Shown here: in pieces, positions 1-42,444 of the stretch
How the letters are laid out: each line of letters starts with the position of its first letter
How positions within the stretch are numbered: position 1 is the stretch's first letter
Virus record (IMG/VR): IMGVR_UViG_3300028602_000031
Direction: 5' to 3' (one strand)
Length of the DNA: 42,444 bases
Source: a virus
Notes under the pieces: model-generated
The model's input: only the letters and a program-made list of their open reading frames with translations
Database searches by the model: none
What the model was told of the DNA's origin: nothing
Position numbers and translations under genes: made by a program

Positions 1-1014
1 GTGGGAAATACATACACCACCAAATCGACTTCTTATACTGCCTCTGCTGCACCTATTCATGTTCTGCCCGCCCTCTCAGATGGAGCAATATACAGAATTG
101 AAGAAATCCATGCGAAATTAAGAAACGAGCACTCCGGCACGGTAACATATATGAAAGTTACTATGAAGACTGGAACCGGGGCTGAGGTTACCCTGGCAGA
201 GTGGACTACTTCTTCTAATTCCTTTGTTTCAAAATCGGCAGTAATCTCGAAGGAATCAGCTACAGGGCAGCCCCTAACGTTCAGGTATTATATGAGATCC
301 GGTTCAGCGAGCTATAAGGCAGTTGCTACTGAAATAGGATACAAGATAACGGAAATGACTGCGGGCGTGGTGACATCAAGCAATGTCTACATGTGGAACA
401 CGGCAGATACAACTCAGGTAATGGATTGCTGTGACACGCTTCTTCCAAAATACAGGATGGAGATAAACTCCGATGGAAGCGGTAGCCTTACCTATGCAGA
501 AGATTTCCTTGATTCAAATTATACAATTACGCTTGCTGCATCTTCAGGGGTTACATACAATTCCACAAACAAGTCTATTGTTATCGCTTCAGGCGGGTAT
601 ATAACATTCGCTATGCCATGTAAATATCCGGTAACAGGTGTTCCGTACCTGAAAGCCTACGTTTTTTCAGGTGCTCCCCAAATATCAATTGCTGAAACGC
701 TCAGTGGCACATATTACGCCATCGATGGTAATCAAACAGCAGAAACCACCGGAGCGGAAATAAACAGACTGCTGGAAAATGAAAATAGTTTGGAACTGGC
801 TAACAAAACTGCATTTTATGTGAAGATCGCTCCTGATACTGGAAATAGCTGTGAATTTGGGAAATTGAAACTTTCTGCTGCACTCTCAACGATTGACGCT
901 GAACGGTTTAAAATTTATGCTACGAAAAAGGCGAATACGATAGGAATTCAGGTTTCCGGAAAATCGTCATTGATTGCAACTTTAAGGTACAGAGATTTAG
1001 ACCCTGCGACGTGA
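1..1014 (+). CDS. Putative virion/tail structural protein (probably 5'-truncated by the window)
   Basis: 337 aa, Ser/Thr/Ala-rich and beta-strand-like; directly upstream of the baseplate hub-like gene. Confidence 0.4.
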   Translation: MGNTYTTKSTSYTASAAPIHVLPALSDGAIYRIEEIHAKLRNEHSGTVTYMKVTMKTGTGAEVTLAEWTTSSNSFVSKSAVISKESATGQPLTFRYYMRSGSASYKAVATEIGYKITEMTAGVVTSSNVYMWNTADTTQVMDCCDTLLPKYRMEINSDGSGSLTYAEDFLDSNYTITLAASSGVTYNSTNKSIVIASGGYITFAMPCKYPVTGVPYLKAYVFSGAPQISIAETLSGTYYAIDGNQTAETTGAEINRLLENENSLELANKTAFYVKIAPDTGNSCEFGKLKLSAALSTIDAERFKIYATKKANTIGIQVSGKSSLIATLRYRDLDPAT

Positions 1015-1018
1015 TAAC

Positions 1019-2191
1019 ATGATCCGAATAGTGAACATCCGGCTAGTGGTTGAAAAACCTTCTACCCATGCAAAATATTACCCACAGGTTATCTCTGCAT
1101 CTACTCAGCAGAGTTATCCGTTTTCGGTTTCCGGAGCAGAAATAAACGTAGTCTCGAATAATTCTCCTTCCAGTTCCGGATATGCTTCCCCAATAAATTT
1201 TGACGATATAATCAGGTTGCAAGTCTCCGTAAAAATGGATAAAAACGAAAAAACAGTATGGCAAGATCTGTTTCATGGGAGGATAGAAAACCTTTCATCT
1301 GAATTTGGAACAGGAAACCAGTTAAAAATTTATGCCGTTGGACACGAAGCAGAACTTAAAACTGATCTGATCTCAGAGGCAAAAGAATATACAACATCTA
1401 CAGACGCAAAAATTCTATTATCCTATTTCTCTAGATATTTCAATAGATTAACATATTTAGATTCGAGAGCTTCAACCGGAGTGAGTTTCCCGACTTATGA
1501 TTCAAATGCAGACCAGATGTACTTGTCGGACCTTATAGGCGACATGGAGACAAATAGCGGGGGAAAGTGGATTTTTGAGGTAATCCCTACTTATGATAGT
1601 AGTAAAAATCTGAGTACCAGATATGTTTCCTGGAGACAATTTGTTACAGCAGGATCTTTTACAGCTACTCCTGTAAAATCGTACAAGGTTATAGAAGGAA
1701 CTCGGAGGCTTATAGCTGCCGATTTTGATGTAGAAGGAGAAGGTGTATTTACTTTTCACAGAGTTTATGGAGCTACATCAGACGGAGGATTACAATATAA
1801 AGGATCTGCCGTAGATGCTGCACTATTGGCACTATACGGAAGGAGGAGCACTGTAGATACTTACCCCTGGATCAAATCGAATAGTTTATGTGATTCGGTA
1901 GCAACAGGGTTACTAAGCTCTGAAAAAGATCCAGAAACTTCGGGGCAGGTATTGTTAATAGGGACTCCCCAGGCGAAACTCGGAGATTATGTTTATGTAA
2001 AAATACCATCTGAAGAGATTAATGGTGCTTCTATCCTTGGATATTTTTATGTCAAGAGGGTTCAGCATATGATTGATAGAGGAAAATTTCATACAAGGCT
2101 GGACTTTGGAAAAGTAAAAAAAGAAGCAGAGGACTATATAGCGAAGGTATCTGCAACAACGAAATTATGCAAAAAAAGTTTAGTGAAGTGA
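1019..2191 (+). CDS. Putative tail/baseplate hub protein (gpD/gp27-like)
   Basis: 390 aa; LFHGRIENL...IYAVG and C-terminal GTPQAKLGDYVYVKIP...YFYVKRVQHMID patterns resemble phage late-control D/hub proteins. Confidence 0.5.
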   Translation: MIRIVNIRLVVEKPSTHAKYYPQVISASTQQSYPFSVSGAEINVVSNNSPSSSGYASPINFDDIIRLQVSVKMDKNEKTVWQDLFHGRIENLSSEFGTGNQLKIYAVGHEAELKTDLISEAKEYTTSTDAKILLSYFSRYFNRLTYLDSRASTGVSFPTYDSNADQMYLSDLIGDMETNSGGKWIFEVIPTYDSSKNLSTRYVSWRQFVTAGSFTATPVKSYKVIEGTRRLIAADFDVEGEGVFTFHRVYGATSDGGLQYKGSAVDAALLALYGRRSTVDTYPWIKSNSLCDSVATGLLSSEKDPETSGQVLLIGTPQAKLGDYVYVKIPSEEINGASILGYFYVKRVQHMIDRGKFHTRLDFGKVKKEAEDYIAKVSATTKLCKKSLVK

Positions 2192-2285
2192 ACTTGATTT
2201 CTTAATTCTGTGCGCTTGATGAGCTATTGGATACACACACTGAAACTCTGTGTCCGTTGTTAATAGTTCTTCTGGGAAGTCTTCT

Positions 2286-2735
2286 TCAATCCCAATAACC
2301 GTCATAATTTTCCCTCCGTATAACAGGTGTAAAAAAGAAGTCGTGTGCCTGTTTCAATTCATCCATTAATATCCTCTGCATTCTGTGATTATTATCTTTC
2401 CCTGCCCTTCTAACCTCAAGAACGAAATTGACAAGAATTTCATTTGTTTCAAGTTTGCGAAGTTCTTCTTCAGACATTCTTATGAACTTCGGGAAATCTC
2501 CCATCTGTTCTCTTGTAAGAGTGAGCAGTTTATTTTCTCTCACGTCTTCTTGTTTTACCCATTCGTCAACATAAAAAACGTAATCAGTGCAGCACGTAGC
2601 TTTATGCCATAACTCATTCTTTTTCTCGCGGATTTCGTATATTTTTTTATTCAATTTTGACAGTTCTTCGTTTAGTTCTGCTTCTTTAGAGTCAAGTTCT
2701 TTCCATTCTTTGTTTAACTCCTCAAGATCAATCAC
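2286..2735 (-). CDS. Hypothetical protein with N-terminal coiled coil
   Basis: 149 aa ORF; GTG start overlaps the upstream TGA; heptad-like E/K/L pattern. Confidence 0.6.
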   Translation of the reverse strand: MIDLEELNKEWKELDSKEAELNEELSKLNKKIYEIREKKNELWHKATCCTDYVFYVDEWVKQEDVRENKLLTLTREQMGDFPKFIRMSEEELRKLETNEILVNFVLEVRRAGKDNNHRMQRILMDELKQAHDFFFTPVIRRENYDGYWD

Positions 2736-3064
2736 CTTACCATCTCCATTATTTTCTTAGCTTCTTTGTATCTCCTTGCAAAAAGATCTCTGACCATCTC
2801 AAGAGCTTCCGGCTCGTCTTTTCCTGTGCCGTATAATTCAAATTCATCATTTGACAGGGCTACAAACTCTCCGTATTCTGATTTCGTTAGTTTGAGAGGG
2901 GCTTTTAACTTTATTGTTTCTCCTTGAAAATCGAAATCTTTTAGTTCAAATGTGCAGGCATTATTTGAGAGTTTTTGATATGCTTCACTCATGATACCAT
3001 CTACTGTTTTTTCGATTATTTGATACATATCAGATTTATTCATTTCTTTATCTCCTGAATTCAT
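2732..3064 (-). CDS. Hypothetical protein, possible HicB-like fold
   Basis: C-terminal FELYGTGKDEPEALEMVRDLF resembles the HicB G-x-T/D-x-x-EAL motif. Confidence 0.35.
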   Translation of the reverse strand: MNSGDKEMNKSDMYQIIEKTVDGIMSEAYQKLSNNACTFELKDFDFQGETIKLKAPLKLTKSEYGEFVALSNDEFELYGTGKDEPEALEMVRDLFARRYKEAKKIMEMVR

Positions 3065-3303
3065 GTTAATTTATATTTTGCATCTGATATTCTGTCCCAT
3101 GCTCTATCCAGCATGTCAAGTGTTTCAAGAGCAGCAATAGTTACATTGACATCATTGTTAGCGATTACAGAATTAGCAAGAACTATTTCCATTTCAGCAC
3201 GTCTTGATTTAATTGAGTTGATGGCTTTTGTATACAAATCTATTTTTTCCAAACGCTGTTCCGGAAATATATACGATTCCGGTATATTGAAAGATTTTTG
3301 CAT
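3061..3303 (-). CDS. Hypothetical protein
   Basis: 80 aa ORF, translationally coupled to its neighbour. Confidence 0.55.
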   Translation of the reverse strand: MQKSFNIPESYIFPEQRLEKIDLYTKAINSIKSRRAEMEIVLANSVIANNDVNVTIAALETLDMLDRAWDRISDAKYKLT

Positions 3304-3503
3304 GTTTCATTCCTCGTTATCTCTTATTTCTCTGAATTTGTCCCTCATATGGCATCTGGTACATTCATCATCTGCTATGTAAAATTGTGATACATAATGA
3401 AAACATCAAGAACGAATTTTGGCGCGTTAATCAGTTTCACCTCCGTATTAGAGGATGAACGAACTTGCTTAAAAACGTTACTTTACTTCAGGATACCTCT
3501 CCT

Positions 3504-3695
3504 TTAATGTCTTCCATCGTCCTCAATTAATTCCCAAACAATCTTAACCTTACTATCCTCATGTGTAACATTATCTACTTTTCCGCATACAGTACAAGTA
3601 ACCCTTAGACCTTCTGCACCATCTCCATACTCGTACTTTGCTAGCCTCCATGTGTTATAATGACACGCGGGGCAATCTATCGGAGTATCGTCCAT
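3504..3695 (-). CDS. Small zinc-ribbon protein
   Basis: CPAC...CTVCG motif pair. Confidence 0.6.
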   Translation of the reverse strand: MDDTPIDCPACHYNTWRLAKYEYGDGAEGLRVTCTVCGKVDNVTHEDSKVKIVWELIEDDGRH

Positions 3696-3699
3696 TGTT

Positions 3700-4101
3700 T
3701 TACCACCTTCCGAGATTATCTATCGAGTCGCCTATATACTTTCCTTCTCGATACATTGGATACATTGAACTTGTCAGGAAATGCCAGTATTGGAAGCTAG
3801 ATACCAACATACTGTCCCTTTTAGCTACCTTTCCAGTTTTTGAATGATACATCAATCCTGTGTCTCCATTCTGTTTATACTGTTTTATTGCAGTTTTCAC
3901 TAAGCGGTTCATGTTTCCTACAGATACATATTCTATTGGTATGTTGCCTTCTAAGAATTCCATAGTTTCATTCTCCTTTCTTTTCTCTAATTTGTCAATT
4001 TTATCGCTGTATCGCATCGTCTTGCAGAATTCAAGTTCTTCTTCTGGAAGTTCAGGCATTATTACTCGATTTTCCCCGTCATAACAAGCATTGCATACCA
4101 C
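3700..4101 (-). CDS. Hypothetical protein
   Basis: 133 aa ORF within a tightly packed leftward operon. Confidence 0.55.
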   Translation of the reverse strand: MVCNACYDGENRVIMPELPEEELEFCKTMRYSDKIDKLEKRKENETMEFLEGNIPIEYVSVGNMNRLVKTAIKQYKQNGDTGLMYHSKTGKVAKRDSMLVSSFQYWHFLTSSMYPMYREGKYIGDSIDNLGRW

Positions 4102-4295
4102 ATACTCGCCTCGGCGTAGATCCGTGTTCTTGTTTCTTTATTAATGGAGTCTTCAGTGAACATGCAGGCGTGTAATAATCTTACAAGCCTCGCTTCCTGT
4201 TCTTCCTGAGACATTGCAAGCAGTTTTTGTTTTGTTTGCAGTAGTTCTTTTTCAAGAGATGCATCTTCGGAGTCTGTTATTGTGGTCGGGTTCAT
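4062..4295 (-). CDS. Hypothetical protein
   Basis: Start re-called to ATG 4295 (MNPTT), which overlaps the upstream TGA and follows a GAGAGG SD. Confidence 0.55.
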   Translation of the reverse strand: MNPTTITDSEDASLEKELLQTKQKLLAMSQEEQEARLVRLLHACMFTEDSINKETRTRIYAEASMWYAMLVMTGKIE

Positions 4296-4537
4296 TTTAA
4301 TTCCTCTCTTTCTTCCATATACCTTATAATTCCTGTAAGCCCTACGTAGAAATCTACTCTCCCGCATTTTACACAATATGAAATTCCATTCCTGCTATTA
4401 CTCCATACATGGCAGGTTCTAAGTGGAATATGGCAGAGTAGAGGTTTCTTTTGAGATCTAAGTTTCAAAACTTCATCTTTATCTTCAGGATACATAAGGA
4501 AGTGTATTTTTTCAAGTGTTGGCTGTGGTGTTGGCAT
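4292..4537 (-). CDS. Hypothetical protein with CxxC/CHVW motif
   Basis: 81 aa ORF; GGAG SD followed by AACCACC-ATG. Confidence 0.55.
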   Translation of the reverse strand: MPTPQPTLEKIHFLMYPEDKDEVLKLRSQKKPLLCHIPLRTCHVWSNSRNGISYCVKCGRVDFYVGLTGIIRYMEEREELK

Positions 4538-4711
4538 GGTGGTTAACTCCGCTTTACATTCTCAAAGATTCGGACTCTTGAGCAGCTTATAATATTCACA
4601 TATTTCAGAATAAGACGCACGACGATAACAATTTCCAGTGTGACTGATATATAATATGCCATCTTCTTGGAGGTACTGCACTCCATTTATGGTATTAGTC
4701 ATCTCAATCAT

Positions 4712-5419
4712 TTATTTTTCCACCAACCTGAAACCCCATGATGTTAATTGTCTCTTAATGTCCCTTACTTCATCATCTGAGAAAGCCAATCCTTGATAGT
4801 GTTTCATCGAAGTAAGAGCATCATGCCCTTGTCGAATGCAACAGGTTGATTCTGTTATACCTCCTGCAATCATCCATGATTCAATAGTTTTCCTTGTGGT
4901 CTTTGCTGAGACTCCATAAGGACTTATACCTGCATCTACAGACCATCTCTGAAGATTCTTGTTCCATGTAGATTCTAACGGAGGTTTCTTATCCATCCAG
5001 AAGGCGTTTAAGACCTCTCCAAACATAGACGGTAGTGGATGTATAGTCCTTTCAACTTGTTTCCTCTTGTGCTTTCTCTGAGCTTCCTCTGGAAGGTGAA
5101 TTAAGTTCTTCTTCTCGTTGTACCATTCTTTGTTTTCGTAGAGTCGTAACATCTCAATATACCGCATTCCTGTTACAAGCAGTATGTCAAGGACTCTCTT
5201 GTGGCGTTTCATAGGGATAACGTCTTTGAATACTTCATATTCTTTTACAGTGAAGATTCGGATATCCTTCACATAGAGATGAAGGGAATCCATATCTTTT
5301 GTGAAAGAAGATTTTGGATATTTAGGAGTGTAAACTTTAGGTTGTGTTGCTCTTGCTTTCCGCTTTCGGAACCTTTCCAGGCATTTTTGTTCTTCTGTGG
5401 TTAAGTCTGGTTTTGTCAA
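4712..5419 (-). CDS. int: Tyrosine recombinase/integrase (short, essentially catalytic domain only; KxxR variant)
   Basis: Motifs in order: LVTGMRY (Arg I), SAKTTRK (KxxR in place of HxxR), RQGH, MKHY (catalytic Tyr). Confidence 0.8.
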   Translation of the reverse strand: MTKPDLTTEEQKCLERFRKRKARATQPKVYTPKYPKSSFTKDMDSLHLYVKDIRIFTVKEYEVFKDVIPMKRHKRVLDILLVTGMRYIEMLRLYENKEWYNEKKNLIHLPEEAQRKHKRKQVERTIHPLPSMFGEVLNAFWMDKKPPLESTWNKNLQRWSVDAGISPYGVSAKTTRKTIESWMIAGGITESTCCIRQGHDALTSMKHYQGLAFSDDEVRDIKRQLTSWGFRLVEK

Positions 5420-5426
5420 GTCTTAT

Positions 5427-5837
5427 TCACCATTTCCCTATATCTTGATACACCCAAGCAGGACTATACATATCAACCTCTTCATACGGTTCATCATTAA
5501 ATTCGGCATCTGCCTGTTCATAATCAAATCCACACTCAGAGATAACCTTGTTAAGATCTGCGTACCCATTCGGATCTTGGATATAAATATTGCATTTATG
5601 ACAATACCAATATCCTGAATTCTTTATTGTGTCCCCACAGTAATCCAGCTTCGTTTCACACTTTGGGCATTTGTCCTCAGTCTCATATGGATTGCCTTCA
5701 TGAAGTGGACACTGTTTTAGATAGCAAATCGCTTCATTATGTAAATGGCAATGATCTATGTATACATCAGAGCCGTGATCATCATCACAGAAATAATCAC
5801 ATTTTCCGTCTTTGAAATGTTCGCAAGGAGATTTCAC
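5427..5837 (-). CDS. Cys/His-rich zinc-binding hypothetical protein
   Basis: Several C/H clusters, including CPKC...CHKC. Confidence 0.55.
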   Translation of the reverse strand: MKSPCEHFKDGKCDYFCDDDHGSDVYIDHCHLHNEAICYLKQCPLHEGNPYETEDKCPKCETKLDYCGDTIKNSGYWYCHKCNIYIQDPNGYADLNKVISECGFDYEQADAEFNDEPYEEVDMYSPAWVYQDIGKW

Positions 5838-6358
5838 ATCCTCACCTTACCAGTTTTTGAACCGTAATCTTCGAGCAGTTCTTTTTTGTACTCCTCCCAG
5901 GTCGTATCCGTGTAACACATATACAATTTCCAGGGTTCTCCAAAAATCTTGTTAAAACTTGATTCTATTGCTTCTATTACTTCATAGACTGAATCAAACC
6001 TCCGCGTTCTTTCGCCTCTCTTAACTTCCGTTATTCTTTTCCCAAAGTTTTCACTGTAAATCGGCTTATCTGCCTGTTTAGTTATTTCAATTACATATGA
6101 ATCAGATTCATGTGGCTGTATATTGGTCCAAAACTTCTCTTTCCCATCGCTATCAATTACTACACATGACAACGAGGGAACTTCAAACGATGCATAAAAG
6201 TGAGATGCGTAACCCACTATTCCAGCGTATGTTGTAATTCTAACTCCTACATCCATCTCAGTTCGGTGTAGAGTTATACACTGTTTTCCGTTGTGTTCAA
6301 ATTCTATTCCTGCACCTTTATGTGGATCAATTTTTTCAGTGATTTCATAATCCTTCAT
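5834..6358 (-). CDS. Hypothetical protein
   Basis: 174 aa ORF with AGGAG SD and an upstream TTTAAATA TATA box (about 6425-6432, minus strand). Confidence 0.65.
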   Translation of the reverse strand: MKDYEITEKIDPHKGAGIEFEHNGKQCITLHRTEMDVGVRITTYAGIVGYASHFYASFEVPSLSCVVIDSDGKEKFWTNIQPHESDSYVIEITKQADKPIYSENFGKRITEVKRGERTRRFDSVYEVIEAIESSFNKIFGEPWKLYMCYTDTTWEEYKKELLEDYGSKTGKVRM

Positions 6359-6562
6359 ATTTATGTTCTCCTTTACTTAATCCCTCAATTCTAACTTCTT
6401 GCTATACTATACAATACACAGCAAATATTTAAACCTATTCATTTGATGAGCATAAGCTAAGATTTCACTCAAAATAGCGGTAAATGTACTTGATACACAC
6501 AGCTTTTATCGTAAAAACTATGCAATGACGTTCTGTTTTTATTTTAAAGATAATATCTTCAA

Positions 6563-6590
6563 TAAAGTACTTATGTGATTAAGTACTTTA
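6563..6590. promoter_or_regulatory. Palindromic operator candidate between divergent genes
   Basis: Perfect 11 bp inverted repeat TAAAGTACTTA-N6-TAAGTACTTTA. Confidence 0.55.
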
Positions 6591-6629
6591 ACAGTATAGC
6601 AATGAAACCATTAAGTGAGGTATCAGGTA

Positions 6630-6848
6630 ATGTATATTTCTCCAAAACAAAAGAAAGTTGTAGAACAGATTAAACAACTCATGGAATGGAAAGAGACTAA
6701 AGACCGAAATGTTGCATTTATTCAGGCAGAAATACCAAATTTAACTATGCACACGATAGATGCGCTCAAAGAGAAAGGATTCATTGACGAATCAGAGAAT
6801 CCTTTTGGAATCAAAGTTTATAAGTGGACAGGAAAGGAGATTGAGTAA
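6630..6848 (+). CDS. Small winged-helix-like protein
   Basis: SPKQKKVV...TIDALKEKGFID...WTGK; similar to ORFs 10768-10983 and 20785-21204; ATG 6630 follows GAGGT. Confidence 0.55.
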   Translation: MYISPKQKKVVEQIKQLMEWKETKDRNVAFIQAEIPNLTMHTIDALKEKGFIDESENPFGIKVYKWTGKEIE

Positions 6849-6849
6849 C

Positions 6850-7122
6850 ATGGAAAATAAAGTAGAAATTTCAGAAGAAGATTGTTGTGATCTTGCAGCA
6901 CACATCCTAAACATGAGCGATAACACGGATGATGAAATTATATGGTTAGAACTTGATCATGTGTATGGGATAGAGCCTCCTGAATTTATTGAACTGATAA
7001 GAAAACTTGTTCCTCTCGTTGATGTTGGTAAATCTATTTTAACGGGAGCAAATAGTAAGGGCTTTGCTGAAAGAATCCCAGGTACGGATATATTAGTATG
7101 GTTTGCGAGAATGGAAATTTAA
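6850..7122 (+). CDS. Hypothetical acidic protein
   Basis: ATG 6850 lies just after the upstream TAA; 90 aa. Confidence 0.6.
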   Translation: MENKVEISEEDCCDLAAHILNMSDNTDDEIIWLELDHVYGIEPPEFIELIRKLVPLVDVGKSILTGANSKGFAERIPGTDILVWFARMEI

Positions 7123-7159
7123 CGCATCAGCAGTTGTTTCAGATGCATTAGATGAAAAA

Positions 7160-7330
7160 CTGAAAGAGGAAGGATAGTGACTACTCCCATCACTGAAGTG
7201 ACGGGCATCTTCCGATTTTACGGTCAGATTGTAATCCCAATCTGAGAATATTAATTGAAGCATTAAGATCACGGTCAATAGACAGACCACAGAAAGGACA
7301 GTTATGAGTTCTTTCTGATAGGTCTTTTTC
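7160..7330 (-). ncRNA. Predicted TnpB omega/reRNA (scaffold overlapping the tnpB 3' end, plus flank-derived guide TATCCTTCCTCTTTCAG)
   Basis: Known architecture of IS200/IS605 right ends; 5' boundary is a guess. Confidence 0.55.
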
Positions 7331-8411
7331 TACCAACATCCCACAACTTGAACACATTTTTGAGGTATTCTTAGGATCAACAAGAACCACTTTTCTACCA
7401 GCATTTTCAGCTTTGTAGGAAGTATAAGTTACAAGTTTACTCCAAGCTGCATCAAGAATGTGCTTTGCAAGATTGTGATTTTTTGTCATGTTCTTAATGT
7501 TAAGATCTTCAAAACAGATTATACCGTAATTATTAATGAGTTCTTTACTGAATTTTTGAGTAAAATCTTCTCTCTTGTTAGCAATCCTTTCATAGGCTCT
7601 ACACAACGTTTTAAGGCATTTCTGTCTTTCAGGAGTACCTTTTTCGGCTTTAGAAAGTTTTCTGTTAGCTCTTGCAAGTGCCTTTTCTTCTTGAATATAG
7701 AATCTAGGATTGGGAACATAAGTTCCATTCGATAATGTAGCAAAGGAGAGGATTCCAACATCAATACCTACTGACTTATCAGAAGGTTGAAGTGGTTGAT
7801 AAGTTTCAGCATCAGTAAGTATTGAAACAAACCATTTACCAGTTGAAGTTTTCCTGATAGTTAAGCGTTTAATATTTCCTTCAAGTGGTCTATGCAATTT
7901 TATTTTTATATCTCCGATTTTGGAGAGAGTTAACATATTGCTATTTAAGGAAAAACCAGATTGCAAGTAGGTAATACTGTCATACCAACCTTTACCTTTA
8001 AAACGGGGGTATCCTGCTTTTTCTCCGGCTTTAACTCTACGGAAAAAAGCTTGAAAAGCAAGATCAACGCGCATAGTCACATCTTGAAGTGTATGAGAAT
8101 GAACGGTTTTCAATTCTGGTTTATCTTTCTTCCAGATAGGAATCATCTTTTTAGAATCATAATAACTGATTCTTTTCTGTTCAGATTCCCATGCATTCTT
8201 TCTTAGTGCTAGAGTTTCATTATAGACCCATCTACAGAGTTCCAAAGTAGAGTTAAGCTTTGTAACTTGTGATTTTGTTGGATAGATTCTATAACGATTC
8301 ACTTTAGGCATAATAAATAATATAGTCATTTTACCTAAATAAAGGTTACTATATTGAAGTTGACGGCTGTATCCCGCCATTAAAATGACGGGGATTAGCC
8401 TTAGACGCTAC
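7177..8411 (-). mobile_element. IS200/IS605-family non-autonomous element (tnpB only)
   Basis: Right end with hairpin CCCATCAC-TGAA-GTGACGGG (7186-7205), ending ...GTAGTCAC on the minus strand; imperfect left-end hairpin 8371-8395; no tnpA; left boundary approximate. Confidence 0.85.
7190..8311 (-). CDS. tnpB: RNA-guided endonuclease TnpB
   Basis: N-terminal YRIYPTKSQ HTH; RuvC I GIDVG, RuvC II FEDL, CSSC...CPFC zinc finger, RuvC III DRDLNA all intact; start re-called to ATG 8311. Confidence 0.95.
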   Translation of the reverse strand: MPKVNRYRIYPTKSQVTKLNSTLELCRWVYNETLALRKNAWESEQKRISYYDSKKMIPIWKKDKPELKTVHSHTLQDVTMRVDLAFQAFFRRVKAGEKAGYPRFKGKGWYDSITYLQSGFSLNSNMLTLSKIGDIKIKLHRPLEGNIKRLTIRKTSTGKWFVSILTDAETYQPLQPSDKSVGIDVGILSFATLSNGTYVPNPRFYIQEEKALARANRKLSKAEKGTPERQKCLKTLCRAYERIANKREDFTQKFSKELINNYGIICFEDLNIKNMTKNHNLAKHILDAAWSKLVTYTSYKAENAGRKVVLVDPKNTSKMCSSCGMLVEKDLSERTHNCPFCGLSIDRDLNASINILRLGLQSDRKIGRCPSLQ

Positions 8412-8415
8412 TAAA

Positions 8416-9135
8416 TTATTCCGAACTCTCTTTCTCGTTAATCCCTATCCACTTAACTAACTAACATTCATCATGCAATCCAAACCACTGTGGATAAACA
8501 GTATTCGCATCTTCAAGGTAATCGAGAACTTCTATCCCGTTAAAAAAATCATCACTTGCAGTACAACCACCGCTTCCTTCTCCAATATACAAGATCTTTC
8601 CTTCCGGATTCAATTCTGTGAAAAGTTCCGCAGCTTCCCTAGCCATCGGAGATTCGTACATTGCCCAACATGTAAGCAGAAAATCGGCTTTGTATTTACG
8701 AATAGCACCCCTGAAATCAAGGTTTTCAACTGGATAATATGATTTCCAATGAAAACTATCTTTTTTATGCCATGAATAATCATCCGTTGATATTATATTG
8801 ACTCCAGCTTCATGGAGGTACTTTGCTACAAGTCCTGTACCGGCTCCTACTTCAAGAACTGTTTTATCTCCGATGACTTGTTTCATTGCTCTAGCCCATT
8901 CTAAAGTAGGAGTCACAAAACCAATAACGGATCTTGCAACACTGAAATATGAGAAAGCGTCCCGACGCCTAAGTAATTTTGTATCCACACTCTCAACAAG
9001 CCTTTCATTAAGATGGAAATATAGGAATGATTTAATTTCGTTAGAATTTGCCTCGAATGAATTATATGTATGTGGATATGTATGTGAATATCCATCGAAC
9101 TGATCCCATGCTTTTTTAATTTCAGTAAAGGTCAT
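8416..9135 (-). CDS. Class I SAM-dependent methyltransferase with a probable in-frame amber (TAG 8461-8463) read-through
   Basis: VLEVGAGTG motif I, TDDYSW, YIGEGSGGCTA; past the TAG the frame continues LVKWIGINEKESSE to TAA 8416-8418. Confidence 0.7.
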
Positions 9136-9137
9136 CC

Positions 9138-9593
9138 TTATTCGCCCCGCTTTACCCATTTGTCTTTCTTCCAATCAAAATGATGTTTTGTATCCATCAA
9201 GAATTCTAACCACAAACATTCCATGCTCTTGTTTTTGTACCATTTATAACCTCTCTCTTTTACATATGCAGTGAACTCTATCAGTATAAAAACATTCGAA
9301 GAATCACTTTCTTTTCGTATGGCGAGAGATTGAAGTTGTTTTTGATTTGGAAGAGGTCGCAACGTTTCTAAATTCTCTAAATAGGTATAACCAACTTCTC
9401 CAATGAATTTGGCGTGTATTATTCTGGGGTCACTCCATACATCAAACTCAACTACCATCAGTTCTTTTTCCCTTTTTAGAGAGAATGCTTTATCTCCAGC
9501 TTTCCATTCCCAATTTTCAAAGAAATTAGATGGGAGTGCGAGGATCATCTTTTTATAAAGTTCGTTCATAAAAATCACCAATTTGTTTCCCAA
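9138..9593 (-). CDS. Hypothetical protein
   Basis: 151 aa ORF in the operon; LRPLPNQKQLQ...CLWLEFLM pattern. Confidence 0.6.
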   Translation of the reverse strand: MGNKLVIFMNELYKKMILALPSNFFENWEWKAGDKAFSLKREKELMVVEFDVWSDPRIIHAKFIGEVGYTYLENLETLRPLPNQKQLQSLAIRKESDSSNVFILIEFTAYVKERGYKWYKNKSMECLWLEFLMDTKHHFDWKKDKWVKRGE

Positions 9594-9979
9594 TGAGTTT
9601 TTATTTTCTGATATTTAGGAGACAACTTTTTAATCTTGTGGAACTTCTGATCTCTACACTGAAGATCGAAAAACATATCTTCTGCATTAAACGAGGAAAT
9701 CACTACACTGTGAGTCATCTTTCCTTTTTTATGCATCATTTTTGTAGAATTTGAATTCCATCTGAAAGACGAATAATCAATGGTTTCTACAAATCCATCT
9801 TCGTGTATCTCTTTTATTTCAACTTCAGAAGTGTAACCGTTCTTACCTTTAACTCTAAAGAAATCGCCAATTTTAAAATTGCATTTCTTTTTATTCCACG
9901 ATATGATTTTATTTTCTTTATCGAAGTTTGCAGAGATGTAAGAGTAAGTACCGTTTGGATTTAATCTACAGTTTAACAT
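9575..9979 (-). CDS. Hypothetical protein
   Basis: 134 aa ORF with AGGAG SD. Confidence 0.55.
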   Translation of the reverse strand: MLNCRLNPNGTYSYISANFDKENKIISWNKKKCNFKIGDFFRVKGKNGYTSEVEIKEIHEDGFVETIDYSSFRWNSNSTKMMHKKGKMTHSVVISSFNAEDMFFDLQCRDQKFHKIKKLSPKYQKIKTHWETNW

Positions 9980-10285
9980 TTTACACAGTCTCCTTTTTTG
10001 AGTCTATTTTCCACCTTATTAAATGCAACAAAACAAAGAATGATATCTGAGAATACACAAGAACGGCATTCGTTAGCAGATCCATTTGATACAAAACGTA
10101 AAAAAATACTGCCCATATTAAACAGTATAAAAAGTATGTCTCGTTTTTCATTTTAGAACTCTCCTAAAGTCCTCTCTTTTCTCTTTGAATATCTGAATCT
10201 TCCGAGTGGAACTTCTGCAATTACCTCTCCAAATTCATCTCTGATTTTATCCAACTGTCCAGTTTCTTTCGCATATGCAATTTTA

Positions 10286-10501
10286 TCATTGTATAGGCTC
10301 ATTTTCGTTCCTCCATCTCTCGATCTCTTCTCGAATCGCGTATGGAAGTTGAGCCGTTATATCCCACTTGCTAGACCCATCTTCATGTGGGAAATCTCCA
10401 AAATACATCATGATCCTGTATTTTTCCTGCTTCACCGAAAGTCCATCTATACCCTTTATTAAAGATCTTGCTTCTCTAAGAGTTACCATATTTTTATTCA
10501 C
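10286..10501 (-). CDS. Hypothetical protein
   Basis: 71 aa ORF coupled to its neighbours. Confidence 0.5.
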   Translation of the reverse strand: MNKNMVTLREARSLIKGIDGLSVKQEKYRIMMYFGDFPHEDGSSKWDITAQLPYAIREEIERWRNENEPIQ

Positions 10502-10700
10502 TCTCCTTCTTTAACACAATCATTATTGCCGTACATCCTGCACCTTTCTTTACTTTTGAAAAGACTCCTTCAACGTCAGACAGTTTCCCCACTTGAACCG
10601 TAAGCACTGCGTCAGTAGGGTATTTTAGTAATCCCCCGCTAGAAGGAATTACGATTTCTTTACCAGAATCTAAAAGCATTTCTTTTGATTTACGTTCCAT
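10494..10700 (-). CDS. Hypothetical protein
   Basis: 68 aa ORF; TTATTTATAC TATA box upstream (about 10722-10731, minus strand). Confidence 0.55.
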   Translation of the reverse strand: MERKSKEMLLDSGKEIVIPSSGGLLKYPTDAVLTVQVGKLSDVEGVFSKVKKGAGCTAIMIVLKKESE

Positions 10701-10767
10701 ACCAAGTAATTACGCACCATAGTATAAATAACTTGTGCCGTATAAAGTAAATAAAAAAAGTAAATTG

Positions 10768-10983
10768 TTAAAATTTCTTTCCCGTATATTGCCAATACTG
10801 CACTTCATCGTCAGCTTCTGAGAATTTGGTATTAAGAAATCCTTTGTCTACAAGTGCTTTCAAGGTAGTTGGAAAAACATGCTTAATTTCGCATTCAGTA
10901 AACCATCTTTTTGGATACGATTGATTTAGCTTGAAAATTCTTAACAATGCTGTTTTCTATGCTCTTGACAATCTCCCTTCCAT
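10768..10983 (-). CDS. Small winged-helix-like protein with in-frame TAG at codon 9 (recoded gene or pseudogene)
   Basis: Manual translation MEGRLSRA*KTALLRIFKLNQSYPKRWFTECEIKHVFPTTLKALVDKGFLNTKFSEADDEVQYWQYTGKKF; aligns with 6630-6848; GAGGA SD; absent from the ORF track. Confidence 0.6.
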
Positions 10984-11298
10984 GCAAGATTCCTCTGTTG
11001 AAGGAATTCCGTTGTCATCGTACATCAATTTACGCTTCTGTGTTTCCTTGACATCCCAAACACCAAGACTTCTTAACATCTTCCAGGTAACAATTACTTA
11101 AAAATCGCATTTCGGTTTGGAGAAAGAGTAACACATTTAATATATTTATAATTCAGCATTTTAAAAAAAGTTTATATATTAAGAACAACTTGGTAATATA
11201 AGATCAGTATCACTTTTTCTGAAAAACGGGGCATATATAAAGCGGGACTGAGAAAAAACGGCTCTTGTATGCGAACAAAGAAAAACGGATAAGAAGGA

Positions 11299-11396
11299 GA
11301 GGGAAAGACACCACTCTTTCCCTCAGTCGTCGCTGGACACCACTCCAGCTTAACGGATTTAAACCACCGAATTCGATCTCAATGAGATCTTATTCG
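11299..11396 (+). ncRNA. Structured RNA or leader: two hairpins with identical CACCAC loops plus a third hairpin
   Basis: GAGGGAAAGA-CACCAC-TCTTTCCCTC (11299-11324), GCTGGA-CACCAC-TCCAGC (11332-11349), CGAAT..GATCTC-AAT-GAGATC..ATTCG (11368-11396); TATA-like boxes upstream at about 11170 and about 11232. Confidence 0.5.
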
Positions 11397-11413
11397 ACAA
11401 GAGGTACAATAAC

Positions 11414-11467
11414 ATGCTCACACATGTTCTGTACATTGGTTCTATTGTTAAGTTCTTTTATAAATAA
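11414..11467 (+). CDS. Putative 17 aa hydrophobic small peptide (MLTHVLYIGSIVKFFYK)
   Basis: GAGGT SD at 11401-11405 with an 8 nt spacer, matching other viral start contexts. Confidence 0.3.
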   Translation: MLTHVLYIGSIVKFFYK

Positions 11468-11701
11468 GTTTCCTAATATATCATTAGAGAATCAATAGCC
11501 GTAAAATTTTATAAAAATCACCCGATCATGTTTTTTTCGCACACTGTATTTGAATTGAGTCTGTGTAGAAAAGACAGAACGGTACTTTTTTGAGGAGATA
11601 TTAAGCTTTTTTCGAGAATATTTGTGTTAAGAGATATGCGGAACGTGCCGCGACTCGGTGTAAAAAAGAAGTATATATATTTTACGTAGAAAAAAAAAGG
11701 A

Positions 11702-11965
11702 TTAAGCCTTTTTCGAGGCTCTCCTCATTCCCATGTCAATTTTTGTTACGGAATATCTACCAATTCCAAGTTTTTTTGCAACTTCCTTTCCACCATAAAG
11801 AAAACCCGTTTCCGGATTAATTGTCTGGAGAAGTTTTTTAACCTCATCAACTGTTTTTTGAGAATGTGTATTTGGAGGCTTTGTCCTCATAGAACATTCA
11901 AGCTGAAACGAATTCCAACGTTCTGAGGGTGTACCTCCCTGATGATATGGGCGAATCTCGGTCAT
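11702..11965 (-). CDS. HTH DNA-binding protein
   Basis: YGGKEVAKKLGIGRYSVTKI helix-turn-helix; start re-called to ATG 11965. Confidence 0.6.
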   Translation of the reverse strand: MTEIRPYHQGGTPSERWNSFQLECSMRTKPPNTHSQKTVDEVKKLLQTINPETGFLYGGKEVAKKLGIGRYSVTKIDMGMRRASKKA

Positions 11966-11969
11966 GTGA

Positions 11970-12185
11970 TCACACGATACAGTTGACTTCTGCTTCTTCT
12001 TTGTCGAGAGGATTGAACACAGAATACTGAAGCCCATCTTCAAAGCATTCTGGAAACTTTGACTTGAAATTTATGTAACCTATCGCAGACTGTCCATATG
12101 ATTGTTTATGCGTAGAGTAATACCTTTCCTGCGGTATTGATTTTGGAGGCAGTTCTTCTACAAAAAAAGAGGAAGAGGAGGACAT
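11970..12185 (-). CDS. Hypothetical protein
   Basis: 71 aa ORF directly downstream of the gp3-like gene. Confidence 0.45.
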   Translation of the reverse strand: MSSSSSFFVEELPPKSIPQERYYSTHKQSYGQSAIGYINFKSKFPECFEDGLQYSVFNPLDKEEAEVNCIV

Positions 12186-12187
12186 CG

Positions 12188-13408
12188 TTAAGCCTCCGGA
12201 TAGAAAGTTTCTTGGATGTCCTTCATTTCGTCTGGAGTCTCGGGTAAGGACAAAGAAGCCTCCATCAAACGTTCCATAGCTTTTACAGGATCAGCACCGT
12301 TCCTCGAAGCGAGTAGTTTCTGGACATTGGCTTTGAGATCCCTGTACCCACCACGATATTCAAGATTGGCTATATAATATGTTTTCTTAGTGCCCCTCTG
12401 TGGACCGGATGGAATTGTTTTTTCAAGTGGTGATAATGTAAGCCATAACGGAAGTTCTGCAACGTGACCACTTGCATATCCTGTAAGAAGAGATACAGCA
12501 GCATCAAGATAACTGATTGAACTATTGCTCGTTGTCCTGAATTTCCATATTACTCCACATCTGGGGGCATCTTCGAGAATTACTGACAGAACGCCGTGTT
12601 TTTTACATTCGCCTTTTAGGTAATGTTCGCATCTTTCACCATTGCATTCAATCAGATCACCTTCAAATGTCTCTGCTGAAAACCCATCTCCTCTACATTC
12701 ACACTTTGAAGCTTTGTACTTCCCATAGAATGATACAAAATTCAGATCTTCCCTATCACATGGGAGTCTAACCTTCAGACGTTTTGGTTCAGGACCAACA
12801 ACATTGTGGATTTCCTGGTCAAGTTCATACCCTAACTTATTTTTTGCCTTGGTTGTTATTCTGAAATATTCAGTAGCTCTCGGAAGAACTTTCCCATTCT
12901 TCTCGTATTTTTCCCCTGCTCGGATAGTGCCAACTTCCATAAGTTCAGGCTTTAAGTTTTTGATCCTGCGCCCTGGTCTTGGGAGAGGAACTTTCTTTTG
13001 TTCTCCTACTTCTTCATATGCGATTTCTCTGATTTCTGAATAATCATACTCGTCAGAGAATACATTTACTTCTTCCGGAACATCTTCAATTTCTTCCTTT
13101 ATTTTGTTGTAGCCACCCTTTTTAAACCCGTTATGGGGTTCTTCAACCTGATCAAAATCAAGCACGTCGAGGGTTGCTTTCCTGTAAGCGGCTATAAACT
13201 TATCGGCTGATGATTTCGCATGAACGTCTACGGAAGTGTCTTCAAGGGAGATCCTACGTTCTCCGTTCAGGAAGAACCATTCTTCGGGCTTCGTGTCAGT
13301 GTTTATTTCAAGTTCAAAGCCATGTCCAGCAGGCATTATAGATATATTTGCGTCATTTGTGTCTTTGATATTCCAATCTTTTTTAAGGGTTTCAATTATT
13401 CCTGTCAT
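12188..13408 (-). CDS. phiC31 gp3-like (recombination directionality factor-like) protein with acidic N-terminal extension
   Basis: VGTIRAGEKYEKNGKVLPRATEYFRITT, CRGDG, WKFRTTS and SGPQRGTKKTYY match my recollection of the gp3-like family; ATG 13408 follows GAGGT. Confidence 0.6.
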   Translation of the reverse strand: MTGIIETLKKDWNIKDTNDANISIMPAGHGFELEINTDTKPEEWFFLNGERRISLEDTSVDVHAKSSADKFIAAYRKATLDVLDFDQVEEPHNGFKKGGYNKIKEEIEDVPEEVNVFSDEYDYSEIREIAYEEVGEQKKVPLPRPGRRIKNLKPELMEVGTIRAGEKYEKNGKVLPRATEYFRITTKAKNKLGYELDQEIHNVVGPEPKRLKVRLPCDREDLNFVSFYGKYKASKCECRGDGFSAETFEGDLIECNGERCEHYLKGECKKHGVLSVILEDAPRCGVIWKFRTTSNSSISYLDAAVSLLTGYASGHVAELPLWLTLSPLEKTIPSGPQRGTKKTYYIANLEYRGGYRDLKANVQKLLASRNGADPVKAMERLMEASLSLPETPDEMKDIQETFYPEA

Positions 13409-13464
13409 GTTTTCATACCTCTTGGTGTGTGGTTTTATAAAAATTAAATGAGTGTTATAATATT

Positions 13465-15060
13465 TCAATCCCATCTATCCAATACGTAATTCTGTATTCC
13501 GAACTCTGTATATACTTTCACTCTTGCATTCCAGTTAAGCCCGCCCTGTAGCCTTATACCACATGCACTGGCTTCTTCGTATCCGAATATTTCAGCACTT
13601 CTCGAATATGCCTCTATAGTAGATCTAATTTCCCTAAGTTCGGACTTCAGAATCTCAGGGAACAGGGAATTTCCACATAATTTATATTCTCGGTCTTTCG
13701 CGCCTTCCAGCAGGAAGAATACTGCTTTTCCGTGATGTTCGAAACCATCTGACCACATCGACGGTTCGTGGCAGATACCAGTGACCTTACAAAGACCGGT
13801 GTCAAGATTCCACTGGTTCGCGGTAGAATCCTCTTGATACACGTAATGCGAAAACGGATTACGTTTTTCTGTGACATCCCACTGAATTATAGGAGGAGCA
13901 TCGTAATTATTTGCTGTTAAAATTGCAGAGAATCCGTCTTTGAAATTCACGGAATATTCTATGCTCTTTGCAGTTGGTAGAACTGTATCGGAGAATTTTT
14001 TCCATGTAATCTTCACAGCAGGAGTTTCCATCTTTGGGATTTCTTTATTATCCTTTGCTTTCAGATGAGAGAACACTCCAGATTCTTCACGCGGAGCTTC
14101 TTCTTCGGGTTTCCAGATTAATTTTACTTCTTCTATCCTGGCAAACCTCCTATCAAGAGACTGCTCGATCCCTAACTTCTTAACTATCTCTTCTGCCCTT
14201 TTGATGTTGCCTGTAGTTGGAGCAGCTTGTGGTCTTTGATACTGAACTGGGTTCATTTTTTCAGAGAATCTTTTACAAACTGTTTCAAAAGGTATTCCAG
14301 CGACTATATCATCTAAGAGTGTTCCTATCATGGTACTTTTAATATGGCAAAATCCAGGTGGAGCAGTGGCGACAGCTTTCCAAACAATGTTATCCTTTAG
14401 TTTCTTATTAGCTGTCAAATTCCTTGCTCTATGGAGTTCCAGAAGCCACGAAGCAACACCAAGAACCTTTTCAGATCTATAGAGAGCTTCAGTGTTCAGG
14501 AGATTGTAAGCCTGCTCCACTGCTTCGATTGGATACTCTATGATTCCGGACATCAATATGGGGAAATCTGTTTTCTTTTCAGCTATGACAGCATTAAGGC
14601 TGTTCACTTTTTCAATGAAAAGTCTGTTTGATGGAAGTTCTATAGATAAATGAGTCCACTCGCCTGTAACCGGAGTTCCGAGCACTGCATCTATTGACAT
14701 GAAGACTCCGTTTACCTTAGCTGATTCTACAGCCTTTTTCATTGAAAGTATAGAACGCTTGAAGAAAGTAGGAACTTCTTCGCTCCATATCGCAGAAGTC
14801 GTTATGCCTGTATCGGAGATTGTGACTAAACCACCGTACCGCTCTATAAAGTGTCTGCAAGCAGTACATGTATAGTGTTGTCTCGCTTCTTCAGGGAGGT
14901 TATTAAGATATGAATCATAAAGTCCTGATACATCTGTTGTAAACAAGGGTTCGTTGTTCTCAATTGCTTTTTTGAATGTGTTTTTTACACATTGCTCAAA
15001 TTTAGGATAGTTATCGTTGTCACTGTTGTATACAGTTGCAGATATTGTTTTCATTTTCAC
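13465..15060 (-). CDS. Large conserved phage protein of unknown function
   Basis: 531 aa; LFTTD...RQHYTCTACRHFIERYGGLV and RRFARIEEV motifs recalled from bacterial phage hypothetical proteins. Confidence 0.6.
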   Translation of the reverse strand: MKMKTISATVYNSDNDNYPKFEQCVKNTFKKAIENNEPLFTTDVSGLYDSYLNNLPEEARQHYTCTACRHFIERYGGLVTISDTGITTSAIWSEEVPTFFKRSILSMKKAVESAKVNGVFMSIDAVLGTPVTGEWTHLSIELPSNRLFIEKVNSLNAVIAEKKTDFPILMSGIIEYPIEAVEQAYNLLNTEALYRSEKVLGVASWLLELHRARNLTANKKLKDNIVWKAVATAPPGFCHIKSTMIGTLLDDIVAGIPFETVCKRFSEKMNPVQYQRPQAAPTTGNIKRAEEIVKKLGIEQSLDRRFARIEEVKLIWKPEEEAPREESGVFSHLKAKDNKEIPKMETPAVKITWKKFSDTVLPTAKSIEYSVNFKDGFSAILTANNYDAPPIIQWDVTEKRNPFSHYVYQEDSTANQWNLDTGLCKVTGICHEPSMWSDGFEHHGKAVFFLLEGAKDREYKLCGNSLFPEILKSELREIRSTIEAYSRSAEIFGYEEASACGIRLQGGLNWNARVKVYTEFGIQNYVLDRWD

Positions 15061-15434
15061 GCCTCAGATTGGTATAGTACCCTACCCTGGCAAAAATCAC
15101 GTATAAACTGTCGATTCAGTGCTCTCAATCTCACTTCTTCAACCATTTGAACTTCGATCTTATCCCATAGCTCATCTTCAACTTTCATATAACATATATC
15201 TTCGGACAATCTTTTCTTTGCTTCTATTTTTCGTTTATCGGCATTAGATAGCTTTGGATTCTTCTTGTCTTCTTCATACTCATTTTCTACAACGAGAAAC
15301 ATCTCATCCTTTTTATCTGCAATGATCTCTTCAAGCACCCGTATACTAAGTTTTCTTTTTTCAACGGAGTATTCCAGAGATTCAATTTCATCAATCGGAT
15401 TATTTATTATCTCATTTTCAATTTCTTCTTGCAT
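15057..15434 (-). CDS. Coiled-coil hypothetical protein
   Basis: E/K-rich helical ORF; start re-called to ATG 15434. Confidence 0.6.
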   Translation of the reverse strand: MQEEIENEIINNPIDEIESLEYSVEKRKLSIRVLEEIIADKKDEMFLVVENEYEEDKKNPKLSNADKRKIEAKKRLSEDICYMKVEDELWDKIEVQMVEEVRLRALNRQFIRDFCQGRVLYQSEA

Positions 15435-15438
15435 GATG

Positions 15439-15612
15439 TTACTTCCTATATTCAAGTCTCAGTTTATCCACATAATTTATCTTTTCAGAAATAATATCTC
15501 TCTCAAAAGGAGATACACTGTCCTGCAATTTTTCAAGAAGATCAGCTTTGGTATTTATTAGATGTATCCATATAGCATACTTCGCTGAAAACTCGCAGGA
15601 GTAATACATCAT
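15439..15612 (-). CDS. Hypothetical protein
   Basis: ATG overlaps the upstream TGA; AGGAG SD. Confidence 0.5.
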   Translation of the reverse strand: MMYYSCEFSAKYAIWIHLINTKADLLEKLQDSVSPFERDIISEKINYVDKLRLEYRK

Positions 15613-15824
15613 TCTTCTCCTACGAAGAAAGCTCTGCCACTCGATAGCATATGAAACCACGTTCTCGAAGCGGCTATTAACGGAATGTCTTTTTTTGTTG
15701 CTTTTTTGTAAGAGCAGGTTGTGTATTTTAAATCTTCAGTGAGGAGTGGGATCTTGGAAAAATCCTCAATATAGAGGTTCCCACTATTTATCAGATTCAA
15801 CATGACGTTGAAACTTCGCCTCAT
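15609..15824 (-). CDS. Hypothetical protein
   Basis: 71 aa ORF with GAGGGTG SD. Confidence 0.5.
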   Translation of the reverse strand: MRRSFNVMLNLINSGNLYIEDFSKIPLLTEDLKYTTCSYKKATKKDIPLIAASRTWFHMLSSGRAFFVGEE

Positions 15825-15839
15825 AGCGTAGTCACCCTC

Positions 15840-16025
15840 TCATGCTTTTGCTTTCCTGGATAATTCTATCATCTCCAGATACAATTCTGATTTTTCATAT
15901 CGAAGGCAGAGAGGCAGTTTAGGACCAAAGTTAATGTCATACATAATAGAGCATGAGCCACACGGTACATCATTACAGTTTCCAATTGGAAGAATGAAAG
16001 TACCAATTACAGGAAGGAGTATCAT
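15840..16025 (-). CDS. Cys-containing hypothetical protein
   Basis: 61 aa ORF with AGGTG SD. Confidence 0.5.
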   Translation of the reverse strand: MILLPVIGTFILPIGNCNDVPCGSCSIMYDINFGPKLPLCLRYEKSELYLEMIELSRKAKA

Positions 16026-16134
16026 GCTCTCACCTTTAGAAAATGTAGAAAATCTACAGCGTCAAGGATATTTCCAAGTTCTCTAAATGAAAATCTTCCA
16101 GTAATTATTTTGGAGCGAAGAATTCTTTCAGAAT

Positions 16135-16404
16135 TCATGCAATTATTCCCTCCATATCTACTATAGGAGAGAGGGCGGCGTTCTTCGGTTCAAAAGTAGC
16201 ATAAACTGTTTTTGTATAGTGATTCAGAATGTAGTCGATGTCAGAGCTTTCTGCCAGCCGGTCAGTATAGTTATTGGAGAAAATAAGTATATTCCTATCA
16301 TCTGCACCAACAGGGCTTTCTTTTCCTGCGAATTCTGCAAGATAGATTAGTTTGTTTTCAATCAGTTCAGAAATGTTTTCTGGAGTTATTGTAATTGTAT
16401 TCAT
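16135..16404 (-). CDS. Hypothetical protein, first gene of the leftward unit
   Basis: Leader ACCACACAAGAGGTATGAAAACATG; TATA box at about 16480-16489 (minus strand). Confidence 0.65.
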   Translation of the reverse strand: MNTITITPENISELIENKLIYLAEFAGKESPVGADDRNILIFSNNYTDRLAESSDIDYILNHYTKTVYATFEPKNAALSPIVDMEGIIA

Positions 16405-16479
16405 GTTTTCATACCTCTTGTGTGGTTCGTTTTGGTGTATCCGTTTTTCTTAGTGTAAGTAAGTATACACATCTAATCT

Positions 16480-16540
16480 ATTTAAAACTTTCCGCTCACA
16501 CACTCACTGAGTAAATCACTCAGGTAAATTTAAATACATT
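16480..16540. promoter_or_regulatory. Divergent promoter pair with central palindrome
   Basis: Leftward TTTTAAATA (16480-16488), rightward TTTAAATA (16529-16536), palindrome ACTCA-C-TGAGT (16502-16512) and a related CACTCAGGTAAAT copy. Confidence 0.55.
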
Positions 16541-16550
16541 GACTGCGTAC

Positions 16551-16724
16551 ATGATAACACACGAGGATTATAAAATGAAATCATTATATGAACGGTTTAC
16601 AGATGAAGAATTTGAAACAATGCAGGAGTTAAAAAATGCTTCTGGGTTAGGTTGGCATGATTTCTTATTAGTGTCAACAGGAGCAGTTAAAAAACGCGAT
16701 TTGAAAAAGAAGAGGGGAGAATGA
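16551..16724 (+). CDS. Small RHH-like DNA-binding protein
   Basis: RFTDEEFETMQELKNASGLGWHDFLL resembles small archaeal ribbon-helix-helix regulators; first gene after the divergent promoter. Confidence 0.45.
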   Translation: MITHEDYKMKSLYERFTDEEFETMQELKNASGLGWHDFLLVSTGAVKKRDLKKKRGE

Positions 16725-16812
16725 ACTAACAATACAAAGGAGAATGTATTTACAAGAATTGTCCTATAAAGACTTATATTTAAGAAAACACCACACACCA
16801 AGAGGTACATAC

Positions 16813-16950
16813 ATGAACACCACAAGAGTAGAACCTTTTTTCAAAGAAGTTGCTCACAGAGCAGTAGTGAATTATCACAGGTTCCCATCATATTTTAACA
16901 CTGATTCTTTTGAAGGGAACTTACAGATGCTTGTTTGTGAGGCGGTATAA
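16813..16950 (+). CDS. Hypothetical protein
   Basis: ATG 16813 follows the CACCACACACCAAGAGGT leader. Confidence 0.5.
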   Translation: MNTTRVEPFFKEVAHRAVVNYHRFPSYFNTDSFEGNLQMLVCEAV

Positions 16951-17117
16951 TGCCAGCAGAGCAAGAAGACTTTTGGAGTATATCACCGAGGATATGCGAT
17001 TTTCTCAAAGATAATAGATGTACTCACAAGGAAGAATTCTCAGGGGAAAAATCTCTTTCCAAAAATTACGGGAATCAGTGCGGAATAAGTACCTGCCCAT
17101 TCGAGAAGGGATTCTGA
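16950..17117 (+). CDS. Small Cys-containing hypothetical protein (not in ORF track)
   Basis: MPAEQEDFWSISPRICDF...STCPFEKGF; TAATG and TGATG overlaps at both ends. Confidence 0.5.
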   Translation: MPAEQEDFWSISPRICDFLKDNRCTHKEEFSGEKSLSKNYGNQCGISTCPFEKGF

Positions 17118-17452
17118 TGGACGCAAAAGAGCAACATGCGTTTCTCACGAAAGAACAAGTGCGGGAAACGGAGAAGATTCAGGCATATGCGGATGAAAAA
17201 TTCGGAGAAGGAAAATACAAAGTTTTTCCTGCAAACCTGTTTAAAAAAGAAGTTGATCATTTCGCAGAGAATGTTCTGGAGTATGTAATAGATAGAGCGT
17301 CCAATGATAGTGAAATGAAGCACCAGAGAGTTCTTGGAGAAAAGGGATGCCTCTATAGATTGGAAATACTGGACGATCTAAGCAATCATAAAATATGGGA
17401 TCGTGCGGAGAAACAGGCAAGGAAAATCAAGAGGGAGAATGCACACTCTTAA
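17117..17452 (+). CDS. Hypothetical protein
   Basis: Start re-called to ATG 17117 (TGATG overlap). Confidence 0.6.
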   Translation: MDAKEQHAFLTKEQVRETEKIQAYADEKFGEGKYKVFPANLFKKEVDHFAENVLEYVIDRASNDSEMKHQRVLGEKGCLYRLEILDDLSNHKIWDRAEKQARKIKRENAHS

Positions 17453-17711
17453 ATCACTTCAGGAAATGGCTCTCGAAATGGCTACGATTAGAGGCTTTTC
17501 TAAGGACTCCCTTAAAGACAAATGCCTTGTCCTGATGGAAGAGGTAGGAGAAATTGCAAGAGCTATTCTGAGAGGGCGAGGCGATCCTAGAAAGGAAATT
17601 GTTGACGTTCTCGCAGTCTGTCTACTTATTGCTTATTTGTTAGGCATGGACGGTGATGAACTTGAAAAAGAGTTCATTGAAAAAGTTGAAAACGATAAAC
17701 TGAGGGTTTAA
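17439..17711 (+). CDS. mazG: MazG-like nucleotide pyrophosphohydrolase
   Basis: LMEEVGEIARAI...EIVDVL (ExxE...ExxD) all-alpha NTP-PPase motif. Confidence 0.8.
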   Translation: MHTLKSLQEMALEMATIRGFSKDSLKDKCLVLMEEVGEIARAILRGRGDPRKEIVDVLAVCLLIAYLLGMDGDELEKEFIEKVENDKLRV

Positions 17712-17712
17712 A

Positions 17713-17880
17713 ATGGTAGACAAATCAATTTTTTACGCCACTGTAAATAATGTCCCACCGGAACTGGAAGAACAAACCAATGACCTAGATAAATTAATTG
17801 ACGAATGCAGAAAATACATGAAAGAATGGGGAGTATCCTCCGGAACACTGCTATCAGATCTTGATTTAATATTGGAGTAA
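17713..17880 (+). CDS. Hypothetical protein (not in ORF track)
   Basis: 55 aa MVDKSIFYATVNNVPPELEE...; exactly fills the gap between mazG and the FTR gene. Confidence 0.55.
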   Translation: MVDKSIFYATVNNVPPELEEQTNDLDKLIDECRKYMKEWGVSSGTLLSDLDLILE

Positions 17881-17884
17881 TAAT

Positions 17885-18127
17885 ATGCCAGCGTTTGAAA
17901 AAACAACGGACTTGTATGATTATTTTCGGAGAAACGCCGTAAAGCTTGGGTGTAATCCCTGCTTTGACGACAAGATAGAAGAAATCGAGGAGATGAATAA
18001 AAAAGGAGAAGACGGAGAACCTGGGTGTCTCTGCACAGTTGTTTATGTCCCATGTCCCTGCCCAAAGGGGAAGAAGGACATCGTCGAACATGGAATATGT
18101 CACTGCGAGATTTTCAAGAAGGTGTGA
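17885..18127 (+). CDS. Ferredoxin:thioredoxin reductase catalytic-subunit-like protein
   Basis: CLC...CPC...CHC triad corresponding to the FTR CPC/CPC/CHC signature. Confidence 0.7.
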   Translation: MPAFEKTTDLYDYFRRNAVKLGCNPCFDDKIEEIEEMNKKGEDGEPGCLCTVVYVPCPCPKGKKDIVEHGICHCEIFKKV

Positions 18128-18131
18128 GAGA

Positions 18132-18863
18132 ATGAAAGTGATTTACGAACCGAAAGGCAGAGCAAAAGAGTACGCGGATCTCGCGGTAAACCTCTATAAC
18201 GGGTGTTCTCATGGATGTGAGTACTGCTATGCTCCTGCTGCAACAAGAAAGAACAGAGAAGATTTCTATAAGAACCCTGCCGCAAGAAAAGATCTGATCA
18301 GTAAACTGCTAGACGATCTTAAAGAAATGGAACCTACAATGGACGACAGAGAAATTCTAATGAGTTTTTCCTGTGATCCTTATCAGGTGTTGGATTTGTA
18401 TAAAGGAACGGCTAGACAAGCAATTGAGTGTTTTGTAGCATATAATAAGAAGTTCTCAATCTTGACAAAGGGAGGTAAACGCTCAGAAAGGGATTTTGAC
18501 CTGTTAGCTGAACATTCCGATCTTTGCCGGTATGGAGCTACCCTTGTATTCTGCAACGATGAATACTCTAAACAGTATGAGCCGAATGCTGCACCGACTT
18601 CTGAAAGAATAGAGAGCTTAAGGAAAGCTCATGAGCTTGGGATCAGAACATGGGTTTCGTTAGAACCTGCTTGGAGTTATGCAGATGTCCACGACTTGAT
18701 AATTAGGACTGCGGAATTTGTAGACGAATACAGGATTGGAATACTGAATTATCATCCACATGCAAAAGAAATTGATTGGAAATTGTTTAAGGAAGAAGTT
18801 GTGGAATTGTGCGAGTCCTTGAATGTAAATTACAAGTTGAAGAGAGATCTGGAAGTGTTGTAA
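18132..18863 (+). CDS. Radical SAM protein (spore-photoproduct-lyase-like family)
   Basis: GCSHGCEYCYA (CxxxCxxC), CDPYQ, ILTK, SLEP motifs; ATG 18132. Confidence 0.85.
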   Translation: MKVIYEPKGRAKEYADLAVNLYNGCSHGCEYCYAPAATRKNREDFYKNPAARKDLISKLLDDLKEMEPTMDDREILMSFSCDPYQVLDLYKGTARQAIECFVAYNKKFSILTKGGKRSERDFDLLAEHSDLCRYGATLVFCNDEYSKQYEPNAAPTSERIESLRKAHELGIRTWVSLEPAWSYADVHDLIIRTAEFVDEYRIGILNYHPHAKEIDWKLFKEEVVELCESLNVNYKLKRDLEVL

Positions 18864-19201
18864 TGAAAATCGAAGTGTATCTCTGTAATATGTGCCAGAA
18901 AAAAATCCCATGTATTCTACCAAAAAACGTAGGTGGAACAATCAAAGAACCATACAAGATAAAGCCCTGGAACTGGGAAGAAGAAATATGTTCATGCCCA
19001 TACGTAGAAGCTATGGCAGCAGACTTCAAGCTTACAGAAATTGAAGCTACCGAACTTATAAAATATTTTGCAAATCCCTGTGAAAACTATTTCCTGACTC
19101 CGATGTGTGATGCAAGGGGCGGTATATGCCCGAAAGAGTGCTACGGAAACATAGAGGTATGTATGCAGAACGTAGGCGTTCAGAGAAGCATTAGAAAATA
19201 A
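18863..19201 (+). CDS. Cys-rich hypothetical protein
   Basis: TAATG overlap at 18863; multiple Cys. Confidence 0.55.
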   Translation: MKIEVYLCNMCQKKIPCILPKNVGGTIKEPYKIKPWNWEEEICSCPYVEAMAADFKLTEIEATELIKYFANPCENYFLTPMCDARGGICPKECYGNIEVCMQNVGVQRSIRK

Positions 19202-19208
19202 AAGAGGT

Positions 19209-19553
19209 ATGAACATGCACGTATCAAGAGAAGTTTTTTCATTAAGAGTAAACCCCGAAATGTATATCGGAATGACGTGCCCCAACGTCAAACTCGAAAG
19301 CACGAAGACTCTAATTGAAAAATTAAGAGAGATTAATAAGAAAGATCCCGAATTCTGCTATATGTGTGAAAGGGATTGGTTTGGAAATGTTACATGGAAT
19401 TTTTCTTACTCGGTAAAAGAATGTTTTGAACACGCTAAACAGTTAATAATTGAAGACGCAAAAGAAGACAGAAGGCGTGATGGCATCCCAGATGATGATA
19501 TTTACGAGAAGGTAAGTATATTTAAAGACGAATGCATGTGCCCATTTTTATAA
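19209..19553 (+). CDS. Hypothetical protein
   Basis: 114 aa ORF with GAGGT SD. Confidence 0.55.
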   Translation: MNMHVSREVFSLRVNPEMYIGMTCPNVKLESTKTLIEKLREINKKDPEFCYMCERDWFGNVTWNFSYSVKECFEHAKQLIIEDAKEDRRRDGIPDDDIYEKVSIFKDECMCPFL

Positions 19554-19598
19554 AACATTAAAACCCACCAAAACACCACGAAAAAGAGGTACGAGAAC

Positions 19599-20129
19599 AT
19601 GAATATAATTTCAATAGAAGGACCAGACAGACTCGGAAAAACAACAATCTCAAAACTTTTAGCAGAAAGGTTAGGATACACCTACATTAAATTCCCTAAT
19701 GAAGATTATTACAGTGGGAAAATAATAAGACAAATTCTGAAGAGAGAATTACCTTTTGAACCTGCTTCTTTTCAAGCTCTCCAGATCCTAAATCGATTCG
19801 AAACATTTGAACATTTAGATCCTGACGGTGACTACATTTTTGACAGATATAAGCTCTCAGGCATCGTTTACGGACTTGCAGACGGGCTTCCTGAAGAATG
19901 GATAAGGGAAACTTGTAATTATCTTCCAGATGCGGATTATACAATTGTTCTGTATGGAATTCCTTACGGAGAGGATGACGATATTTACAGCGCAAAGCAG
20001 ATTGAAATTGCCTGGTTGTATTGTGAGGAAATTATAACATGGCAGTACCCTTCCGTCTACGTGAACGGGCAGACTGTAGAAGAATTGTATGCTGAAATCG
20101 TAGCTAAATTACCGGAGGAGTTTCTGTAA
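19599..20129 (+). CDS. tmk: Thymidylate-kinase-family dNMP kinase
   Basis: P-loop IEGPDRLGKTT, NRFE, FDRY motifs. Confidence 0.85.
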   Translation: MNIISIEGPDRLGKTTISKLLAERLGYTYIKFPNEDYYSGKIIRQILKRELPFEPASFQALQILNRFETFEHLDPDGDYIFDRYKLSGIVYGLADGLPEEWIRETCNYLPDADYTIVLYGIPYGEDDDIYSAKQIEIAWLYCEEIITWQYPSVYVNGQTVEELYAEIVAKLPEEFL

Positions 20130-20785
20130 TGCCTGTACCAGTAATGCCAAGGGTTCTGTATTGTAAATCAATTGTAGAAGCCACTTACAAATCTGTAAAT
20201 CTTATAATGAATGAAGGGAAAATCGGAAAAGACGAAAGAGGAGACAAAGTAAAATATTACAAACATCTGATAATTGTAATTCCTGTAGACGGTTGCACTG
20301 ACTCGGACGATAAATTAACTTCTCTGTGTGACGCTGCATTTGCTGAAAACCTTATTACAGGCAAACCATCGGGTTCCGGAATCCAGGCGCATGAATATAC
20401 ATACGGAGAAGAACTCCACTCTGACAACGGGTTAGAAAAGACGATTGACAAGTTGAAAGAGCATCCCGAAACAAGACGCGCTGTGATCCCCCTCTTCAAA
20501 ACAAAACATATCGACGGAAAAGAAGTTCCGTGTATGATAACAGTCGTTTTTGATATCGAATCTGATGAGGACGATGACTATCTGAACATTACTATTTTTG
20601 GAAGATCTAACGAGATGGCAATAGCCACGAAAAGCGATATTAAAGGATATGCGGAACTCGCTAAATATGTAGCAAGGAGACTCGGAATTAAAAACGGTAC
20701 TCTTTTACTCCATGATGTAAATGCCCATTGTAGAATAGGTTCTGATATAGATACGATAAAACGTATTCTCAGGGAGGGGTATTAA
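20129..20785 (+). CDS. Thymidylate synthase (ThyA)-fold protein, probably dCMP-directed (hydroxy)methylase
   Basis: YTYG, TRRAV, EVPC (Cys135), RSNE (Arg159) and His200 present; Asp170 at the position of E. coli ThyA Asn177. Confidence 0.8.
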   Translation: MPVPVMPRVLYCKSIVEATYKSVNLIMNEGKIGKDERGDKVKYYKHLIIVIPVDGCTDSDDKLTSLCDAAFAENLITGKPSGSGIQAHEYTYGEELHSDNGLEKTIDKLKEHPETRRAVIPLFKTKHIDGKEVPCMITVVFDIESDEDDDYLNITIFGRSNEMAIATKSDIKGYAELAKYVARRLGIKNGTLLLHDVNAHCRIGSDIDTIKRILREGY

Positions 20786-21204
20786 TCACCCCTGAACAAA
20801 AACGGCTCGCCCTTTTCCTTCAAAAATACCAAAAATCCTCAAGAATATCCTCATCAAAATTTTTTATATCCCCACTGAAGGAAGCCGAGACAGAGAACCT
20901 TCTGTATGCAAAAATCGTTGATGGATACAGGGATTCTCATGATAACAACCTCTGGAAAATTAGACTCAATGAAGAGGCATTAAACATGAAAGAACCACCG
21001 ATAGAAACACCACAAAGAAAAAGATTATCGTATCCAATGAAAAAAGTATTAAAGGTTCTTAAGAAAAATTCACCATGCGCATTTCGAGATTTCCCGTTTA
21101 CAATCCAGTTTTCTACACTGGAAGCTCTGAAAAAAAGAGGGTATATTGAGATTCCGGAAAAAAATAAGATTTTTATTACAGAGGCAGGGGCGGAGGCAGT
21201 ATGA
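20785..21204 (+). CDS. Tandem winged-helix-like protein, apparent ATC start
   Basis: Frame is open for 67 codons upstream of ATG 20986, back to TAATC after a GGAGGG SD; C-terminal TLEALKKRGYI...FITEAG. Confidence 0.5.
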   Translation: MTPEQKRLALFLQKYQKSSRISSSKFFISPLKEAETENLLYAKIVDGYRDSHDNNLWKIRLNEEALNMKEPPIETPQRKRLSYPMKKVLKVLKKNSPCAFRDFPFTIQFSTLEALKKRGYIEIPEKNKIFITEAGAEAV

Positions 21205-21473
21205 ACGAGATCCTTGTTACTGAATGGGACATACGCAGAGCCGAGTGTATATGTTTTCAGAGCGAAAGGAAAGAGTTCAAAAACAAACTCAGGATAGAAG
21301 CTGAAGAGATACTTGACATGAGGGATGCGCTGCTCAGTGGAAGGCGGTAAAATGGATAATACAAAGCCTTCCGGATGTGTTCGACTCAACTGCAAACATA
21401 AAAACTTGGGGATGTTGAATTATCCCTGCTATGGATGTTTTATAGCGTGGTTATGGATCGTGGAGGGAGAAGA

Positions 21474-21884
21474 TTGAGCAATAAAAAAGCAGGAAATGAT
21501 TTTGAAGACCAATTTGCAGAACTCGCAGGAAGTAAGGGGTTCTGGGCACATCGAATGACAGCAAACGTAGACGGACAGCCAGCAGATGTGATAATTTGTA
21601 AAAACAATGTACCTATTCTGGTTGACTGCAAGGACTGTAAAAATAACGTATTCAAGCTGTCCAGGATAGAAGAAAACCAGGAACTCGCAATGACAAAATG
21701 GATAGAACAGGGAAACAAATACGCTTTATTTGCTTTGAAAATTGAAAATGATGTATGGTTAATTCCTTTCATGATTTTGATGAATTATAAAAAGGCAGGG
21801 ATTAAACAACTTAATAAAACTCTGATACTTGAAGAAGGTTATTCGCTCGAAGAATTTGAGGAAACGATAATGAGAGGGAGATAA
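21474..21884 (+). CDS. Holliday junction resolvase (PD-(D/E)xK, RecU/Hjc-like)
   Basis: GNDFE...PADVI...LVDCK motif; TTG start after GGAGGG. Confidence 0.75.
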   Translation: MSNKKAGNDFEDQFAELAGSKGFWAHRMTANVDGQPADVIICKNNVPILVDCKDCKNNVFKLSRIEENQELAMTKWIEQGNKYALFALKIENDVWLIPFMILMNYKKAGIKQLNKTLILEEGYSLEEFEETIMRGR

Positions 21885-21887
21885 TAT

Positions 21888-23333
21888 ATGCAGATAACAG
21901 TCAGTAATGAGATAATTATTACAAATCCTTCTTCTGAAATAGAAAGTTTCTGCAAAAAAAACCTTGTACTTGAAAATCCCGAATATTATAAAAAGTTGAG
22001 AATGGGTTTTTATGTGGGGAAAACTCCCACTACCATTTCTCTGTATAAGAAAAATGGAAATAAAATATGCCTGCCTGCCGGATGCATCAGCGATCTATTA
22101 CAGATATTACCATCCGGAACAGTCAACGAGATAAAATATGACCTGGCTCAGAACCCTTCGATAGATTACAACTGTGAAATTCCTTTATATGATTACCAGG
22201 AAAAAGCTCTGGAATCGATGCTTACTACAAATTATGGGATTCTACAGGCTCCGTGTGGGAGCGGAAAAACTCAGATAGGGATAAGTATTGCAGCCTCTCT
22301 CAAAATGAAAACACTGTGGCTTACGCACACTGTAGATCTGCTTAATCAGTCGAAGGAGCGAGCAGCACAGTACATGGATAAAAAATTAATAGGGACAATA
22401 ACTGCCGGAAAAGTCAACATCTCAGAGGGTATTACGTTTGCAACAGTTCAAACCATGGTAAATTTAAATCTGCCTGATTATAAATATGATTGGGATTTGA
22501 TAATCGTTGACGAATGCCATCGAGCAGCAGGGACATTTTCAAAATTGACAATGTTTTCAAAAGTTATTAACAGTTTAGCCGCATCCAGAAAATACGGATT
22601 AAGTGCAACTGTCCATAGAGGGGACGGATTAATAAAAAGTACCTTTGCACTTTTAGGAAATGTAGCTCATATTGTAACTAGTGAAGCGGTAGCGGATAAG
22701 ACCATAGGAGTAACAATTCAGGAAATCAAAACAGGGATACGAGTCTCAGATGCTTGTCAAAATCCTGACGGGACTATAAATTATTCGGATCTGATCGGAT
22801 ACCTGGCAGAAAACGAGCAGAGGACGGAAACAATTGTTTCCAAAATCTTAGAGAATAAAGATCACAGTAATTTGATTTTGTCTGACCGCCTGAACCACCT
22901 GAGAGACATTATAGAAGGTCTTAAGGCAAGAGGGATACAAGAAGACCAGATAAGAATGATTGACGGGCAAATGGTTTCTAAGAAGGCTAAGGAAGAACGT
23001 AAGAATGCAATAATTGACATGAGAGAAGGTCGAGCTAAATTTTTATTTGCCTCTTACAGTCTGGCAAAAGAAGGGCTTGACATCCCGTGCCTGGATAGGT
23101 TATACTTATCTCTGCCGAAAAAAGATTTTGCTGTTGTTACACAATCGATAGGTAGAATTGCAAGAACGTGTGAGGGAAAGGATACAGCGATTGCGTATGA
23201 TTTTGTAGATGAAATCGGGTTTTGTATCAATGGATGGAAACAGAGGAAGACGATTTACAGGAAAAAGGGATGCGAGATCATAGAAGGGGCAAAGAAGGCT
23301 GTACCTGGGCAGAAGGCACTTTGTTGTTTTTGA
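21888..23333 (+). CDS. Superfamily 2 DExH helicase (UvsW/XPB-like)
   Basis: YDYQ, APCGSGKT, DECH, SAT, EGLDIP and QSIGRIAR motifs. Confidence 0.92.
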   Translation: MQITVSNEIIITNPSSEIESFCKKNLVLENPEYYKKLRMGFYVGKTPTTISLYKKNGNKICLPAGCISDLLQILPSGTVNEIKYDLAQNPSIDYNCEIPLYDYQEKALESMLTTNYGILQAPCGSGKTQIGISIAASLKMKTLWLTHTVDLLNQSKERAAQYMDKKLIGTITAGKVNISEGITFATVQTMVNLNLPDYKYDWDLIIVDECHRAAGTFSKLTMFSKVINSLAASRKYGLSATVHRGDGLIKSTFALLGNVAHIVTSEAVADKTIGVTIQEIKTGIRVSDACQNPDGTINYSDLIGYLAENEQRTETIVSKILENKDHSNLILSDRLNHLRDIIEGLKARGIQEDQIRMIDGQMVSKKAKEERKNAIIDMREGRAKFLFASYSLAKEGLDIPCLDRLYLSLPKKDFAVVTQSIGRIARTCEGKDTAIAYDFVDEIGFCINGWKQRKTIYRKKGCEIIEGAKKAVPGQKALCCF

Positions 23334-23342
23334 GGTTTTAGC

Positions 23343-23459
23343 GTGACCGATGTTATTTCAAAATATTTTGAAATGGAAATTATTTCAAGTGTTGTAGGAC
23401 TTCTCATCCTGGTATGGTATTATTTCAAAGAGAAAAGAAAGATCATGAGGAGAAAATGA
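23343..23459 (+). CDS. Small single-pass membrane protein (not in ORF track)
   Basis: 38 aa, IISSVVGLLILVWYYF followed by a basic tail; TGA overlaps the next ATG. Confidence 0.4.
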   Translation: MTDVISKYFEMEIISSVVGLLILVWYYFKEKRKIMRRK

Positions 23460-23896
23460 GTAGCGGCAACTTCCACGAAGGATTTAATCTTGCACTTCTT
23501 TCAATTTCCTTTTTAATTTTATCAGGGGCAGGATTAATATTTTCATTTATGTGGTTTTTCTTCGTTGAGTGTGTTCTTTTTTGGCTGCATGGATATTTTC
23601 ATACTATGTATGTTAACCCTGACAGCGATACAAAATCAAATGCATCAAAAAGACTAGGGAAACTCGGAAGGGTAATTGATATAATCTTTCCACACAGAGG
23701 ACTCTTGCATAATCCGGCATTCTGGATTATCTTGTATTTCTTAATCGGATATAAAATTTATATTGAGTACAATTATATTATCTGGTGGGCGACAGGAGGC
23801 TTAGAAATGATATTCAGTCACCTGCTAGTGGATGAGATCAGTACAGGAAAAAAAAGGTTTTGGAGAAAAGTTAAGAAAGCAATTCCATTTATTTAA
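23456..23896 (+). CDS. Membrane-bound putative metal-binding/hydrolase protein (DUF2227/YdjM-like)
   Basis: MSSGNFH, PDSD, FPHRGLLH and SHLLVD motifs with transmembrane segments. Confidence 0.6.
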   Translation: MSSGNFHEGFNLALLSISFLILSGAGLIFSFMWFFFVECVLFWLHGYFHTMYVNPDSDTKSNASKRLGKLGRVIDIIFPHRGLLHNPAFWIILYFLIGYKIYIEYNYIIWWATGGLEMIFSHLLVDEISTGKKRFWRKVKKAIPFI

Positions 23897-23916
23897 TATT
23901 ATTTTTTTCTTCGCGC

Positions 23917-23949
23917 ATGAGTACAAACATTTATATACTTTGTACGCAT
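23917..23949 (+). repeat. Repeated promoter A: TATA box flanked by inverted repeat GTACAAA/TTTGTAC
   Basis: Near-identical to 24717-24748. Confidence 0.75.
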
Positions 23950-23973
23950 AGTAATATATACAGGTGAAATAAG

Positions 23974-24366
23974 ATGACAAACGAAATCACGATAGATGGA
24001 CGAAATGTAAGACTCTACCGAAGCATGTACGACTACGTTGAAGACGCTGACTTCGGATACTATGAAATTCAGGATGGAAAAGAAAGAGAAACGCCATTCG
24101 TTGAGCCAATCAAGCCACTAGAAGATTCAATCTTTGGTATTTGGATCAATGATGACCTCAAATATGAAGGAAATACCTATGTTCGCGTGAACTTCGGAGA
24201 GGACGACAGTGAGGTTGAAAGTTTCCTGCTTGAGAGTGCCCTGGATGAAGAAGTGTTCTTGATCTACAATAAGATCGAGATCAGAGGGAACGAAGCAGCA
24301 TACAGAGCAAATGCCATCTGCTACAGAACTGAAGAACTCGCATATCTAAGTGGAAATTTAGATTGA
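23974..24366 (+). CDS. Acidic hypothetical protein
   Basis: 130 aa, D/E-rich; AGGTGA SD; first gene after promoter A. Confidence 0.65.
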   Translation: MTNEITIDGRNVRLYRSMYDYVEDADFGYYEIQDGKERETPFVEPIKPLEDSIFGIWINDDLKYEGNTYVRVNFGEDDSEVESFLLESALDEEVFLIYNKIEIRGNEAAYRANAICYRTEELAYLSGNLD

Positions 24367-24375
24367 GGTCGAAAA

Positions 24376-24720
24376 ATGACCTCGAAAATAACATTTTCAA
24401 ATATCAAACACACAATCGTGAAATCGTCTTCTGAAATTACATATACAGAAAGAAGTTCCGGAAAGCTGTATGCTAGGAGTATAATCAACAGACTTGCACC
24501 TGGGCTTAGAATCGAGGCTTTTGTTCTGAAAACACCAACTTTCACATGCTACGATGTTTTCACAGTATATGAAGACGACATAAGAAAAGATACAAGGAGG
24601 TGTTTCCAGACACTTCCCCACACATACATGGAAGCGGGCAAACTACCAGTAAAAACGGATTTCATGAAAAAAATAAAAGACGGAGATACCATACTTATTA
24701 TATTACATAAAATATTATGA
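24376..24720 (+). CDS. Hypothetical protein
   Basis: 114 aa ORF with GAGGT SD. Confidence 0.6.
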   Translation: MTSKITFSNIKHTIVKSSSEITYTERSSGKLYARSIINRLAPGLRIEAFVLKTPTFTCYDVFTVYEDDIRKDTRRCFQTLPHTYMEAGKLPVKTDFMKKIKDGDTILIILHKIL

Positions 24721-24748
24721 GTACAAACATTTTATACTTTGTACGCAT
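24717..24748 (+). repeat. Repeated promoter B (copy of A)
   Basis: ATGAGTACAAACATTTTATACTTTGTACGCAT. Confidence 0.75.
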
Positions 24749-24801
24749 TGTAAGATCCAGAAGTAAAAGAAACGGACTCAACTAAAAAGGAGATAACCAC
24801 C

Positions 24802-25524
24802 ATGCACGAAACACCACCGCTAATTTTCGATATCATAATACACAGGAGGACAATATCATCAATCCTTGACGCAACAACGAAACGACTCCTTGAGAAATGT
24901 AAAAACCTTTGCAATGAACTCTTAACCATGAGTCATAATGATAGAAAAAAATTCATTGCGAAGCTGGAGCAATATTCAGACCTGAAAAATGGATTAATTG
25001 CAAAGGGTCTTTTCGAGTTACTGCCAAATGTTACAATTCTGTACCCAAAGTCCACTAGAAAACAAAAATATCACCATAAGCAGGTAGAAATAAAAAGGAA
25101 GGAAGTAGTGTCTACAGAAGATCTTTTGAAAGAGAATGATTCTCTACTTCTGAAACTGAGACAGATATCAATTGATAATATTCTTCCCAGGATGCCGGAG
25201 TTTGAGAGATATAAAATTGTACTCATGGAACTGAAATGCAGAGGCATTCAGATGTTTGACAGGCTGTACTACAACTACAAACAGAGCGCAGGACAACTAA
25301 GAAAAAGAAAAAGATTGATAAAGCTGCTCGGTGGCGTTTGTGCGAAGTGCGGTACTGTGGAAAACTTGACACTGCACCACATTGTTCCACTTTCAAAAGG
25401 GGGCAGCAGTGACGTTCTGAACCTGCAAGCGTTATGTAAAAAATGTCACTGTGCAGAGCATGGGATTACGAGCGTAAATCCTGTTATGGTAGCACAGTTT
25501 AAGAAGGCAGGCATAAGCATTTAA
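24802..25524 (+). CDS. HNH endonuclease-domain protein
   Basis: C-terminal CAKC...LHHIVPLSKGG...NLQALCKKCHCAEH. Confidence 0.85.
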   Translation: MHETPPLIFDIIIHRRTISSILDATTKRLLEKCKNLCNELLTMSHNDRKKFIAKLEQYSDLKNGLIAKGLFELLPNVTILYPKSTRKQKYHHKQVEIKRKEVVSTEDLLKENDSLLLKLRQISIDNILPRMPEFERYKIVLMELKCRGIQMFDRLYYNYKQSAGQLRKRKRLIKLLGGVCAKCGTVENLTLHHIVPLSKGGSSDVLNLQALCKKCHCAEHGITSVNPVMVAQFKKAGISI

Positions 25525-25529
25525 AGGAA

Positions 25530-25712
25530 GTGAAAATGATGCTCGCAGAAATCTATTCAAAATCTGAAATTCAAGAACTAAAAAACAGAGTAAATGACCT
25601 TGTAAAAGAAATGAAACGAACGAGAAGTCCAGTGATGAGAAAACAAATCATGGATCAGATAACTGAATATAATGTTATAATATGGGATTTTCAAAAAATA
25701 GAAACGAGGTAA
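25530..25712 (+). CDS. Hypothetical protein
   Basis: 60 aa helical ORF. Confidence 0.5.
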   Translation: MKMMLAEIYSKSEIQELKNRVNDLVKEMKRTRSPVMRKQIMDQITEYNVIIWDFQKIETR

Positions 25713-25717
25713 AAGAA

Positions 25718-26089
25718 ATGGGAAAAGTAACAATCAACGGAAAAACGATTTCCTTTTCAGGAAATAACGTTTGTATCCAGAACAACAAAGTCTACGTAGA
25801 CGGAAAACTCCTCACATGTGAAGAGGCAAAAGAACCCGTAAAACTCGTAATAGAGGGCGAGCCTGTAAATGTAAAAACACAGGGAGACATAGAAGTACAT
25901 GGTAATGTAAAAGGAAAAGTTGACGCTGGAGGATCGGTAACTTGTGGTGACGTTGGCGGTACTGTGGACGCTGGCGGCTCAGTACATTCCGGAGATGTTT
26001 CTGGATCAGTGGATGCAGGGGGAAGTGTGCACTGTGGTAATGTAAGCGGGGACGTTGAATGCGGAGGAAACGTAACGAGAAAATATTAA
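25718..26089 (+). CDS. Beta-helical repeat (bactofilin-like) protein
   Basis: Tandem 15 aa repeats VDAGGSVxCGDVxGx; ATG 25718 after GAGGT. Confidence 0.55.
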   Translation: MGKVTINGKTISFSGNNVCIQNNKVYVDGKLLTCEEAKEPVKLVIEGEPVNVKTQGDIEVHGNVKGKVDAGGSVTCGDVGGTVDAGGSVHSGDVSGSVDAGGSVHCGNVSGDVECGGNVTRKY

Positions 26090-26131
26090 TAAGTTTTAAA
26101 AGATATCAACACCACAAAGGAGCTAAACAAA

Positions 26132-26287
26132 ATGACCGAGACATGGACTAAAAAAACCACCGAAGCACTGAAACAGTTTTCTGACTGTTTTGAGAAAGTT
26201 GAAGGAAAAGAAAATAAAAACATATTTTCTCCGGAAGAGGAAAAGTTAGCTGCCGATATGCTGAGAGCCACCAGACAAAGATATTGA
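26132..26287 (+). CDS. Hypothetical protein (not in ORF track)
   Basis: 51 aa; leader CACCACAAAGGAGCTAAACAAAATG. Confidence 0.55.
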   Translation: MTETWTKKTTEALKQFSDCFEKVEGKENKNIFSPEEEKLAADMLRATRQRY

Positions 26288-26296
26288 AGAGGTAAC

Positions 26297-26602
26297 GTGT
26301 TTCAAATTCTATTCTTTTTAATTTTTCTCCATTATTTAGGCGACTTCCCATTTCAAGGTCAGTTCCTAGCTGAGAATAAGGGCAAAGATGATTACTTGCT
26401 ATTTGCCCATGCTTTCATATGGGCTGGAACTGTTTCAGTGGGGCTTCTATATTTTGGAAGTTTTGAATTATGGAAAGCTCTGTTTTTGCTTGGAGGACAT
26501 TTTCTGATTGATAGATGGAAAGCTAGAAAGGAAGTTTCATGCAAGAGAGAACTTATTATAGACCAGTTTTTACATTTTATTCAAATTATAATTGTTATTT
26601 AA
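26297..26602 (+). CDS. DUF3307-like membrane protein
   Basis: HYLGDFPFQ...AH...HFLID...DQFLH motif series. Confidence 0.7.
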   Translation: MFQILFFLIFLHYLGDFPFQGQFLAENKGKDDYLLFAHAFIWAGTVSVGLLYFGSFELWKALFLLGGHFLIDRWKARKEVSCKRELIIDQFLHFIQIIIVI

Positions 26603-26633
26603 TTTATTTGACATTTTCATTTTTTTTAAATCG

Positions 26634-26684
26634 AGTAGTAAACAGTTAACTATTTATACTTTGAGGTCGTATAGAGTAATTGTA
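26634..26684 (+). repeat. Repeated promoter C
   Basis: AGTAAACAGTTAACTATTTATACTT...GTATAGAGTAATTGTA; near-identical to 28453-28500. Confidence 0.75.
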
Positions 26685-26729
26685 AGAGGCGTAAGTGCCT
26701 CAGAGTAAAAGTAAAAGGAGCTAAACAAA

Positions 26730-27332
26730 ATGACACAATACCCTGAACACGATGGACTTAACACTGCTGACGAAATTATTGAAGCACTGATCGACATTGC
26801 AGAAAAAGATAACACGACCTTTGAACAGGTTTGGCGAGATGGATACACTGAAAAACACAATGCTGAAGAAGTTACTGAACTCGTAAAACTCCACATACTG
26901 AAAAATGTAAAAACTGAAGACCTGGAAGAATATTACAATTGGGGATGCTGTGAAAAAGTTTGGATTATAGAGAAGGAAGACAGCAGGATTTCAATGAAGG
27001 ACGAGGACACGGAAGTACAGATAATAGCCGATGATGTTGATGACATGAATCCTTACATCAAAAAGCTGTTTCAGTGGGCTACAGCTGCATGGGATTATGA
27101 TGCAGTAGACAATTGGAATACCGAGGAATACGAATTATTAGAAACGAGTGAAGGCTATTACAAGGTACATGTACTCGGAAAAGATGACAAGCACGGACTT
27201 TTCTTAGGGAAATATACTGACAGTCCAGAACCACTCGAAGATTATGAAGACAGAGAGATCCATGTAAATGTTTATATGAAAATCTCAAAAGAAGAATTTA
27301 ATGAACTCTCTGAAAGCGAAGAGGAAGAATAA
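26730..27332 (+). CDS. Highly acidic hypothetical protein (N-terminal domain paralogous to 28552-28779)
   Basis: DEIIEAL..IA..D...E..W.DGYTE.H..EEV.E.VK..I..NVK.ED.EE.YNWG shared with the paralog. Confidence 0.7.
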   Translation: MTQYPEHDGLNTADEIIEALIDIAEKDNTTFEQVWRDGYTEKHNAEEVTELVKLHILKNVKTEDLEEYYNWGCCEKVWIIEKEDSRISMKDEDTEVQIIADDVDDMNPYIKKLFQWATAAWDYDAVDNWNTEEYELLETSEGYYKVHVLGKDDKHGLFLGKYTDSPEPLEDYEDREIHVNVYMKISKEEFNELSESEEEE

Positions 27333-27366
27333 TTCCTCTTTTTGCAGGAATTAAGGAGAGGGGAAA

Positions 27367-27672
27367 ATGGTAGAAATAATAGACAGTTCAGAACGCTTAA
27401 GAAGAGAATCATACCACCATATTAACGAAATATTACAGCCTGATTTCCATCTGCAAACTGCCGGAACCGGAGCACATATTTACAGAGGACGAGCACCAAT
27501 GCTGTTTAATGAGCTAGTCGGACAGTGGGACAAACATGACGGCTATCCAGTGGGGGACATGTTTCTCTATTGGGACAATGTGCAAATAACCATTAGAGGC
27601 AGTCCTGAGTTATTTATGGATGTGGCTAGAAGATTGGAGGAACATTCTTTTAGAGTGAAAATTGAAGTTTAA
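27367..27672 (+). CDS. Hypothetical protein
   Basis: 101 aa ORF with GGAG SD. Confidence 0.6.
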   Translation: MVEIIDSSERLRRESYHHINEILQPDFHLQTAGTGAHIYRGRAPMLFNELVGQWDKHDGYPVGDMFLYWDNVQITIRGSPELFMDVARRLEEHSFRVKIEV

Positions 27673-27761
27673 GGAGAAATAACCATGATCTTAGTAGGCT
27701 GCAACTCAGATCTTAATGCTAACTTGAAAGGAAAATTCAGAACAGAGAAGGTAGAGTAACC

Positions 27762-28436
27762 ATGACAGAGATAAAAACAGATGACGGTAAGCGTAAAACT
27801 TACAGAGGAATTATAAAACAGTTAAAGTCCCTGGCTGACGCAGAAGGGACAACTCAAAAATACTCCTATAATGGAGTCAATATTATCGTTGAGCCGAATA
27901 CCAGCATCCAGGACATTACCCTGGAATATTTCAAGGAACTGTATAAGCCTAGAACATGCCCTGTATGCGGAGAAAAGTTTACGCCATCAAAGGAGATGAG
28001 ACGTAAAAACTACTGTTCAGTAACCTGCTCTACGGCAGGCAGGATAAAAAACAATAATGACCCTGAAATTCAGAGAAAAAAGAGAATTGCTAGTTTTGTG
28101 AATTCCCTTGTCACTCTGAAAATTGTAGCAATTGCAGAGGGGACATTTAAAACATCTACCGATAACGGAAAAATAACAAGAAAATACGTAAATGCGAAAG
28201 GAGTCTCAAAATACAGGAGTCCACTTACAAAATATTACCTGGTAAATACGGAGAAAAGAGCAGATAAAACAGACATTGAGGGATTTTTAGAGGAATTGCC
28301 TGATCTCCAGATAAGGGATGTTCCAACGTTGCGGAAAGGCGGGACACATGATACTGGAATACATATTTCTATGAAAATGAAAACTGATATCGAGGATGCA
28401 GGATATTATTATGTAATTGTAGCAGAAGAGGAGTGA
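27762..28436 (+). CDS. Hypothetical protein with treble-clef-like zinc finger
   Basis: RTCPVCGEKF...YCSVTCS. Confidence 0.6.
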   Translation: MTEIKTDDGKRKTYRGIIKQLKSLADAEGTTQKYSYNGVNIIVEPNTSIQDITLEYFKELYKPRTCPVCGEKFTPSKEMRRKNYCSVTCSTAGRIKNNNDPEIQRKKRIASFVNSLVTLKIVAIAEGTFKTSTDNGKITRKYVNAKGVSKYRSPLTKYYLVNTEKRADKTDIEGFLEELPDLQIRDVPTLRKGGTHDTGIHISMKMKTDIEDAGYYYVIVAEEE

Positions 28437-28452
28437 TCCTCTTTTATATGAT

Positions 28453-28500
28453 AGTAAACAGTTAATTATTTATACTTGTAGGTAGTATAGAGTAATTGTA
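28453..28500 (+). repeat. Repeated promoter D (copy of C)
   Basis: AGTAAACAGTTAATTATTTATACTT...GTATAGAGTAATTGTA. Confidence 0.75.
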
Positions 28501-28551
28501 CAACCTAAGAGAAAAACGATAACAAAATAACAAAATAAGGAGATAACCAAA

Positions 28552-28779
28552 ATGTATGACGAAGAACACCAAACCGATGAAATAATTATGGATGCACTGA
28601 CAAAAATAGCAAGAGAGGACGAGACCGATCTTGAAAAACTTTGGCAGGATGGATATACAGAAACACATTCTTCTGAAGAAGTTGAAGAAATGGTAAAAGC
28701 CTATATCCGTGAAAATGTAAAGCCAGAAGACATGGAAGAATTCTACAACTGGGGAATCGAAAAAATTTGGGTGGATTAA
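28552..28779 (+). CDS. Small acidic protein, paralog of the N-terminus of 26730-27332
   Basis: Direct visual alignment of the two translations. Confidence 0.7.
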   Translation: MYDEEHQTDEIIMDALTKIAREDETDLEKLWQDGYTETHSSEEVEEMVKAYIRENVKPEDMEEFYNWGIEKIWVD

Positions 28780-28900
28780 GAGGGGCTTTAAGCCTCTCAA
28801 AAATTAGGAGGGAATAAGAATGGATCGAAAAATCAGCAGAGAAGAAGCACAGAAAATTGCAGAAGAAAAGCCCTGACAGAAGAGAAAAGGAGATCCCAAA

Positions 28901-29134
28901 ATGGAATTCACACCAGAATACAAACAAACAATGCTTGACCAGATCAATACACTCAAGAAAATGCTTGATACTCTTGCAAAGGATATTAATGAAATTGAAA
29001 CCGGGAACTCGCTTGAATTCATTGCTCCGCTTATCCGAGCAGGAAGGGTCGAGACTGAGGCTAGATTGCTGTATAAAGAGCTTAAAGAATGGCATGACCT
29101 GGATGATAGTTTCGAGACTACAGGGGAATACTAA
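28901..29134 (+). CDS. Hypothetical protein
   Basis: 77 aa ORF with AGGAG SD. Confidence 0.6.
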   Translation: MEFTPEYKQTMLDQINTLKKMLDTLAKDINEIETGNSLEFIAPLIRAGRVETEARLLYKELKEWHDLDDSFETTGEY

Positions 29135-29231
29135 ATGCATTTCAAACCTATAAATTCAAAACGCAGAGAGCGTGAGATGGCTCTCTATCCAAAATGGCTT
29201 GAAGAACTAAGAAAGATCTTGAAGAGGAAAA

Positions 29232-29441
29232 ATGATTCATAAAGACTGTAATGATTGCGACGGTTCCTGTATTGGCTCTCTTTCCTGCGTGCCTGGAATG
29301 GCTGTATGCAGAGCTTGTCAAAAAGAAGGGTGTGTCCTCACTCTCGAAGAGTTTGAAAATCTAAGCGAGTGGTGCAGAGGGAAGAGAAGGCAAGCAGAAG
29401 AGGATTTGATAGCGTTTGAGCGACTTGTTTTTGGAGAATAA
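29232..29441 (+). CDS. Cys-rich hypothetical protein
   Basis: CNDCDGSC...CRAC...C. Confidence 0.5.
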   Translation: MIHKDCNDCDGSCIGSLSCVPGMAVCRACQKEGCVLTLEEFENLSEWCRGKRRQAEEDLIAFERLVFGE

Positions 29442-29443
29442 TT

Positions 29444-29986
29444 ATGGATATTGAAACACTTACAGCTTCGGAAATTAGTTTATCAGGAAACAAAAAGGCA
29501 TTTGAGAATATAGGAGTAGAAGTGCCTTTGAGGTATTACGCCTTTGAGAACCAGGGGAAGATAATTCAGAGAGGGGACACTTATCTCTATTTTGAAGAAA
29601 TCGGAGATCAGACAAATGGTTTCAGAGGTATAGAGGCAGATTTAAGTTTAGTTAAAGGGGAACATGGATATTTTTTATTAATGGATATATATATAGATGC
29701 GAATGGGGACTTCAAACGAGATGTTAAAAAGTTTGCCCCTCACGAATTCGAGAAAGCCTTTGCAGAATTTAAAGATACAATCTTGAAATACAAGGGATTT
29801 TTCGGTAACAACTGTTTAGATTATTATCAAATTGAAGTAATTTGCAATGGTCAGGATATGAACGATAATCAAAATGATAAGCGGCTACCTGAAAACAGAG
29901 CAAAGATCGAATATGGAAAGGTAAAGAAGATGTGGGAAAACTACCCAGGCGCAGAAGTCAAGTTAACAAAATTGGATTTGATATAA
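29444..29986 (+). CDS. Hypothetical protein
   Basis: 180 aa ORF with GGAG SD. Confidence 0.6.
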   Translation: MDIETLTASEISLSGNKKAFENIGVEVPLRYYAFENQGKIIQRGDTYLYFEEIGDQTNGFRGIEADLSLVKGEHGYFLLMDIYIDANGDFKRDVKKFAPHEFEKAFAEFKDTILKYKGFFGNNCLDYYQIEVICNGQDMNDNQNDKRLPENRAKIEYGKVKKMWENYPGAEVKLTKLDLI

Positions 29987-30087
29987 TTTTTCTTTTTTAT
30001 AATTTTACTATATTTCTAATGTAGGGAATTTTTAAATAGTAATACACATAATATTCAATATACACATCTAATTAGAAGAGGTAATAT

Positions 30088-30234
30088 ATGCCGAGAGTAA
30101 ATGTATATGTTCCGGAAGAACTTGACCAGAAAGTGAAAATGTATAACGCAGCTAACCCTTATTGTGAACTCAATGTAAGTAAGATCACGCAGGATGCGCT
30201 TAAACAGACATTAAAATCACTTGGATATTCATAA
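30088..30234 (+). CDS. Ribbon-helix-helix (CopG/Arc-like) regulator (not in ORF track)
   Basis: MPRVNVYVPEELDQKVK...LNVSKITQDAL; GAGGT SD; lies upstream of the replication genes. Confidence 0.7.
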   Translation: MPRVNVYVPEELDQKVKMYNAANPYCELNVSKITQDALKQTLKSLGYS

Positions 30235-30515
30235 CACCACACCACAAGAAAAACAGTAATTAAACCACCGAGTAGAGGCATACACCATGCAAGACTACAG
30301 TATCAACTTTTGTTTATATACTCACCAACTCATGTATGCTCAGGAGGCTTAAAATGTGGCTACTCCGAGCAGATACACGTATGATCCGGATGAAGAACCT
30401 GACCTGGATCAATACATCGATGCTGAAGCTTTTAGAAAGCATTGCTCTTTTTGTAGAGGGAAGAAACGTATACACCTGCCTCAAACATTCAGGAAAAACT
30501 AAGTGAGGGCGCAGT

Positions 30516-31652
30516 ATGGATGTGTATACTGATCCTGAAGAATTTAAGAAGTTTCACGAACTTCTTACAGCAGATGCGCCAACTGGTTATTTTCCTTATT
30601 ACTTCCCGCTAGACATCGGCGGTAAAGATCCACTTCCAAACAAAAGCTGGAAAAATAACAGGAAAACTTTCAGAGAAGCTTATAAACTAATGGAAAGAGG
30701 ATATAACATTGGGATCGCTGCAACAGATAAAGATCCTCTTGTAATTGTTGACATTGATGACAAATCGCAGGTTCCCAGTATAAAACAAACTCTTAAAATA
30801 AGCTCCAGAAAGAGAATCGGGGAGCATAACTTTTTTTTCACGGAAGATGAGCCAGGGAACGGCAGAACGGCAAAAAATAACATCCCCACGGAGAACGCAG
30901 GTGAGGTCAGGGCAAAGTGGCAGTACGTAGTGGCTTCCGGGTCTTTTGTTCGATGCACAGAAGAAGAGATATCGAGAATTCCCGACACAGATAAAAATAA
31001 CGCTGGCAGGTACTCTATACTGAAATCCGATGCGGTGACAACAATAACCTTCGCAGAGTTGCCGGACGTGTATAAAAATGCTGTATATAAAAAAGAGCAT
31101 GATGCAGACGCAAAGGCAGTGAGACAAGCAAGACGCCAAGAAAGAAATGCCCGGTTCTGCAACGAAAAATTAGAAACGAATCTGAAAAGTGCGTTATGGG
31201 ATTTAACAATTTACGATGTTACCGGAAAATCCGATGATCCGAATCACAAGTTTTGCTCTCCGTTCCACGATTCTAAAACATATAAAGATACCTCAATTGG
31301 TCATGGTGTAATGCACTGCTGGAGACATCTTGTATGTCACTCTGCGTTGACTTACTTAGCGGTTGAATGTGGGATTTCTACATGTAGCGGGGCAGGATAC
31401 CCGCACGGCGGCGGGTGCTCGGATGTAGATTTCGAAGACCCCTACACGGTATACTCTGTTTGGAAATACGCAAAAGAACGAGGTCTTATTCCTGACGGTG
31501 ATCCGATCCCTTACAAGGGACTCGTTTATTATGCGCTATCAAAGAAGATATGCACAAAGAAACAGTTAATTGATGGATGGAAGCTCCCTGGATATATATA
31601 CCACATTGCTATTTTAGCGGGATCGAGGGGGGGGATCAACTTTGGTCGTTGA
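30516..31652 (+). CDS. Bifunctional primase-polymerase (Prim-Pol) with C-terminal zinc-binding region
   Basis: GKDP...YNIGI...LVIVDID...GEHNFF...GEVR...YVV motifs; CSPFH...HCWRH. Confidence 0.8.
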   Translation: MDVYTDPEEFKKFHELLTADAPTGYFPYYFPLDIGGKDPLPNKSWKNNRKTFREAYKLMERGYNIGIAATDKDPLVIVDIDDKSQVPSIKQTLKISSRKRIGEHNFFFTEDEPGNGRTAKNNIPTENAGEVRAKWQYVVASGSFVRCTEEEISRIPDTDKNNAGRYSILKSDAVTTITFAELPDVYKNAVYKKEHDADAKAVRQARRQERNARFCNEKLETNLKSALWDLTIYDVTGKSDDPNHKFCSPFHDSKTYKDTSIGHGVMHCWRHLVCHSALTYLAVECGISTCSGAGYPHGGGCSDVDFEDPYTVYSVWKYAKERGLIPDGDPIPYKGLVYYALSKKICTKKQLIDGWKLPGYIYHIAILAGSRGGINFGR

Positions 31653-33393
31653 TATCTCACCATCGGGGAATTTTGTTACTTCAGATCACATAAAAAATCA
31701 TATAAAAAATAACCTGCTTGAACTTAGACAAGATGAAGCAGAAGACGAGATTTTAAAGATATGCGACAAGTCGAATATAAAAGGAGATGCAAAGAAATTA
31801 CTTCTCAGGTTTTATAAAGCAGAGAAAAAACAGCACGATACAGAAATAAAGAAAATTGAGCAGTCTTCGGAAGAAAAGCCCGATCTAAAAAGCATATACT
31901 CGGAAATCATAACGGCTGAAGACACGACAACTCAGTTAAAACAATTAAAAGAGCACATTTCATCTGATTGGATGGAAGTAAGAGAAGACGAAGCTCTCAT
32001 GTTTATAAAGGAAATATGCGAGGCATTCGGATTCGATCACGAAATAAAAGGAATATTAAAGAAATTTTATAAAGCTGAAAAAGCTTCTTATGAGGAAATT
32101 AAATCAAAACAGCCAGTGCAAGAGGAAGACGACCCCTTAAACATAGACTTTGATGAGCAGGACATAAGCCAGGAATTAAAGGATAAAGCCGACAAGATTG
32201 CAGAACGGATTCTGAAGCAGGGTGAACCAATTAAATACATATTAAACACGATAAAAAAGAAGCACGTCGGCGACGAAAACACCGAAGAGGGCATGTGTGT
32301 TTCTATTGCAGGTCAATGTTGTCTTAACACCGCAGGCATACAGATAGTTGTAAATGGTGAGAGTGGAAGTGGAAAAAGTGACGGCACAAAGAAGCACCTG
32401 CACTTAGTACCTCGGAAATGGAAGCGGTCTACAAGCCTTTCCGCGAAGGCTCTTTATTACATGGATCTGAAAGCAGGGATGTTAATTTTCTCAGATGATG
32501 TTAATATGGACCCAGAACTTGAAGAAGTTTTCAAGCAGTCTACAACAAATTACCAGGAATATACATTCAGAACCACCGTAAAAGACCAGGAAAGACATAC
32601 CATCTCGATCCCACCTAGAATTAATCTTTTCCTTACATGTGTTCGGTCTGACGTATCTGATCAGACTTTGAACAGGCAACTCGTATTTGAGACAGACGAT
32701 GGACCAGAGCAGAAAAGGAAAATATTCGAGTTGCAGAGAAAGCTAGAAGCAGATGGGATAAACCCTTTAGAAGTCACGTTTCGGGTACTCGTATGCAGGA
32801 GAATATATGCTAAACTCAAAGAAAATTTATTCAACGTGCGGATTCCATACGCTGACCGTATAGACATCCTAGACAAGAGCAATAGCCGTGTGTTTCCCCT
32901 GCTATGTGATATGATAAAAGGATATACGATTTTTAAATGGAAGCAGAGAAAAATAGACGAGAACGGAAACCTACTAGCTGAAATTGAAGATTTTGAGCGA
33001 GCAAAACGCCTGTTCAATTCCAGAGTAGAAAGCACTGTCACCAAGCTAACAAAAGTTGAGAATGCAATAATAATGGATATAATTGCTAACCAAGATAAAA
33101 ATAAAGGGATTGGCTGTAGTATAAACGAAATTGCGACACGTACCGGACTCAAATATCATAACGTAGACAGGGTAATAAAGGGAAGGAAGGACAGGGACGA
33201 CGGCGGGCTTCTTGCAAAAATGAAGGGATTCAAGAAAGAGGACATGACTGTTACCGAGTATTGCCGAGATGGAGACAGAGTAATGGAAACGAAAGGGCGC
33301 AAGTCCGAAAGATTCAGAATTGAAAATTGTAACATCTGGGAGATGTTTAACCAGGATTTTATTAATCTGTTGCCAGAAGAAGATAAAAAGTGA
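31642..33393 (+). CDS. Primase-associated P-loop NTPase/replicative helicase
   Basis: Walker A GESGSGKS, Walker B-like LIFSDD, C-terminal wHTH-like segment; overlaps the prim-pol gene. Confidence 0.7.
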   Translation: MVVDISPSGNFVTSDHIKNHIKNNLLELRQDEAEDEILKICDKSNIKGDAKKLLLRFYKAEKKQHDTEIKKIEQSSEEKPDLKSIYSEIITAEDTTTQLKQLKEHISSDWMEVREDEALMFIKEICEAFGFDHEIKGILKKFYKAEKASYEEIKSKQPVQEEDDPLNIDFDEQDISQELKDKADKIAERILKQGEPIKYILNTIKKKHVGDENTEEGMCVSIAGQCCLNTAGIQIVVNGESGSGKSDGTKKHLHLVPRKWKRSTSLSAKALYYMDLKAGMLIFSDDVNMDPELEEVFKQSTTNYQEYTFRTTVKDQERHTISIPPRINLFLTCVRSDVSDQTLNRQLVFETDDGPEQKRKIFELQRKLEADGINPLEVTFRVLVCRRIYAKLKENLFNVRIPYADRIDILDKSNSRVFPLLCDMIKGYTIFKWKQRKIDENGNLLAEIEDFERAKRLFNSRVESTVTKLTKVENAIIMDIIANQDKNKGIGCSINEIATRTGLKYHNVDRVIKGRKDRDDGGLLAKMKGFKKEDMTVTEYCRDGDRVMETKGRKSERFRIENCNIWEMFNQDFINLLPEEDKK

Positions 33394-33740
33394 TAGGAGA
33401 AATTATAATGGAATTTTTCAAAGAATTAGTAATTGCTTATGTTATGGTTGAGAAGAACTGTGATGATATGAAGTATGTACATACAAAACCTCTGATAAGC
33501 GGCAATTGCGCCGAATATGGGATGCAAGCGTTAGAAGACATCGACATATCAGAAAATGAACGTGTTTTAAGTGTTGTTCCTGCAACTTTCCCTACGTACT
33601 GCATAATGGCTTCGGACGAACAGACAGGAGAAATTTTTACATTAGGTTATGAGCATCCAGGCTTAGAACCGAATGATTGGAACGTTGCTTATGAACAAGC
33701 CATGAAGCATAAATCATACTATGGAATAAGGGAAAAATGA
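33390..33740 (+). CDS. Hypothetical protein
   Basis: 116 aa ORF coupled to the helicase gene. Confidence 0.55.
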   Translation: MIGEIIMEFFKELVIAYVMVEKNCDDMKYVHTKPLISGNCAEYGMQALEDIDISENERVLSVVPATFPTYCIMASDEQTGEIFTLGYEHPGLEPNDWNVAYEQAMKHKSYYGIREK

Positions 33741-33774
33741 CATTTTTTCGGTCTAAACATGGCAACCGATATTT

Positions 33775-34110
33775 TTTTACATTTTTTACCCACATTTACC
33801 CAATTCTACCCATTCTTTACACACGAAAACGGCATCGGGTGGATTTTTTACCCAAAATCCTGAGTTTGAGAGAAAAAATATTTTTTTCTAAAAAAAATTC
33901 TCTCTTTTTAAAAATTTAACTTTTTTCATTTTACTAATTTTTATTATGTTATTTTCTTATTTTTTCAAAAATTTCAATTACATTTTTTTTATTTGGGTAA
34001 ATAATTGTTTATTTTATTCCTTAATAGTGTCTACTGTATAGTATATGTATATAATATTATATGGGTAAAGAATGGGTAAATAACGGGTAAAAATTGGCAA
34101 ATAATGTAAA
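33775..34110. repeat. Candidate replication origin: inverted iteron arrays around an AT-rich core
   Basis: TTTACCCA-like units at 33785, 33795, 33805, 33816 and 33847; inverted TGGGTAAA-like units at 33994, 34062, 34073 and 34084. Confidence 0.6.
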
Positions 34111-34719
34111 TAATTATCAATAGACATCATGCAATAATTATTTATTATTATAGGTATTTAATAATAAGATGCATAACCACCGAGACACCACACAGCAGAC
34201 TCTTGTATTTTGGTCGAAAACAGGAACTCAAATACCTACTTTTGTTATAGTTGCAAATGCTGAAGGAATCATAAAAATAAATGAGGATGTTAGTATATAA
34301 ACGAACGGATTTTGAGTATTTAAAGTGTTAGAGGAAAAACGTTATCAGTTGGATAGTATCTTTATGATACTATGTGGAAATAGTTAATTTAGAAAGGTAT
34401 AGACTATACACTGTCTAAACTTATCTTTCCCGTTCTCTAGTAATTTCTAACTCTAACATGACTTTTAAGGCACTTTAGAAGCTCACTATTAAACTTTTAT
34501 AACGATTTGGTACGTTTACATAGACAAAAATAAAAACTTAACTACAGAGCTTAGATTATCTTTGGTGCTATTTCAAAATAATTTGAAATGACCGATTTAA
34601 CCTATATGAAAGTAATATACGATACACCAAATAGCAACCTTTATATATATGGTGTACTATATAGTATATTGTAGCAGGATAATGTTGTCCTGACTCAAAA
34701 GATCAAAAGAAAAAGGAGA

Positions 34720-35187
34720 TTGAAAACTATGGGACTTGACATGGATTTAATTAAACGTTATTACATTGGTGCAGAATATGAACATAACAAAATAACTGGT
34801 GTATGTGATATTTTTTCAAATGGAGAACGGCTAGATATTGATTTTAGGCATATACAGTACATCGAAACAGGTTGTATCTACTGGAGGAAGGCGAATATGA
34901 TCCATAAATGGTTCGTGGATCACTGTCAGGATGGGGAAGACGACTGTAAGCCTTATTATGTGAGTTCAAAACAGCTATGTGAGCTTCTTAATGCATGTCT
35001 AAATATAAAATCAAATCCTGAATTGGCAAGAGAGATTCTGCCTACTCAGGAAGGGTTCTTCTTTGGAGGAACAGACTACGATGAGGATTATTTTTCCGAC
35101 ATAGAAGACACGATAAAAAAACTGAGTATGCTTAATCTCATGGGAGAGGATTATAGTTTTGACTACTACTATCAGTCGTCTTGGTAA
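34720..35187 (+). CDS. Conserved phage hypothetical protein
   Basis: MGLDM...YWRKANMIHKWFV...LPTQEGFFFG...YYQSSW pattern of a widespread phage family; TTG start after AGGAG. Confidence 0.7.
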   Translation: MKTMGLDMDLIKRYYIGAEYEHNKITGVCDIFSNGERLDIDFRHIQYIETGCIYWRKANMIHKWFVDHCQDGEDDCKPYYVSSKQLCELLNACLNIKSNPELAREILPTQEGFFFGGTDYDEDYFSDIEDTIKKLSMLNLMGEDYSFDYYYQSSW

Positions 35188-35405
35188 GGTGTGTGATAGT
35201 GCCTAATCCAAAACAAGGACAGAAAAAGAAGGATGGCACAATAGCCACCCCTCGTCCTACTTGTCCTTTTCATCAGGAAGAAAAGGGAACCGTAATTATG
35301 GAAAGATTATGGAAAAACGGATACAATGCAAAAGGAACAAGAGTTAAGGTAGCTTGGGGATGGGGATGCCCTGAAAAGGGATGTACTTACGTGATAAAAG
35401 ACTAA
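35181..35405 (+). CDS. Small Cys-containing hypothetical protein
   Basis: CPFH...CPEKGC. Confidence 0.5.
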   Translation: MVRCVIVPNPKQGQKKKDGTIATPRPTCPFHQEEKGTVIMERLWKNGYNAKGTRVKVAWGWGCPEKGCTYVIKD

Positions 35406-35437
35406 ACACCACAAAACCACATCGAAGAGGTACAATA

Positions 35438-35761
35438 ATGCCAGACGAATACACCACCGAAGACATTTCTATAGACGATCACACTCAATTAAAAGAAAAA
35501 TTAACTGCTCTACATGAACAGAAACGTATCAGCGAAGCTGATCTACGCGCAAAAATCGATAAACAAAATAAACAGATTGATACTCTGTTGGAGCAACTAA
35601 ATAAAAGAATCCATCTCTCGAAGCAGAGCTTCTCCAATCTGAAGAGTGATGATCCTTCTATTGGTATGTGTCTAACTGATCAACAGAGAGGGCAGTGGGA
35701 CGGCAGGATAGAAGTATGGGAATATGCTCTACTAATAGCGAGAGAGGTATTCAAAGAATGA
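35438..35761 (+). CDS. Coiled-coil hypothetical protein
   Basis: ATG 35438 follows the CACCAC...GAGGT leader. Confidence 0.6.
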   Translation: MPDEYTTEDISIDDHTQLKEKLTALHEQKRISEADLRAKIDKQNKQIDTLLEQLNKRIHLSKQSFSNLKSDDPSIGMCLTDQQRGQWDGRIEVWEYALLIAREVFKE

Positions 35762-36336
35762 ACTCTACAAAGAGACTTATACTTTCACACATCAAAGAGC
35801 ATCCTGGCTCTTACGCAAGGCAAATATCTTATGATCTGAATCTGAAACGCTCGAATGTTCAGAGAATTGTAGCTGCATTACAGGCTCAAAACCTTGTATC
35901 TATGAAAACTGACCTGAAAGATGTCAGGAAAAAGCAGATCTACATCACAGAAGCAGGAGAACTGGCTCTTTCCAAAAAAACAGTTCTGTATACCTGCTCA
36001 AAATGTGGAAAATCAAAACAAAAATCTGAATTTTATGCGCACAGAAAGGTGTGCAAGGCGTGTATAAACCTTGAAAATATAAAATATTACCAAAAAAATA
36101 AAACAGAAATTAATAAAAAAGCTATCGAGAAACGGAAAAAAACTATAAAATCAAAGCGTTTGCCTGGACAAATAGAAAAAAGATGTCCTTTGTGCAACAA
36201 AAAAGTGTATCTGTATCCTGAAGATGAATCAGGAGAATGTCTCGCTTGCAAGAAAACATTCTTTGTATCTCATCTATTGAGCGATTCTACGAACCCGAAA
36301 AATATTGGAGGAGTGCGATTGTGGGCAGCAAGATAA
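35758..36336 (+). CDS. MarR-like winged-helix regulator with C-terminal zinc fingers
   Basis: ILSHIKEHPG...RQIS...RSNVQRIVAAL...DVRKKQIYITEAG; CSKC..CKAC and CPLC..CLAC. Confidence 0.7.
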   Translation: MNSTKRLILSHIKEHPGSYARQISYDLNLKRSNVQRIVAALQAQNLVSMKTDLKDVRKKQIYITEAGELALSKKTVLYTCSKCGKSKQKSEFYAHRKVCKACINLENIKYYQKNKTEINKKAIEKRKKTIKSKRLPGQIEKRCPLCNKKVYLYPEDESGECLACKKTFFVSHLLSDSTNPKNIGGVRLWAAR

Positions 36337-36450
36337 CAATTTCTTTATTTTTTTTAACAATAATATCTATTTTTATTTATTTGATTGAATGTTTCAAAAG
36401 AGAAAAATAGAAATATTTTTATAGAATATGGTTTAATTTTTTTTGAGGAA

Positions 36451-36631
36451 TTTCAACGACCGATGCGGCGGTAGATGTGTATTTTTTAACGACATTAATA
36501 TTTTTCTCGATACGAAAACTTTGAACGTCATATTTTCAACGTCATTGTGTTTTCAACGTCATCTCTTACCCTTTCTCTTTTGCATCTTTAAGGTCTGTAT
36601 CTCTATCCTGATTGTATATCTTTAAGGTCTG
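36451..36631 (+). repeat. Short direct-repeat cluster
   Basis: TTTTCAACGTCAT at 36533 and 36550, with variants at 36451, 36484 and 36521; ATCTTTAAGGTCTG at 36584 and 36618. Confidence 0.65.
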
Positions 36632-37146
36632 ACTTGCTGACCTAATAACGTATTAATAGAGTATCGTTGTCATTGAATCAATTGAGTTAGGCTGCATGGT
36701 ATAGGCTGCTAACATAGAATATGATCGTGAACCAAGAACATTTAAGAAAATATCCAGTAGGAAAGTGACATGTACGATATATGACGCTGTGCAAATTAGT
36801 AATCATGAAAATCAATAACAGTACAATTTATCTGAAGTGAACTTAATTTCAAAATCAAAGTCAGGTAAATTTATCCTGAGACCCCTGGATTATAATATTT
36901 TAACCTGAAATTATTCTCAATTTTCCTCAAATTTTTCCGGAAATTCCCCGAAAATCTCCGAAATTTCCCCTGGAATTTTCCACTACTCGCGCTTTTTCCC
37001 CTTCGGTTTTTTACGGTCCGTGTTTTTTGCGCCACGAATCCCGGCGTACCTGGCATTTGTGCAGCGAGTATTTTTGATCACATTTTTCAACAGTGTAAAT
37101 ATATTCAAGATTTTTATGATAACTCATGTTTTTTATTATTCGGTTC

Positions 37147-37190
37147 AAATAGTTAACTATAAATAGAATAAGTGATTAATTAAAGAATAA
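37147..37190 (+). repeat. Repeated early promoter E with palindrome ATAGTTAACTAT
   Basis: AAATAGTTAACTATAAATAG...TTAATTAAAGAATAAC; shared with 37631 and 38065. Confidence 0.75.
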
Positions 37191-37336
37191 CGAATGATTG
37201 AAACACAGCAAACAAAATAAGGAGAGTCAATTAAATGTTTTCTGAAGAAACACTTATCAGATCAAGGGAAGCGCAAGGAATAAATGAAGATTACAGAAGG
37301 AAACAAGAAGAAAAATATAAGGAGAGTGATTAAAAA

Positions 37337-37603
37337 ATGTTTAATCCAATGCGAAAATATCAAAACATGACAACTAAATCACTATTACTCGATTTAGTAC
37401 ATCAAATCAGAATAGGTCAAAAACCACATTTCACTTTTGAAGTTTTAGATATTTTAGAAGTAACTTTTCGACTTCAGAATGAAGTAATTAATCTAGCGGA
37501 AACATCAAATTTATCAGGGAATGAAATTGTAAATATCGCAATGAACAACCCTCTTTTGTATCGGTTTAAAACTTGTAATAATAAAGATGTAAAGGTAATA
37601 TAA
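37337..37603 (+). CDS. Hypothetical protein
   Basis: 88 aa ORF with AGGAG SD. Confidence 0.55.
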   Translation: MFNPMRKYQNMTTKSLLLDLVHQIRIGQKPHFTFEVLDILEVTFRLQNEVINLAETSNLSGNEIVNIAMNNPLLYRFKTCNNKDVKVI

Positions 37604-37630
37604 TTAAACGTTATTTTAACAAATAGTTTA

Positions 37631-37699
37631 AAATAGTTAACTATAAATAGTATTAGGTATTAATTAAAGAATAACAAAATAAGGAGATGAAAAGAAATG
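37631..37699 (+). repeat. Repeated promoter/leader F
   Basis: About 69 bp from the palindrome to the ATG, nearly identical to 38065-38134. Confidence 0.8.
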
Positions 37700-38065
37700 A
37701 AATGTAAAATTGTATTTATCGCTTTATTCATTTTTATATTATTTTCAGTATGCGTTCAAGCTGTCGAAATCGTTCCACATAATGAAATATCAGATTATGA
37801 AATGTGTGTAAATTTTGTAAATGAACATCATGAATATAAATTAACTATAATGTCAACAGATAATCTTTTTCGAGTAAATAATTATTATTATGCATCGAAA
37901 ATAGAGAATAACCATCTCTATTATTATTCTGTTGTATCTGGAAAAGTTCACAAATATAATTATTCTTATTATAATGATGGTATGTATATTCATGTTTTCG
38001 AACATGGTGATGAACGGCAAAACTGGAAATGGTTAACTGATAACTGTAATCCATTTTATAAATAA
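37697..38065 (+). CDS. Secreted or membrane-anchored hypothetical protein
   Basis: N-terminal hydrophobic signal-like segment MKCKIVFIALFIFILFSVCVQA; flanked by direct repeats F and G. Confidence 0.6.
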   Translation: MKCKIVFIALFIFILFSVCVQAVEIVPHNEISDYEMCVNFVNEHHEYKLTIMSTDNLFRVNNYYYASKIENNHLYYYSVVSGKVHKYNYSYYNDGMYIHVFEHGDERQNWKWLTDNCNPFYK

Positions 38066-38134
38066 AATAGTTAACTATAAATAGAATAAGGTATTAATTA
38101 AAGAATAACAAAATAAAGGAGATGAAAAGAAATG
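38065..38134 (+). repeat. Repeated promoter/leader G
   Basis: Copy of F directly upstream of ardC. Confidence 0.8.
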
Positions 38135-39064
38135 AGCAATAAAGTATATGATATAATAACTGAGCGGATTATTTCACAGTTAGAAGCGGGTGTTATCCCT
38201 TGGAGGAAACCTTGGGGAATTGCTGGAAATGGTGAAATGCCTAAAAATGGAATAACTGGCAGACATTATTCAGGAATAAACCTATTAATGTTAAATTGGG
38301 GGGAAGAATATTTCACTTTCAAACAGATACAGGAAAAGAAATGGACTATAAAAAAAGGTTCAAAGGCTTCTATTGTGATCTTTTTCTCTATGCTGGAAAA
38401 GCCAAACAAAAACAATTCTGAAGAAATTGATCAGATACCTCTAATGAGATACTATAATGTTTTTGCTGGCTCAGATATTGAGGGATACAAAGAAGGGGAA
38501 AAATACGAACACAATACCATAGAAGAAGCTGAAGAAATTGTCCGGAAATATCAGGAAGTACCTATACACCATCACAATAATAATAGAGCTTTTTACAGTC
38601 CTACGGAGGATTATATTAATGTTCCTGACTTGTCATGTTTCCCAATCGCTGAAGAGTATTACAGTACTCTTTTTCATGAAATGACTCACAGTACAGGACA
38701 CCACTCTCGATTAAAGAGATTTACCGGAAATGCTGCTAATGCTTCCTTTGGTTCTAAATCCTATTCTTTTGAGGAATTGATAGCCGAACTTGGGGCATCT
38801 TTCCTTTGTGGTGTCTGTGGAATTGAACAGAAAACCCTGGATAATTCAGCTTCCTATATCGCATCCTGGCTAAAAGTTCTTAAGGAAGATAATAAATTTA
38901 TTGTTCGCGCCGCCGCGAGAGCTCAGAAAGCAGTAGATTACATTCAAGAAGGTTCTACTGTTCATAAAAATAAAATCCAGAATGCAAATAAACCTAATGA
39001 TACCAAGCCCAGATCTAAAAAAACCCCTCATTTTAATAAAAGCGGGGAGTGGATAGGAAATTAA
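38132..39064 (+). CDS. ardC: ArdC-family antirestriction ssDNA-binding protein (DUF1738 plus zincin domain)
   Basis: PWRKPW, YSGINLLML, FKQI, YYNVF, AFYSP..D.I..P, HEMTHSTGH, YSFEELIAELG, SASYIASW. Confidence 0.9.
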   Translation: MSNKVYDIITERIISQLEAGVIPWRKPWGIAGNGEMPKNGITGRHYSGINLLMLNWGEEYFTFKQIQEKKWTIKKGSKASIVIFFSMLEKPNKNNSEEIDQIPLMRYYNVFAGSDIEGYKEGEKYEHNTIEEAEEIVRKYQEVPIHHHNNNRAFYSPTEDYINVPDLSCFPIAEEYYSTLFHEMTHSTGHHSRLKRFTGNAANASFGSKSYSFEELIAELGASFLCGVCGIEQKTLDNSASYIASWLKVLKEDNKFIVRAAARAQKAVDYIQEGSTVHKNKIQNANKPNDTKPRSKKTPHFNKSGEWIGN

Positions 39065-39076
39065 GGACAGATAACC

Positions 39077-39265
39077 ATGCAACAGCTTTTTAGATCTCAC
39101 TCTGAAAAATTAGCACTTGTTCGTACTATCGAAAATCTGAAGGAGCAATTAAGGGCCACAGAAGAAATACAGCTTATGAGATTTGCACACAATAATGCTA
39201 GATCTTGGGATATCGCAATAAACAATTTTCAAGAAGCCATATTTATAATAGAAACTAGATATTAA
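39077..39265 (+). CDS. Hypothetical protein
   Basis: 62 aa ORF. Confidence 0.5.
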   Translation: MQQLFRSHSEKLALVRTIENLKEQLRATEEIQLMRFAHNNARSWDIAINNFQEAIFIIETRY

Positions 39266-39283
39266 TCGATGTGAGGGAAAGGC

Positions 39284-39508
39284 ATGACTGAAGATATCAC
39301 AGAATTAATAAACTCTCTAAATAAAGCAATTGATATACAAAAAATAGAAGTTGCCGCACTGAAGGAGAAAAAAGAACAGTCTTTGAAATGCATAGATATG
39401 TTTTGTGAATTAATCATATCTGCAAACTGGTATAAGTCCGATTCGATAAGGCTGGAAGATATCGATATTCAGCTAATTAAAGACACTAAAAGTATATTAA
39501 ACATGTAA
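39284..39508 (+). CDS. Hypothetical protein
   Basis: 74 aa ORF. Confidence 0.5.
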   Translation: MTEDITELINSLNKAIDIQKIEVAALKEKKEQSLKCIDMFCELIISANWYKSDSIRLEDIDIQLIKDTKSILNM

Positions 39509-39532
39509 TATATTTTCTTTTTCCCCTTTTAC

Positions 39533-39557
39533 AATAGTTAACTATTTATACTTTGAG
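39533..39557 (+). repeat. Repeated promoter H with perfect palindrome AATAGTTAACTATT
   Basis: GTTAACTATTTATACTTTGAG is shared with promoter C. Confidence 0.7.
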
Positions 39558-39622
39558 TGTGTAAATAGTAAATAGTGAATGATTAAGGACGCAAGAACAA
39601 AAATAAAGGAGATAAAGAAAAC

Positions 39623-39931
39623 ATGACCGACAAACATCCACAACTGATTTATGAAGCAGAAATCACATTCCCACACGTAGGAAGCAATGACGGGAAAGGA
39701 ATCGAAACATATTATTTTTATGACGATCGAGAATATGAAATTGAGAATTTTAAACAGTTTGAACTTAAAAAAGTCCTTGAGAAAAAACATGGCACGCTAA
39801 CCTATATGGGAAGCGTAAGACCTGAAACAATCTCTCGATTTAAGAGAGATCCGCTTAGGATGAAATGCGTAAGCAGATACGCAGATCCCGACCCAGAAAA
39901 CAACCCGTTAAAAAATGGTAAATTTTCTTAA
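39623..39931 (+). CDS. Hypothetical protein
   Basis: 102 aa ORF after promoter H; AGGAG SD. Confidence 0.6.
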   Translation: MTDKHPQLIYEAEITFPHVGSNDGKGIETYYFYDDREYEIENFKQFELKKVLEKKHGTLTYMGSVRPETISRFKRDPLRMKCVSRYADPDPENNPLKNGKFS

Positions 39932-39973
39932 CTTTCTTTTATTTTTTTAAACCACTGAAACAGAGATAACACC

Positions 39974-40291
39974 ATGATAAACCTAACAAAACTCGGAAAA
40001 GTAACAAAAACCTGGTACAAAGACGGAAAACACAGAATGTATGTCAATGATCTTTGTGTATTCTACGGAATTGATCCAAAACATCTAAAAAGTGGAGAAG
40101 AAGGAAAAATCGCAAGAGAACTTGTGGCTGCTACACTATTTTATGATGTTGTATCTGATGAATGGGTAAGCAAAGGAATAGGACAAGCTAGAAAAGATCA
40201 GCTTGTAGCGGAAATCCTGAAACAGACTGGAGCAGAAGAAGTTGAACAGGAAGCGGTTGAAACTTTCATACTGGAAAACATTCCAGTTTAA
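39974..40291 (+). CDS. Hypothetical protein
   Basis: WYKDGKHRMYVN motif of a small phage protein family. Confidence 0.6.
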   Translation: MINLTKLGKVTKTWYKDGKHRMYVNDLCVFYGIDPKHLKSGEEGKIARELVAATLFYDVVSDEWVSKGIGQARKDQLVAEILKQTGAEEVEQEAVETFILENIPV

Positions 40292-40302
40292 TCTTTTAGG
40301 AA

Positions 40303-40533
40303 GTGTGTAATATGTTTTCAATAGGTCAAAAAGTTGAAACAAATGATATATTTGCAGGTCAACGGATACGCATTTCGAAGGAATTAGGAAAGAATTTTCC
40401 TACTTACGAAAAGGGGACAATAACAAATATTCAGAGAATTATATTTAAAGAAAGTTATGTCCCTGATATGGTAATAATAACGCTAGATAGTAATTTTCGT
40501 CATAACGCGGATATGTTTAAGGAGTGTGTATAA
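40303..40533 (+). CDS. Hypothetical protein, possible SH3/KOW-like fold
   Basis: FSIGQKVET...KGTITNI; resembles FKPGDIVETT...KGLVSEI in 40858-41250. Confidence 0.5.
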   Translation: MCNMFSIGQKVETNDIFAGQRIRISKELGKNFPTYEKGTITNIQRIIFKESYVPDMVIITLDSNFRHNADMFKECV

Positions 40534-40856
40534 AAATGTCTTCTGCGATTCCTTTCCATCATTTAATTTCTTCTTATTCGGATGATAAACTTATCAATCT
40601 TGAAGTTGAACAATTTCAAAAACTAAAAGACTTCTATCAAGTCTATAGAAAACAGCTTTTAAATAACGAAATAAATAACTTTTCTAATCCATTTTATTGG
40701 GAATTTCTTTGTGAAATAAACCATGATTTGCTAACAATAAGGGATATTATGTATGTAAGAAACCTGGATATTCCAGAAAGACAAATAGCAATTTTTATCT
40801 TAATGATTAATGACTTGATCTTCGAAAAAGGATTTCCTAAGAAGGAGATGGTTTAA
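40524..40856 (+). CDS. Hypothetical protein
   Basis: 110 aa ORF. Confidence 0.5.
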   Translation: MCIKMSSAIPFHHLISSYSDDKLINLEVEQFQKLKDFYQVYRKQLLNNEINNFSNPFYWEFLCEINHDLLTIRDIMYVRNLDIPERQIAIFILMINDLIFEKGFPKKEMV

Positions 40857-40857
40857 A

Positions 40858-41250
40858 ATGTCTTATACTCCTTCTCCCTTTAAACCTGGTGATATCGTAG
40901 AAACTACAGAAGAATATAGAGACTGGGCAGAAAAATGCTTTCAGAATTGCTATGAAAAGAGAAAAACGTATACCAAAGGCTTAGTATCTGAAATACTGGT
41001 ATTGAGACATACGGATTCAAAAGAACCATTACAGGATTATATAAAATTGGATAATGGTTTTGTTGGTAGATGCGAAGATTTTCAAAAACCTTCTTTCAAA
41101 TGCCCTGAATGTAAGGACGAAACTGAAATAGTGATCTTTAATGGTTGTGCATATTTTTCTTGTAATAATATATTCTGTGGTAATATAAAATTGTATGATG
41201 TATTTACGTTATTTGCTAAAATTCCAAAAATAGAGAAGGCGACGGTATGA
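40858..41250 (+). CDS. Hypothetical protein with SH3-like N-terminus and zinc ribbon
   Basis: FKPGDIVET; CPEC...CNNIFC. Confidence 0.55.
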   Translation: MSYTPSPFKPGDIVETTEEYRDWAEKCFQNCYEKRKTYTKGLVSEILVLRHTDSKEPLQDYIKLDNGFVGRCEDFQKPSFKCPECKDETEIVIFNGCAYFSCNNIFCGNIKLYDVFTLFAKIPKIEKATV

Positions 41251-41423
41251 CTGAAGTCCCCTTTAACATTCGTTTCCAAACAAAAGAACATGCTTTAAGA
41301 TACGCAAGACTTGAAGCATCTAAATTTAAAAGAAATGTAGGGTACAAAGCTGTAAAAGGTAGATATTGGTCTATGGATCTAATGGACTACGTTTCCACAT
41401 GGATTGCAATTCTAATATTCTAA
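41247..41423 (+). CDS. Hypothetical protein (not in ORF track)
   Basis: 58 aa MTEVPFNIRF...; ATGA overlap with the upstream stop. Confidence 0.45.
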   Translation: MTEVPFNIRFQTKEHALRYARLEASKFKRNVGYKAVKGRYWSMDLMDYVSTWIAILIF

Positions 41424-41460
41424 TTTTCTTTTTCTTTTCTTTATTCCTTTACATACCTTT

Positions 41461-41823
41461 ATCATATCTCTTCTATCAATACATTCCTATCTAACTAATA
41501 CGTTCTCATTACCTTCTATCTAATCTCTTCTCACATCAATTCTAAATCACCCATATTATAAAAATTTCTGCAATAAAAAAAACCTGGAAAAAAATCCAGG
41601 AAAAAATACAGAAAAAAATATACAGCTTTTTTATTACATGCCCTAACTCATACTATCTTGATCAAGGCCCTGACTTACATCTACCTTCTATATCCTGTAA
41701 TCAATGCCCTGACTCATACTATCCTTATACTCTTATGATCTTTGATTACAGCCTTTCTATTCAATCTTTATCTTATCTCTCAACACTTGTATTGTATCTA
41801 GCTAATCTCTTCTCATATCAATT
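41461..41823. repeat. AT-rich, strand-skewed non-coding region with degenerate direct repeats
   Basis: CTAATCTCTTCTCA(C/T)ATCAATT at 41520 and 41802; ATGCCCT(A/G)ACTCATACTATC at 41638 and 41704. Confidence 0.65.
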
Positions 41824-42267
41824 GTAATACATTCATTATATACTATTGTTTATATTATAATCAATCTTTAACTTATATATACTTGATTATATACAATTAA
41901 GCTAAGTACAAACCCAATCCGGTGTTTCTATAAAAAGTGAGCAGGGCATCCTTATCATATGCCTCAAACTAAAAATATTTCCAAACATTATAAATAAAAT
42001 ATACATGTTACTACTCAATACCGTTTTTTATACACCGCAAACTCAATTTTACTCATTACTTATTTAATTATTTAAAGAAGAATACAACAAAACCCAAAGG
42101 TTTTAAAAGGAAATCGCTATGCCAAACTCAATATCAAAAATTTTAAAAAACAAAAATACCACTAAACAGTAAAAATATAAAAATAAAGTATTATTAAAGA
42201 GTAGTTTTCCGATAAATATAAGCCCGCTCACCAACTGCAATACCAGCAGTGCAATCTGCATCCTTGA

Positions 42268-42444
42268 GTCAATGACCCCCCACTGAAGTAGGGGGCTTGT
42301 AACTAACTTACGTTGTTACGTTTGGTTGATTGACAGACAACCTACTCAGGCAAGATATACCCGCCTGAGCAATGTTTTGAGAGGCATTAAGGTCACTATG
42401 CAACTGAAAACCACAAGCTTTACAATGGTAAGAATTGCCTTTCC
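42268..42444 (-). mobile_element. Right end of a second IS200/IS605 tnpB element (runs off the window)
   Basis: Terminal hairpin CCCCC-CACTGAAGTA-GGGGG (42276-42295), ending ...CATTGAC on the minus strand. Confidence 0.8.
42308..42444 (-). CDS. tnpB: TnpB C-terminus (partial, not in ORF track)
   Basis: Manual translation KGNSYHCKACGFQLHSDLNASQNIAQAGISCLSRLSVNQPNVTT-stop: zinc finger half plus RuvC III Asp. Confidence 0.85.
   Translation of the reverse strand, partial: KGNSYHCKACGFQLHSDLNASQNIAQAGISCLSRLSVNQPNVTT

Follow-up and report, generated by a model that had tools for sequence, protein, structure and literature searches.

Does a virus whose genes appear not to end in TAG read this codon as an amino acid? 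The question is raised by the window, a stretch of 42,444 nucleotides of viral DNA analysed here at its full length. An earlier note, made from the sequence alone, had proposed that TAG stops are lacking throughout, that UAG behaves as a sense (pyrrolysine, Pyl) codon, that the virus belongs to an amber-decoding host, and that it encodes Pyl-containing proteins as an adapted feature. We consider it probable that the window represents an element with host-type, TAG-minimised coding, in which two recent and probably tolerated amber mutations have arisen, their UAG codons being partly read as Pyl. Coordinates are collected in Table 1.

Table 1. Features of the window, counted from its first nucleotide
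Feature	Position	Strand	Remarks
Partial element genome	1..42444		CRISPR-targeted; no credible TAG-ended gene
TAG-ended ORF	8461..9174	-	methyltransferase stretch before the in-frame TAG
TAG-ended ORF	10957..11079	-	5′ piece of the wHTH gene
TAG-ended ORF	10670..10795	-	41 aa; overlaps both neighbours; junk
TAG-ended ORF	37020..37166	+	48 aa, hydrophobic; in an AT-rich spacer with a TAGTTAACTA palindrome; junk
SAM-methyltransferase-like gene	8416..9174	-	252 codons with read-through; native stop TAA at 8416-8418
In-frame TAG, codon 238	8461..8463	-	TGG (Trp) in 10/10 other variants of the 90% cluster
Small winged-helix-like (wHTH) gene	10768..10983	-	ORF open from TTG 11079 in other variants
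In-frame TAG, codon 9	10957..10959	-	CAG (Gln) in 7/7 other variants; Gln in the window paralog
wHTH paralog	6615..6848	+	Gln at the TAG-matching position
IS200/IS605-type element	7175..8410	-	TnpB 7190-8380, ~90% identical to Methanosarcina copies
Second TnpB, C-terminal end	42308..42442	-	contig breaks in the repeat; repeat 81% identical to G123 DNA
Protospacer	13126..13162		spacer in array L095 of genome G123, 37/37 identical
Protospacer	16863..16898		32/36 identical to the neighbouring spacer, G123 array L095
Protospacer	312..346		spacer in a second array (L144) of G123, 34/35 identical
Spacer match	42212..42242		31/31 to genome G120, array L145; adjoins the terminal IS copy

Stop-codon use in the window

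A greedy, strand-block gene set comprises 83 strand-consistent ORFs of at least 40 aa, covering 83% of the window. They end in TAA (50), TGA (29), or TAG (4). The four TAG ends belong to two 5′ stretches that precede in-frame TAGs and to two junk ORFs. Thus, no credible gene is natively TAG-terminated: the count is 0 of about 80 genes in the part of the genome that remains in the contig, from which most structural genes are missing. The window-wide lack of TAG stops is therefore confirmed.

Is this lack a matter of composition? TAG is scarce whatever the frame, with 435 occurrences where dinucleotides predict 627, and a GC content of 37% favors TAA. Moreover, among Pyl-encoding archaea TAG use can be as low as 1% or as high as 27%, and it predicts Pyl poorly (PMC12626013). 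Low GC, a general avoidance of TAG or CTAG, or chance might thus account for the lack without any relation to pyrrolysine. However, TAG still accounts for 18% of stop triplets when the coding strand is read out of frame, and for 23% on the antisense strand. At a background rate of 0.198, the probability of at most 1 TAG in 83 stops is 2e-7, and it is still 0.0016 at a rate of 0.10. The two control viruses described below, of similar GC, also end 10–19% of their genes in TAG, versus 3–5% for MetSV and the host. We therefore regard a compositional origin as quite unlikely.

The proposal that TAG is a regular sense codon is not supported. Only two in-frame TAGs occur in ~12,200 codons. When genes are re-called with TAG as sense, the coding sequence gains just 81–177 nt, or 0.2–0.4%, below the gain of more than 5–10% used to recognize recoding (PMC13465236). 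Upstream extensions through TAG at 34588-35187, from 31570, and at 19107-19553 were considered and rejected, as in each case the TAG comes ahead of a credible start codon and the added residues do not look like coding sequence. Code 15 phages read TAG as Gln and carry their own suppressor tRNAs. The window resembles them in that TAG is not a terminator, and differs in having neither a suppressor tRNA nor a gain in coding density, in having only two in-frame TAGs, and in that the host would do the decoding.

The virus might still have a TAG recoding of its own, its suppressor tRNA and late genes rich in TAG being encoded outside the contig, which does not span the full genome. The early genes of recoded phages likewise avoid the recoded stop. 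Yet ARAGORN finds no tRNA in the 42 kb, TAG is absent from the two tail-like genes at 1-2191, and the coding gain is as small as given above. In addition, when 3,708 genomes of archaeal viruses were screened, only the standard code was met (PMC13465236). This possibility is the most remote of those weighed here. Searches of the window with Rfam and for pyl genes also gave no match, bearing out the earlier statement that it holds neither pyl genes nor a suppressor tRNA. A radical SAM protein at 18039-18863 was rejected as PylB since it does not match PylB.

The element and its host

The window covers part of the genome of a mobile, virus-like element that replicates in Methanosarcinaceae; the element is probably a tailed virus. 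The contig starts inside a gene and ends inside an IS copy. Three protospacers are matched by two CRISPR arrays of one Methanosarcinaceae genome, G123, which shares its family with Methanosarcina sp. DH2. These spacer matches, together with the ~90% identity of TnpB to Methanosarcina copies, make a strong case for a host among the Methanosarcinaceae. G123 has a tRNA-Pyl (cta) detected by ARAGORN, and PylS, PylB, PylC, and PylD with bit scores of 743, 571, 599, and 395, respectively, all above the curated cut-offs. That is, the host predicted through CRISPR has a complete pylTSBCD cluster, and the suggestion of an amber-decoding host is supported.

The spacer match to a second genome, next to the terminal IS copy, may be directed at the IS rather than at the virus. 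Four genomes have 31–36-nt matches to 23349-23384; those checked (L097) turned out not to be CRISPR spacers. Many Methanosarcinaceae genomes contain DNA relatives of the integrase-like and primase genes, at 64–72% identity, and the best match of the thymidylate-synthase homolog is a methanogen-type model. No copy of the 531-aa protein occurs among 177 Methanosarcinaceae genomes; thus, no provirus was found with that query.

Protein patterns of 12188-13474 found no relative in IMG/VR. The methyltransferase family appears there on a 98-kb UViG that has nothing else in common with the window, and as one distant match (33% identical) on a 244-kb contig. Neither a megablast of 22 kb nor searches with the 583-aa and 390-aa proteins matched GenBank phages, and a generic SAM-binding pattern retrieved only distant methyltransferases from metagenomes. 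K-mers of the element are present in bioreactor, landfill, wastewater, sludge, and freshwater metagenomes; RNA-labelled runs contain only 5–7% of the window k-mers.

TAG stops in the host and in other methanogen viruses

With the ORF caller used for the window, a 400-kb sample of G123 gave 16 TAG stops in 298 ORFs of at least 100 aa, and 7 in 235 of at least 150 aa. The host rate is thus 3.0–5.4%, in line with the 4–5% or so reported for Methanosarcina (PMC4153887), and the window lies at or below it. At a rate of 0.05, the probability of 0 TAG in 80 stops is 0.017; set against the host's own rate, 0 of ~80 is weakly below (P about 0.02–0.04). These counts support a TAG avoidance in the element that equals or exceeds that of its host in strictness.

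MetSV, a virus isolate of Methanosarcina (MF186604), ends 1 of its 22 annotated genes in TAG. It infects Methanosarcina and shares with the element the rarity of TAG stops, but it is an unrelated, tectivirus-like genome of 10.6 kb, and those window proteins that were searched have no match in it. Two control viruses, psiM2 and Drs3, have a GC content similar to that of the window, and their methanogen hosts are taken to lack Pyl on the basis of a list of Pyl-using lineages (PMC8211752). They use TAG at 6 of 31 and 4 of 39 stops, respectively; a Fisher test of 1/83 against 10/70 TAG stops gives p = 0.003. The parallel with the host and the difference from these controls suggest that Pyl decoding is what purged TAG.

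A mechanism can be proposed, as follows. Methanosarcinaceae hosts express tRNA-Pyl(CUA) and PylRS, which makes UAG ambiguous, partly a stop and partly pyrrolysine. A TAG stop would then yield C-terminally extended products, and TAG would have been purged as a terminator in the element as in its host, leaving all credible genes to end in TAA or TGA. Experiments have shown UAG to be ambiguous in M. acetivorans (PMC12626013).

The two in-frame TAGs

The methyltransferase frame continues past its TAG, as the earlier note had observed, for 14 codons before the TAA. Three variants have exactly this tail. In a 12-sequence alignment of the family it carries the motif L-V-K-W-(I/V)-G, in which Leu is invariant and Trp and Gly nearly so. 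The residue at the site of codon 238 is S, T, Y, H, or W in more distant homologs. An AlphaFold2 model of the protein (pLDDT 89) places codon 238 inside the last β strand, residues 236–242.

The wHTH gene likely starts at ATG 10983, which is preceded by AGAGGA. Its internal TAG, also pointed out previously, is followed by a protein that differs from the variants in one residue, and homology is found on both sides of it. Thus, for both genes homologs support reading through the TAG.

Are these TAGs selected Pyl sites? Each is private to this one contig. In place of TAG, TGG stands in all 10 of the other methyltransferase variants and CAG in all 7 of the other wHTH variants, indicating that both TAGs are single-transition mutations and, by this strain-level comparison, fresh ones. 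Two amber mutations are too few to speak of TAG-specific tolerance.

As the TAGs sit in one contig, filed under three sources, and as both changes are C-to-T type transitions, one might take them for sequencing or assembly errors of a metagenomic contig. Two independent consensus errors that both create stops are unlikely, however, and frames are intact in the rest of the contig; we hold this explanation improbable.

Programmed, selected Pyl sites occur, for example, in MtmB, MtbB, and MttB. According to a speculative idea of the earlier note, the virus would keep the TAGs as a switch, the balance between truncated and full-length protein being set by how much Pyl the host supplies. For M. acetivorans, it has been proposed that read-through depends on the supply of and demand for Pyl and, hence, on the growth substrate (PMC12626013). 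In that model, read-through varies with substrate, the estimate being lower on trimethylamine than on methanol (PMC12626013). The predicted position of codon 238 in a core strand also suggests that short and long forms should differ functionally. But a selected site should be conserved, and TAG is found at the same codon in 0 of 10 and 0 of 7 relatives, while distant methyltransferases vary at theirs. A programmed switch is therefore very unlikely; comparison with the variants supports neither conserved, programmed Pyl sites nor the claim that Pyl-containing proteins are an adapted viral feature.

Plain inactivation is a more serious alternative. Less than 2.5 kb separates the two TAGs, and the region around them is accessory and hypervariable, with deletions of 285 to 1740 nt among the variants. 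An IS has been inserted 5 nt beyond the methyltransferase stop and is missing from virus variants in three sequencing runs. The two genes could be decaying accessory genes in which read-through has no function, and the avoidance of TAG ends could still be host-linked. That both TAGs are private and lie beside a strain-specific IS agrees with decay. If two nonsense mutations arise by transition, both will be TAG with a probability of 0.25, which is unremarkable. On the other hand, the frames are intact past both TAGs, no TAA, TGA, or frameshift lesions were noticed, and, with UAG ambiguous in the host (PMC12626013), some full-length product is likely to be made, be it important or not. We regard plain inactivation as rather unlikely, but well worth keeping in mind.

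In the reading we prefer, of recent amber mutations in a TAG-minimised element, the mutations TGG to TAG in the methyltransferase and CAG to TAG in the wHTH gene would, in the host, most likely yield a mixture of truncated and full-length, pyrrolysine-bearing protein. Partial full-length product would make amber mutations tolerable, much as suggested for those Pyl sites of cellular genes that are singletons and probably neutral (bioRxiv 10.1101/2024.09.30.615893). Both TAGs may thus be translated as Pyl. A further version, in which viruses of Pyl-decoding methanogens in general share the TAG-minimised code of their hosts and this strain makes a Pyl238 methyltransferase and a Pyl9 wHTH protein, their full-length share following the host's Pyl supply and demand, is put forward tentatively, at somewhat less than even chances.

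Comparison with known systems

Like Methanosarcina genomes (PMC4153887; PMC12626013), the window has TAG nearly absent as a terminator and in-frame TAGs, with homology on both sides, in non-methyltransferase genes; in both cases no cis element is needed, and the CRISPR-linked host has pylTSBCD. Unlike those genomes, the window is a mobile element or virus without pyl genes and wholly host-dependent, and it has 0 TAG stops in ~80 where the host sample has 3–5%.

The window TAGs also resemble the singleton Category 1 and 2 TAG genes, with Pyl in Thg1 by neutral evolution, described in bioRxiv 10.1101/2024.09.30.615893. They are confined to one lineage, and they replace Trp and Gln at sites with no obvious catalytic role. 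The internal wHTH TAG is Category 1-like; the methyltransferase TAG, with an extension of 15 residues, is Category 2 by length, yet backed by homology. In contrast to that study, in which "virus" and "viral" do not occur, the window is a viral element, and the polarity of its changes is resolved at strain level, the 10 and 7 sister variants having kept the sense codon. The papers searched describe no viral case of TAG-minimised coding or ambiguous UAG, and two recent ones on the Pyl code do not refer to viruses at all, although the methanogen-virus compendium (Nat Microbiol 2023) may comment on TAG use.

The known property of Methanosarcina, few TAG stops and an ambiguous UAG, is thus extended to an element that preys on Methanosarcina. 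If this reading is true, depletion of TAG stops could aid the assignment of archaeal viruses to hosts. Some caution is in order, as homology before and after an in-frame TAG is not enough to make it an adapted Pyl site. Gene callers using code 11 shorten such genes, as illustrated by the methyltransferase, whose database entry is a protein of 232 aa.

Stop Codon Use in the Window

A greedy, strand-consistent gene set of 83 ORFs covers 83% of the window; 50 end in TAA, 29 in TGA and four in TAG. The four TAG ends belong to the methyltransferase with its in-frame TAG, the 5′ piece of a small gene (10768–11079), a 41 aa ORF overlapping both neighbours, and a hydrophobic 48 aa ORF in an AT-rich spacer. 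That is, they represent two interrupted genes and two spurious ORFs, so that no credible gene has a native TAG stop, as the earlier note had read by eye. The palindrome TAGTTAACTA at 37140–37165 explains one of the spurious TAG-ending ORFs.

TAG triplets are moderately rare everywhere, with 435 on the + strand versus 627 expected from dinucleotides. Nonetheless, TAG accounts for 18% of the stop triplets in coding-strand off-frames and for 23% of those on the antisense strand; given a share of 0.198, the probability of at most one TAG end in 83 is 2e-7. TAG is thus out of use as a terminator in the window.

Nor is TAG a regular sense codon there, as the earlier note had proposed: it occurs in frame twice among ~12,200 codons, and re-calling genes with TAG as sense adds only 0.2–0.4% of coding sequence. 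Other apparent read-through extensions in the window were rejected. When 3,708 genomes of archaeal viruses were screened by coding density, code 11 alone was found (PMC13465236), and the window too would be assigned the standard code by that screen. Searches of the window returned no tRNA, Rfam match or pyl gene, in line with the earlier reading.

The Linked Host

A DNA search covered 177 genomes of the Methanosarcinaceae, the family to which Methanosarcina sp. DH2 belongs. Window segment 13126–13162 matches 37/37 in a CRISPR array of one genome, G123 (chromosome 4.14 Mb; GC 41.7% in a 400-kb sample). One repeat unit away in the same array, which has more than 30 copies of a 37-nt repeat, lies a 32/36 match to 16863–16898, and a second G123 array matches 312–346 at 34/35. 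Segment 42212–42242, which adjoins the terminal IS, matches 31/31 in an array of another genome, G120. G123 encodes tRNA-Pyl(CUA), PylS, PylB, PylC and PylD in a single cluster, all far above NCBIfam cut-offs; the element is thereby linked to a host of the amber-decoding kind that had been predicted.

The linked host has, besides this full Pyl machinery, few TAG stops of its own. Counted over 400 kb with the same naive caller as the window, TAG ends 5.4% (16/298) of G123 ORFs with 100 aa or more and 3.0% (7/235) of those with 150 aa or more, consistent with the 4–5% of Methanosarcina (PMC4153887). The window's 0 of ~80 is at or slightly under this rate (P = 0.017–0.038 at 5–4%). In MetSV, an isolated virus of Methanosarcina, 1/22 annotated genes end in TAG. 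The counts are 6/31 for psiM2 (Methanothermobacter) and 4/39 for Drs3 (Methanobacterium), whose hosts are assumed Pyl-less on the basis of the Pyl-using lineages that PMC8211752 lists; window versus these two gives 1/83 versus 10/70 (Fisher test, p = 0.003).

Methanosarcina sp. DH2 and UBA5 carry copies of the IS's TnpB at 88–91% identity. For the integrase-like gene and the primase region, many Methanosarcinaceae genomes hold DNA relatives at 64–72% identity. Relatives of the integrase-like gene (65–74% identical) occur in 47 of the 177 genomes, and those of a prim-pol and 583-aa gene pair (30500–33050; 64–70%) in ~20, the best being 869 nt at 69% at locus L129 (G115:C72). The relatives of this pair suggest that related integrated elements exist. 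No provirus of the element was found among the 177 genomes with its 531-aa protein as query. Element k-mers are found in bioreactor, landfill, wastewater, sludge and freshwater metagenomes of 11 studies.

Two Genes Interrupted by TAG

The two in-frame TAGs break otherwise intact, homologous frames. In the methyltransferase, 14 further codons follow TAG 8461–8463 in frame before TAA 8416–8418. The read-through tail carries the motif L-V-K-W-(I/V)-G, in which Leu is invariant and Trp and Gly nearly so (11 homologs, 46–91% identity). In an AlphaFold2 model (pLDDT 89), residue 238 falls midway along the final beta strand (236–242), so truncation cuts away part of the core sheet. Within the 90% cluster, only the window's own protein stops at codon 238; the other 10/10 distinct variants, 91–98% identical, have Trp. 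In more distant homologs the residue is S, T, Y, H or W.

The second TAG (10957–10959) is in a small winged-helix-like (wHTH) gene, 10768–10983. The site is open, with Gln, in 7/7 database variants (six of them 92–98% identical), and the window's own paralog at 6615–6848 also has Gln. Since sister variants keep Trp and Gln, TGG to TAG and CAG to TAG are derived single transitions, private to this contig. By codon count, 50% of possible transition nonsense mutations yield TAG; two of two (P = 0.25) is no evidence of TAG-specific tolerance.

Both TAGs sit in a variable accessory region. Segment 9135–11123 is hypervariable: contigs from other metagenomes join 9135/10157, 9387/11128 and 10837/11123, with 285–1740 nt missing, and the last deletion takes out the 5′ part of the wHTH gene. 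An IS200/IS605-type TnpB element (~7175–8410), between convergent genes and 5 nt beyond the methyltransferase stop, adjoins TTTAG; it is missing from variants of sequencing runs X1, X3 and X11.

A Model for TAG Avoidance

M. acetivorans reads UAG both as a stop and as Pyl, with no cis signal involved, and the read-through ratio, proposed to track Pyl supply over demand, is estimated to be about twice as high with methanol as with trimethylamine (PMC12626013). Cellular singleton Pyl sites are thought to be of neutral origin (bioRxiv 10.1101/2024.09.30.615893). Neither paper mentions viruses. According to a review, the known Pyl proteins are only methylamine methyltransferases, some transposases and Thg1.

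We suggest that leaky termination is selected against and that TAG is for this reason kept from the ends of the element's genes. Both amber mutations would then yield mixtures of short and Pyl-containing long products, which is probably why they are tolerated. A programmed switch set by Pyl supply, as the earlier note envisaged, is not supported by the sequence comparisons because the sites are not conserved. Of the proposed adaptation to an amber-decoding host, host-type TAG avoidance stands, whereas adapted Pyl proteins do not, the TAGs being contig-private. Caution is due: the in-frame TAGs of this host-linked element are demonstrably recent.

Nature and Gene Content of the Element

The window is one entire database contig (42,444 nt; GC 37%), which appears under JGI/IMG, ENA and 'gem', with three strand blocks: + 1–2191, − 2286–16404 and + 16539 to the end. 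It can be classed as virus-like and is probably from a tailed virus. Its left end falls within a gene and its right end within the C-terminus of a second TnpB copy (42308–42442), which probably caused the assembly break. With both ends inside genes and no terminal repeat in the window, the genome is incomplete and the majority of structural genes are absent.

Features of the element
Feature	Position	Strand	Remarks
Two tail-like proteins	left end	+	weak; phrog_400, 2e-6
Integrase-like protein	4712–5419		weak; phrog_1, 4e-8
TnpB, IS605-type	7190–8380		
Methyltransferase	8416–9174	−	
Thymidylate-synthase homolog, methanogen-type	within 12188–15060 and 17018–20785		possible modification set
Thymidylate-kinase-like protein	same		same
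Radical SAM protein	same		same
Gp3-like protein	same		same
phrog_1735 protein, 531 aa	same		same
Helicase; HNH protein; prim-pol	window (prim-pol in 30500–33050)		
ArdC-like protein	38132–39064		ArdC-N + zincin metallopeptidase, anti-restriction type; phrog_7245, 3e-77

Five of the tabulated proteins may form a DNA-modification set; the best phage relatives of the phrog_1735 protein include SP-15, Xp12, and Salmonella and Klebsiella phages (35–48% identity). The ArdC-N/zincin protein is an anti-restriction type carried by an archaeal element.

What the first reader, a model, noticed from the sequence alone, without database searches (positions are those of the whole stretch)
8416..9135. Methyltransferase with apparent amber read-through near its C-terminus
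Seen: ...YPQWFGLHDEC-TAG-LVKWIGINEKESSE-TAA; this is the only TAG-ending gene in the window, and the 14 extra codons fill the gap up to the IS left end. Recollection, needs checking: phage homologs end W-x-G-(I/L)-H-D-x-x-x-L-(V/I)-K, so the last strand of the fold lies after the TAG. Inference: pyrrolysine is inserted here, making an active enzyme dependent on host Pyl. Alternative: a recent nonsense mutation.
Basis: partly seen in the sequence, partly recalled or inferred. Interest (0 to 1): 0.85.

Follow-up and report, generated by a model that had tools for sequence, protein, structure and literature searches.

The report
Amber codon in viral methyltransferase gene
A virus that most likely infects the methane-making archaeon Methanosarcina carries a methyltransferase gene in which one recent G-to-A change turned a tryptophan codon into TAG inside the last structural strand; the host can read TAG as pyrrolysine, so the full-length enzyme is probably still made in part, which is a viral example of a known host habit, not a new mechanism.

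Summary
On the minus strand, a 239-codon class I SAM-methyltransferase frame (9135 to 8416) has a TAG at codon 225 (8461-8463). Fourteen in-frame codons and a TAA follow, and an IS605-type element begins 5 nt after the TAA.

141 of 142 family members run at least 6 residues past the invariant Asp222, and AlphaFold places the last strand at residues 223-229.

The TAG is private to this contig. All 10 close relatives (91-97% identical) have TGG, and three relatives have identical DNA in the last 51 nt except TGG for TAG. It is therefore a very recent nonsense transition.

The likely host is Methanosarcina. The IS copies are 87-88% identical to Methanosarcina IS copies, and all five of those genomes carry PylS. 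TAG almost never ends a gene in the window.

Among 12 related contigs, every in-frame stop found is TAG (three sites) and none is TAA or TGA.

Best reading: a tolerated amber allele, partly read through as pyrrolysine. I found no evidence for an evolved dependence on Pyl.

The scan has noted in-frame TAGs in other methanogen viruses on other DNA. Interest is moderate.

The parts
8416..9135 (-). Class I SAM-dependent methyltransferase reading frame, 239 codons if TAG is translated. Substrate unknown. A possible alternative start lies at 9159.
   Evidence: Translation. 3382 homologs at E<=1e-3. Weak Pfam methyltransferase hits and a match to phrog_19090. AF2 pLDDT 92.5. VIA-align Z of about 10 to Trm14, COMT and METTL21-type methyltransferases.
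8461..8463 (-). In-frame amber codon, codon 225. It is TGG (Trp) in all 10 close relatives. In the wider family the column is variable and mostly Tyr.
   Evidence: column counts: Y41, S17, M17, F8, Q7, W6, H6, R6.
8449..8469 (-). Codons 223-229, the last beta-strand (beta7) of the Rossmann-like sheet, straddling the TAG.
   Evidence: DSSP on the full-length AF2 model gives E223-229 and E201-205. In the model cut at residue 224, neither 201-205 nor the C-terminus is assigned as a strand.
8416..8460 (-). Fourteen post-TAG codons (LVKWIGINEKESSE) and the TAA, which is the family's own stop.
   Evidence: DNA identical to L082, L083 and L084. L226 and K228 are conserved in the family.
8833..8859 (-). 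SAM-binding motif I (VLEVGAGTG, residues 93-101), intact.
   Evidence: G99 and G101 are invariant and L94 and E95 nearly invariant in the 143-sequence alignment.
7177..8410 (-). IS200/IS605-type element carrying only tnpB (7190-8380). It is inserted 5 nt after the methyltransferase stop, next to TTTAG (8411-8415).
   Evidence: Pfam OrfB_IS605, Cas12f1-like_TNB and HTH_OrfB_IS605. 87-88% nt identity to copies in Methanosarcina genomes. Absent from L001 and L082-L085.
10768..11079 (-). Context: a second conserved gene (103 codons, winged-helix-like small protein) with an in-frame TAG at codon 41 (10957-10959). L084 shares the TAG. Six relatives have Gln (CAA or CAG) there.
10286..10501 (-). Context: a 71-codon gene whose Lys24 codon (AAG) is TAG in relative L085.

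Best explanation
The gene is an otherwise intact accessory class I SAM-dependent methyltransferase of a tailed-virus-like element of Methanosarcina. Its substrate is unknown.

In this one lineage a single G-to-A transition changed Trp225 (TGG) to UAG. Codon 225 sits in the last beta-strand, at a position the family lets vary.

[quoted passage not shown] The mRNA should therefore give two products:
- a full-length 239-residue protein with pyrrolysine at position 225, probably active;
- a 224-residue product that lacks the strand bridging beta5 and beta6, probably unstable.

The ratio would follow the host's Pyl supply and demand. The allele is best seen as a nearly neutral or mildly deleterious amber polymorphism that Pyl decoding allows to persist. 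It is the viral counterpart of the 'singleton' Pyl residues described in Methanosarcina cellular proteins.

Shown: the codon, its derived state, the homology and fold on both sides of it, and the Pyl machinery in the candidate host genomes. Inferred: the identity of the host, that Pyl is actually inserted here, and that the Pyl form is active.
For: (1) The frame and tail are intact and homologous. 141 of 142 homologs extend at least 6 residues beyond Asp222, and the tail DNA is identical to that of TGG alleles.

(2) Structure. The full-length model has pLDDT 92.5 with strands 201-205 and 223-229. The model cut at residue 224 loses both strand assignments. Structural alignments to solved class I methyltransferases reach model residues 229-233.

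(3) Column 225 is variable (Y, S, M, F, Q, W, H, R), whereas 224 and 226 are hydrophobic. A bulky substituent at 225 is therefore plausibly tolerated.

(4) Host. The adjacent IS is 87-88% nt identical to copies in Methanosarcina genomes. The right end of the window matches a multi-copy Methanosarcina repeat. PylS scores above the curated cut-off in 5 of 5 of those genomes.

(5) TAG ends at most 1 of about 77 credible genes. That gives P=1.8e-4 at the 13.5% TAG usage of Pyl-minus Methanosarcina and P=0.10 at the 4.9% usage of Pyl-plus Methanosarcinaceae (usage figures from PMC12626013).

(6) Among the window and 11 related contigs, all in-frame stops in alignments of at least 88% identity are TAG (3 independent sites), with no TAA or TGA. 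The chance of that under the codon-usage-based nonsense spectrum is 0.02-0.04. One of these TAGs is shared by two assemblies from different samples.

(7) Literature. UAG has a dual meaning in M. acetivorans and needs no motif (PMC12626013, PMC13663744, PMC8211752). Singleton Pyl residues are attributed to neutral mutation (bioRxiv 10.1101/2024.09.30.615893).
Against: - The TAG is found in this contig only (0 of 10 relatives). There is no conservation of the codon and no measurable selection after it.
- A distant homolog (P0033 in L097) carries an in-frame TGA one codon after the same Asp, with a recognisable tail behind it. Its contig uses TGA as an ordinary stop. Plainly broken alleles of this accessory gene therefore do get sampled.
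- The host is inferred only from IS and repeat similarity and from stop usage. No CRISPR spacer or provirus match was found.
- Some Methanosarcina lack Pyl (PMC12626013).
- No tRNA(Pyl) is present in the window.
- No PYLIS-like structure is present. The only hairpin downstream belongs to the IS end.
- Read-through efficiency at this codon is unknown.
Confidence: 0.6

Rival explanations
1. Plain loss-of-function allele. The TGG-to-TAG change is a fresh nonsense mutation in a dispensable accessory gene. Termination dominates, the truncated protein is useless, and the gene is on its way to decay. The IS next door fits a region under relaxed constraint.
For: - The TAG is private to this contig and TGG is present in 10 of 10 relatives.
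- The tail is identical to that of intact alleles, so no time has passed for selection to act.
- A TGA-interrupted homolog exists elsewhere.
- This methyltransferase was not found in five Methanosarcina genomes and varies among relatives in its flanks, as accessory genes do.
- UAG still recruits release factor in Methanosarcina (PMC12626013).
Against: - In a Pyl-proficient host some read-through is expected at any UAG (PMC12626013, PMC8211752), so 'fully dead' needs a Pyl-minus host or an intolerant site. Column 225 is variable.
- All three in-frame stop sites in this virus group are TAG and none is TAA or TGA.
- One TAG allele has persisted in two diverged haplotypes.
Confidence: 0.27
2. Programmed, adaptive Pyl dependence. 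The virus uses UAG in this gene, and in the small winged-helix gene, as a valve that couples expression to the host's Pyl status.
For: - Two conserved genes in one window carry in-frame TAG.
- TAG is avoided as a terminator.
- Read-through in M. acetivorans is proposed to vary with methylamine versus methanol growth (PMC12626013, PMC13663744).
Against: - The methyltransferase TAG is a singleton.
- The winged-helix TAG is in 2 of 8 alleles only.
- No conserved context or RNA structure was found.
- The pattern fits drift as well as design.
Confidence: 0.08
3. Artefact. The A at 8462 is a consensus or assembly error, or a minority variant in the metagenome, and the real virus has TGG.
For: It is a single-base difference from all relatives. 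It comes from a metagenome-assembled contig that I cannot check against reads.
Against: - Consensus errors at single bases are rare in assembled short-read contigs.
- The other in-frame TAG of the window is reproduced in an independent assembly (L084).
- A relative (L085) has its own TAG at a third site.
Confidence: 0.05

Closest known systems
tRNA(His) guanylyltransferase Thg1 of Methanosarcina acetivorans (Heinemann et al. 2009, PNAS 106:21103; cited in PMC12626013 and PMC8211752; the paper itself is not held in the library)
   Same: A non-methylamine enzyme with one in-frame UAG at a non-conserved position. It is read as Pyl by the host machinery and interpreted as arising by neutral evolution.
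   Different: Thg1 is a cellular gene and its Pyl was confirmed experimentally. Here the gene is viral, the TAG is seen in one contig only, and nothing has been tested.
Internal-TAG and short-extension TAG genes of Pyl-decoding archaea (Categories 1 and 2 of Kivenson et al., bioRxiv 10.1101/2024.09.30.615893)
   Same: An in-frame TAG with homology before and after it, in a Pyl-decoding lineage with low TAG usage. 'Singletons' are attributed to neutral mutation. Mobile-element genes (transposases, a casposon) are among their cases.
   Different: The 14-aa extension falls under their 15-aa limit, so formally this is Category 2 ('cannot predict'), although the tail is homologous. That paper does not mention viruses (0 occurrences).
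RdmS sensor kinase of M. acetivorans (Shalvarjian et al. 2025, PMC12626013)
   Same: One UAG gives both a long (Pyl) and a short (terminated) product in a Pyl-proficient background, and only the short product in a pylBCD deletion. This is the outcome I predict here.
   Different: RdmS is a cellular regulator whose TAG lies mid-protein. Here the TAG is 15 codons from the end, inside the last strand of a catalytic domain.
Methylamine methyltransferases MtmB, MtbB and MttB
   Same: UAG is decoded as Pyl in Methanosarcina.
   Different: These are unrelated folds (TIM-barrel corrinoid methyltransferases). Their Pyl is catalytic and strictly conserved, and mtmB has a downstream PYLIS-like element. 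None of this applies here.
Amber-recoded bacteriophages (stop-codon reassignment in phages; referred to in 10.1101/2024.09.30.615893 as code switching in phages)
   Same: A virus whose genes contain in-frame TAG that must be translated.
   Different: Those phages carry many in-frame TAGs, often with their own suppressor tRNA or release-factor genes. This window has two TAGs, no tRNA, and would rely on the host's natural Pyl system.

Membership tests
Class I (Rossmann-like) SAM-dependent methyltransferases | Seven-stranded sheet with a C-terminal beta6-beta7 hairpin. | tested here: met
   AF2 strands at 92-96, 113-118, 136-137, 152-156, 180-185, 201-205 and 223-229. VIA-align Z 9-10 to Trm14, COMT, METTL21 and DnrK over model residues of about 35-232. 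284 Foldseek PDB hits at E<=1e-3, with methyltransferases dominating the listed top hits.
Class I (Rossmann-like) SAM-dependent methyltransferases | Motif I (E/D-x-G-x-G-x-G) and an acidic residue at the end of beta2. | tested here: met
   VLEVGAGTG at residues 93-101. G99, G101 and D118 are invariant in 143 sequences.
Class I (Rossmann-like) SAM-dependent methyltransferases | Membership of a curated sequence family above its threshold. | tested here: not met
   Pfam DREV scores 20.3 bits (cut-off 26) and Methyltransf_23 scores 19.7 bits (cut-off 27). Only phrog_19090, of unknown function, matches at E=1.9e-13.
Class I (Rossmann-like) SAM-dependent methyltransferases | Methyl transfer from SAM to a defined substrate. 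| not testable with these tools
   The substrate is unknown. Source names such as 'nicotinamide N-methylase' and 'phospholipid N-methyltransferase' are automatic.
Genuine pyrrolysine-containing protein | An in-frame TAG with homologous sequence on both sides. | tested here: met
Genuine pyrrolysine-containing protein | The translating organism has pylT and pylS (with pylBCD). | tested here: inconclusive
   The host is not identified directly. The five Methanosarcina/Methanosarcinaceae genomes holding the closest IS copies all carry PylS above the cut-off. pylT and pylBCD were not searched. No genome is held for the window.
Genuine pyrrolysine-containing protein | The TAG is kept at the site in related sequences. 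| tested here: not met
   0 of 10 close relatives have it; all have TGG. More distant homologs have sense codons.
Genuine pyrrolysine-containing protein | Pyl detected in the protein by mass spectrometry. | not testable with these tools
   This needs expression and proteomics.
Kivenson Category 1 (internal TAG) gene | Read-through extends the protein by more than 15 aa, with at least 30% identity to known proteins before and after the TAG. | tested here: not met
   The extension is 14 aa, so formally this is Category 2. Homology after the TAG is present. The neighbouring 103-codon gene (62-aa extension, homologs on both sides) would qualify.
PYLIS-assisted UAG decoding (mtmB type) | A stable conserved stem-loop directly 3' of the UAG. 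| tested here: not met
   The 103 nt from the TAG fold at -25.3 kcal/mol, z=-1.8. The strong hairpin lies in the IS end, which relatives lack.
IS200/IS605 family (neighbouring element) | TnpB with OrfB_IS605 and zinc-ribbon (TNB) domains, and insertion without target duplication next to a short target motif. | tested here: met
   Pfam domains. The boundaries come from IS-free relatives and from other copies. TTTAG flanks the end. No tnpA is present.

The most novel reading that the evidence does not exclude
Viruses of Pyl-decoding methanogens do more than avoid TAG as a terminator. They exploit the host's ambiguous UAG. In-frame amber codons in early or accessory genes (this methyltransferase, the small winged-helix regulator 2.5 kb away, and a 71-codon gene in a sister contig) would act as a dosage valve. 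That valve would tie viral gene expression to the host's pyrrolysine supply and demand, and so to growth on methylamines versus other substrates. TAG would also serve as a viable stepping stone for Tyr-Trp exchanges (TAY-TAG-TGG).
Probability: 0.1. Interest if true: 0.8.

Novelty: new member of a known kind. Interest (0 to 1): 0.5.

Why it matters
If the full-length protein is made, this is a natural case of a virus protein containing the 22nd amino acid. It would show that the host's ambiguous UAG shapes viral genomes in two ways: TAG is purged as a terminator, and TAG nonsense mutations are buffered. That bears on three things:
- how gene callers truncate or split genes in viruses of methanogens;
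- predicting hosts from stop-codon usage;
- how an ambiguous codon changes the mutational paths open to a genome.

I found no description of Pyl in viral genes in the literature I could search. The mechanism itself is already established for cellular genes, so the conceptual gain is modest. This particular TAG is a one-contig polymorphism.

Tried and rejected
- Whole-genome search of the window's own assembly: none is held.
- tRNA and Rfam scans of the window: nothing found, so there is no virus-borne tRNA(Pyl) or known RNA element.
- megablast of 12 kb against GenBank phages: no match.
- Exact-pattern scans across the TAG in IMG/VR and JGI metagenome contigs: no match, so no further TAG or TGG alleles came from there.
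- Related loci for the Gp3-like protein in IMG/VR: none.
- Related loci for the 531-aa protein in metagenomes: only one relative, at 47% identity.
- Search for the methyltransferase in five Methanosarcina genomes: not found.
- Search for provirus or spacer matches: only short 28-33 nt hits, and these do not lie in repeat arrays. There is therefore no CRISPR evidence for the host.
- Comparison with the more distant virus contigs L002 and L092: no further in-frame TAG cases.
- PYLIS-like structure: not supported.
- AF2 of the truncated form stays confident (pLDDT 91.7). AF2 cannot judge stability, so only the loss of the strand assignment for 201-205 is informative.
- dN/dS downstream of the methyltransferase TAG: impossible, because the tail has zero differences from three TGG alleles.
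- Heinemann 2009 could not be read.

Full report
**What is there**

The feature lies on the minus strand. From the ATG at 9135 the frame reads 224 sense codons ending ...YPQWFGLHDEC. Then come TAG (8461-8463), 14 more sense codons (LVKWIGINEKESSE) and TAA (8416-8418).

Directly beyond, after TTTAG (8411-8415), begins a 1.23-kb element carrying only a TnpB gene (7190-8380; Pfam OrfB_IS605, Cas12f1-like_TNB and HTH_OrfB_IS605). Its limits are set in two ways. Five IS-free relatives lose homology to the window at 8410/8411. Other copies of the IS align to 7177-8415.

**What the protein is**

Pfam gives only sub-threshold methyltransferase hits, and PHROGs gives an unnamed family. The family is nevertheless large: 3382 representatives at E<=1e-3.

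An AlphaFold model built on 143 sequences is confident (pLDDT 92.5, pTM 0.90). It shows a Rossmann-like sheet with strands at 92-96, 113-118, 136-137, 152-156, 180-185, 201-205 and 223-229. Foldseek and VIA-align place it among class I SAM-dependent methyltransferases such as Trm14, COMT, METTL21/FAM86 and DnrK. Z is about 10, and the aligned ranges end at model residues 229-233.

Motif I (VLEVGAGTG) and the invariant D118 are intact. The substrate is unknown.

**Does the fold continue past the TAG?**

Yes. In the 143-sequence alignment the invariant Asp222 is followed by at least six residues in 141 of 142 homologs. Forty-eight of them end exactly at +6, giving the pattern D-x-[VIL]-x-L-x-[KR]. 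The TAG is at +3, inside the last strand.

When the protein cut at residue 224 is modelled with the same alignment, confidence stays high, as AF2 usually does. However, residues 201-205 are no longer assigned as a strand. This fits the canonical class I topology (established knowledge), in which beta7 lies between beta5 and beta6. Without beta7, beta6 has no partner.

Column 225 itself is variable (Y41, S17, M17, F8, Q7, W6, H6, R6), whereas 224 and 226 are hydrophobic. This suggests an outward-facing side chain that could accommodate a large residue.

The one homolog that ends at the Asp (P0033) turns out to have an in-frame TGA followed by P-F-L-V-R. Its contig uses TGA as a normal stop. That is a plain nonsense allele, and a reminder that broken copies of this gene get sampled.

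**How old is the TAG?**

The 90%-identity cluster holds ten other sequences, 91-97% identical to the window's protein. All have Trp at codon 225 and the same tail.

At the DNA level:
- L084 differs from the window at 11 of 720 positions and L085 at 13.
- In L082, L083 and L084 the last 51 nt are identical to the window except TGG for TAG.
- The window has no other private amino-acid change in this gene.

The TAG is thus a single, very recent G-to-A transition. For that reason, selection on the 14 downstream codons cannot be measured.

**Who translates it?**

No genome is held for the window. It is a whole 42,444-bp metagenome contig. Its gene content is that of a virus or virus-like element: integrase, Gp3-like protein, helicase, prim-pol, HNH nucleases, a thymidylate-synthase homolog and a weak tail-protein hit. 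A more distant homolog of the methyltransferase sits between the capsid and portal/terminase genes of a tailed virus.

The evidence for the host is as follows:
- The IS next to the gene is 87-88% identical in DNA (90-91% in TnpB protein) to copies in Methanosarcina sp. DH2, UBA5, UBA289 and Methanosarcinaceae MAGs.
- The right end of the window matches a multi-copy repeat of Methanosarcina sp. MSAR-AD1.
- All five of these genomes encode PylS above the curated NCBIfam cut-off.
- TAG ends at most 1 of about 77 credible genes. That is improbable at the 13.5% usage reported for Pyl-minus Methanosarcina (P=1.8e-4) and compatible with the 4.9% median of Pyl-plus Methanosarcinaceae (P=0.10) (usage figures from PMC12626013).

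I found no CRISPR spacer or provirus match. The host assignment is therefore an inference, though a reasonable one.

**Context from sister contigs**

I compared the window with 11 related contigs (L001, L082-L091) by translating every ORF of each against all the others. At 88% identity or more there are four in-frame stops at three independent sites, and all are TAG:
- Trp225 of the methyltransferase, in the window.
- Gln41 of a 103-codon winged-helix-like gene. It is TAG in the window at 10957-10959 and in L084, and CAA or CAG in six others.
- Lys24 (AAG) of a 71-codon gene, which is TAG in L085.

No TAA or TGA interruptions were found. From the window's codon usage, TAG should make up 29-34% of single-step nonsense mutations. 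Three out of three therefore has P of about 0.02-0.04, which is suggestive on a small sample.

For the winged-helix gene, the two TAG-bearing alleles differ downstream of the TAG by 9 synonymous and 1 non-synonymous changes (pN/pS about 0.03). Upstream they differ by only one change. That looks like recombination, so the downstream constraint may have been acquired in a non-TAG background. It does show that the TAG allele exists in two haplotypes from different samples.

**Mechanism**

Published work shows that in M. acetivorans a UAG gives both a long (Pyl) and a short (terminated) product, and only the short one when pylBCD is deleted. No cis element is required. Pyl supply, tRNA(Pyl) charging and ribosome dwell time at UAG change with growth on trimethylamine versus methanol (PMC12626013, PMC13663744, PMC8211752).

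The RNA downstream of this TAG has no notable structure of its own. z is -1.8, and the hairpin lies in the IS end.

I therefore expect a mixture of full-length Pyl225 enzyme and a truncated product lacking beta7. The proportion would be set by the host's Pyl economy. That is a consequence of the host's decoding, not evidence of design.

**Comparison with what is known**

The closest precedents are as follows:
- Thg1 of M. acetivorans, where Pyl arose by neutral evolution (Heinemann 2009, as cited in PMC12626013 and PMC8211752).
- The 'singleton' Pyl proteins and TAG categories of Kivenson et al. (bioRxiv 10.1101/2024.09.30.615893). By their rule, this 14-aa extension is Category 2 and the neighbouring winged-helix gene is Category 1.

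That preprint lists transposases, Cas proteins and a casposon, but it never mentions viruses. My literature searches found no paper on Pyl in archaeal virus genes. The library is incomplete, and the main compendium of methanogen viruses is not held.

I verified the two window-level notes myself and did not test the others.

**Verdict**

This is a recent nonsense mutation, and it is of the one kind that a Pyl-decoding host can read through.

I put 0.6 on partial Pyl read-through giving a functional full-length enzyme. The rivals get about 0.27 (an effectively dead allele), 0.08 (an evolved Pyl-dependent valve) and 0.05 (an artefact).

It is a new member of a known kind, notable mainly for being viral, and of moderate interest.

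Noticed in passing
window 10768-11079 (minus strand), TAG at 10957-10959; L084:731: A second conserved gene (103 codons, winged-helix-like) has an in-frame TAG at codon 41. An independent assembly (L084) shares it. Six relatives have Gln (CAA in L085-L087, CAG in L088-L090). Between the two TAG alleles there are 9 synonymous and 1 non-synonymous differences downstream of the TAG but only 1 synonymous difference upstream, which suggests recombination. A TTG four codons after the TAG could also serve as a restart.
   Followed up: yes
L085:1685 versus window 10286-10501 (minus strand): Sister contig L085 has TAG where the window's 71-codon gene has Lys24 (AAG), with 98.6% protein identity otherwise. 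The gene caller skipped this gene in L085.
   Followed up: partly
window 9019-9021 (methyltransferase codon 39) and codon 225: Codon 39 is TAT (Tyr) in the window and TGG (Trp) in L082 and L084, a two-step change whose single-step intermediates are TAG or TGT. At column 225 the family is mostly Tyr, this clade is Trp, and the window is TAG. This may hint that TAG can serve as a viable intermediate between Tyr and Trp in Pyl-decoding hosts.
   Followed up: no
L097:2679-2681 (protein P0033): A distant homolog (44% identity) of the methyltransferase has an in-frame TGA one codon after the invariant Asp, followed by a recognisable P-F-L-V-R tail. Its contig uses TGA as an ordinary stop. It is either a plain nonsense allele or an unexplained read-through.
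   Followed up: partly
window 42267-42434: The right end of the contig matches at least six copies (82-86% identity) of a repeat in Methanosarcina sp. MSAR-AD1 (G005). It is probably another IS or MITE at which the assembly broke.
   Followed up: no
window 11100-11700; L082:8257-8976; L085:417-1038; L088:1920-2543: A gap of about 600-700 bp with no called gene is conserved in all relatives. Its only ORF (77-85 codons, antisense to its neighbours, ending in TAG plus one codon plus a stop) is conserved too. It may be an RNA or a regulatory region and not a protein gene.
   Followed up: no
L091:1277-2341; window 7177-8410: Another relative (L091) also carries a TnpB-only IS shortly downstream of the same methyltransferase, but at a different position (after a 78-codon ORF). 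The flank of this gene seems to be a repeated landing site, and gene order around it is mosaic among relatives. In L084 the homolog of window 13-2179 lies about 1.5 kb from the methyltransferase.
   Followed up: no
L086:1047-3967: A sister contig carries a type I restriction-modification methylase (N6_Mtase) and a specificity subunit just upstream of the winged-helix gene. The window has other genes there.
   Followed up: no

Follow-up and report, generated by a model that had tools for sequence, protein, structure and literature searches.

Does an in-frame TAG near the beginning of a viral regulator gene represent a codon that is put to use, or a mutation that is tolerated in a host able to read it? 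This question is raised by a small minus-strand frame in a stretch of viral DNA of 42,444 nucleotides (IMG/VR record IMGVR_UViG_3300028602_000031; this whole stretch is referred to as the window). The frame runs over 72 codons from position 10983 to 10768, reads MEGRLSRA*KTALLRIFKLNQSYPKRWFTECEIKHVFPTTLKALVDKGFLNTKFSEADDEVQYWQYTGKKF* and contains a single internal stop, the TAG at 10957-10959. In a preliminary description of the locus the TAG had been regarded as a second case of amber decoding in the window, by which expression of a winged-helix (wHTH) protein would depend on pyrrolysine (Pyl) in an all-or-none fashion; a CAG-to-TAG transition turning the gene into a pseudogene had been named as the alternative. 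Here, we have compared the gene with its relatives, with the alleles that occur in public metagenomes, and with the usage of TAG in the remainder of the virus.

Results

Reading frame and start of the gene

Translation confirmed the frame as it had been described, with GAGGA at 10995-10991 preceding ATG 10983 by 7 nt and no interruption apart from the TAG. Also as stated before, the gene is missed by ORF calling, since table 11 recovers just a 59-codon ORF that starts at TTG (10768..10947). The frame is open further upstream, to ATG 11025 and to ATG 11079, and comprises 103 codons from the latter. In 11 of 13 distant relatives the protein begins with M-[YNT]-[DE]-x and then an acidic stretch, which aligns with MYDD at ATG 11025 of the window, while the 18 residues that precede this methionine (Met19 of the form starting at ATG 11079) are without counterpart in the distant relatives. 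Because of this agreement, ATG 11025 is regarded as the likely start; the gene would then comprise 85 codons, the TAG being codon 23 (Table 1). The earlier placement of the TAG at codon 9 holds if translation starts at ATG 10983, but codon 23 is the likelier position. ATG 10983 with its GAGGA is a possible second start; the short family members P0019, P0020 and P0001 begin near this position, and three near relatives have Val there (presumably GTG). The gene heads a cluster of small genes, and a long intergenic region lies before it.

A separate observation concerns the ORF at 10286-10501. A 25-nt region at 10483-10508 that comprises a Shine-Dalgarno sequence and an ATG (GGAGAGTGAAT...ATGGTAA) matches sites of five Methanosarcina genomes at 96% identity, which suggests that this ORF starts at ATG 10488 rather than at GTG 10501.

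Table 1. Position of the winged-helix gene, of its candidate starts and lesions, and of further genes of the window discussed in the text.
Feature	Position	Strand	Remarks
Paralog P0001, same wHTH family, 72 aa	6630..6848	+	Gln7, encoded by CAA, at the homologous position
IS605-type TnpB gene	7190..8380	-	Pfam; 82-91% amino-acid identity to copies of Methanosarcina spp.
Methyltransferase gene with the only other in-frame TAG of the window (8461-8463)	8419..9174	-	Trp in the closest relative
Winged-helix (MarR-like) protein gene, likely 85 codons, one TAG inside	10768..11025	-	ATG 11025 to TAA 10770-10768
Site of a 1-nt deletion in other populations, absent from the window	10816	-	Frameshifts the last 15 codons
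TTG, possible restart giving a 59-aa N-terminally truncated protein	10945..10947	-	Four codons past the TAG; no Shine-Dalgarno sequence
In-frame TAG	10957..10959	-	Codon 23 of 85, 9 of 72 or 41 of 103; position of the invariant Gln
Alternative internal start ATG 10983 with GAGGA	10981..10995	-	Start chosen in the preliminary description
Upstream ATG	11077..11079	-	Taken as the start of near relatives (103 aa) in gene calls; probably not the genuine one

Protein family and predicted structure

A word-indexed search identified seven near relatives of 93-99% identity, which fall into two clusters, one formed by P0002 and five further members and the other by P0003. An exhaustive phmmer search against 1.84 billion representatives returned 14 proteins; E was <= 1e-10 for nine, and identity was 39-56% for twelve. 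The position of the TAG is occupied by Gln in 7/7 near and 12/12 distant relatives as well as in the paralog (all proteins from gene calls), and likewise in each of the 15 aligned members of the family alignment (28-56% identity). Conservation of the TAG in related sequences, which had been proposed as a check of amber decoding, was thus not observed: the codon is retained in none of the 19 relatives. Only six columns of the family are invariant, which are Gln23, F42, E46, T54, L58 and T81 (85-residue numbering). Since Gln at this position is invariant and none of the relatives keeps the TAG, the latter is, as judged from the sequences, a derived change at a constrained residue, and a mutation rather than a programmed codon. 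Compared with intact relatives of 93-99% identity, the window therefore carries one disabling change, the TAG at the invariant Gln.

The proposed kinship with the paralog on the plus strand, which was said to have Gln at the matching site, is borne out at the level of profiles. Alignment of the paralog to a 12-member family profile by hhalign gave a probability of 97.5% and an E-value of 7e-12, with Gln7 opposite the TAG; the pairwise BLASTP comparison with the frame was not significant (E 0.39).

Structural modeling using AlphaFold2, built on the 15-sequence alignment, yielded a pLDDT >90 over residues 21-85. The model consists of a helix (21-36), a bridge or short strand (42), a short helix (44-46), a further helix (52-60) and two strands (64-68 and 76-80) forming a β-hairpin, and displays the topology H1-strand-H2-H3 (recognition)-wing. 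Gln23 is predicted to be located at the N-terminal start of helix 1, and as a residue at a helix end it is probably exposed to the surface. Among the best 30 Foldseek matches in the PDB, almost all belong to the MarR family (probability 0.97-1.0, TM 0.50-0.57, about 71 residues), the best neighbours being AdcR, MftR, PecS, MarR and OhrR. The best PDB profile match, to the recognition helix and wing of AdcR, is weak (E 0.014), and searches of Pfam at E-values up to 1 and of PHROG returned no family for the protein. The wHTH label given earlier is thus supported at the level of the fold, without a Pfam or PHROG match. Taken together, the locus represents a real gene encoding a small winged-helix protein of MarR-like type, which is probably a DNA-binding transcription regulator. 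The core of MarR-family regulators such as AdcR (5jls), MftR (8ylg), PecS (8ylh) and MarR (3bpv), helix-strand-helix-helix-wing, is likewise predicted here. Unlike these proteins, however, the viral one has only 65 folded residues, lacks the dimerisation helices and carries a disordered acidic N-terminal tail.

Collection scans did not find the gene elsewhere in IMG/VR, nor in JGI metagenomes, GTDB genomes or five Methanosarcina genomes, and GenBank phages gave no DNA match to it. CRISPR spacers from 59 Methanosarcina genomes, compared with positions 10400-11400, showed short weak matches only, none of them in a repeat array. No RNA runs are listed among the public runs that contain the stretch.

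Alleles of the gene in natural populations

The stretch is present, as a whole or in part, in 20 public runs from 11 studies on wastewater, bioreactor, landfill, freshwater and manure samples. Logan contigs of four of these runs from four studies (X1, X2, X3 and X5) were aligned to positions 9900-11600 of the window. In X3 and X5, which are freshwater and landfill runs from two studies, contigs covering the site (X3 record 22, 10927-11056; X5 record 31, 10927-11029) carry the TAG, and their sole difference from the window is T>C at 10966, a synonymous change in a Ser codon. A contig of X2 has the same start and the same 10966C as these TAG-bearing contigs, from which the TAG in this run was deduced. 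Based on word depth at 10966, the TAG haplotype accounts for about 45% in X2, 65% in X3 and 77% in X5. As TAG contigs with 10966C recur across runs, the TAG is real and widespread, and it predates at least one further substitution.

Beside the TAG haplotype a more divergent one (10984A, 10997T, 10999C) occurs in X1, X2 and X3, while X5 has part of it (10997T, 10999C). This haplotype agrees with the Gln-bearing proteins. The population accordingly appears to be polymorphic at the site, a point that had been put forward as a check. Several runs contain contigs that stop at 10956 and contigs that begin at 10927. Such ends are as expected from a polymorphism at 10957; the Gln allele may therefore be CAA instead of CAG, and so may the ancestral codon.

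Among the variants listed for the 85-codon frame, 24 of 26 are synonymous, and so are 21 of the 22 listed 3' of the TAG; for the listed variants, this excess is significant at P <1e-8 even against an expectation of 34% synonymous changes. The pattern indicates that the protein is under strong purifying selection across lineages. The listed variants, nearly all synonymous, are also by an approximate count far denser in the wHTH gene (10789-10999) than in the neighbouring small genes, and might approximately be described as old alleles of a constrained protein within otherwise near-identical flanks. With regard to the surroundings, contigs of X1, X2, X3 and X5 depart from the window past 11178 with identical 30 letters, and contigs of X2 and X5 depart from it before 10136; both positions are shared mosaic break points, which bracket a cassette of small genes that includes the wHTH gene.

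A further lesion of the same gene, a deletion of one nucleotide at 10816, circulates in other populations. The word depth of this allele is 18.1 of 34.7 (52%) in X1, 38.3 of 38.3 (100%) in X2, 11.2 of 25 (45%) in X3 and 0 of 48 in X5. It reproduces protein P0003 exactly, replaces the last 15 residues by 34 unrelated ones and results in the loss of the conserved wing strand Y..YTGK. The frame of the deletion allele continues into the start of the next gene, and this allele is the sole form in X2, a bioreactor run. The only X2 contig across 10169-10881 carries the deletion, and about 45% of the depth upstream belongs to the TAG haplotype; both lesions are thus very probably located on the same genomes in X2, as judged from the depths of short unitigs with no contig spanning both. 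In the window itself the 62 codons past the TAG are intact, and the 3' parts in X3 and X5 are identical to it. In addition, one X3 contig joins 10837 to 11123 with a single T in between, skipping 285 nt; with a flank of 30 nt the joint is weak, and it hints at an allele in X3 that is devoid of the first two thirds of the gene together with its starts.

With a frameshift allele at hand, the loss of the gene by a CAG-to-TAG transition, offered before as the alternative to amber decoding, fits at least as well as the latter. The change need not have been a single CAG-to-TAG step, as the original codon may be CAA.

Host and usage of TAG

The window is a virus-like element with genes for a Gp3-like factor, a prim-pol, a helicase, ArdC and TnpB. 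The closest copies of the latter reside in Methanosarcina genomes, and in all four of these genomes that were searched, a profile search detected PylS above the NCBIfam cut-off. The sequence comparisons point to Methanosarcina as very probably the host.

TAG is avoided as a stop codon by the virus. Among its 60 main genes, TAA is used 38 times, TGA 21 times and TAG once, whereas TAG makes up 17.9% of the out-of-frame stop triplets (P ~1e-4 for one TAG-ended gene in 60). This lone TAG 'stop' is that of the methyltransferase gene at 8461-8463. The closest relative of the encoded protein, P0022 (91% identity), has Trp at this site, where Ser, Tyr, Thr, His or Trp occur in more distant relatives. 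Read-through past the TAG adds 14 residues, which align with the relatives. The codon appears to be the result of a TGG-to-TAG change. Two other candidates for in-frame TAGs were rejected: that at 34588-35187 is located in a TATA-rich leader upstream of GGAG-ATG 34729, and that at 19107-19553 is likewise in leader sequence and not coding. Translation of the ORF at 34720-35187 probably begins at ATG 34729, which follows the GGAG.

As the two in-frame TAGs replace Trp and Gln, a code in which TAG stands for Gln is disfavoured, and random sense-to-TAG mutations in an amber-suppressing host are favoured. The presence of PylS in the hosts, the avoidance of TAG stops and the occurrence of a second in-frame TAG render read-through of the UAG as pyrrolysine physically likely. 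No cis element is needed for the insertion of Pyl (PMC8211752). For the 126 nt surrounding and following the UAG, the predicted folding is no better than that of shuffled sequences (z = +1.03), and no PYLIS-like element was found in them. A control comparing TAA or TGA with TAG in ORF pairs that can be joined by read-through of a single stop gave counts too noisy to use. Of the proposal of a second amber-decoding case, the translation of UAG as Pyl is thus plausible in light of PylS, TAG-stop avoidance and the methyltransferase TAG, while its programmed nature does not agree with the lack of the codon in all 19 relatives.

Discussion

We consider it somewhat better than an even chance that the TAG defines a segregating allele, in which the function of a conserved but dispensable regulator is lost or reduced and which is leaky in a Pyl-decoding host, and that it is not a programmed recoding. 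According to this model, the codon for the invariant Gln at the N-terminal end of helix 1 would have mutated to TAG in the strain of the window. The UAG would then partly terminate translation after 22 (or 8) residues, in competition with its decoding, and would partly be read by tRNA-Pyl to yield an 85-residue protein with Pyl in place of Gln23. Since tRNA-Pyl and the release factor compete for the UAG in Methanosarcina (PMC8211752), the proposed all-or-none dependence on Pyl is too strong. It is almost certain that the UAG does not act as a clean stop here, and some full-length Gln23-to-Pyl protein is probably made. That this protein is functional we regard as the minor of the two outcomes, though by no means a negligible one: Gln23 is one of six invariant residues, and the read-through product is therefore probably crippled. 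The amber allele might thus act as a loss- or strong reduction-of-function mutation, i.e. a natural amber mutant on a natural suppressor host. The occurrence of at least two disabling alleles, the TAG and the frameshift, at high frequency would indicate that the gene is conserved in the long term and dispensable in the short term. A point against a crippled allele is that no decay has occurred on the haplotype of the window 3' of the TAG; the 62 intact codons fit a functional read-through protein equally well. Another is that the TAG allele is so frequent in three metagenomes, which could mean that it bears no cost.

A functional read-through protein would be expected if the TAG were a neutral pyrrolysine singleton, i.e. 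if the UAG were read efficiently as Pyl, the Gln23-to-Pyl protein were normal and the allele were selectively equivalent to the Gln allele, as has been described for Thg1 of Methanosarcina acetivorans. We hold this to be a serious possibility, albeit a doubtful one. It would agree with the PylS of the host lineage and the avoidance of TAG as a stop by the virus, with the TAG allele as the major haplotype in X3 and X5 along with a linked synonymous change, with the intact frame past the TAG in the window, and with the predicted position of residue 23 at the end of a helix, probably at the surface. Moreover, Methanosarcina is among the genera with many internal-TAG genes, and Pyl sites outside the methyltransferases are mostly singletons that are possibly neutral (bioRxiv 10.1101/2024.09.30.615893). 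However, an invariant Gln argues for a specific role, in which a bulky lysine derivative is an unlikely substitute. In addition, the frameshift loss-of-function allele is equally frequent, so that the frequency of an allele is no evidence of its function, and in X2 the TAG probably co-occurs with the frameshift. It might further be speculated that the early UAG was selected as a switch, by which the regulator is made only when Pyl-tRNA is abundant, e.g. during growth on methylamines. An early UAG would provide the largest contrast between on and off, the gene is the first in a small-gene cluster after a long intergenic region, and the TAG allele is widespread. Such a role is nevertheless quite improbable, as the TAG is kept in no relative and occupies an invariant instead of a permissive residue, no stimulatory structure is found downstream (z = +1.0), the Pyl cassette is expressed constitutively in Methanosarcina (PMC4153887), and the frameshift allele coexists. 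If true, the regulator with its modified helix 1 would be produced only in proportion to charged tRNA-Pyl, by way of which a viral regulatory decision would read the methylamine metabolism of the host, and no protein of a virus before it would have been shown to require the 22nd amino acid.

Termination-reinitiation over short distances occurs in archaea, and an in-frame TTG lies 9 nt past the stop. Translation that ends at the UAG might resume at this TTG 10947 and result in a 59-residue protein whose acidic tail is missing and whose helix 1 is shortened by its initial six residues. This course of events is quite improbable, since the TTG is not preceded by a Shine-Dalgarno sequence, the product would be devoid of the invariant Gln23, of Ala26 and of a part of helix 1, and none of the relatives begins at this position. 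It is very improbable that the wild-type protein is produced by a suppressor tRNA-Gln(CUA) reading TAG as glutamine, as in the gut phages with genetic code 15, even though the TAG coincides exactly with a Gln position: the 42-kb window contains no tRNA gene, the other in-frame TAG replaces Trp, two in-frame TAGs stand against the dozens typical of recoded phages, and the host has an amber decoder of its own. For these reasons a phage recoded from TAG to Gln was rejected. Finally, the TAG is one base away from a sense codon and might have arisen by an error of sequencing or assembly in the window. The chance of this is close to negligible, as the same TAG is present in contigs of X3 and X5 with a different allele at 10966 and, as deduced from the identical contig start, in X2.

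The population data show that the amber allele of this virus, whose host probably suppresses UAG, has not been purged and reaches majority frequency in several unrelated anaerobic habitats. In Methanosarcina, where TAG stops are kept at 4-5% and the Pyl cassette is always on, an in-frame amber has been described to become 'a stable mutation' (PMC4153887). The allele and the Trp-to-TAG change of the methyltransferase both support the view that Methanosarcina viruses live under an ambiguous UAG. This matters for gene calling, as table 11 splits or misses such genes, and bears on code evolution, namely on the origin of new Pyl positions. The case alone reveals no new mechanism, yet a gene of 255 nt with natural Gln, TAG and frameshift alleles might serve as a cheap handle on UAG read-through in vivo.

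Comparison with known systems

Our literature searches found no paper on Pyl codons in a virus gene, and the word 'virus' is absent from the preprint of Kivenson et al. on internal-TAG genes. Viruses of Pyl-decoding archaea have been reported to avoid TAG stops, in a study of smacoviruses and Methanomassiliicoccales (PMC6336856). This avoidance is mirrored here by the single TAG-ended gene among 60, but the published study covers stop usage alone, whereas in the present virus TAG is located inside two reading frames. The Pyl codons of mtmB, mtbB and mttB differ from the TAG studied here in that they are conserved among orthologs, in contrast to 0/19 relatives of the wHTH gene. Classical amber mutants of the phages T4 and lambda grow on supD, supE or supF strains of Escherichia coli. 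The situation suggested here is similar, as a nonsense codon in a viral gene meets a UAG-reading tRNA of the host and a substituted product is partly restored. In the present case, however, the suppressor would be the natural tRNA-Pyl of a wild host, which inserts the 22nd amino acid, and the mutant has arisen and spread in nature.

The closest parallels are found among cellular genes. As far as recounted in PMC8211752, Thg1, the tRNA-His guanylyltransferase of Methanosarcina acetivorans, contains pyrrolysine (Heinemann et al. 2009). Thg1 and the 'Category 1' singletons of Kivenson et al. (bioRxiv 10.1101/2024.09.30.615893) share with the wHTH gene a lineage-specific in-frame TAG at a site that carries an ordinary residue in relatives, a function outside methylamine metabolism, a (here probable) Pyl-decoding setting and, on the simplest view, an origin by mutation that is tolerated through suppression of the UAG. 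Similarly to 'Category 1' genes, relatives of the wHTH protein, in our case metagenomic proteins rather than UniProt entries, align both before and after the TAG (residues 1-22 and 24-85), and read-through adds 62 residues. Unlike in these cases, we deal with a viral gene in which the replaced residue is invariant and the TAG polymorphic, and of which an independent frameshift allele is circulating. Thus, when set against Thg1-type genes, the comparison of alleles and relatives would suggest that loss of function is here at least as likely as the neutral insertion of Pyl.

Follow-up and report, generated by a model that had tools for sequence, protein, structure and literature searches.

The stretch of DNA analysed here (42,444 nucleotides, referred to as the window) is a partial genome of a tailed virus with Methanosarcina as its host, in line with the first-pass annotation, which had assigned it to an archaeal virus. 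Profile searches of the ORFs in the window identified five genes between positions 17439 and 20785, all on the plus strand, and their matches to PF03819, PF02943, PF04055, PF02223 and TIGR03283 correspond to the five gene types named in that annotation (Table 1). Its description of the cluster holds for these five genes but is incomplete, since three further ORFs of 55, 112 and 114 amino acids were omitted; no homologue of the last one is present in the fetched loci. The tight spacing of the genes would fit co-transcription of the cluster. A sigma-70 promoter scan of the window, based on a consensus ill-suited to archaea, gave 14 hits compared to 13.3 expected by chance. A cellular origin was considered but not found: the sole match in GTDB is a 9.8-kb contig within a Bacteroides MAG, and this contig has gene families in common with the viral loci.

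Table 1 Genes and ORFs of the cluster, with positions in the window
Feature	Position	Strand	Length (aa)	Matches and conservation
MazG-like NTP pyrophosphatase, single-domain	17439..17711	+	90	PF03819, E 2e-5, above cut-off
ORF	17713..17880	+	55	75% identity, same position in sister G004/L057
FTR catalytic-subunit-like small Fe-S/cysteine protein	17885..18127	+	80	PF02943, E 0.025 when taken alone
SPL/PA0069-like radical SAM protein	18132..18863	+	243	PF04055, 2e-12; NF033668 below cut-off
Cysteine-rich ORF	18863..19201	+	112	45% identity, same position in Asn-type sister G004
ORF	19209..19553	+	114	Zero family matches in profile searches
TMK-family kinase, eukaryote/poxvirus-like	19599..20129	+	176	PF02223, 2e-13
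ThyA-fold short archaeal-type synthase homologue	20129..20785	+	218	TIGR03283, 3e-28, below cut-off

Judged by its sequence, the synthase is a member of a short archaeal-type clade from viral contexts. In the alignment, Asp170 takes the position of Asn177 of E. coli and is invariant across 23 close homologues; an aspartate at this position is fixed throughout the 26-member clade, together with co-varying changes in the active site, and the support for the clade in the tree decreases from 91 to 81 after removal of the trait columns. Since Cys135, Arg116/117, Arg159, Ser160 and His200 are retained, the catalytic residues are intact and the earlier designation as an Asp-type ThyA homologue is confirmed. 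Substitutions are a glutamate for Asp169 (Glu162), an arginine for Tyr209 (Arg202) and a glutamate for Leu143. The aspartate at position 177 is an established determinant of dCMP specificity (PMC13326640; PMC5175136). The window synthase therefore probably acts on dCMP, and methylation of dCMP is predicted from this single residue, Asp170. A literature search, with subscription journals outside its coverage, found no published description of this Asp-type lineage, which is consistent with the novelty for archaeal viruses suggested before.

The closest known enzymes differ from the window synthase in characteristic ways. The best profile match is the methanogen thymidylate synthase family TIGR03283, with which the enzyme shares the short scaffold and the acidic residue at the Leu143 position, and PhiF1 ORF59, an example of this methanogen-type synthase, is 30% identical to it. 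However, its score of 98.6 bits lies below the cut-off of 174.55 bits, Asn177 is replaced by aspartate, Tyr209 by arginine (His200-x-Arg202 and not His-x-Tyr) and Asp169 by glutamate, and it belongs to a separate clade. Because host-type Asn enzymes share the acidic residue at Leu143 with the Asp clade, it was discarded as a marker of hydroxymethylases.

The AlphaFold model of the synthase (pLDDT 86.5) matches 9iqc with a Z-score of 20.4 (rmsd 2.8, 202 aligned residues), MilA with 18.8, ThyA with 16-17 and T4 gp42 with 14.2. The top match, 9iqc, is AfhB of HY126 (9iqc/9iqu), which like RB69 gp48 and the enzymes of LC53 and Thanatos is a flavin-dependent 5-hydroxy-dCMP synthase with a short TS fold and the same Asp177. 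An AfhB-like function was nevertheless rejected, because the signature substitution of this family, Asp169Asn (Asn also in Thanatos and LC53), is missing in the window synthase with its Glu162, and because these enzymes use O2 (PMC13326640), a chemistry that is unlikely in a methanogen.

Since Tyr209, which binds the 3'-OH group, is lost across the whole clade, the Asp enzyme might act on a substrate other than a DNA precursor, for instance CMP, a 3'-substituted nucleotide or a defence-signal nucleotide. The position is occupied by Arg, Lys or Ile in 26 of 26 members, yet T4 gp42 and MilA keep the tyrosine (PMC5175136), and Asp169 is replaced by Glu in the close family of the window synthase. 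We nevertheless regard such a substrate as quite unlikely, since the enzyme retains the 5'-phosphate clamp and His207 and lacks the residues responsible for the ribose preference of the CMP hydroxymethylase MilA (Ala for Ser167, Lys for Arg126'; PMC5175136), Ser160 and Arg116 being kept in the window enzyme. Moreover, a dNMP kinase and nucleotide reductases adjoin the gene. More distant Asp enzymes lie next to a dUTPase and NrdD/NrdG in locus L028, and next to a kinase and an ATP-cone reductase-like gene in locus L094, which was also counted in favour of thymidylate supply.

The kinase had been described as TMK-family and compared to the T4 dNMP kinase gp1; sequence and fold place it with the TMKs. 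BLASTP revealed zero similarity to gp1, the best PDB sequence matches are the TMKs of fungi, human, Plasmodium and vaccinia, and the fold matches to TMKs (Z 18.4-21.3) exceed those to other kinases (at most 15.1). It has the P-loop, the FP and DR motifs and the O4-reading Asn-Arg pair (N65-R66), including the O4-binding arginine. The base-stacking phenylalanine is replaced by Gln62 throughout the family, and both Gln59 and Gln62 are invariant in the base pocket. Because of the loss of this phenylalanine, the kinase may be promiscuous.

The kinase occurs together with Asp-type and Asn-type synthases alike. The sister virus (G004/L057) is syntenic with the window, the identities amounting to 50% for MazG, 75% for the 55-aa ORF, 70% for the FTR-like protein, 45% for the cysteine-rich ORF, 56% for the kinase and 78% for a helicase. 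In L057, MazG, FTR-like and kinase genes follow in the order of the window, and the base-reading helix of the kinase is identical, but the synthase is of the Asn type and only marginally similar to that of the window (BLASTP E 0.011). In the kinase tree, the type of the partner synthase changes six times, at least four of these changes being forced by well-supported branches; partner types cluster no more than in shuffles (mean 4.8 changes), and the Arg/Lys position of the kinase helix does not follow the synthase type. A comparison of 19 Asp with six Asn loci, the latter mostly recruited via the kinase, revealed no partner family specific to the Asp loci; only the synthase itself separates the two groups. 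The co-occurrence that had been suggested as a check in related viruses thus does not tie the neighbouring genes to the Asp enzyme.

This also applies to the single accessory genes. MazG, whose nearest solved chain is SSO3215 of S. solfataricus (1vmg, E 5e-8), had been taken for a linked dCTPase, but it is present in only three of 19 Asp loci, is absent from the complete Asp-type relative G001 and adjoins Asn-type synthases in L057 and L087; its role is most likely house-cleaning or control of the dUTP/dCTP pool. The FTR-like gene, relatives of which score up to 2.5e-5 on PF02943 with the same cysteine pattern, occurs in nine of 19 Asp loci and three of six Asn loci and is therefore not tied to the Asp enzyme. 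The radical SAM gene is a mobile insertion in the cassette of the window: the genes that flank it in the window have no copy between them in G004, a 71% identical copy lies 14 kb away from the synthase in G001, it adjoins the synthase in none of the 26 loci first fetched, and its homologues are found in Bacteroides phages and bicaudaviruses.

Phage T4 produces hmC-DNA by means of the dCMP hydroxymethylase gp42, the dCTPase gp56 and the dNMP kinase gp1. According to the first-pass annotation, the cluster is a comparable pathway, in which MazG acts as dCTPase, the kinase follows the synthase and the radical SAM and FTR-like proteins possibly supply hypermodification or reductant. In the full form considered here, the kinase would be a dedicated one and dC would be replaced almost completely. 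The adjacency of the genes is in favour of this, as are the TS fold, the catalytic Cys135 and the Asp at the Asn177 position of the synthase, and the kinase and MazG-superfamily protein nearby. However, the synthase is only about 16% identical to gp42, has a short archaeal scaffold and has lost Tyr209, the kinase is of the TMK type, and the partner genes are shared with Asn-type viruses in the same MazG-FTR-kinase order. Since the window is a partial genome, the lack of a family B polymerase noticed before required relatives to be meaningful; PF00136 is absent from the complete G001 (Asp) and the complete G006 (Asn) as well as from four partial records. Profile searches of G001 likewise detected no MazG, dUTPase, dCMP deaminase or Dcd, and no glycosyltransferase is among its 25 listed Pfam families.

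Restriction sites are a further difference to T4. The window contains two GGCC sites where 37 are expected, as indicated before, and strongly avoids CTGCAG, GGATCC, CTCGAG and GGTACC as well. For seven hexamers, the ratio of observed to expected sites is 0.31 in the Asp relatives (0.20 without G007), 0.16 in the Asn relatives and 1.02 in T4, which is a single control of 49 kb from a different host; since the hexamers were picked from the window, only the relatives are independent tests. Avoidance of C-containing sites is thus similar in the Asp and the Asn groups and is mostly not seen in T4. Taken together, a full T4-like pathway appears very improbable, and the adjacency of MazG, kinase and Asp-type ThyA genes alone does not prove it.

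Partial modification of cytosine is harder to dismiss. The Asp enzyme would form 5-methyl- or 5-hydroxymethyl-dCMP, a promiscuous kinase would phosphorylate it and the host polymerase would replace part of the dC with it. The Asp and Asn synthases would then act as alternative alleles, one for modified C and the other for modified U/T, and defence pressure would drive their exchange. Asp177 with its co-varying site changes, the invariant Gln59/Gln62 and the Nmad1-like MazG-superfamily ORFs that flank several Asp enzymes agree with this, and the site avoidance could be a legacy of frequent swapping; in the Asp-type G007 it is far weaker (0.68). On the other side, no Asp-specific partner gene was found, G001 lacks a dCTPase and a family B polymerase, avoidance is similar in both groups, four distant Asp loci (L094-L097) do not contain a single GGCC, a kinase is missing over 10 kb in two loci (L002, L004), and the acidic Leu143 position is no sign of hydroxymethylation. 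We consider partial cytosine modification possible, if somewhat doubtful. Slightly more doubtful is the more specific proposal that Methanosarcina viruses, with a single promiscuous kinase, alternate between two synthase alleles unrelated to each other, thereby placing C5-modified cytosine or modified uracil in part of their DNA via the host polymerase. The literature searched, subscription journals excepted, contained no account of pyrimidine modification at the nucleotide level for an archaeal virus.

Since an unrelated Asn synthase occupies the same slot with the same neighbours, a cassette for thymidylate supply with an exchangeable synthase, the Asp enzyme contributing to the dTTP pool, is likelier than DNA protection in the style of T4. 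We assign it a probability of about 0.42. Archaeal tailed viruses routinely encode TS and TMK (PMC8651126). In tailed viruses of Methanosarcina, the region would be a variable cassette for the supply of pyrimidine nucleotides, with a kinase-plus-synthase slot at its core that holds one of two unrelated thymidylate-synthase homologues, of the Asp or the Asn type. Since these replace each other beside near-identical kinases while the gene content is otherwise unchanged, both would most likely lead to one and the same product, dTMP/dTTP; if the kinase is promiscuous, swapping need not imply this. MazG, the FTR-like protein and the radical SAM protein would be accessory passengers. The Asn-type partner clade is atypical in that the equivalents of two phosphate-binding arginines are missing. 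This was counted against thymidylate supply, together with the possible kinase promiscuity, the sampling of the Asn loci and the weak avoidance in G007. To our knowledge, the characterised natural Asp-type enzymes (T4 gp42, MilA, AfhB/RB69 gp48) yield modified cytosine as the form that is put to use, which was likewise counted against it.

From the observed gene content, residues, swapping and site avoidance we infer substrate, product and a host deaminase step for such a supply cassette. The Asp enzyme would methylate dCMP at C5 with methylene-pterin of the host, and a host enzyme would then deaminate 5-methyl-dCMP or 5-methyl-dCTP. The DNA of Xanthomonas phage Xp12 is fully 5mC. Xp12 makes dTTP from 5-methyl-dCTP and is thereby a precedent for methylation of cytosine first and deamination second, and dCMP deaminases accept 5-methyl-dCMP (PMC12088426). 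Xp12 encodes its own deaminase, in contrast to these viruses. PF00383 and PF22769 are absent from the viral records searched, so that the route requires a host enzyme; M. acetivorans, used as control in these searches, possesses Dcd and a PF00383-family protein. PF00383 also takes in deaminases that do not act on dCMP, and this, like the dependence on a host enzyme, was held against thymidylate supply. As a specific chemistry, dCMP methylation followed by host deamination as in Xp12 is tentative and somewhat unlikely in itself, but it is likelier than a direct methylation of dUMP by the remodelled site, which we regard as unlikely.

Archaeal family B polymerases stall at uracil in the template, and a thymidylate route free of dUMP would therefore be useful to these viruses. 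Either main outcome, such a route or a partial modification of cytosine, would be a new chemistry for archaeal viruses, and the pairs of Asp-type and Asn-type sister viruses represent a ready-made controlled experiment.

At 37% GC, the window is a portion of a tailed-virus genome: besides tail-like genes it has a Holliday junction resolvase and a helicase, and one further gene resembles a primase. Its host is very probably Methanosarcina, since the IS605 TnpB shares 91% identity with proteins of that genus. The first-pass annotation had placed MazG, FTR-like, radical SAM, TMK-family kinase and ThyA-like genes in one cluster, and all five are indeed present among eight tightly spaced ORFs on the same strand. 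Proteins resembling the FTR catalytic subunit recur across these Methanosarcina viruses, in one case as a fusion with an unknown domain at the N terminus.

Features of the window and of homologous loci (L-numbers); cluster ORFs in order
Feature	Position	Strand	Remark
IS605 TnpB	7190-8380		
Methyltransferase-like ORF	8461-9174		PF05219/PF13489 matches weak
Cluster	17439-20785	+	
MazG	17439-17711	+	
55-aa ORF		+	
FTR-like	17885-18127	+	
Radical SAM	18132-18863	+	
Two unknown ORFs		+	
TMK-family kinase	19599-20129	+	
ThyA homologue	20129-20785	+	
FTR-like	L045:9795-10379		
ERCC4-like nuclease	L007:10927-11859		also in relatives
Asn-type synthase	L053:7522-8253		
Asn-type synthase	L054:7537-8304		
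Asn-type synthase	L057:6528-7262		also L058-L060, L087, L089
VirB4/HerA-like ATPase, membrane proteins, disaggregatase-repeat protein	L044:1023-9831		G001

The ThyA homologue is of the Asp type, as had been claimed: in the alignment with E. coli ThyA, Asn177 is replaced by Asp, Asp169 by Glu and Tyr209 by Arg, while Cys146, Arg126/127, Arg166, Ser167 and His207 are all kept, with no variation at these positions across 23 close homologues. Asp at position 177 is an established determinant of dCMP use (PMC13326640; PMC5175136). The best profile match is the methanogen profile TIGR03283, scoring under the cut-off, and the model has a TS fold (pLDDT 86.5) with AfhB, MilA and ThyA as top structural matches. 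A profile search recovered a broader group of short Asp-type enzymes, all without Tyr209, of which 26 fall into a single clade separate from the Asn enzymes of host type (SH-aLRT 91; 81 once trait columns are left out). Longer fetched contexts of Asp-type loci contain terminase, MCM, primase or integrase genes.

Small ORFs, Nmad1/DUF6378-like by weak Pfam matches only, adjoin or nearly adjoin Asp-type synthases in L009, L013, L017, L019, L027, L029 and L095-L097; L028 has a trimeric dUTPase and NrdD/NrdG nearby. A contig of a Bacteroides MAG (G002; L026, L037, L040) carries gene families common to these archaeal viruses and is probably mis-binned; this MAG also holds other archaeal-type synthases.

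The same kinase family adjoins an Asp-type synthase in the window, L001, L005, L007, L020, L052, L061 and L064; in L053/55, L054 and L057-L060 its neighbour is a synthase of the unrelated Asn type. By synteny, G004 (locus L057) is a sister of the window (MazG 50%, 55-aa ORF 75%, FTR 70%, Cys-rich ORF 45%, kinase 56%, resolvase 53%, helicase 78%); it lacks the radical SAM gene, and its Asn-type synthase is only marginally similar to that of the window. MazG, FTR and an Asn enzyme also occur together in L087. Clustering of all ORFs told 19 Asp from 6 Asn loci by the synthase only, and none of these loci has both types. Along the kinase tree, partner type switches six times; well-supported branches force four or more of these switches, and partner types cluster no more than shuffled labels do. 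Therefore MazG, FTR and kinase, which had been read together with the radical SAM enzyme as a cytosine pathway, are no evidence for one, and the radical SAM gene is a passenger in the cassette. Kinase and FTR-like genes are common near close Asp homologues, and MazG is rare; the radical SAM gene occurs in 0 of the 26 loci first fetched around them. In the complete 73-kb relative G001 (synthase 60%, kinase 58%) it lies 14 kb away (71%), and no PolB, MazG, dUTPase, dCMP deaminase or Dcd was found. More distant Asp enzymes adjoin dUTPase and reductase genes.

An ERCC4-like nuclease follows the synthase in most relatives, Asp and Asn types alike, where the window has a RecU/Hjc-like resolvase. The ATPase, membrane and disaggregatase-repeat genes of G001 resemble a conjugative module.

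The Asn-type viral synthases form their own well-supported clade and lack equivalents of the phosphate-binding Arg21 and Arg126', so they may not be ordinary thymidylate synthases.

The kinase had been assigned a T4-like dNMP kinase role. By sequence and fold it is instead a thymidylate kinase of eukaryote/poxvirus-like type, without detectable similarity to T4 gp1, and its family partners Asn synthases too; among thymidylate kinases in the PDB it is nearer to those of eukaryotes and poxviruses than to bacterial or archaeal ones. It retains the Asn-Arg pair by which human TMK reads thymine O4. Because the stacking Phe is replaced by Gln throughout the family, a broad specificity is possible. 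The nearest type of the window MazG is archaeal SSO3215.

GGCC occurs twice in the window against 37 expected, and CTGCAG, GGATCC, CTCGAG and GGTACC are absent from it. GGCC is also absent from four more distant Asp loci. For seven hexamers selected from the window itself, observed/expected ratios are 0.31 in Asp relatives (0.20 minus G007), 0.16 in Asn relatives and 1.02 in T4. Such avoidance argues against full cytosine protection, as the first-pass annotation had conceded. A complete T4-like pathway is very improbable. The exception is the Asp-type G007 (L078-L080; 0.68), where C-containing hexamers are far less avoided than in close relatives, reflecting either another host or genuine protection. 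Avoidance is compatible with partial cytosine modification or a legacy signal, and partial 5mC/5hmC in viral DNA, with the synthases as swappable alleles, is a tentative alternative.

The simplest account of an exchange between two unrelated synthases, next to kinases that stay the same, is that both lead to one end product, dTMP/dTTP. An Asp enzyme acting on a non-DNA substrate is unlikely; in all these readings we infer the chemistry. We favor, at a probability of roughly 0.4, a cassette in which both synthases deliver dTMP/dTTP, the Asp enzyme perhaps by methylating dCMP first. 5-Methyl-dCMP is accepted by dCMP deaminases, and Xanthomonas phage Xp12 obtains dTTP from 5-methyl-dCTP (PMC12088426); control searches found Dcd and a PF00383-family protein in M. 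acetivorans. TS and TMK are ordinary genes in archaeal tailed viruses (PMC8651126). The window synthase is a genuine enzyme variant, apparently not described before, inside an ordinary-looking nucleotide cassette.

Follow-up and report, generated by a model that had tools for sequence, protein, structure and literature searches.

It is known that, in thymidylate synthase (TS), the Asn177Asp change confers a preference for dCMP and that an Asp at this position marks T4 gp42, MilA and the RB69/DLP3 enzymes, and cytosine nucleotides are the substrates of the natural Asp enzymes that have been described (PMC13326640; PMC5175136); bacterial phages are already known to modify cytosine at the nucleotide level with TS homologs of the Asp type. 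In T4, the dCMP hydroxymethylase gp42, which keeps Asp169 and the Tyr209 that binds the 3'-OH both in TS and in gp42 (PMC5175136), is accompanied by the gp1 kinase, the gp56 dCTPase and glucosyltransferases. Xanthomonas phage Xp12, which has a 5-methylcytosine genome, needs no glycosyltransferase and harbors its own DNA polymerase and a TS homolog of 289 aa with the small domain, its neighbours being DHFR and dCMP deaminase genes. The 5-hydroxy-dCMP synthases (HY126 AfhB, RB69 gp48 and the CHI14 homolog) combine a compact fold with Asp177, Glu143 and an Asn at position 169, and AfhB-type hydroxylation uses flavin and O2 (PMC13326640). The CMP hydroxymethylase MilA carries the Ala176/Lys133 ribose switch and keeps the Tyr. 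As for Archaea, dTMP synthesis with tetrahydrosarcinapterin has been seen in Methanosarcina thermophila extracts (PMC9931769). A survey of archaeal tailed viruses covers 7-deazaguanine modification as well as ordinary thymidylate genes, with no mention of dCMP or methylcytosine (PMC8651126), and the fully methylated genome of PhiN is known only as an observation, to judge from the passage of PMC4284463 in which it is cited. Neither gene-level, nucleotide-stage pyrimidine modification in archaeal viruses nor a description of the TS clade reported below was found in the literature searched.

The sequence under study, hereafter the window, is the 42-kb (42,444 nucleotides) viral fragment IMGVR_UViG_3300028602_000031, and gene coordinates are window positions; the labels L, P and G denote related loci or contigs, protein clusters and related virus genomes, respectively. 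The features to which the text refers are the following:

17439..18863, plus strand: MazG-like, FTR-like and radical SAM genes, outside the cassette and present in the Asn-type sisters L024/L025
19599..20785, plus strand: two-gene exchangeable cassette, kinase and Asp-type TS (blastn against L024-L026; contig joint and loose end)
19599..20129, plus strand: TMK-family dNMP kinase, 176 aa, first gene of the cassette (PF02223, E 2e-13)
20129..20785, plus strand: Asp-type TS homolog, 218 aa, on the short methanogen ThyA scaffold (PF00303, TIGR03283, AlphaFold model)
20531..20533, plus strand: Cys135, catalytic nucleophile by alignment, E. coli Cys146
20612..20614, plus strand: Glu162, by alignment at the E. 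coli Asp169 position
20636..20638, plus strand: Asp170 (GAT), by alignment at the E. coli Asn177 position, putative cytosine-specifying residue
20726..20734, plus strand: His200-Cys201-Arg202, by alignment E. coli His207-x-Tyr209

The residue alignment, which took in E. coli ThyA (sequence from NC_000913), T4 gp42, the Xp12 enzyme and others, equates D170 with N177, E162 with D169, H200 with H207, R202 with Y209, C135 with C146, R116/R117 with R126/R127 and R159/S160 with R166/S167, the codons of Arg159-Ser160-Asn161-Glu162 beginning at 20603. The initial annotation had set Asp170 at Asn177 and His200 at His207, and had read a Glu at the Asp169 position and an Arg (HCR) at that of Tyr209; all these placements are borne out by the alignment, and the gapless motif alignment on which they were based was recovered by HMMER, which places the motif without gaps on the L. 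casei N229D mutant. The residues for catalysis and phosphate binding (Cys135, Arg116, Arg117, Arg159, Ser160, Tyr92 and His200) are intact. The protein belongs to the TS/dNMP C5-transferase superfamily (PF00303 profile, 48.4 bits against a cut-off of 24.3, E 9e-13), and its AlphaFold model is a confident TS fold (pLDDT 87.9) that superposes on TS chains with Z about 18 and an rmsd of 2.5-2.8 over about 200 aligned residues; no solved structure was found for this enzyme class.

The best NCBIfam match is TIGR03283, the methanogen-type ThyA, with 98.6 bits, under the cut-off of 174.55 that is passed by the Asn-type P0039 (237.7) and by PhiF1 (187.1). With Methanosphaera cuniculi ThyA and Methanobacterium virus PhiF1 ORF59 (the best phage-database match, at 30%), the window TS has in common the scaffold of ~210 aa, the acidic residue at position 143, the phosphate arginines and the catalytic Cys; it differs from methanogen-type enzymes in the replacement of Asn177 by Asp, of Tyr209 by Arg (His-Cys-Arg in the place of the His-x-Tyr of TIGR03283), of Asp169 by Glu and of an invariant Tyr by Phe, and in that its clade occurs, as far as seen, in viral contexts only. 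The initial annotation also held that archaeal ThyA proteins keep the Asn. This holds for the methanogen-type enzymes, since both Asn and Tyr are retained in M. cuniculi ThyA (P0053, a named cellular enzyme) and in PhiF1 ORF59; in these two stand-ins for the enzyme of the actual host, the proposed search for a shared Asp in host ThyA proteins thus gave a negative answer.

The close relatives of the window TS form 24 clusters at 59-80% identity. Among 51 distinct core sequences, drawn from all the proteins and loci gathered, Asp and Arg are each present in 51/51 and Glu in 49/51. Rough counting against six relatives gave a dN of 0.20-0.29 with saturated synonymous sites, which indicates that the gene is under purifying selection. 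In a 163-row tree (quick IQ-TREE run), 30 rows form an all-Asp clade with an SH-aLRT of 99; Tyr209 is lost in all 30 and replaced by Arg, Ile or Lys, and the Glu at position 169 is a trait of a sub-clade, many deeper members having Asp. A Tyr that is invariant in 38 Asn-type archaeal ThyA (a comparison set picked for having Asn) gives way to Phe in every Asp sub-alignment, at a frequency of at least 90%; in the alignment, this coupled change and Asp169Glu sit near the cofactor site. The enzymes of T4 (gp42), Xp12 and CHI14 fall outside the Asp clade, gp42 being a long branch and the deep forks weak. The phylogenetic check that had been suggested therefore yielded a separate, well-supported all-Asp clade, with an origin independent of the gp42/Xp12 enzymes that is only likely; the clade is, as judged from its sequences, built on the methanogen ThyA scaffold. 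The archaeal-type ThyA include a second Asp group, apart from this clade and made up of P0049, P0059, P0099 and P0144, which keeps Tyr209, has His at 143 and includes two members of about 410 aa. The matches in L053-L055 are weak (27-29%), and the translated L054 and L055 are unrelated Asn enzymes.

The assertion that Asp at the Asn177 position confers dCMP preference agrees with the two studies cited at the outset, and the alignment places an Asp there also in the Xp12 enzyme. Part of the proposal that the gene encodes a dCMP methyl- or hydroxymethyltransferase can be kept, as dCMP is the likely substrate; methyl and hydroxymethyl transfer are not separable from the sequence, because the acidic residue at the E. 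coli Leu143 position (Glu132 in the window TS), considered as a hydroxymethylase marker and discarded as not diagnostic on this scaffold, is also Glu or Asp in 26/38 of the ordinary Asn-type archaeal ThyA. The further suggestion that the Tyr209-to-Arg change might alter sugar recognition is weakened: the ribose signature of MilA/BcmA (Ala for Ser167, Lys for Arg126) is absent, Ser160 and Arg116 being retained, and the presence of Arg, Ile or Lys in the clade makes the change look like the loss of a Tyr rather than the gain of a new sugar contact. The window TS shares with gp42 the Asp at 177, the acidic 143 and a kinase partner, with the Xp12 enzyme the same Asp, and with MilA the Asp and the TS fold (Z 19); unlike gp42, it has Glu162 and Arg202 in the place of Asp169 and Tyr209 and lies in a different clade of the tree, and its size and setting are not those of the Xp12 enzyme. 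It would, then, work like the gp42/Xp12 enzymes, yet it departs from their Asp169/Tyr209 and falls short of TIGR03283. On these grounds the window TS is predicted to be an active enzyme, a viral offshoot of methanogen-type ThyA that would act on dCMP. Cys135 would add to C6 of dCMP, the N3-H/4-amino side of the cytosine would be bound by Asp170, and C5 would receive a methylene carried by the C1 cofactor of the host (probably tetrahydrosarcinapterin/methanopterin, by analogy with the M. thermophila extracts), giving 5-methyl-dCMP or 5-hydroxymethyl-dCMP.

The stop of the kinase gene overlaps the start of the TS gene, and the two genes are exchanged together. In the sister strains L024, L025 and L026, which were obtained as neighbourhoods of the gene upstream of the cassette, both flanks are 91-95% identical to the window; blastn similarity ends at 19602 and picks up again at 20770, and in place of the kinase and the Asp TS there are a 90-aa gene and a 258-aa TS gene, which begin at the same ATG and finish in the same last 12 bases as the window cassette; this precise allele swap is thus seen in three assemblies from two run series. 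Other contigs reveal the same exchange, with a joint at 19602-20773 in run X1 (where a strain departs at 19602 and rejoins at 20773) and a loose end at 19602 in X3. A third allele, made up of the 73%-identical P0004 cluster and the same kinase, probably occupies the same slot. A search of viral contigs for the cassette junction, the upstream gene and the Asn clade gave no matches.

The 258-aa protein is likewise a TS homolog; it retains Asn177, Asp169 and His-x-Tyr, belongs in the tree to a long-branch clade among the archaeal Asn enzymes and is only 23% identical to the window TS over 111 profile columns. In its family (L024:9657-10433, 14 clusters), there is an insertion of roughly 30 aa, position 143 is Asp and the Arg126 position is occupied by Thr; the enzyme may act as a dUMP hydroxymethylase. 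The 90-aa protein bears a weak likeness to DUF6378 (E 0.003) and to Nmad1/DUF1599 (E 0.05), so that an Nmad1-like identity is only a lead; no relative of solved structure was found for it. The partners of the two TS types are mixed. The kinase adjoins, or lies within two genes of, the Asp TS in the window, L002, L006, L034, L037, L039 and the P0030 contig, and many Asp TS loci have no kinase nearby; the Nmad1-like gene accompanies an Asp TS in L028, L032, L036 and L038 and an Asn TS in L024, and in L045 the gene beside the Asn-type TS is a kinase of the same family as that of the window (56-59% identical), which weakens kinase adjacency as a proof of a non-canonical product. Whether the TS is of the Asp or the Asn type, its gene is followed in most related loci by a conserved gene without any Pfam match, which by eye resembles an ERCC4-type nuclease (L005:10851-11651 and homologs); what the window has near its TS gene, in place of this one, is a RecU/Hjc gene. 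The MazG-like, FTR-like and radical SAM genes lie outside the module since they are retained in both cassette states. The MazG-like and radical SAM genes had been considered as members of a T4-like pathway operon and were rejected as not linked to the cassette; the radical SAM homolog of G002 is about 14 kb from the TS. In the same region, a Cys-rich protein of 80 aa (17885-18127, plus strand) gave a weak FeThRed_B match (E 0.025), and its relatives are found near the TS gene in L003, L029, L032 and L039.

The window encodes tail-like, Prim-Pol, recombinase, resolvase and helicase proteins, and in the relatives the TS gene lies in viral contexts (terminase, portal/head, MCM and RecT nearby), the longer contigs being viral. 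G002 is a complete relative genome of 73,429 bp, which ends in direct repeats and encodes one TS homolog only. Disaggregatase-related domains, which we take to point to Methanosarcina, occur in G002 and L045; the top-ranked plasmid match of the window TnpB is in Methanomethylovorans, at 46% only; and DNA nearly identical to the window was met in runs from bioreactors, landfill, digesters, sludge, wastewater and freshwater, largely anaerobic habitats, no RNA run being listed among them. From these three observations we infer a Methanosarcina-like methanogen as the host, and the virus probably infects methane-making archaea. A scan of genome contigs matched nothing but one virus-like contig, binned in a Bacteroides MAG; mis-binning probably explains why relatives are labelled Bacteroides, Parabacteroides or Prevotella.

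As for the fate of the product, the best reading is a partial incorporation of modified cytosine (5mC/5hmC) into viral DNA, which is put forward tentatively, as it stops somewhat short of being probable. The cassette kinase would phosphorylate the modified dCMP, host enzymes would make the triphosphate, and the host polymerase would draw on it, in competition with dCTP, when copying viral DNA; C would be substituted in part, which would blunt restriction by the host, and the cassettes of the Asp and Asn types would be alternative alleles of one pyrimidine-modification slot. This reading is favoured because the viral Asp enzymes characterised in the literature surveyed feed DNA modification, because the host already has a ThyA, and because the swapping of such dissimilar alleles seems typical of conflict-driven loci. 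The dCMP preference conferred by Asn177Asp, the viral contexts, the kinase partner, the precise swap, and an Asp that is constant in the relatives and in a well-supported clade with coupled Tyr209 loss and Tyr-to-Phe change are all in line with it. Against it stands the persistent avoidance of palindromes made of G and C: GGCC is seen 2 times in the window against 36 expected and 52 against 105 in G002, and L021, a virus with an Asp/Ile enzyme, has no GGCC, GGNCC, CCNGG or GATC (9, 12, 14 and 50 expected) and no CGCG, whereas Xp12 does not avoid GGCC (501 against 523). The presence of the same kinase family with an Asn-type TS, the many Asp loci without a kinase and the C5 DNA methylase found near the Asp enzyme in L020 also count against partial incorporation, and the swap with an Asn enzyme would equally well fit two enzymes doing the same job. 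The avoidance in the window, where GGNCC and CTAG are avoided too, more weakly than GGCC, points to a host GGCC restriction system and could date from the Asn state, an excuse that is weaker for the other genomes.

Any modification of the whole genome that may have been implied is weakened by the same avoidance and by the missing pathway genes, and a full cytosine replacement is unlikely since polymerase, glycosyltransferase and deaminase genes were not found in addition to it. Among the top 25 families listed for the 78 ORFs of G002, most of which have no family, there is no polymerase, glycosyltransferase, MazG/pyrophosphatase or deaminase, nor does the dCTPase of T4 find a counterpart there; none of dCTPase, polymerase, glycosyltransferase and deaminase/DHFR is among the families listed for 46 further ORFs of the window, which is itself a fragment, and no kinase match was obtained for G003, which is 70% complete and encodes an Asp TS. 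A complete replacement of the T4/Xp12 type, with the upstream MazG-like gene as dCTPase, could be read from the co-orientation of MazG-like, kinase and Asp TS genes, and a fully cytosine-methylated archaeal virus does exist (halovirus PhiN, as cited in PMC4284463); it is nonetheless highly improbable, as the MazG-like and radical SAM genes stay in place when the cassette is swapped and free exchange between strains 91-95% identical implies no co-adapted replication machinery. A flavin- and O2-dependent dCMP hydroxylation as in HY126 AfhB or RB69 gp48 would account for the top structural match of the model, which is AfhB (Z 21.3, rmsd 2.8, 201 aligned), and for the shared Asp177 and Glu143. Structural closeness to AfhB and MilA was rejected as functional evidence, however, when an ordinary Methanosphaera ThyA, used as a control, also ranked both first and matched AfhB better (Z 25.2, rmsd 1.9, 199 aligned); with a Glu in the window TS at the position of the diagnostic Asp169Asn (Asn in the CHI14 homolog), and largely anaerobic habitats for a reaction that needs O2, such an activity is exceedingly improbable.

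The exchange of the two alleles bears also on explanations in which the DNA is left unmodified. If dCMP were methylated and a host deaminase turned 5-methyl-dCMP (or its triphosphate) into dTMP/dTTP, the kinase would be a TMK and both cassettes would supply dTTP, in agreement with the interchange of Asp and Asn enzymes in one slot, with the kinase family and the Nmad1-like partner that both types share, with the Asn-Arg-x-Glu motif of eukaryotic TMKs retained by the window kinase, and with the persisting C-site avoidance. In Xp12, a dCMP deaminase gene lies next to that of the Asp TS and, in a control, M. acetivorans was found to have a PF00383 deaminase-family gene over the cut-off, even though PF00383 also covers other deaminases. 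This detour is considered unlikely, given that the complete G002 has no viral deaminase, that there is no clear gain over the host's own ThyA and that the viral Asp enzymes characterised so far in the literature surveyed feed DNA modification (PMC13326640). A direct synthesis of dTMP, with Asp170, Glu162 and Arg202 re-tuning the pocket to read uracil, would suit an enzyme that is allelic with an Asn TS, adjoins a TMK and is the sole TS of a complete genome, and the second Asp group among archaeal-type ThyA could be seen in the same light. Asn-to-Asp TS mutants do retain some dUMP activity. Such a plain dUMP methylase is, however, rather improbable: no natural Asp-type one was found in the literature surveyed, the Asp is fixed across a deep clade when host-type enzymes keep Asn, and the score is far under the TIGR03283 cut-off. 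Lastly, the loss of the 3'-OH-binding Tyr209 throughout the clade, the gain of Arg, and the Asp169Glu and Tyr-to-Phe changes near the cofactor site might indicate CMP, dCDP or dCTP as the substrate, or a Cys-C6 adduct used beyond one-carbon transfer. This is very improbable in view of the absence of the MilA ribose determinants, of the lack of a single new contact conserved at a position that may be Arg, Ile or Lys, of the 5/38 Asn-type enzymes that are also without the Tyr, and of a monophosphate kinase partner, which argues for a monophosphate product.

Both the exchange of Asp and Asn alleles and the comparison of site avoidance emerged from the present analysis. The broader scenario, in which viruses of methanogens independently made an archaeal ThyA into a dCMP (hydroxy)methylase dependent on a modified pterin and alternate, at one hypervariable slot, between Asp cassettes that modify cytosine and Asn cassettes that modify uracil, is possible and, taken as a whole, doubtful. 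If it is true, archaeal viruses would provide a case, at the level of genes, of pyrimidines modified at the nucleotide stage, in the form of a partial, swappable anti-restriction coat relying on the host polymerase. Should a dCMP enzyme on a methanogen ThyA scaffold be confirmed, the strategy of the bacterial phages would extend to Archaea, with a probably independent origin, and the enzyme would offer a handle on a class with little biochemistry (PMC9931769); the detour through thymidylate, if true, would represent an unusual route to thymine. The Asp/Asn allele pair in nearly identical viruses constitutes a natural, ready-made controlled experiment.

Some other genes of these viruses can be mentioned. 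The window contains an ArdC-like anti-restriction protein (38132-39064, plus strand), an IS605 TnpB (7190-8380, minus strand), an integrase-family protein (4712-5419, minus strand) and a methyltransferase-fold protein (8461-9174, minus strand). In L020:7926-11083, ParB_N, QueC-like, C5 DNA methylase and methyltransferase genes share the contig with the Asp TS, and in L021:8157-14318 there are 18 tRNA genes and an HNH gene after the Asp/Ile-type TS. A five-gene run in G002 (44339-47543, corresponding to L018:6339-9543) looks like a type IV-B CRISPR-Cas module, and the scan of the whole G002 genome lists one RAMP and one PAPS-reductase match.
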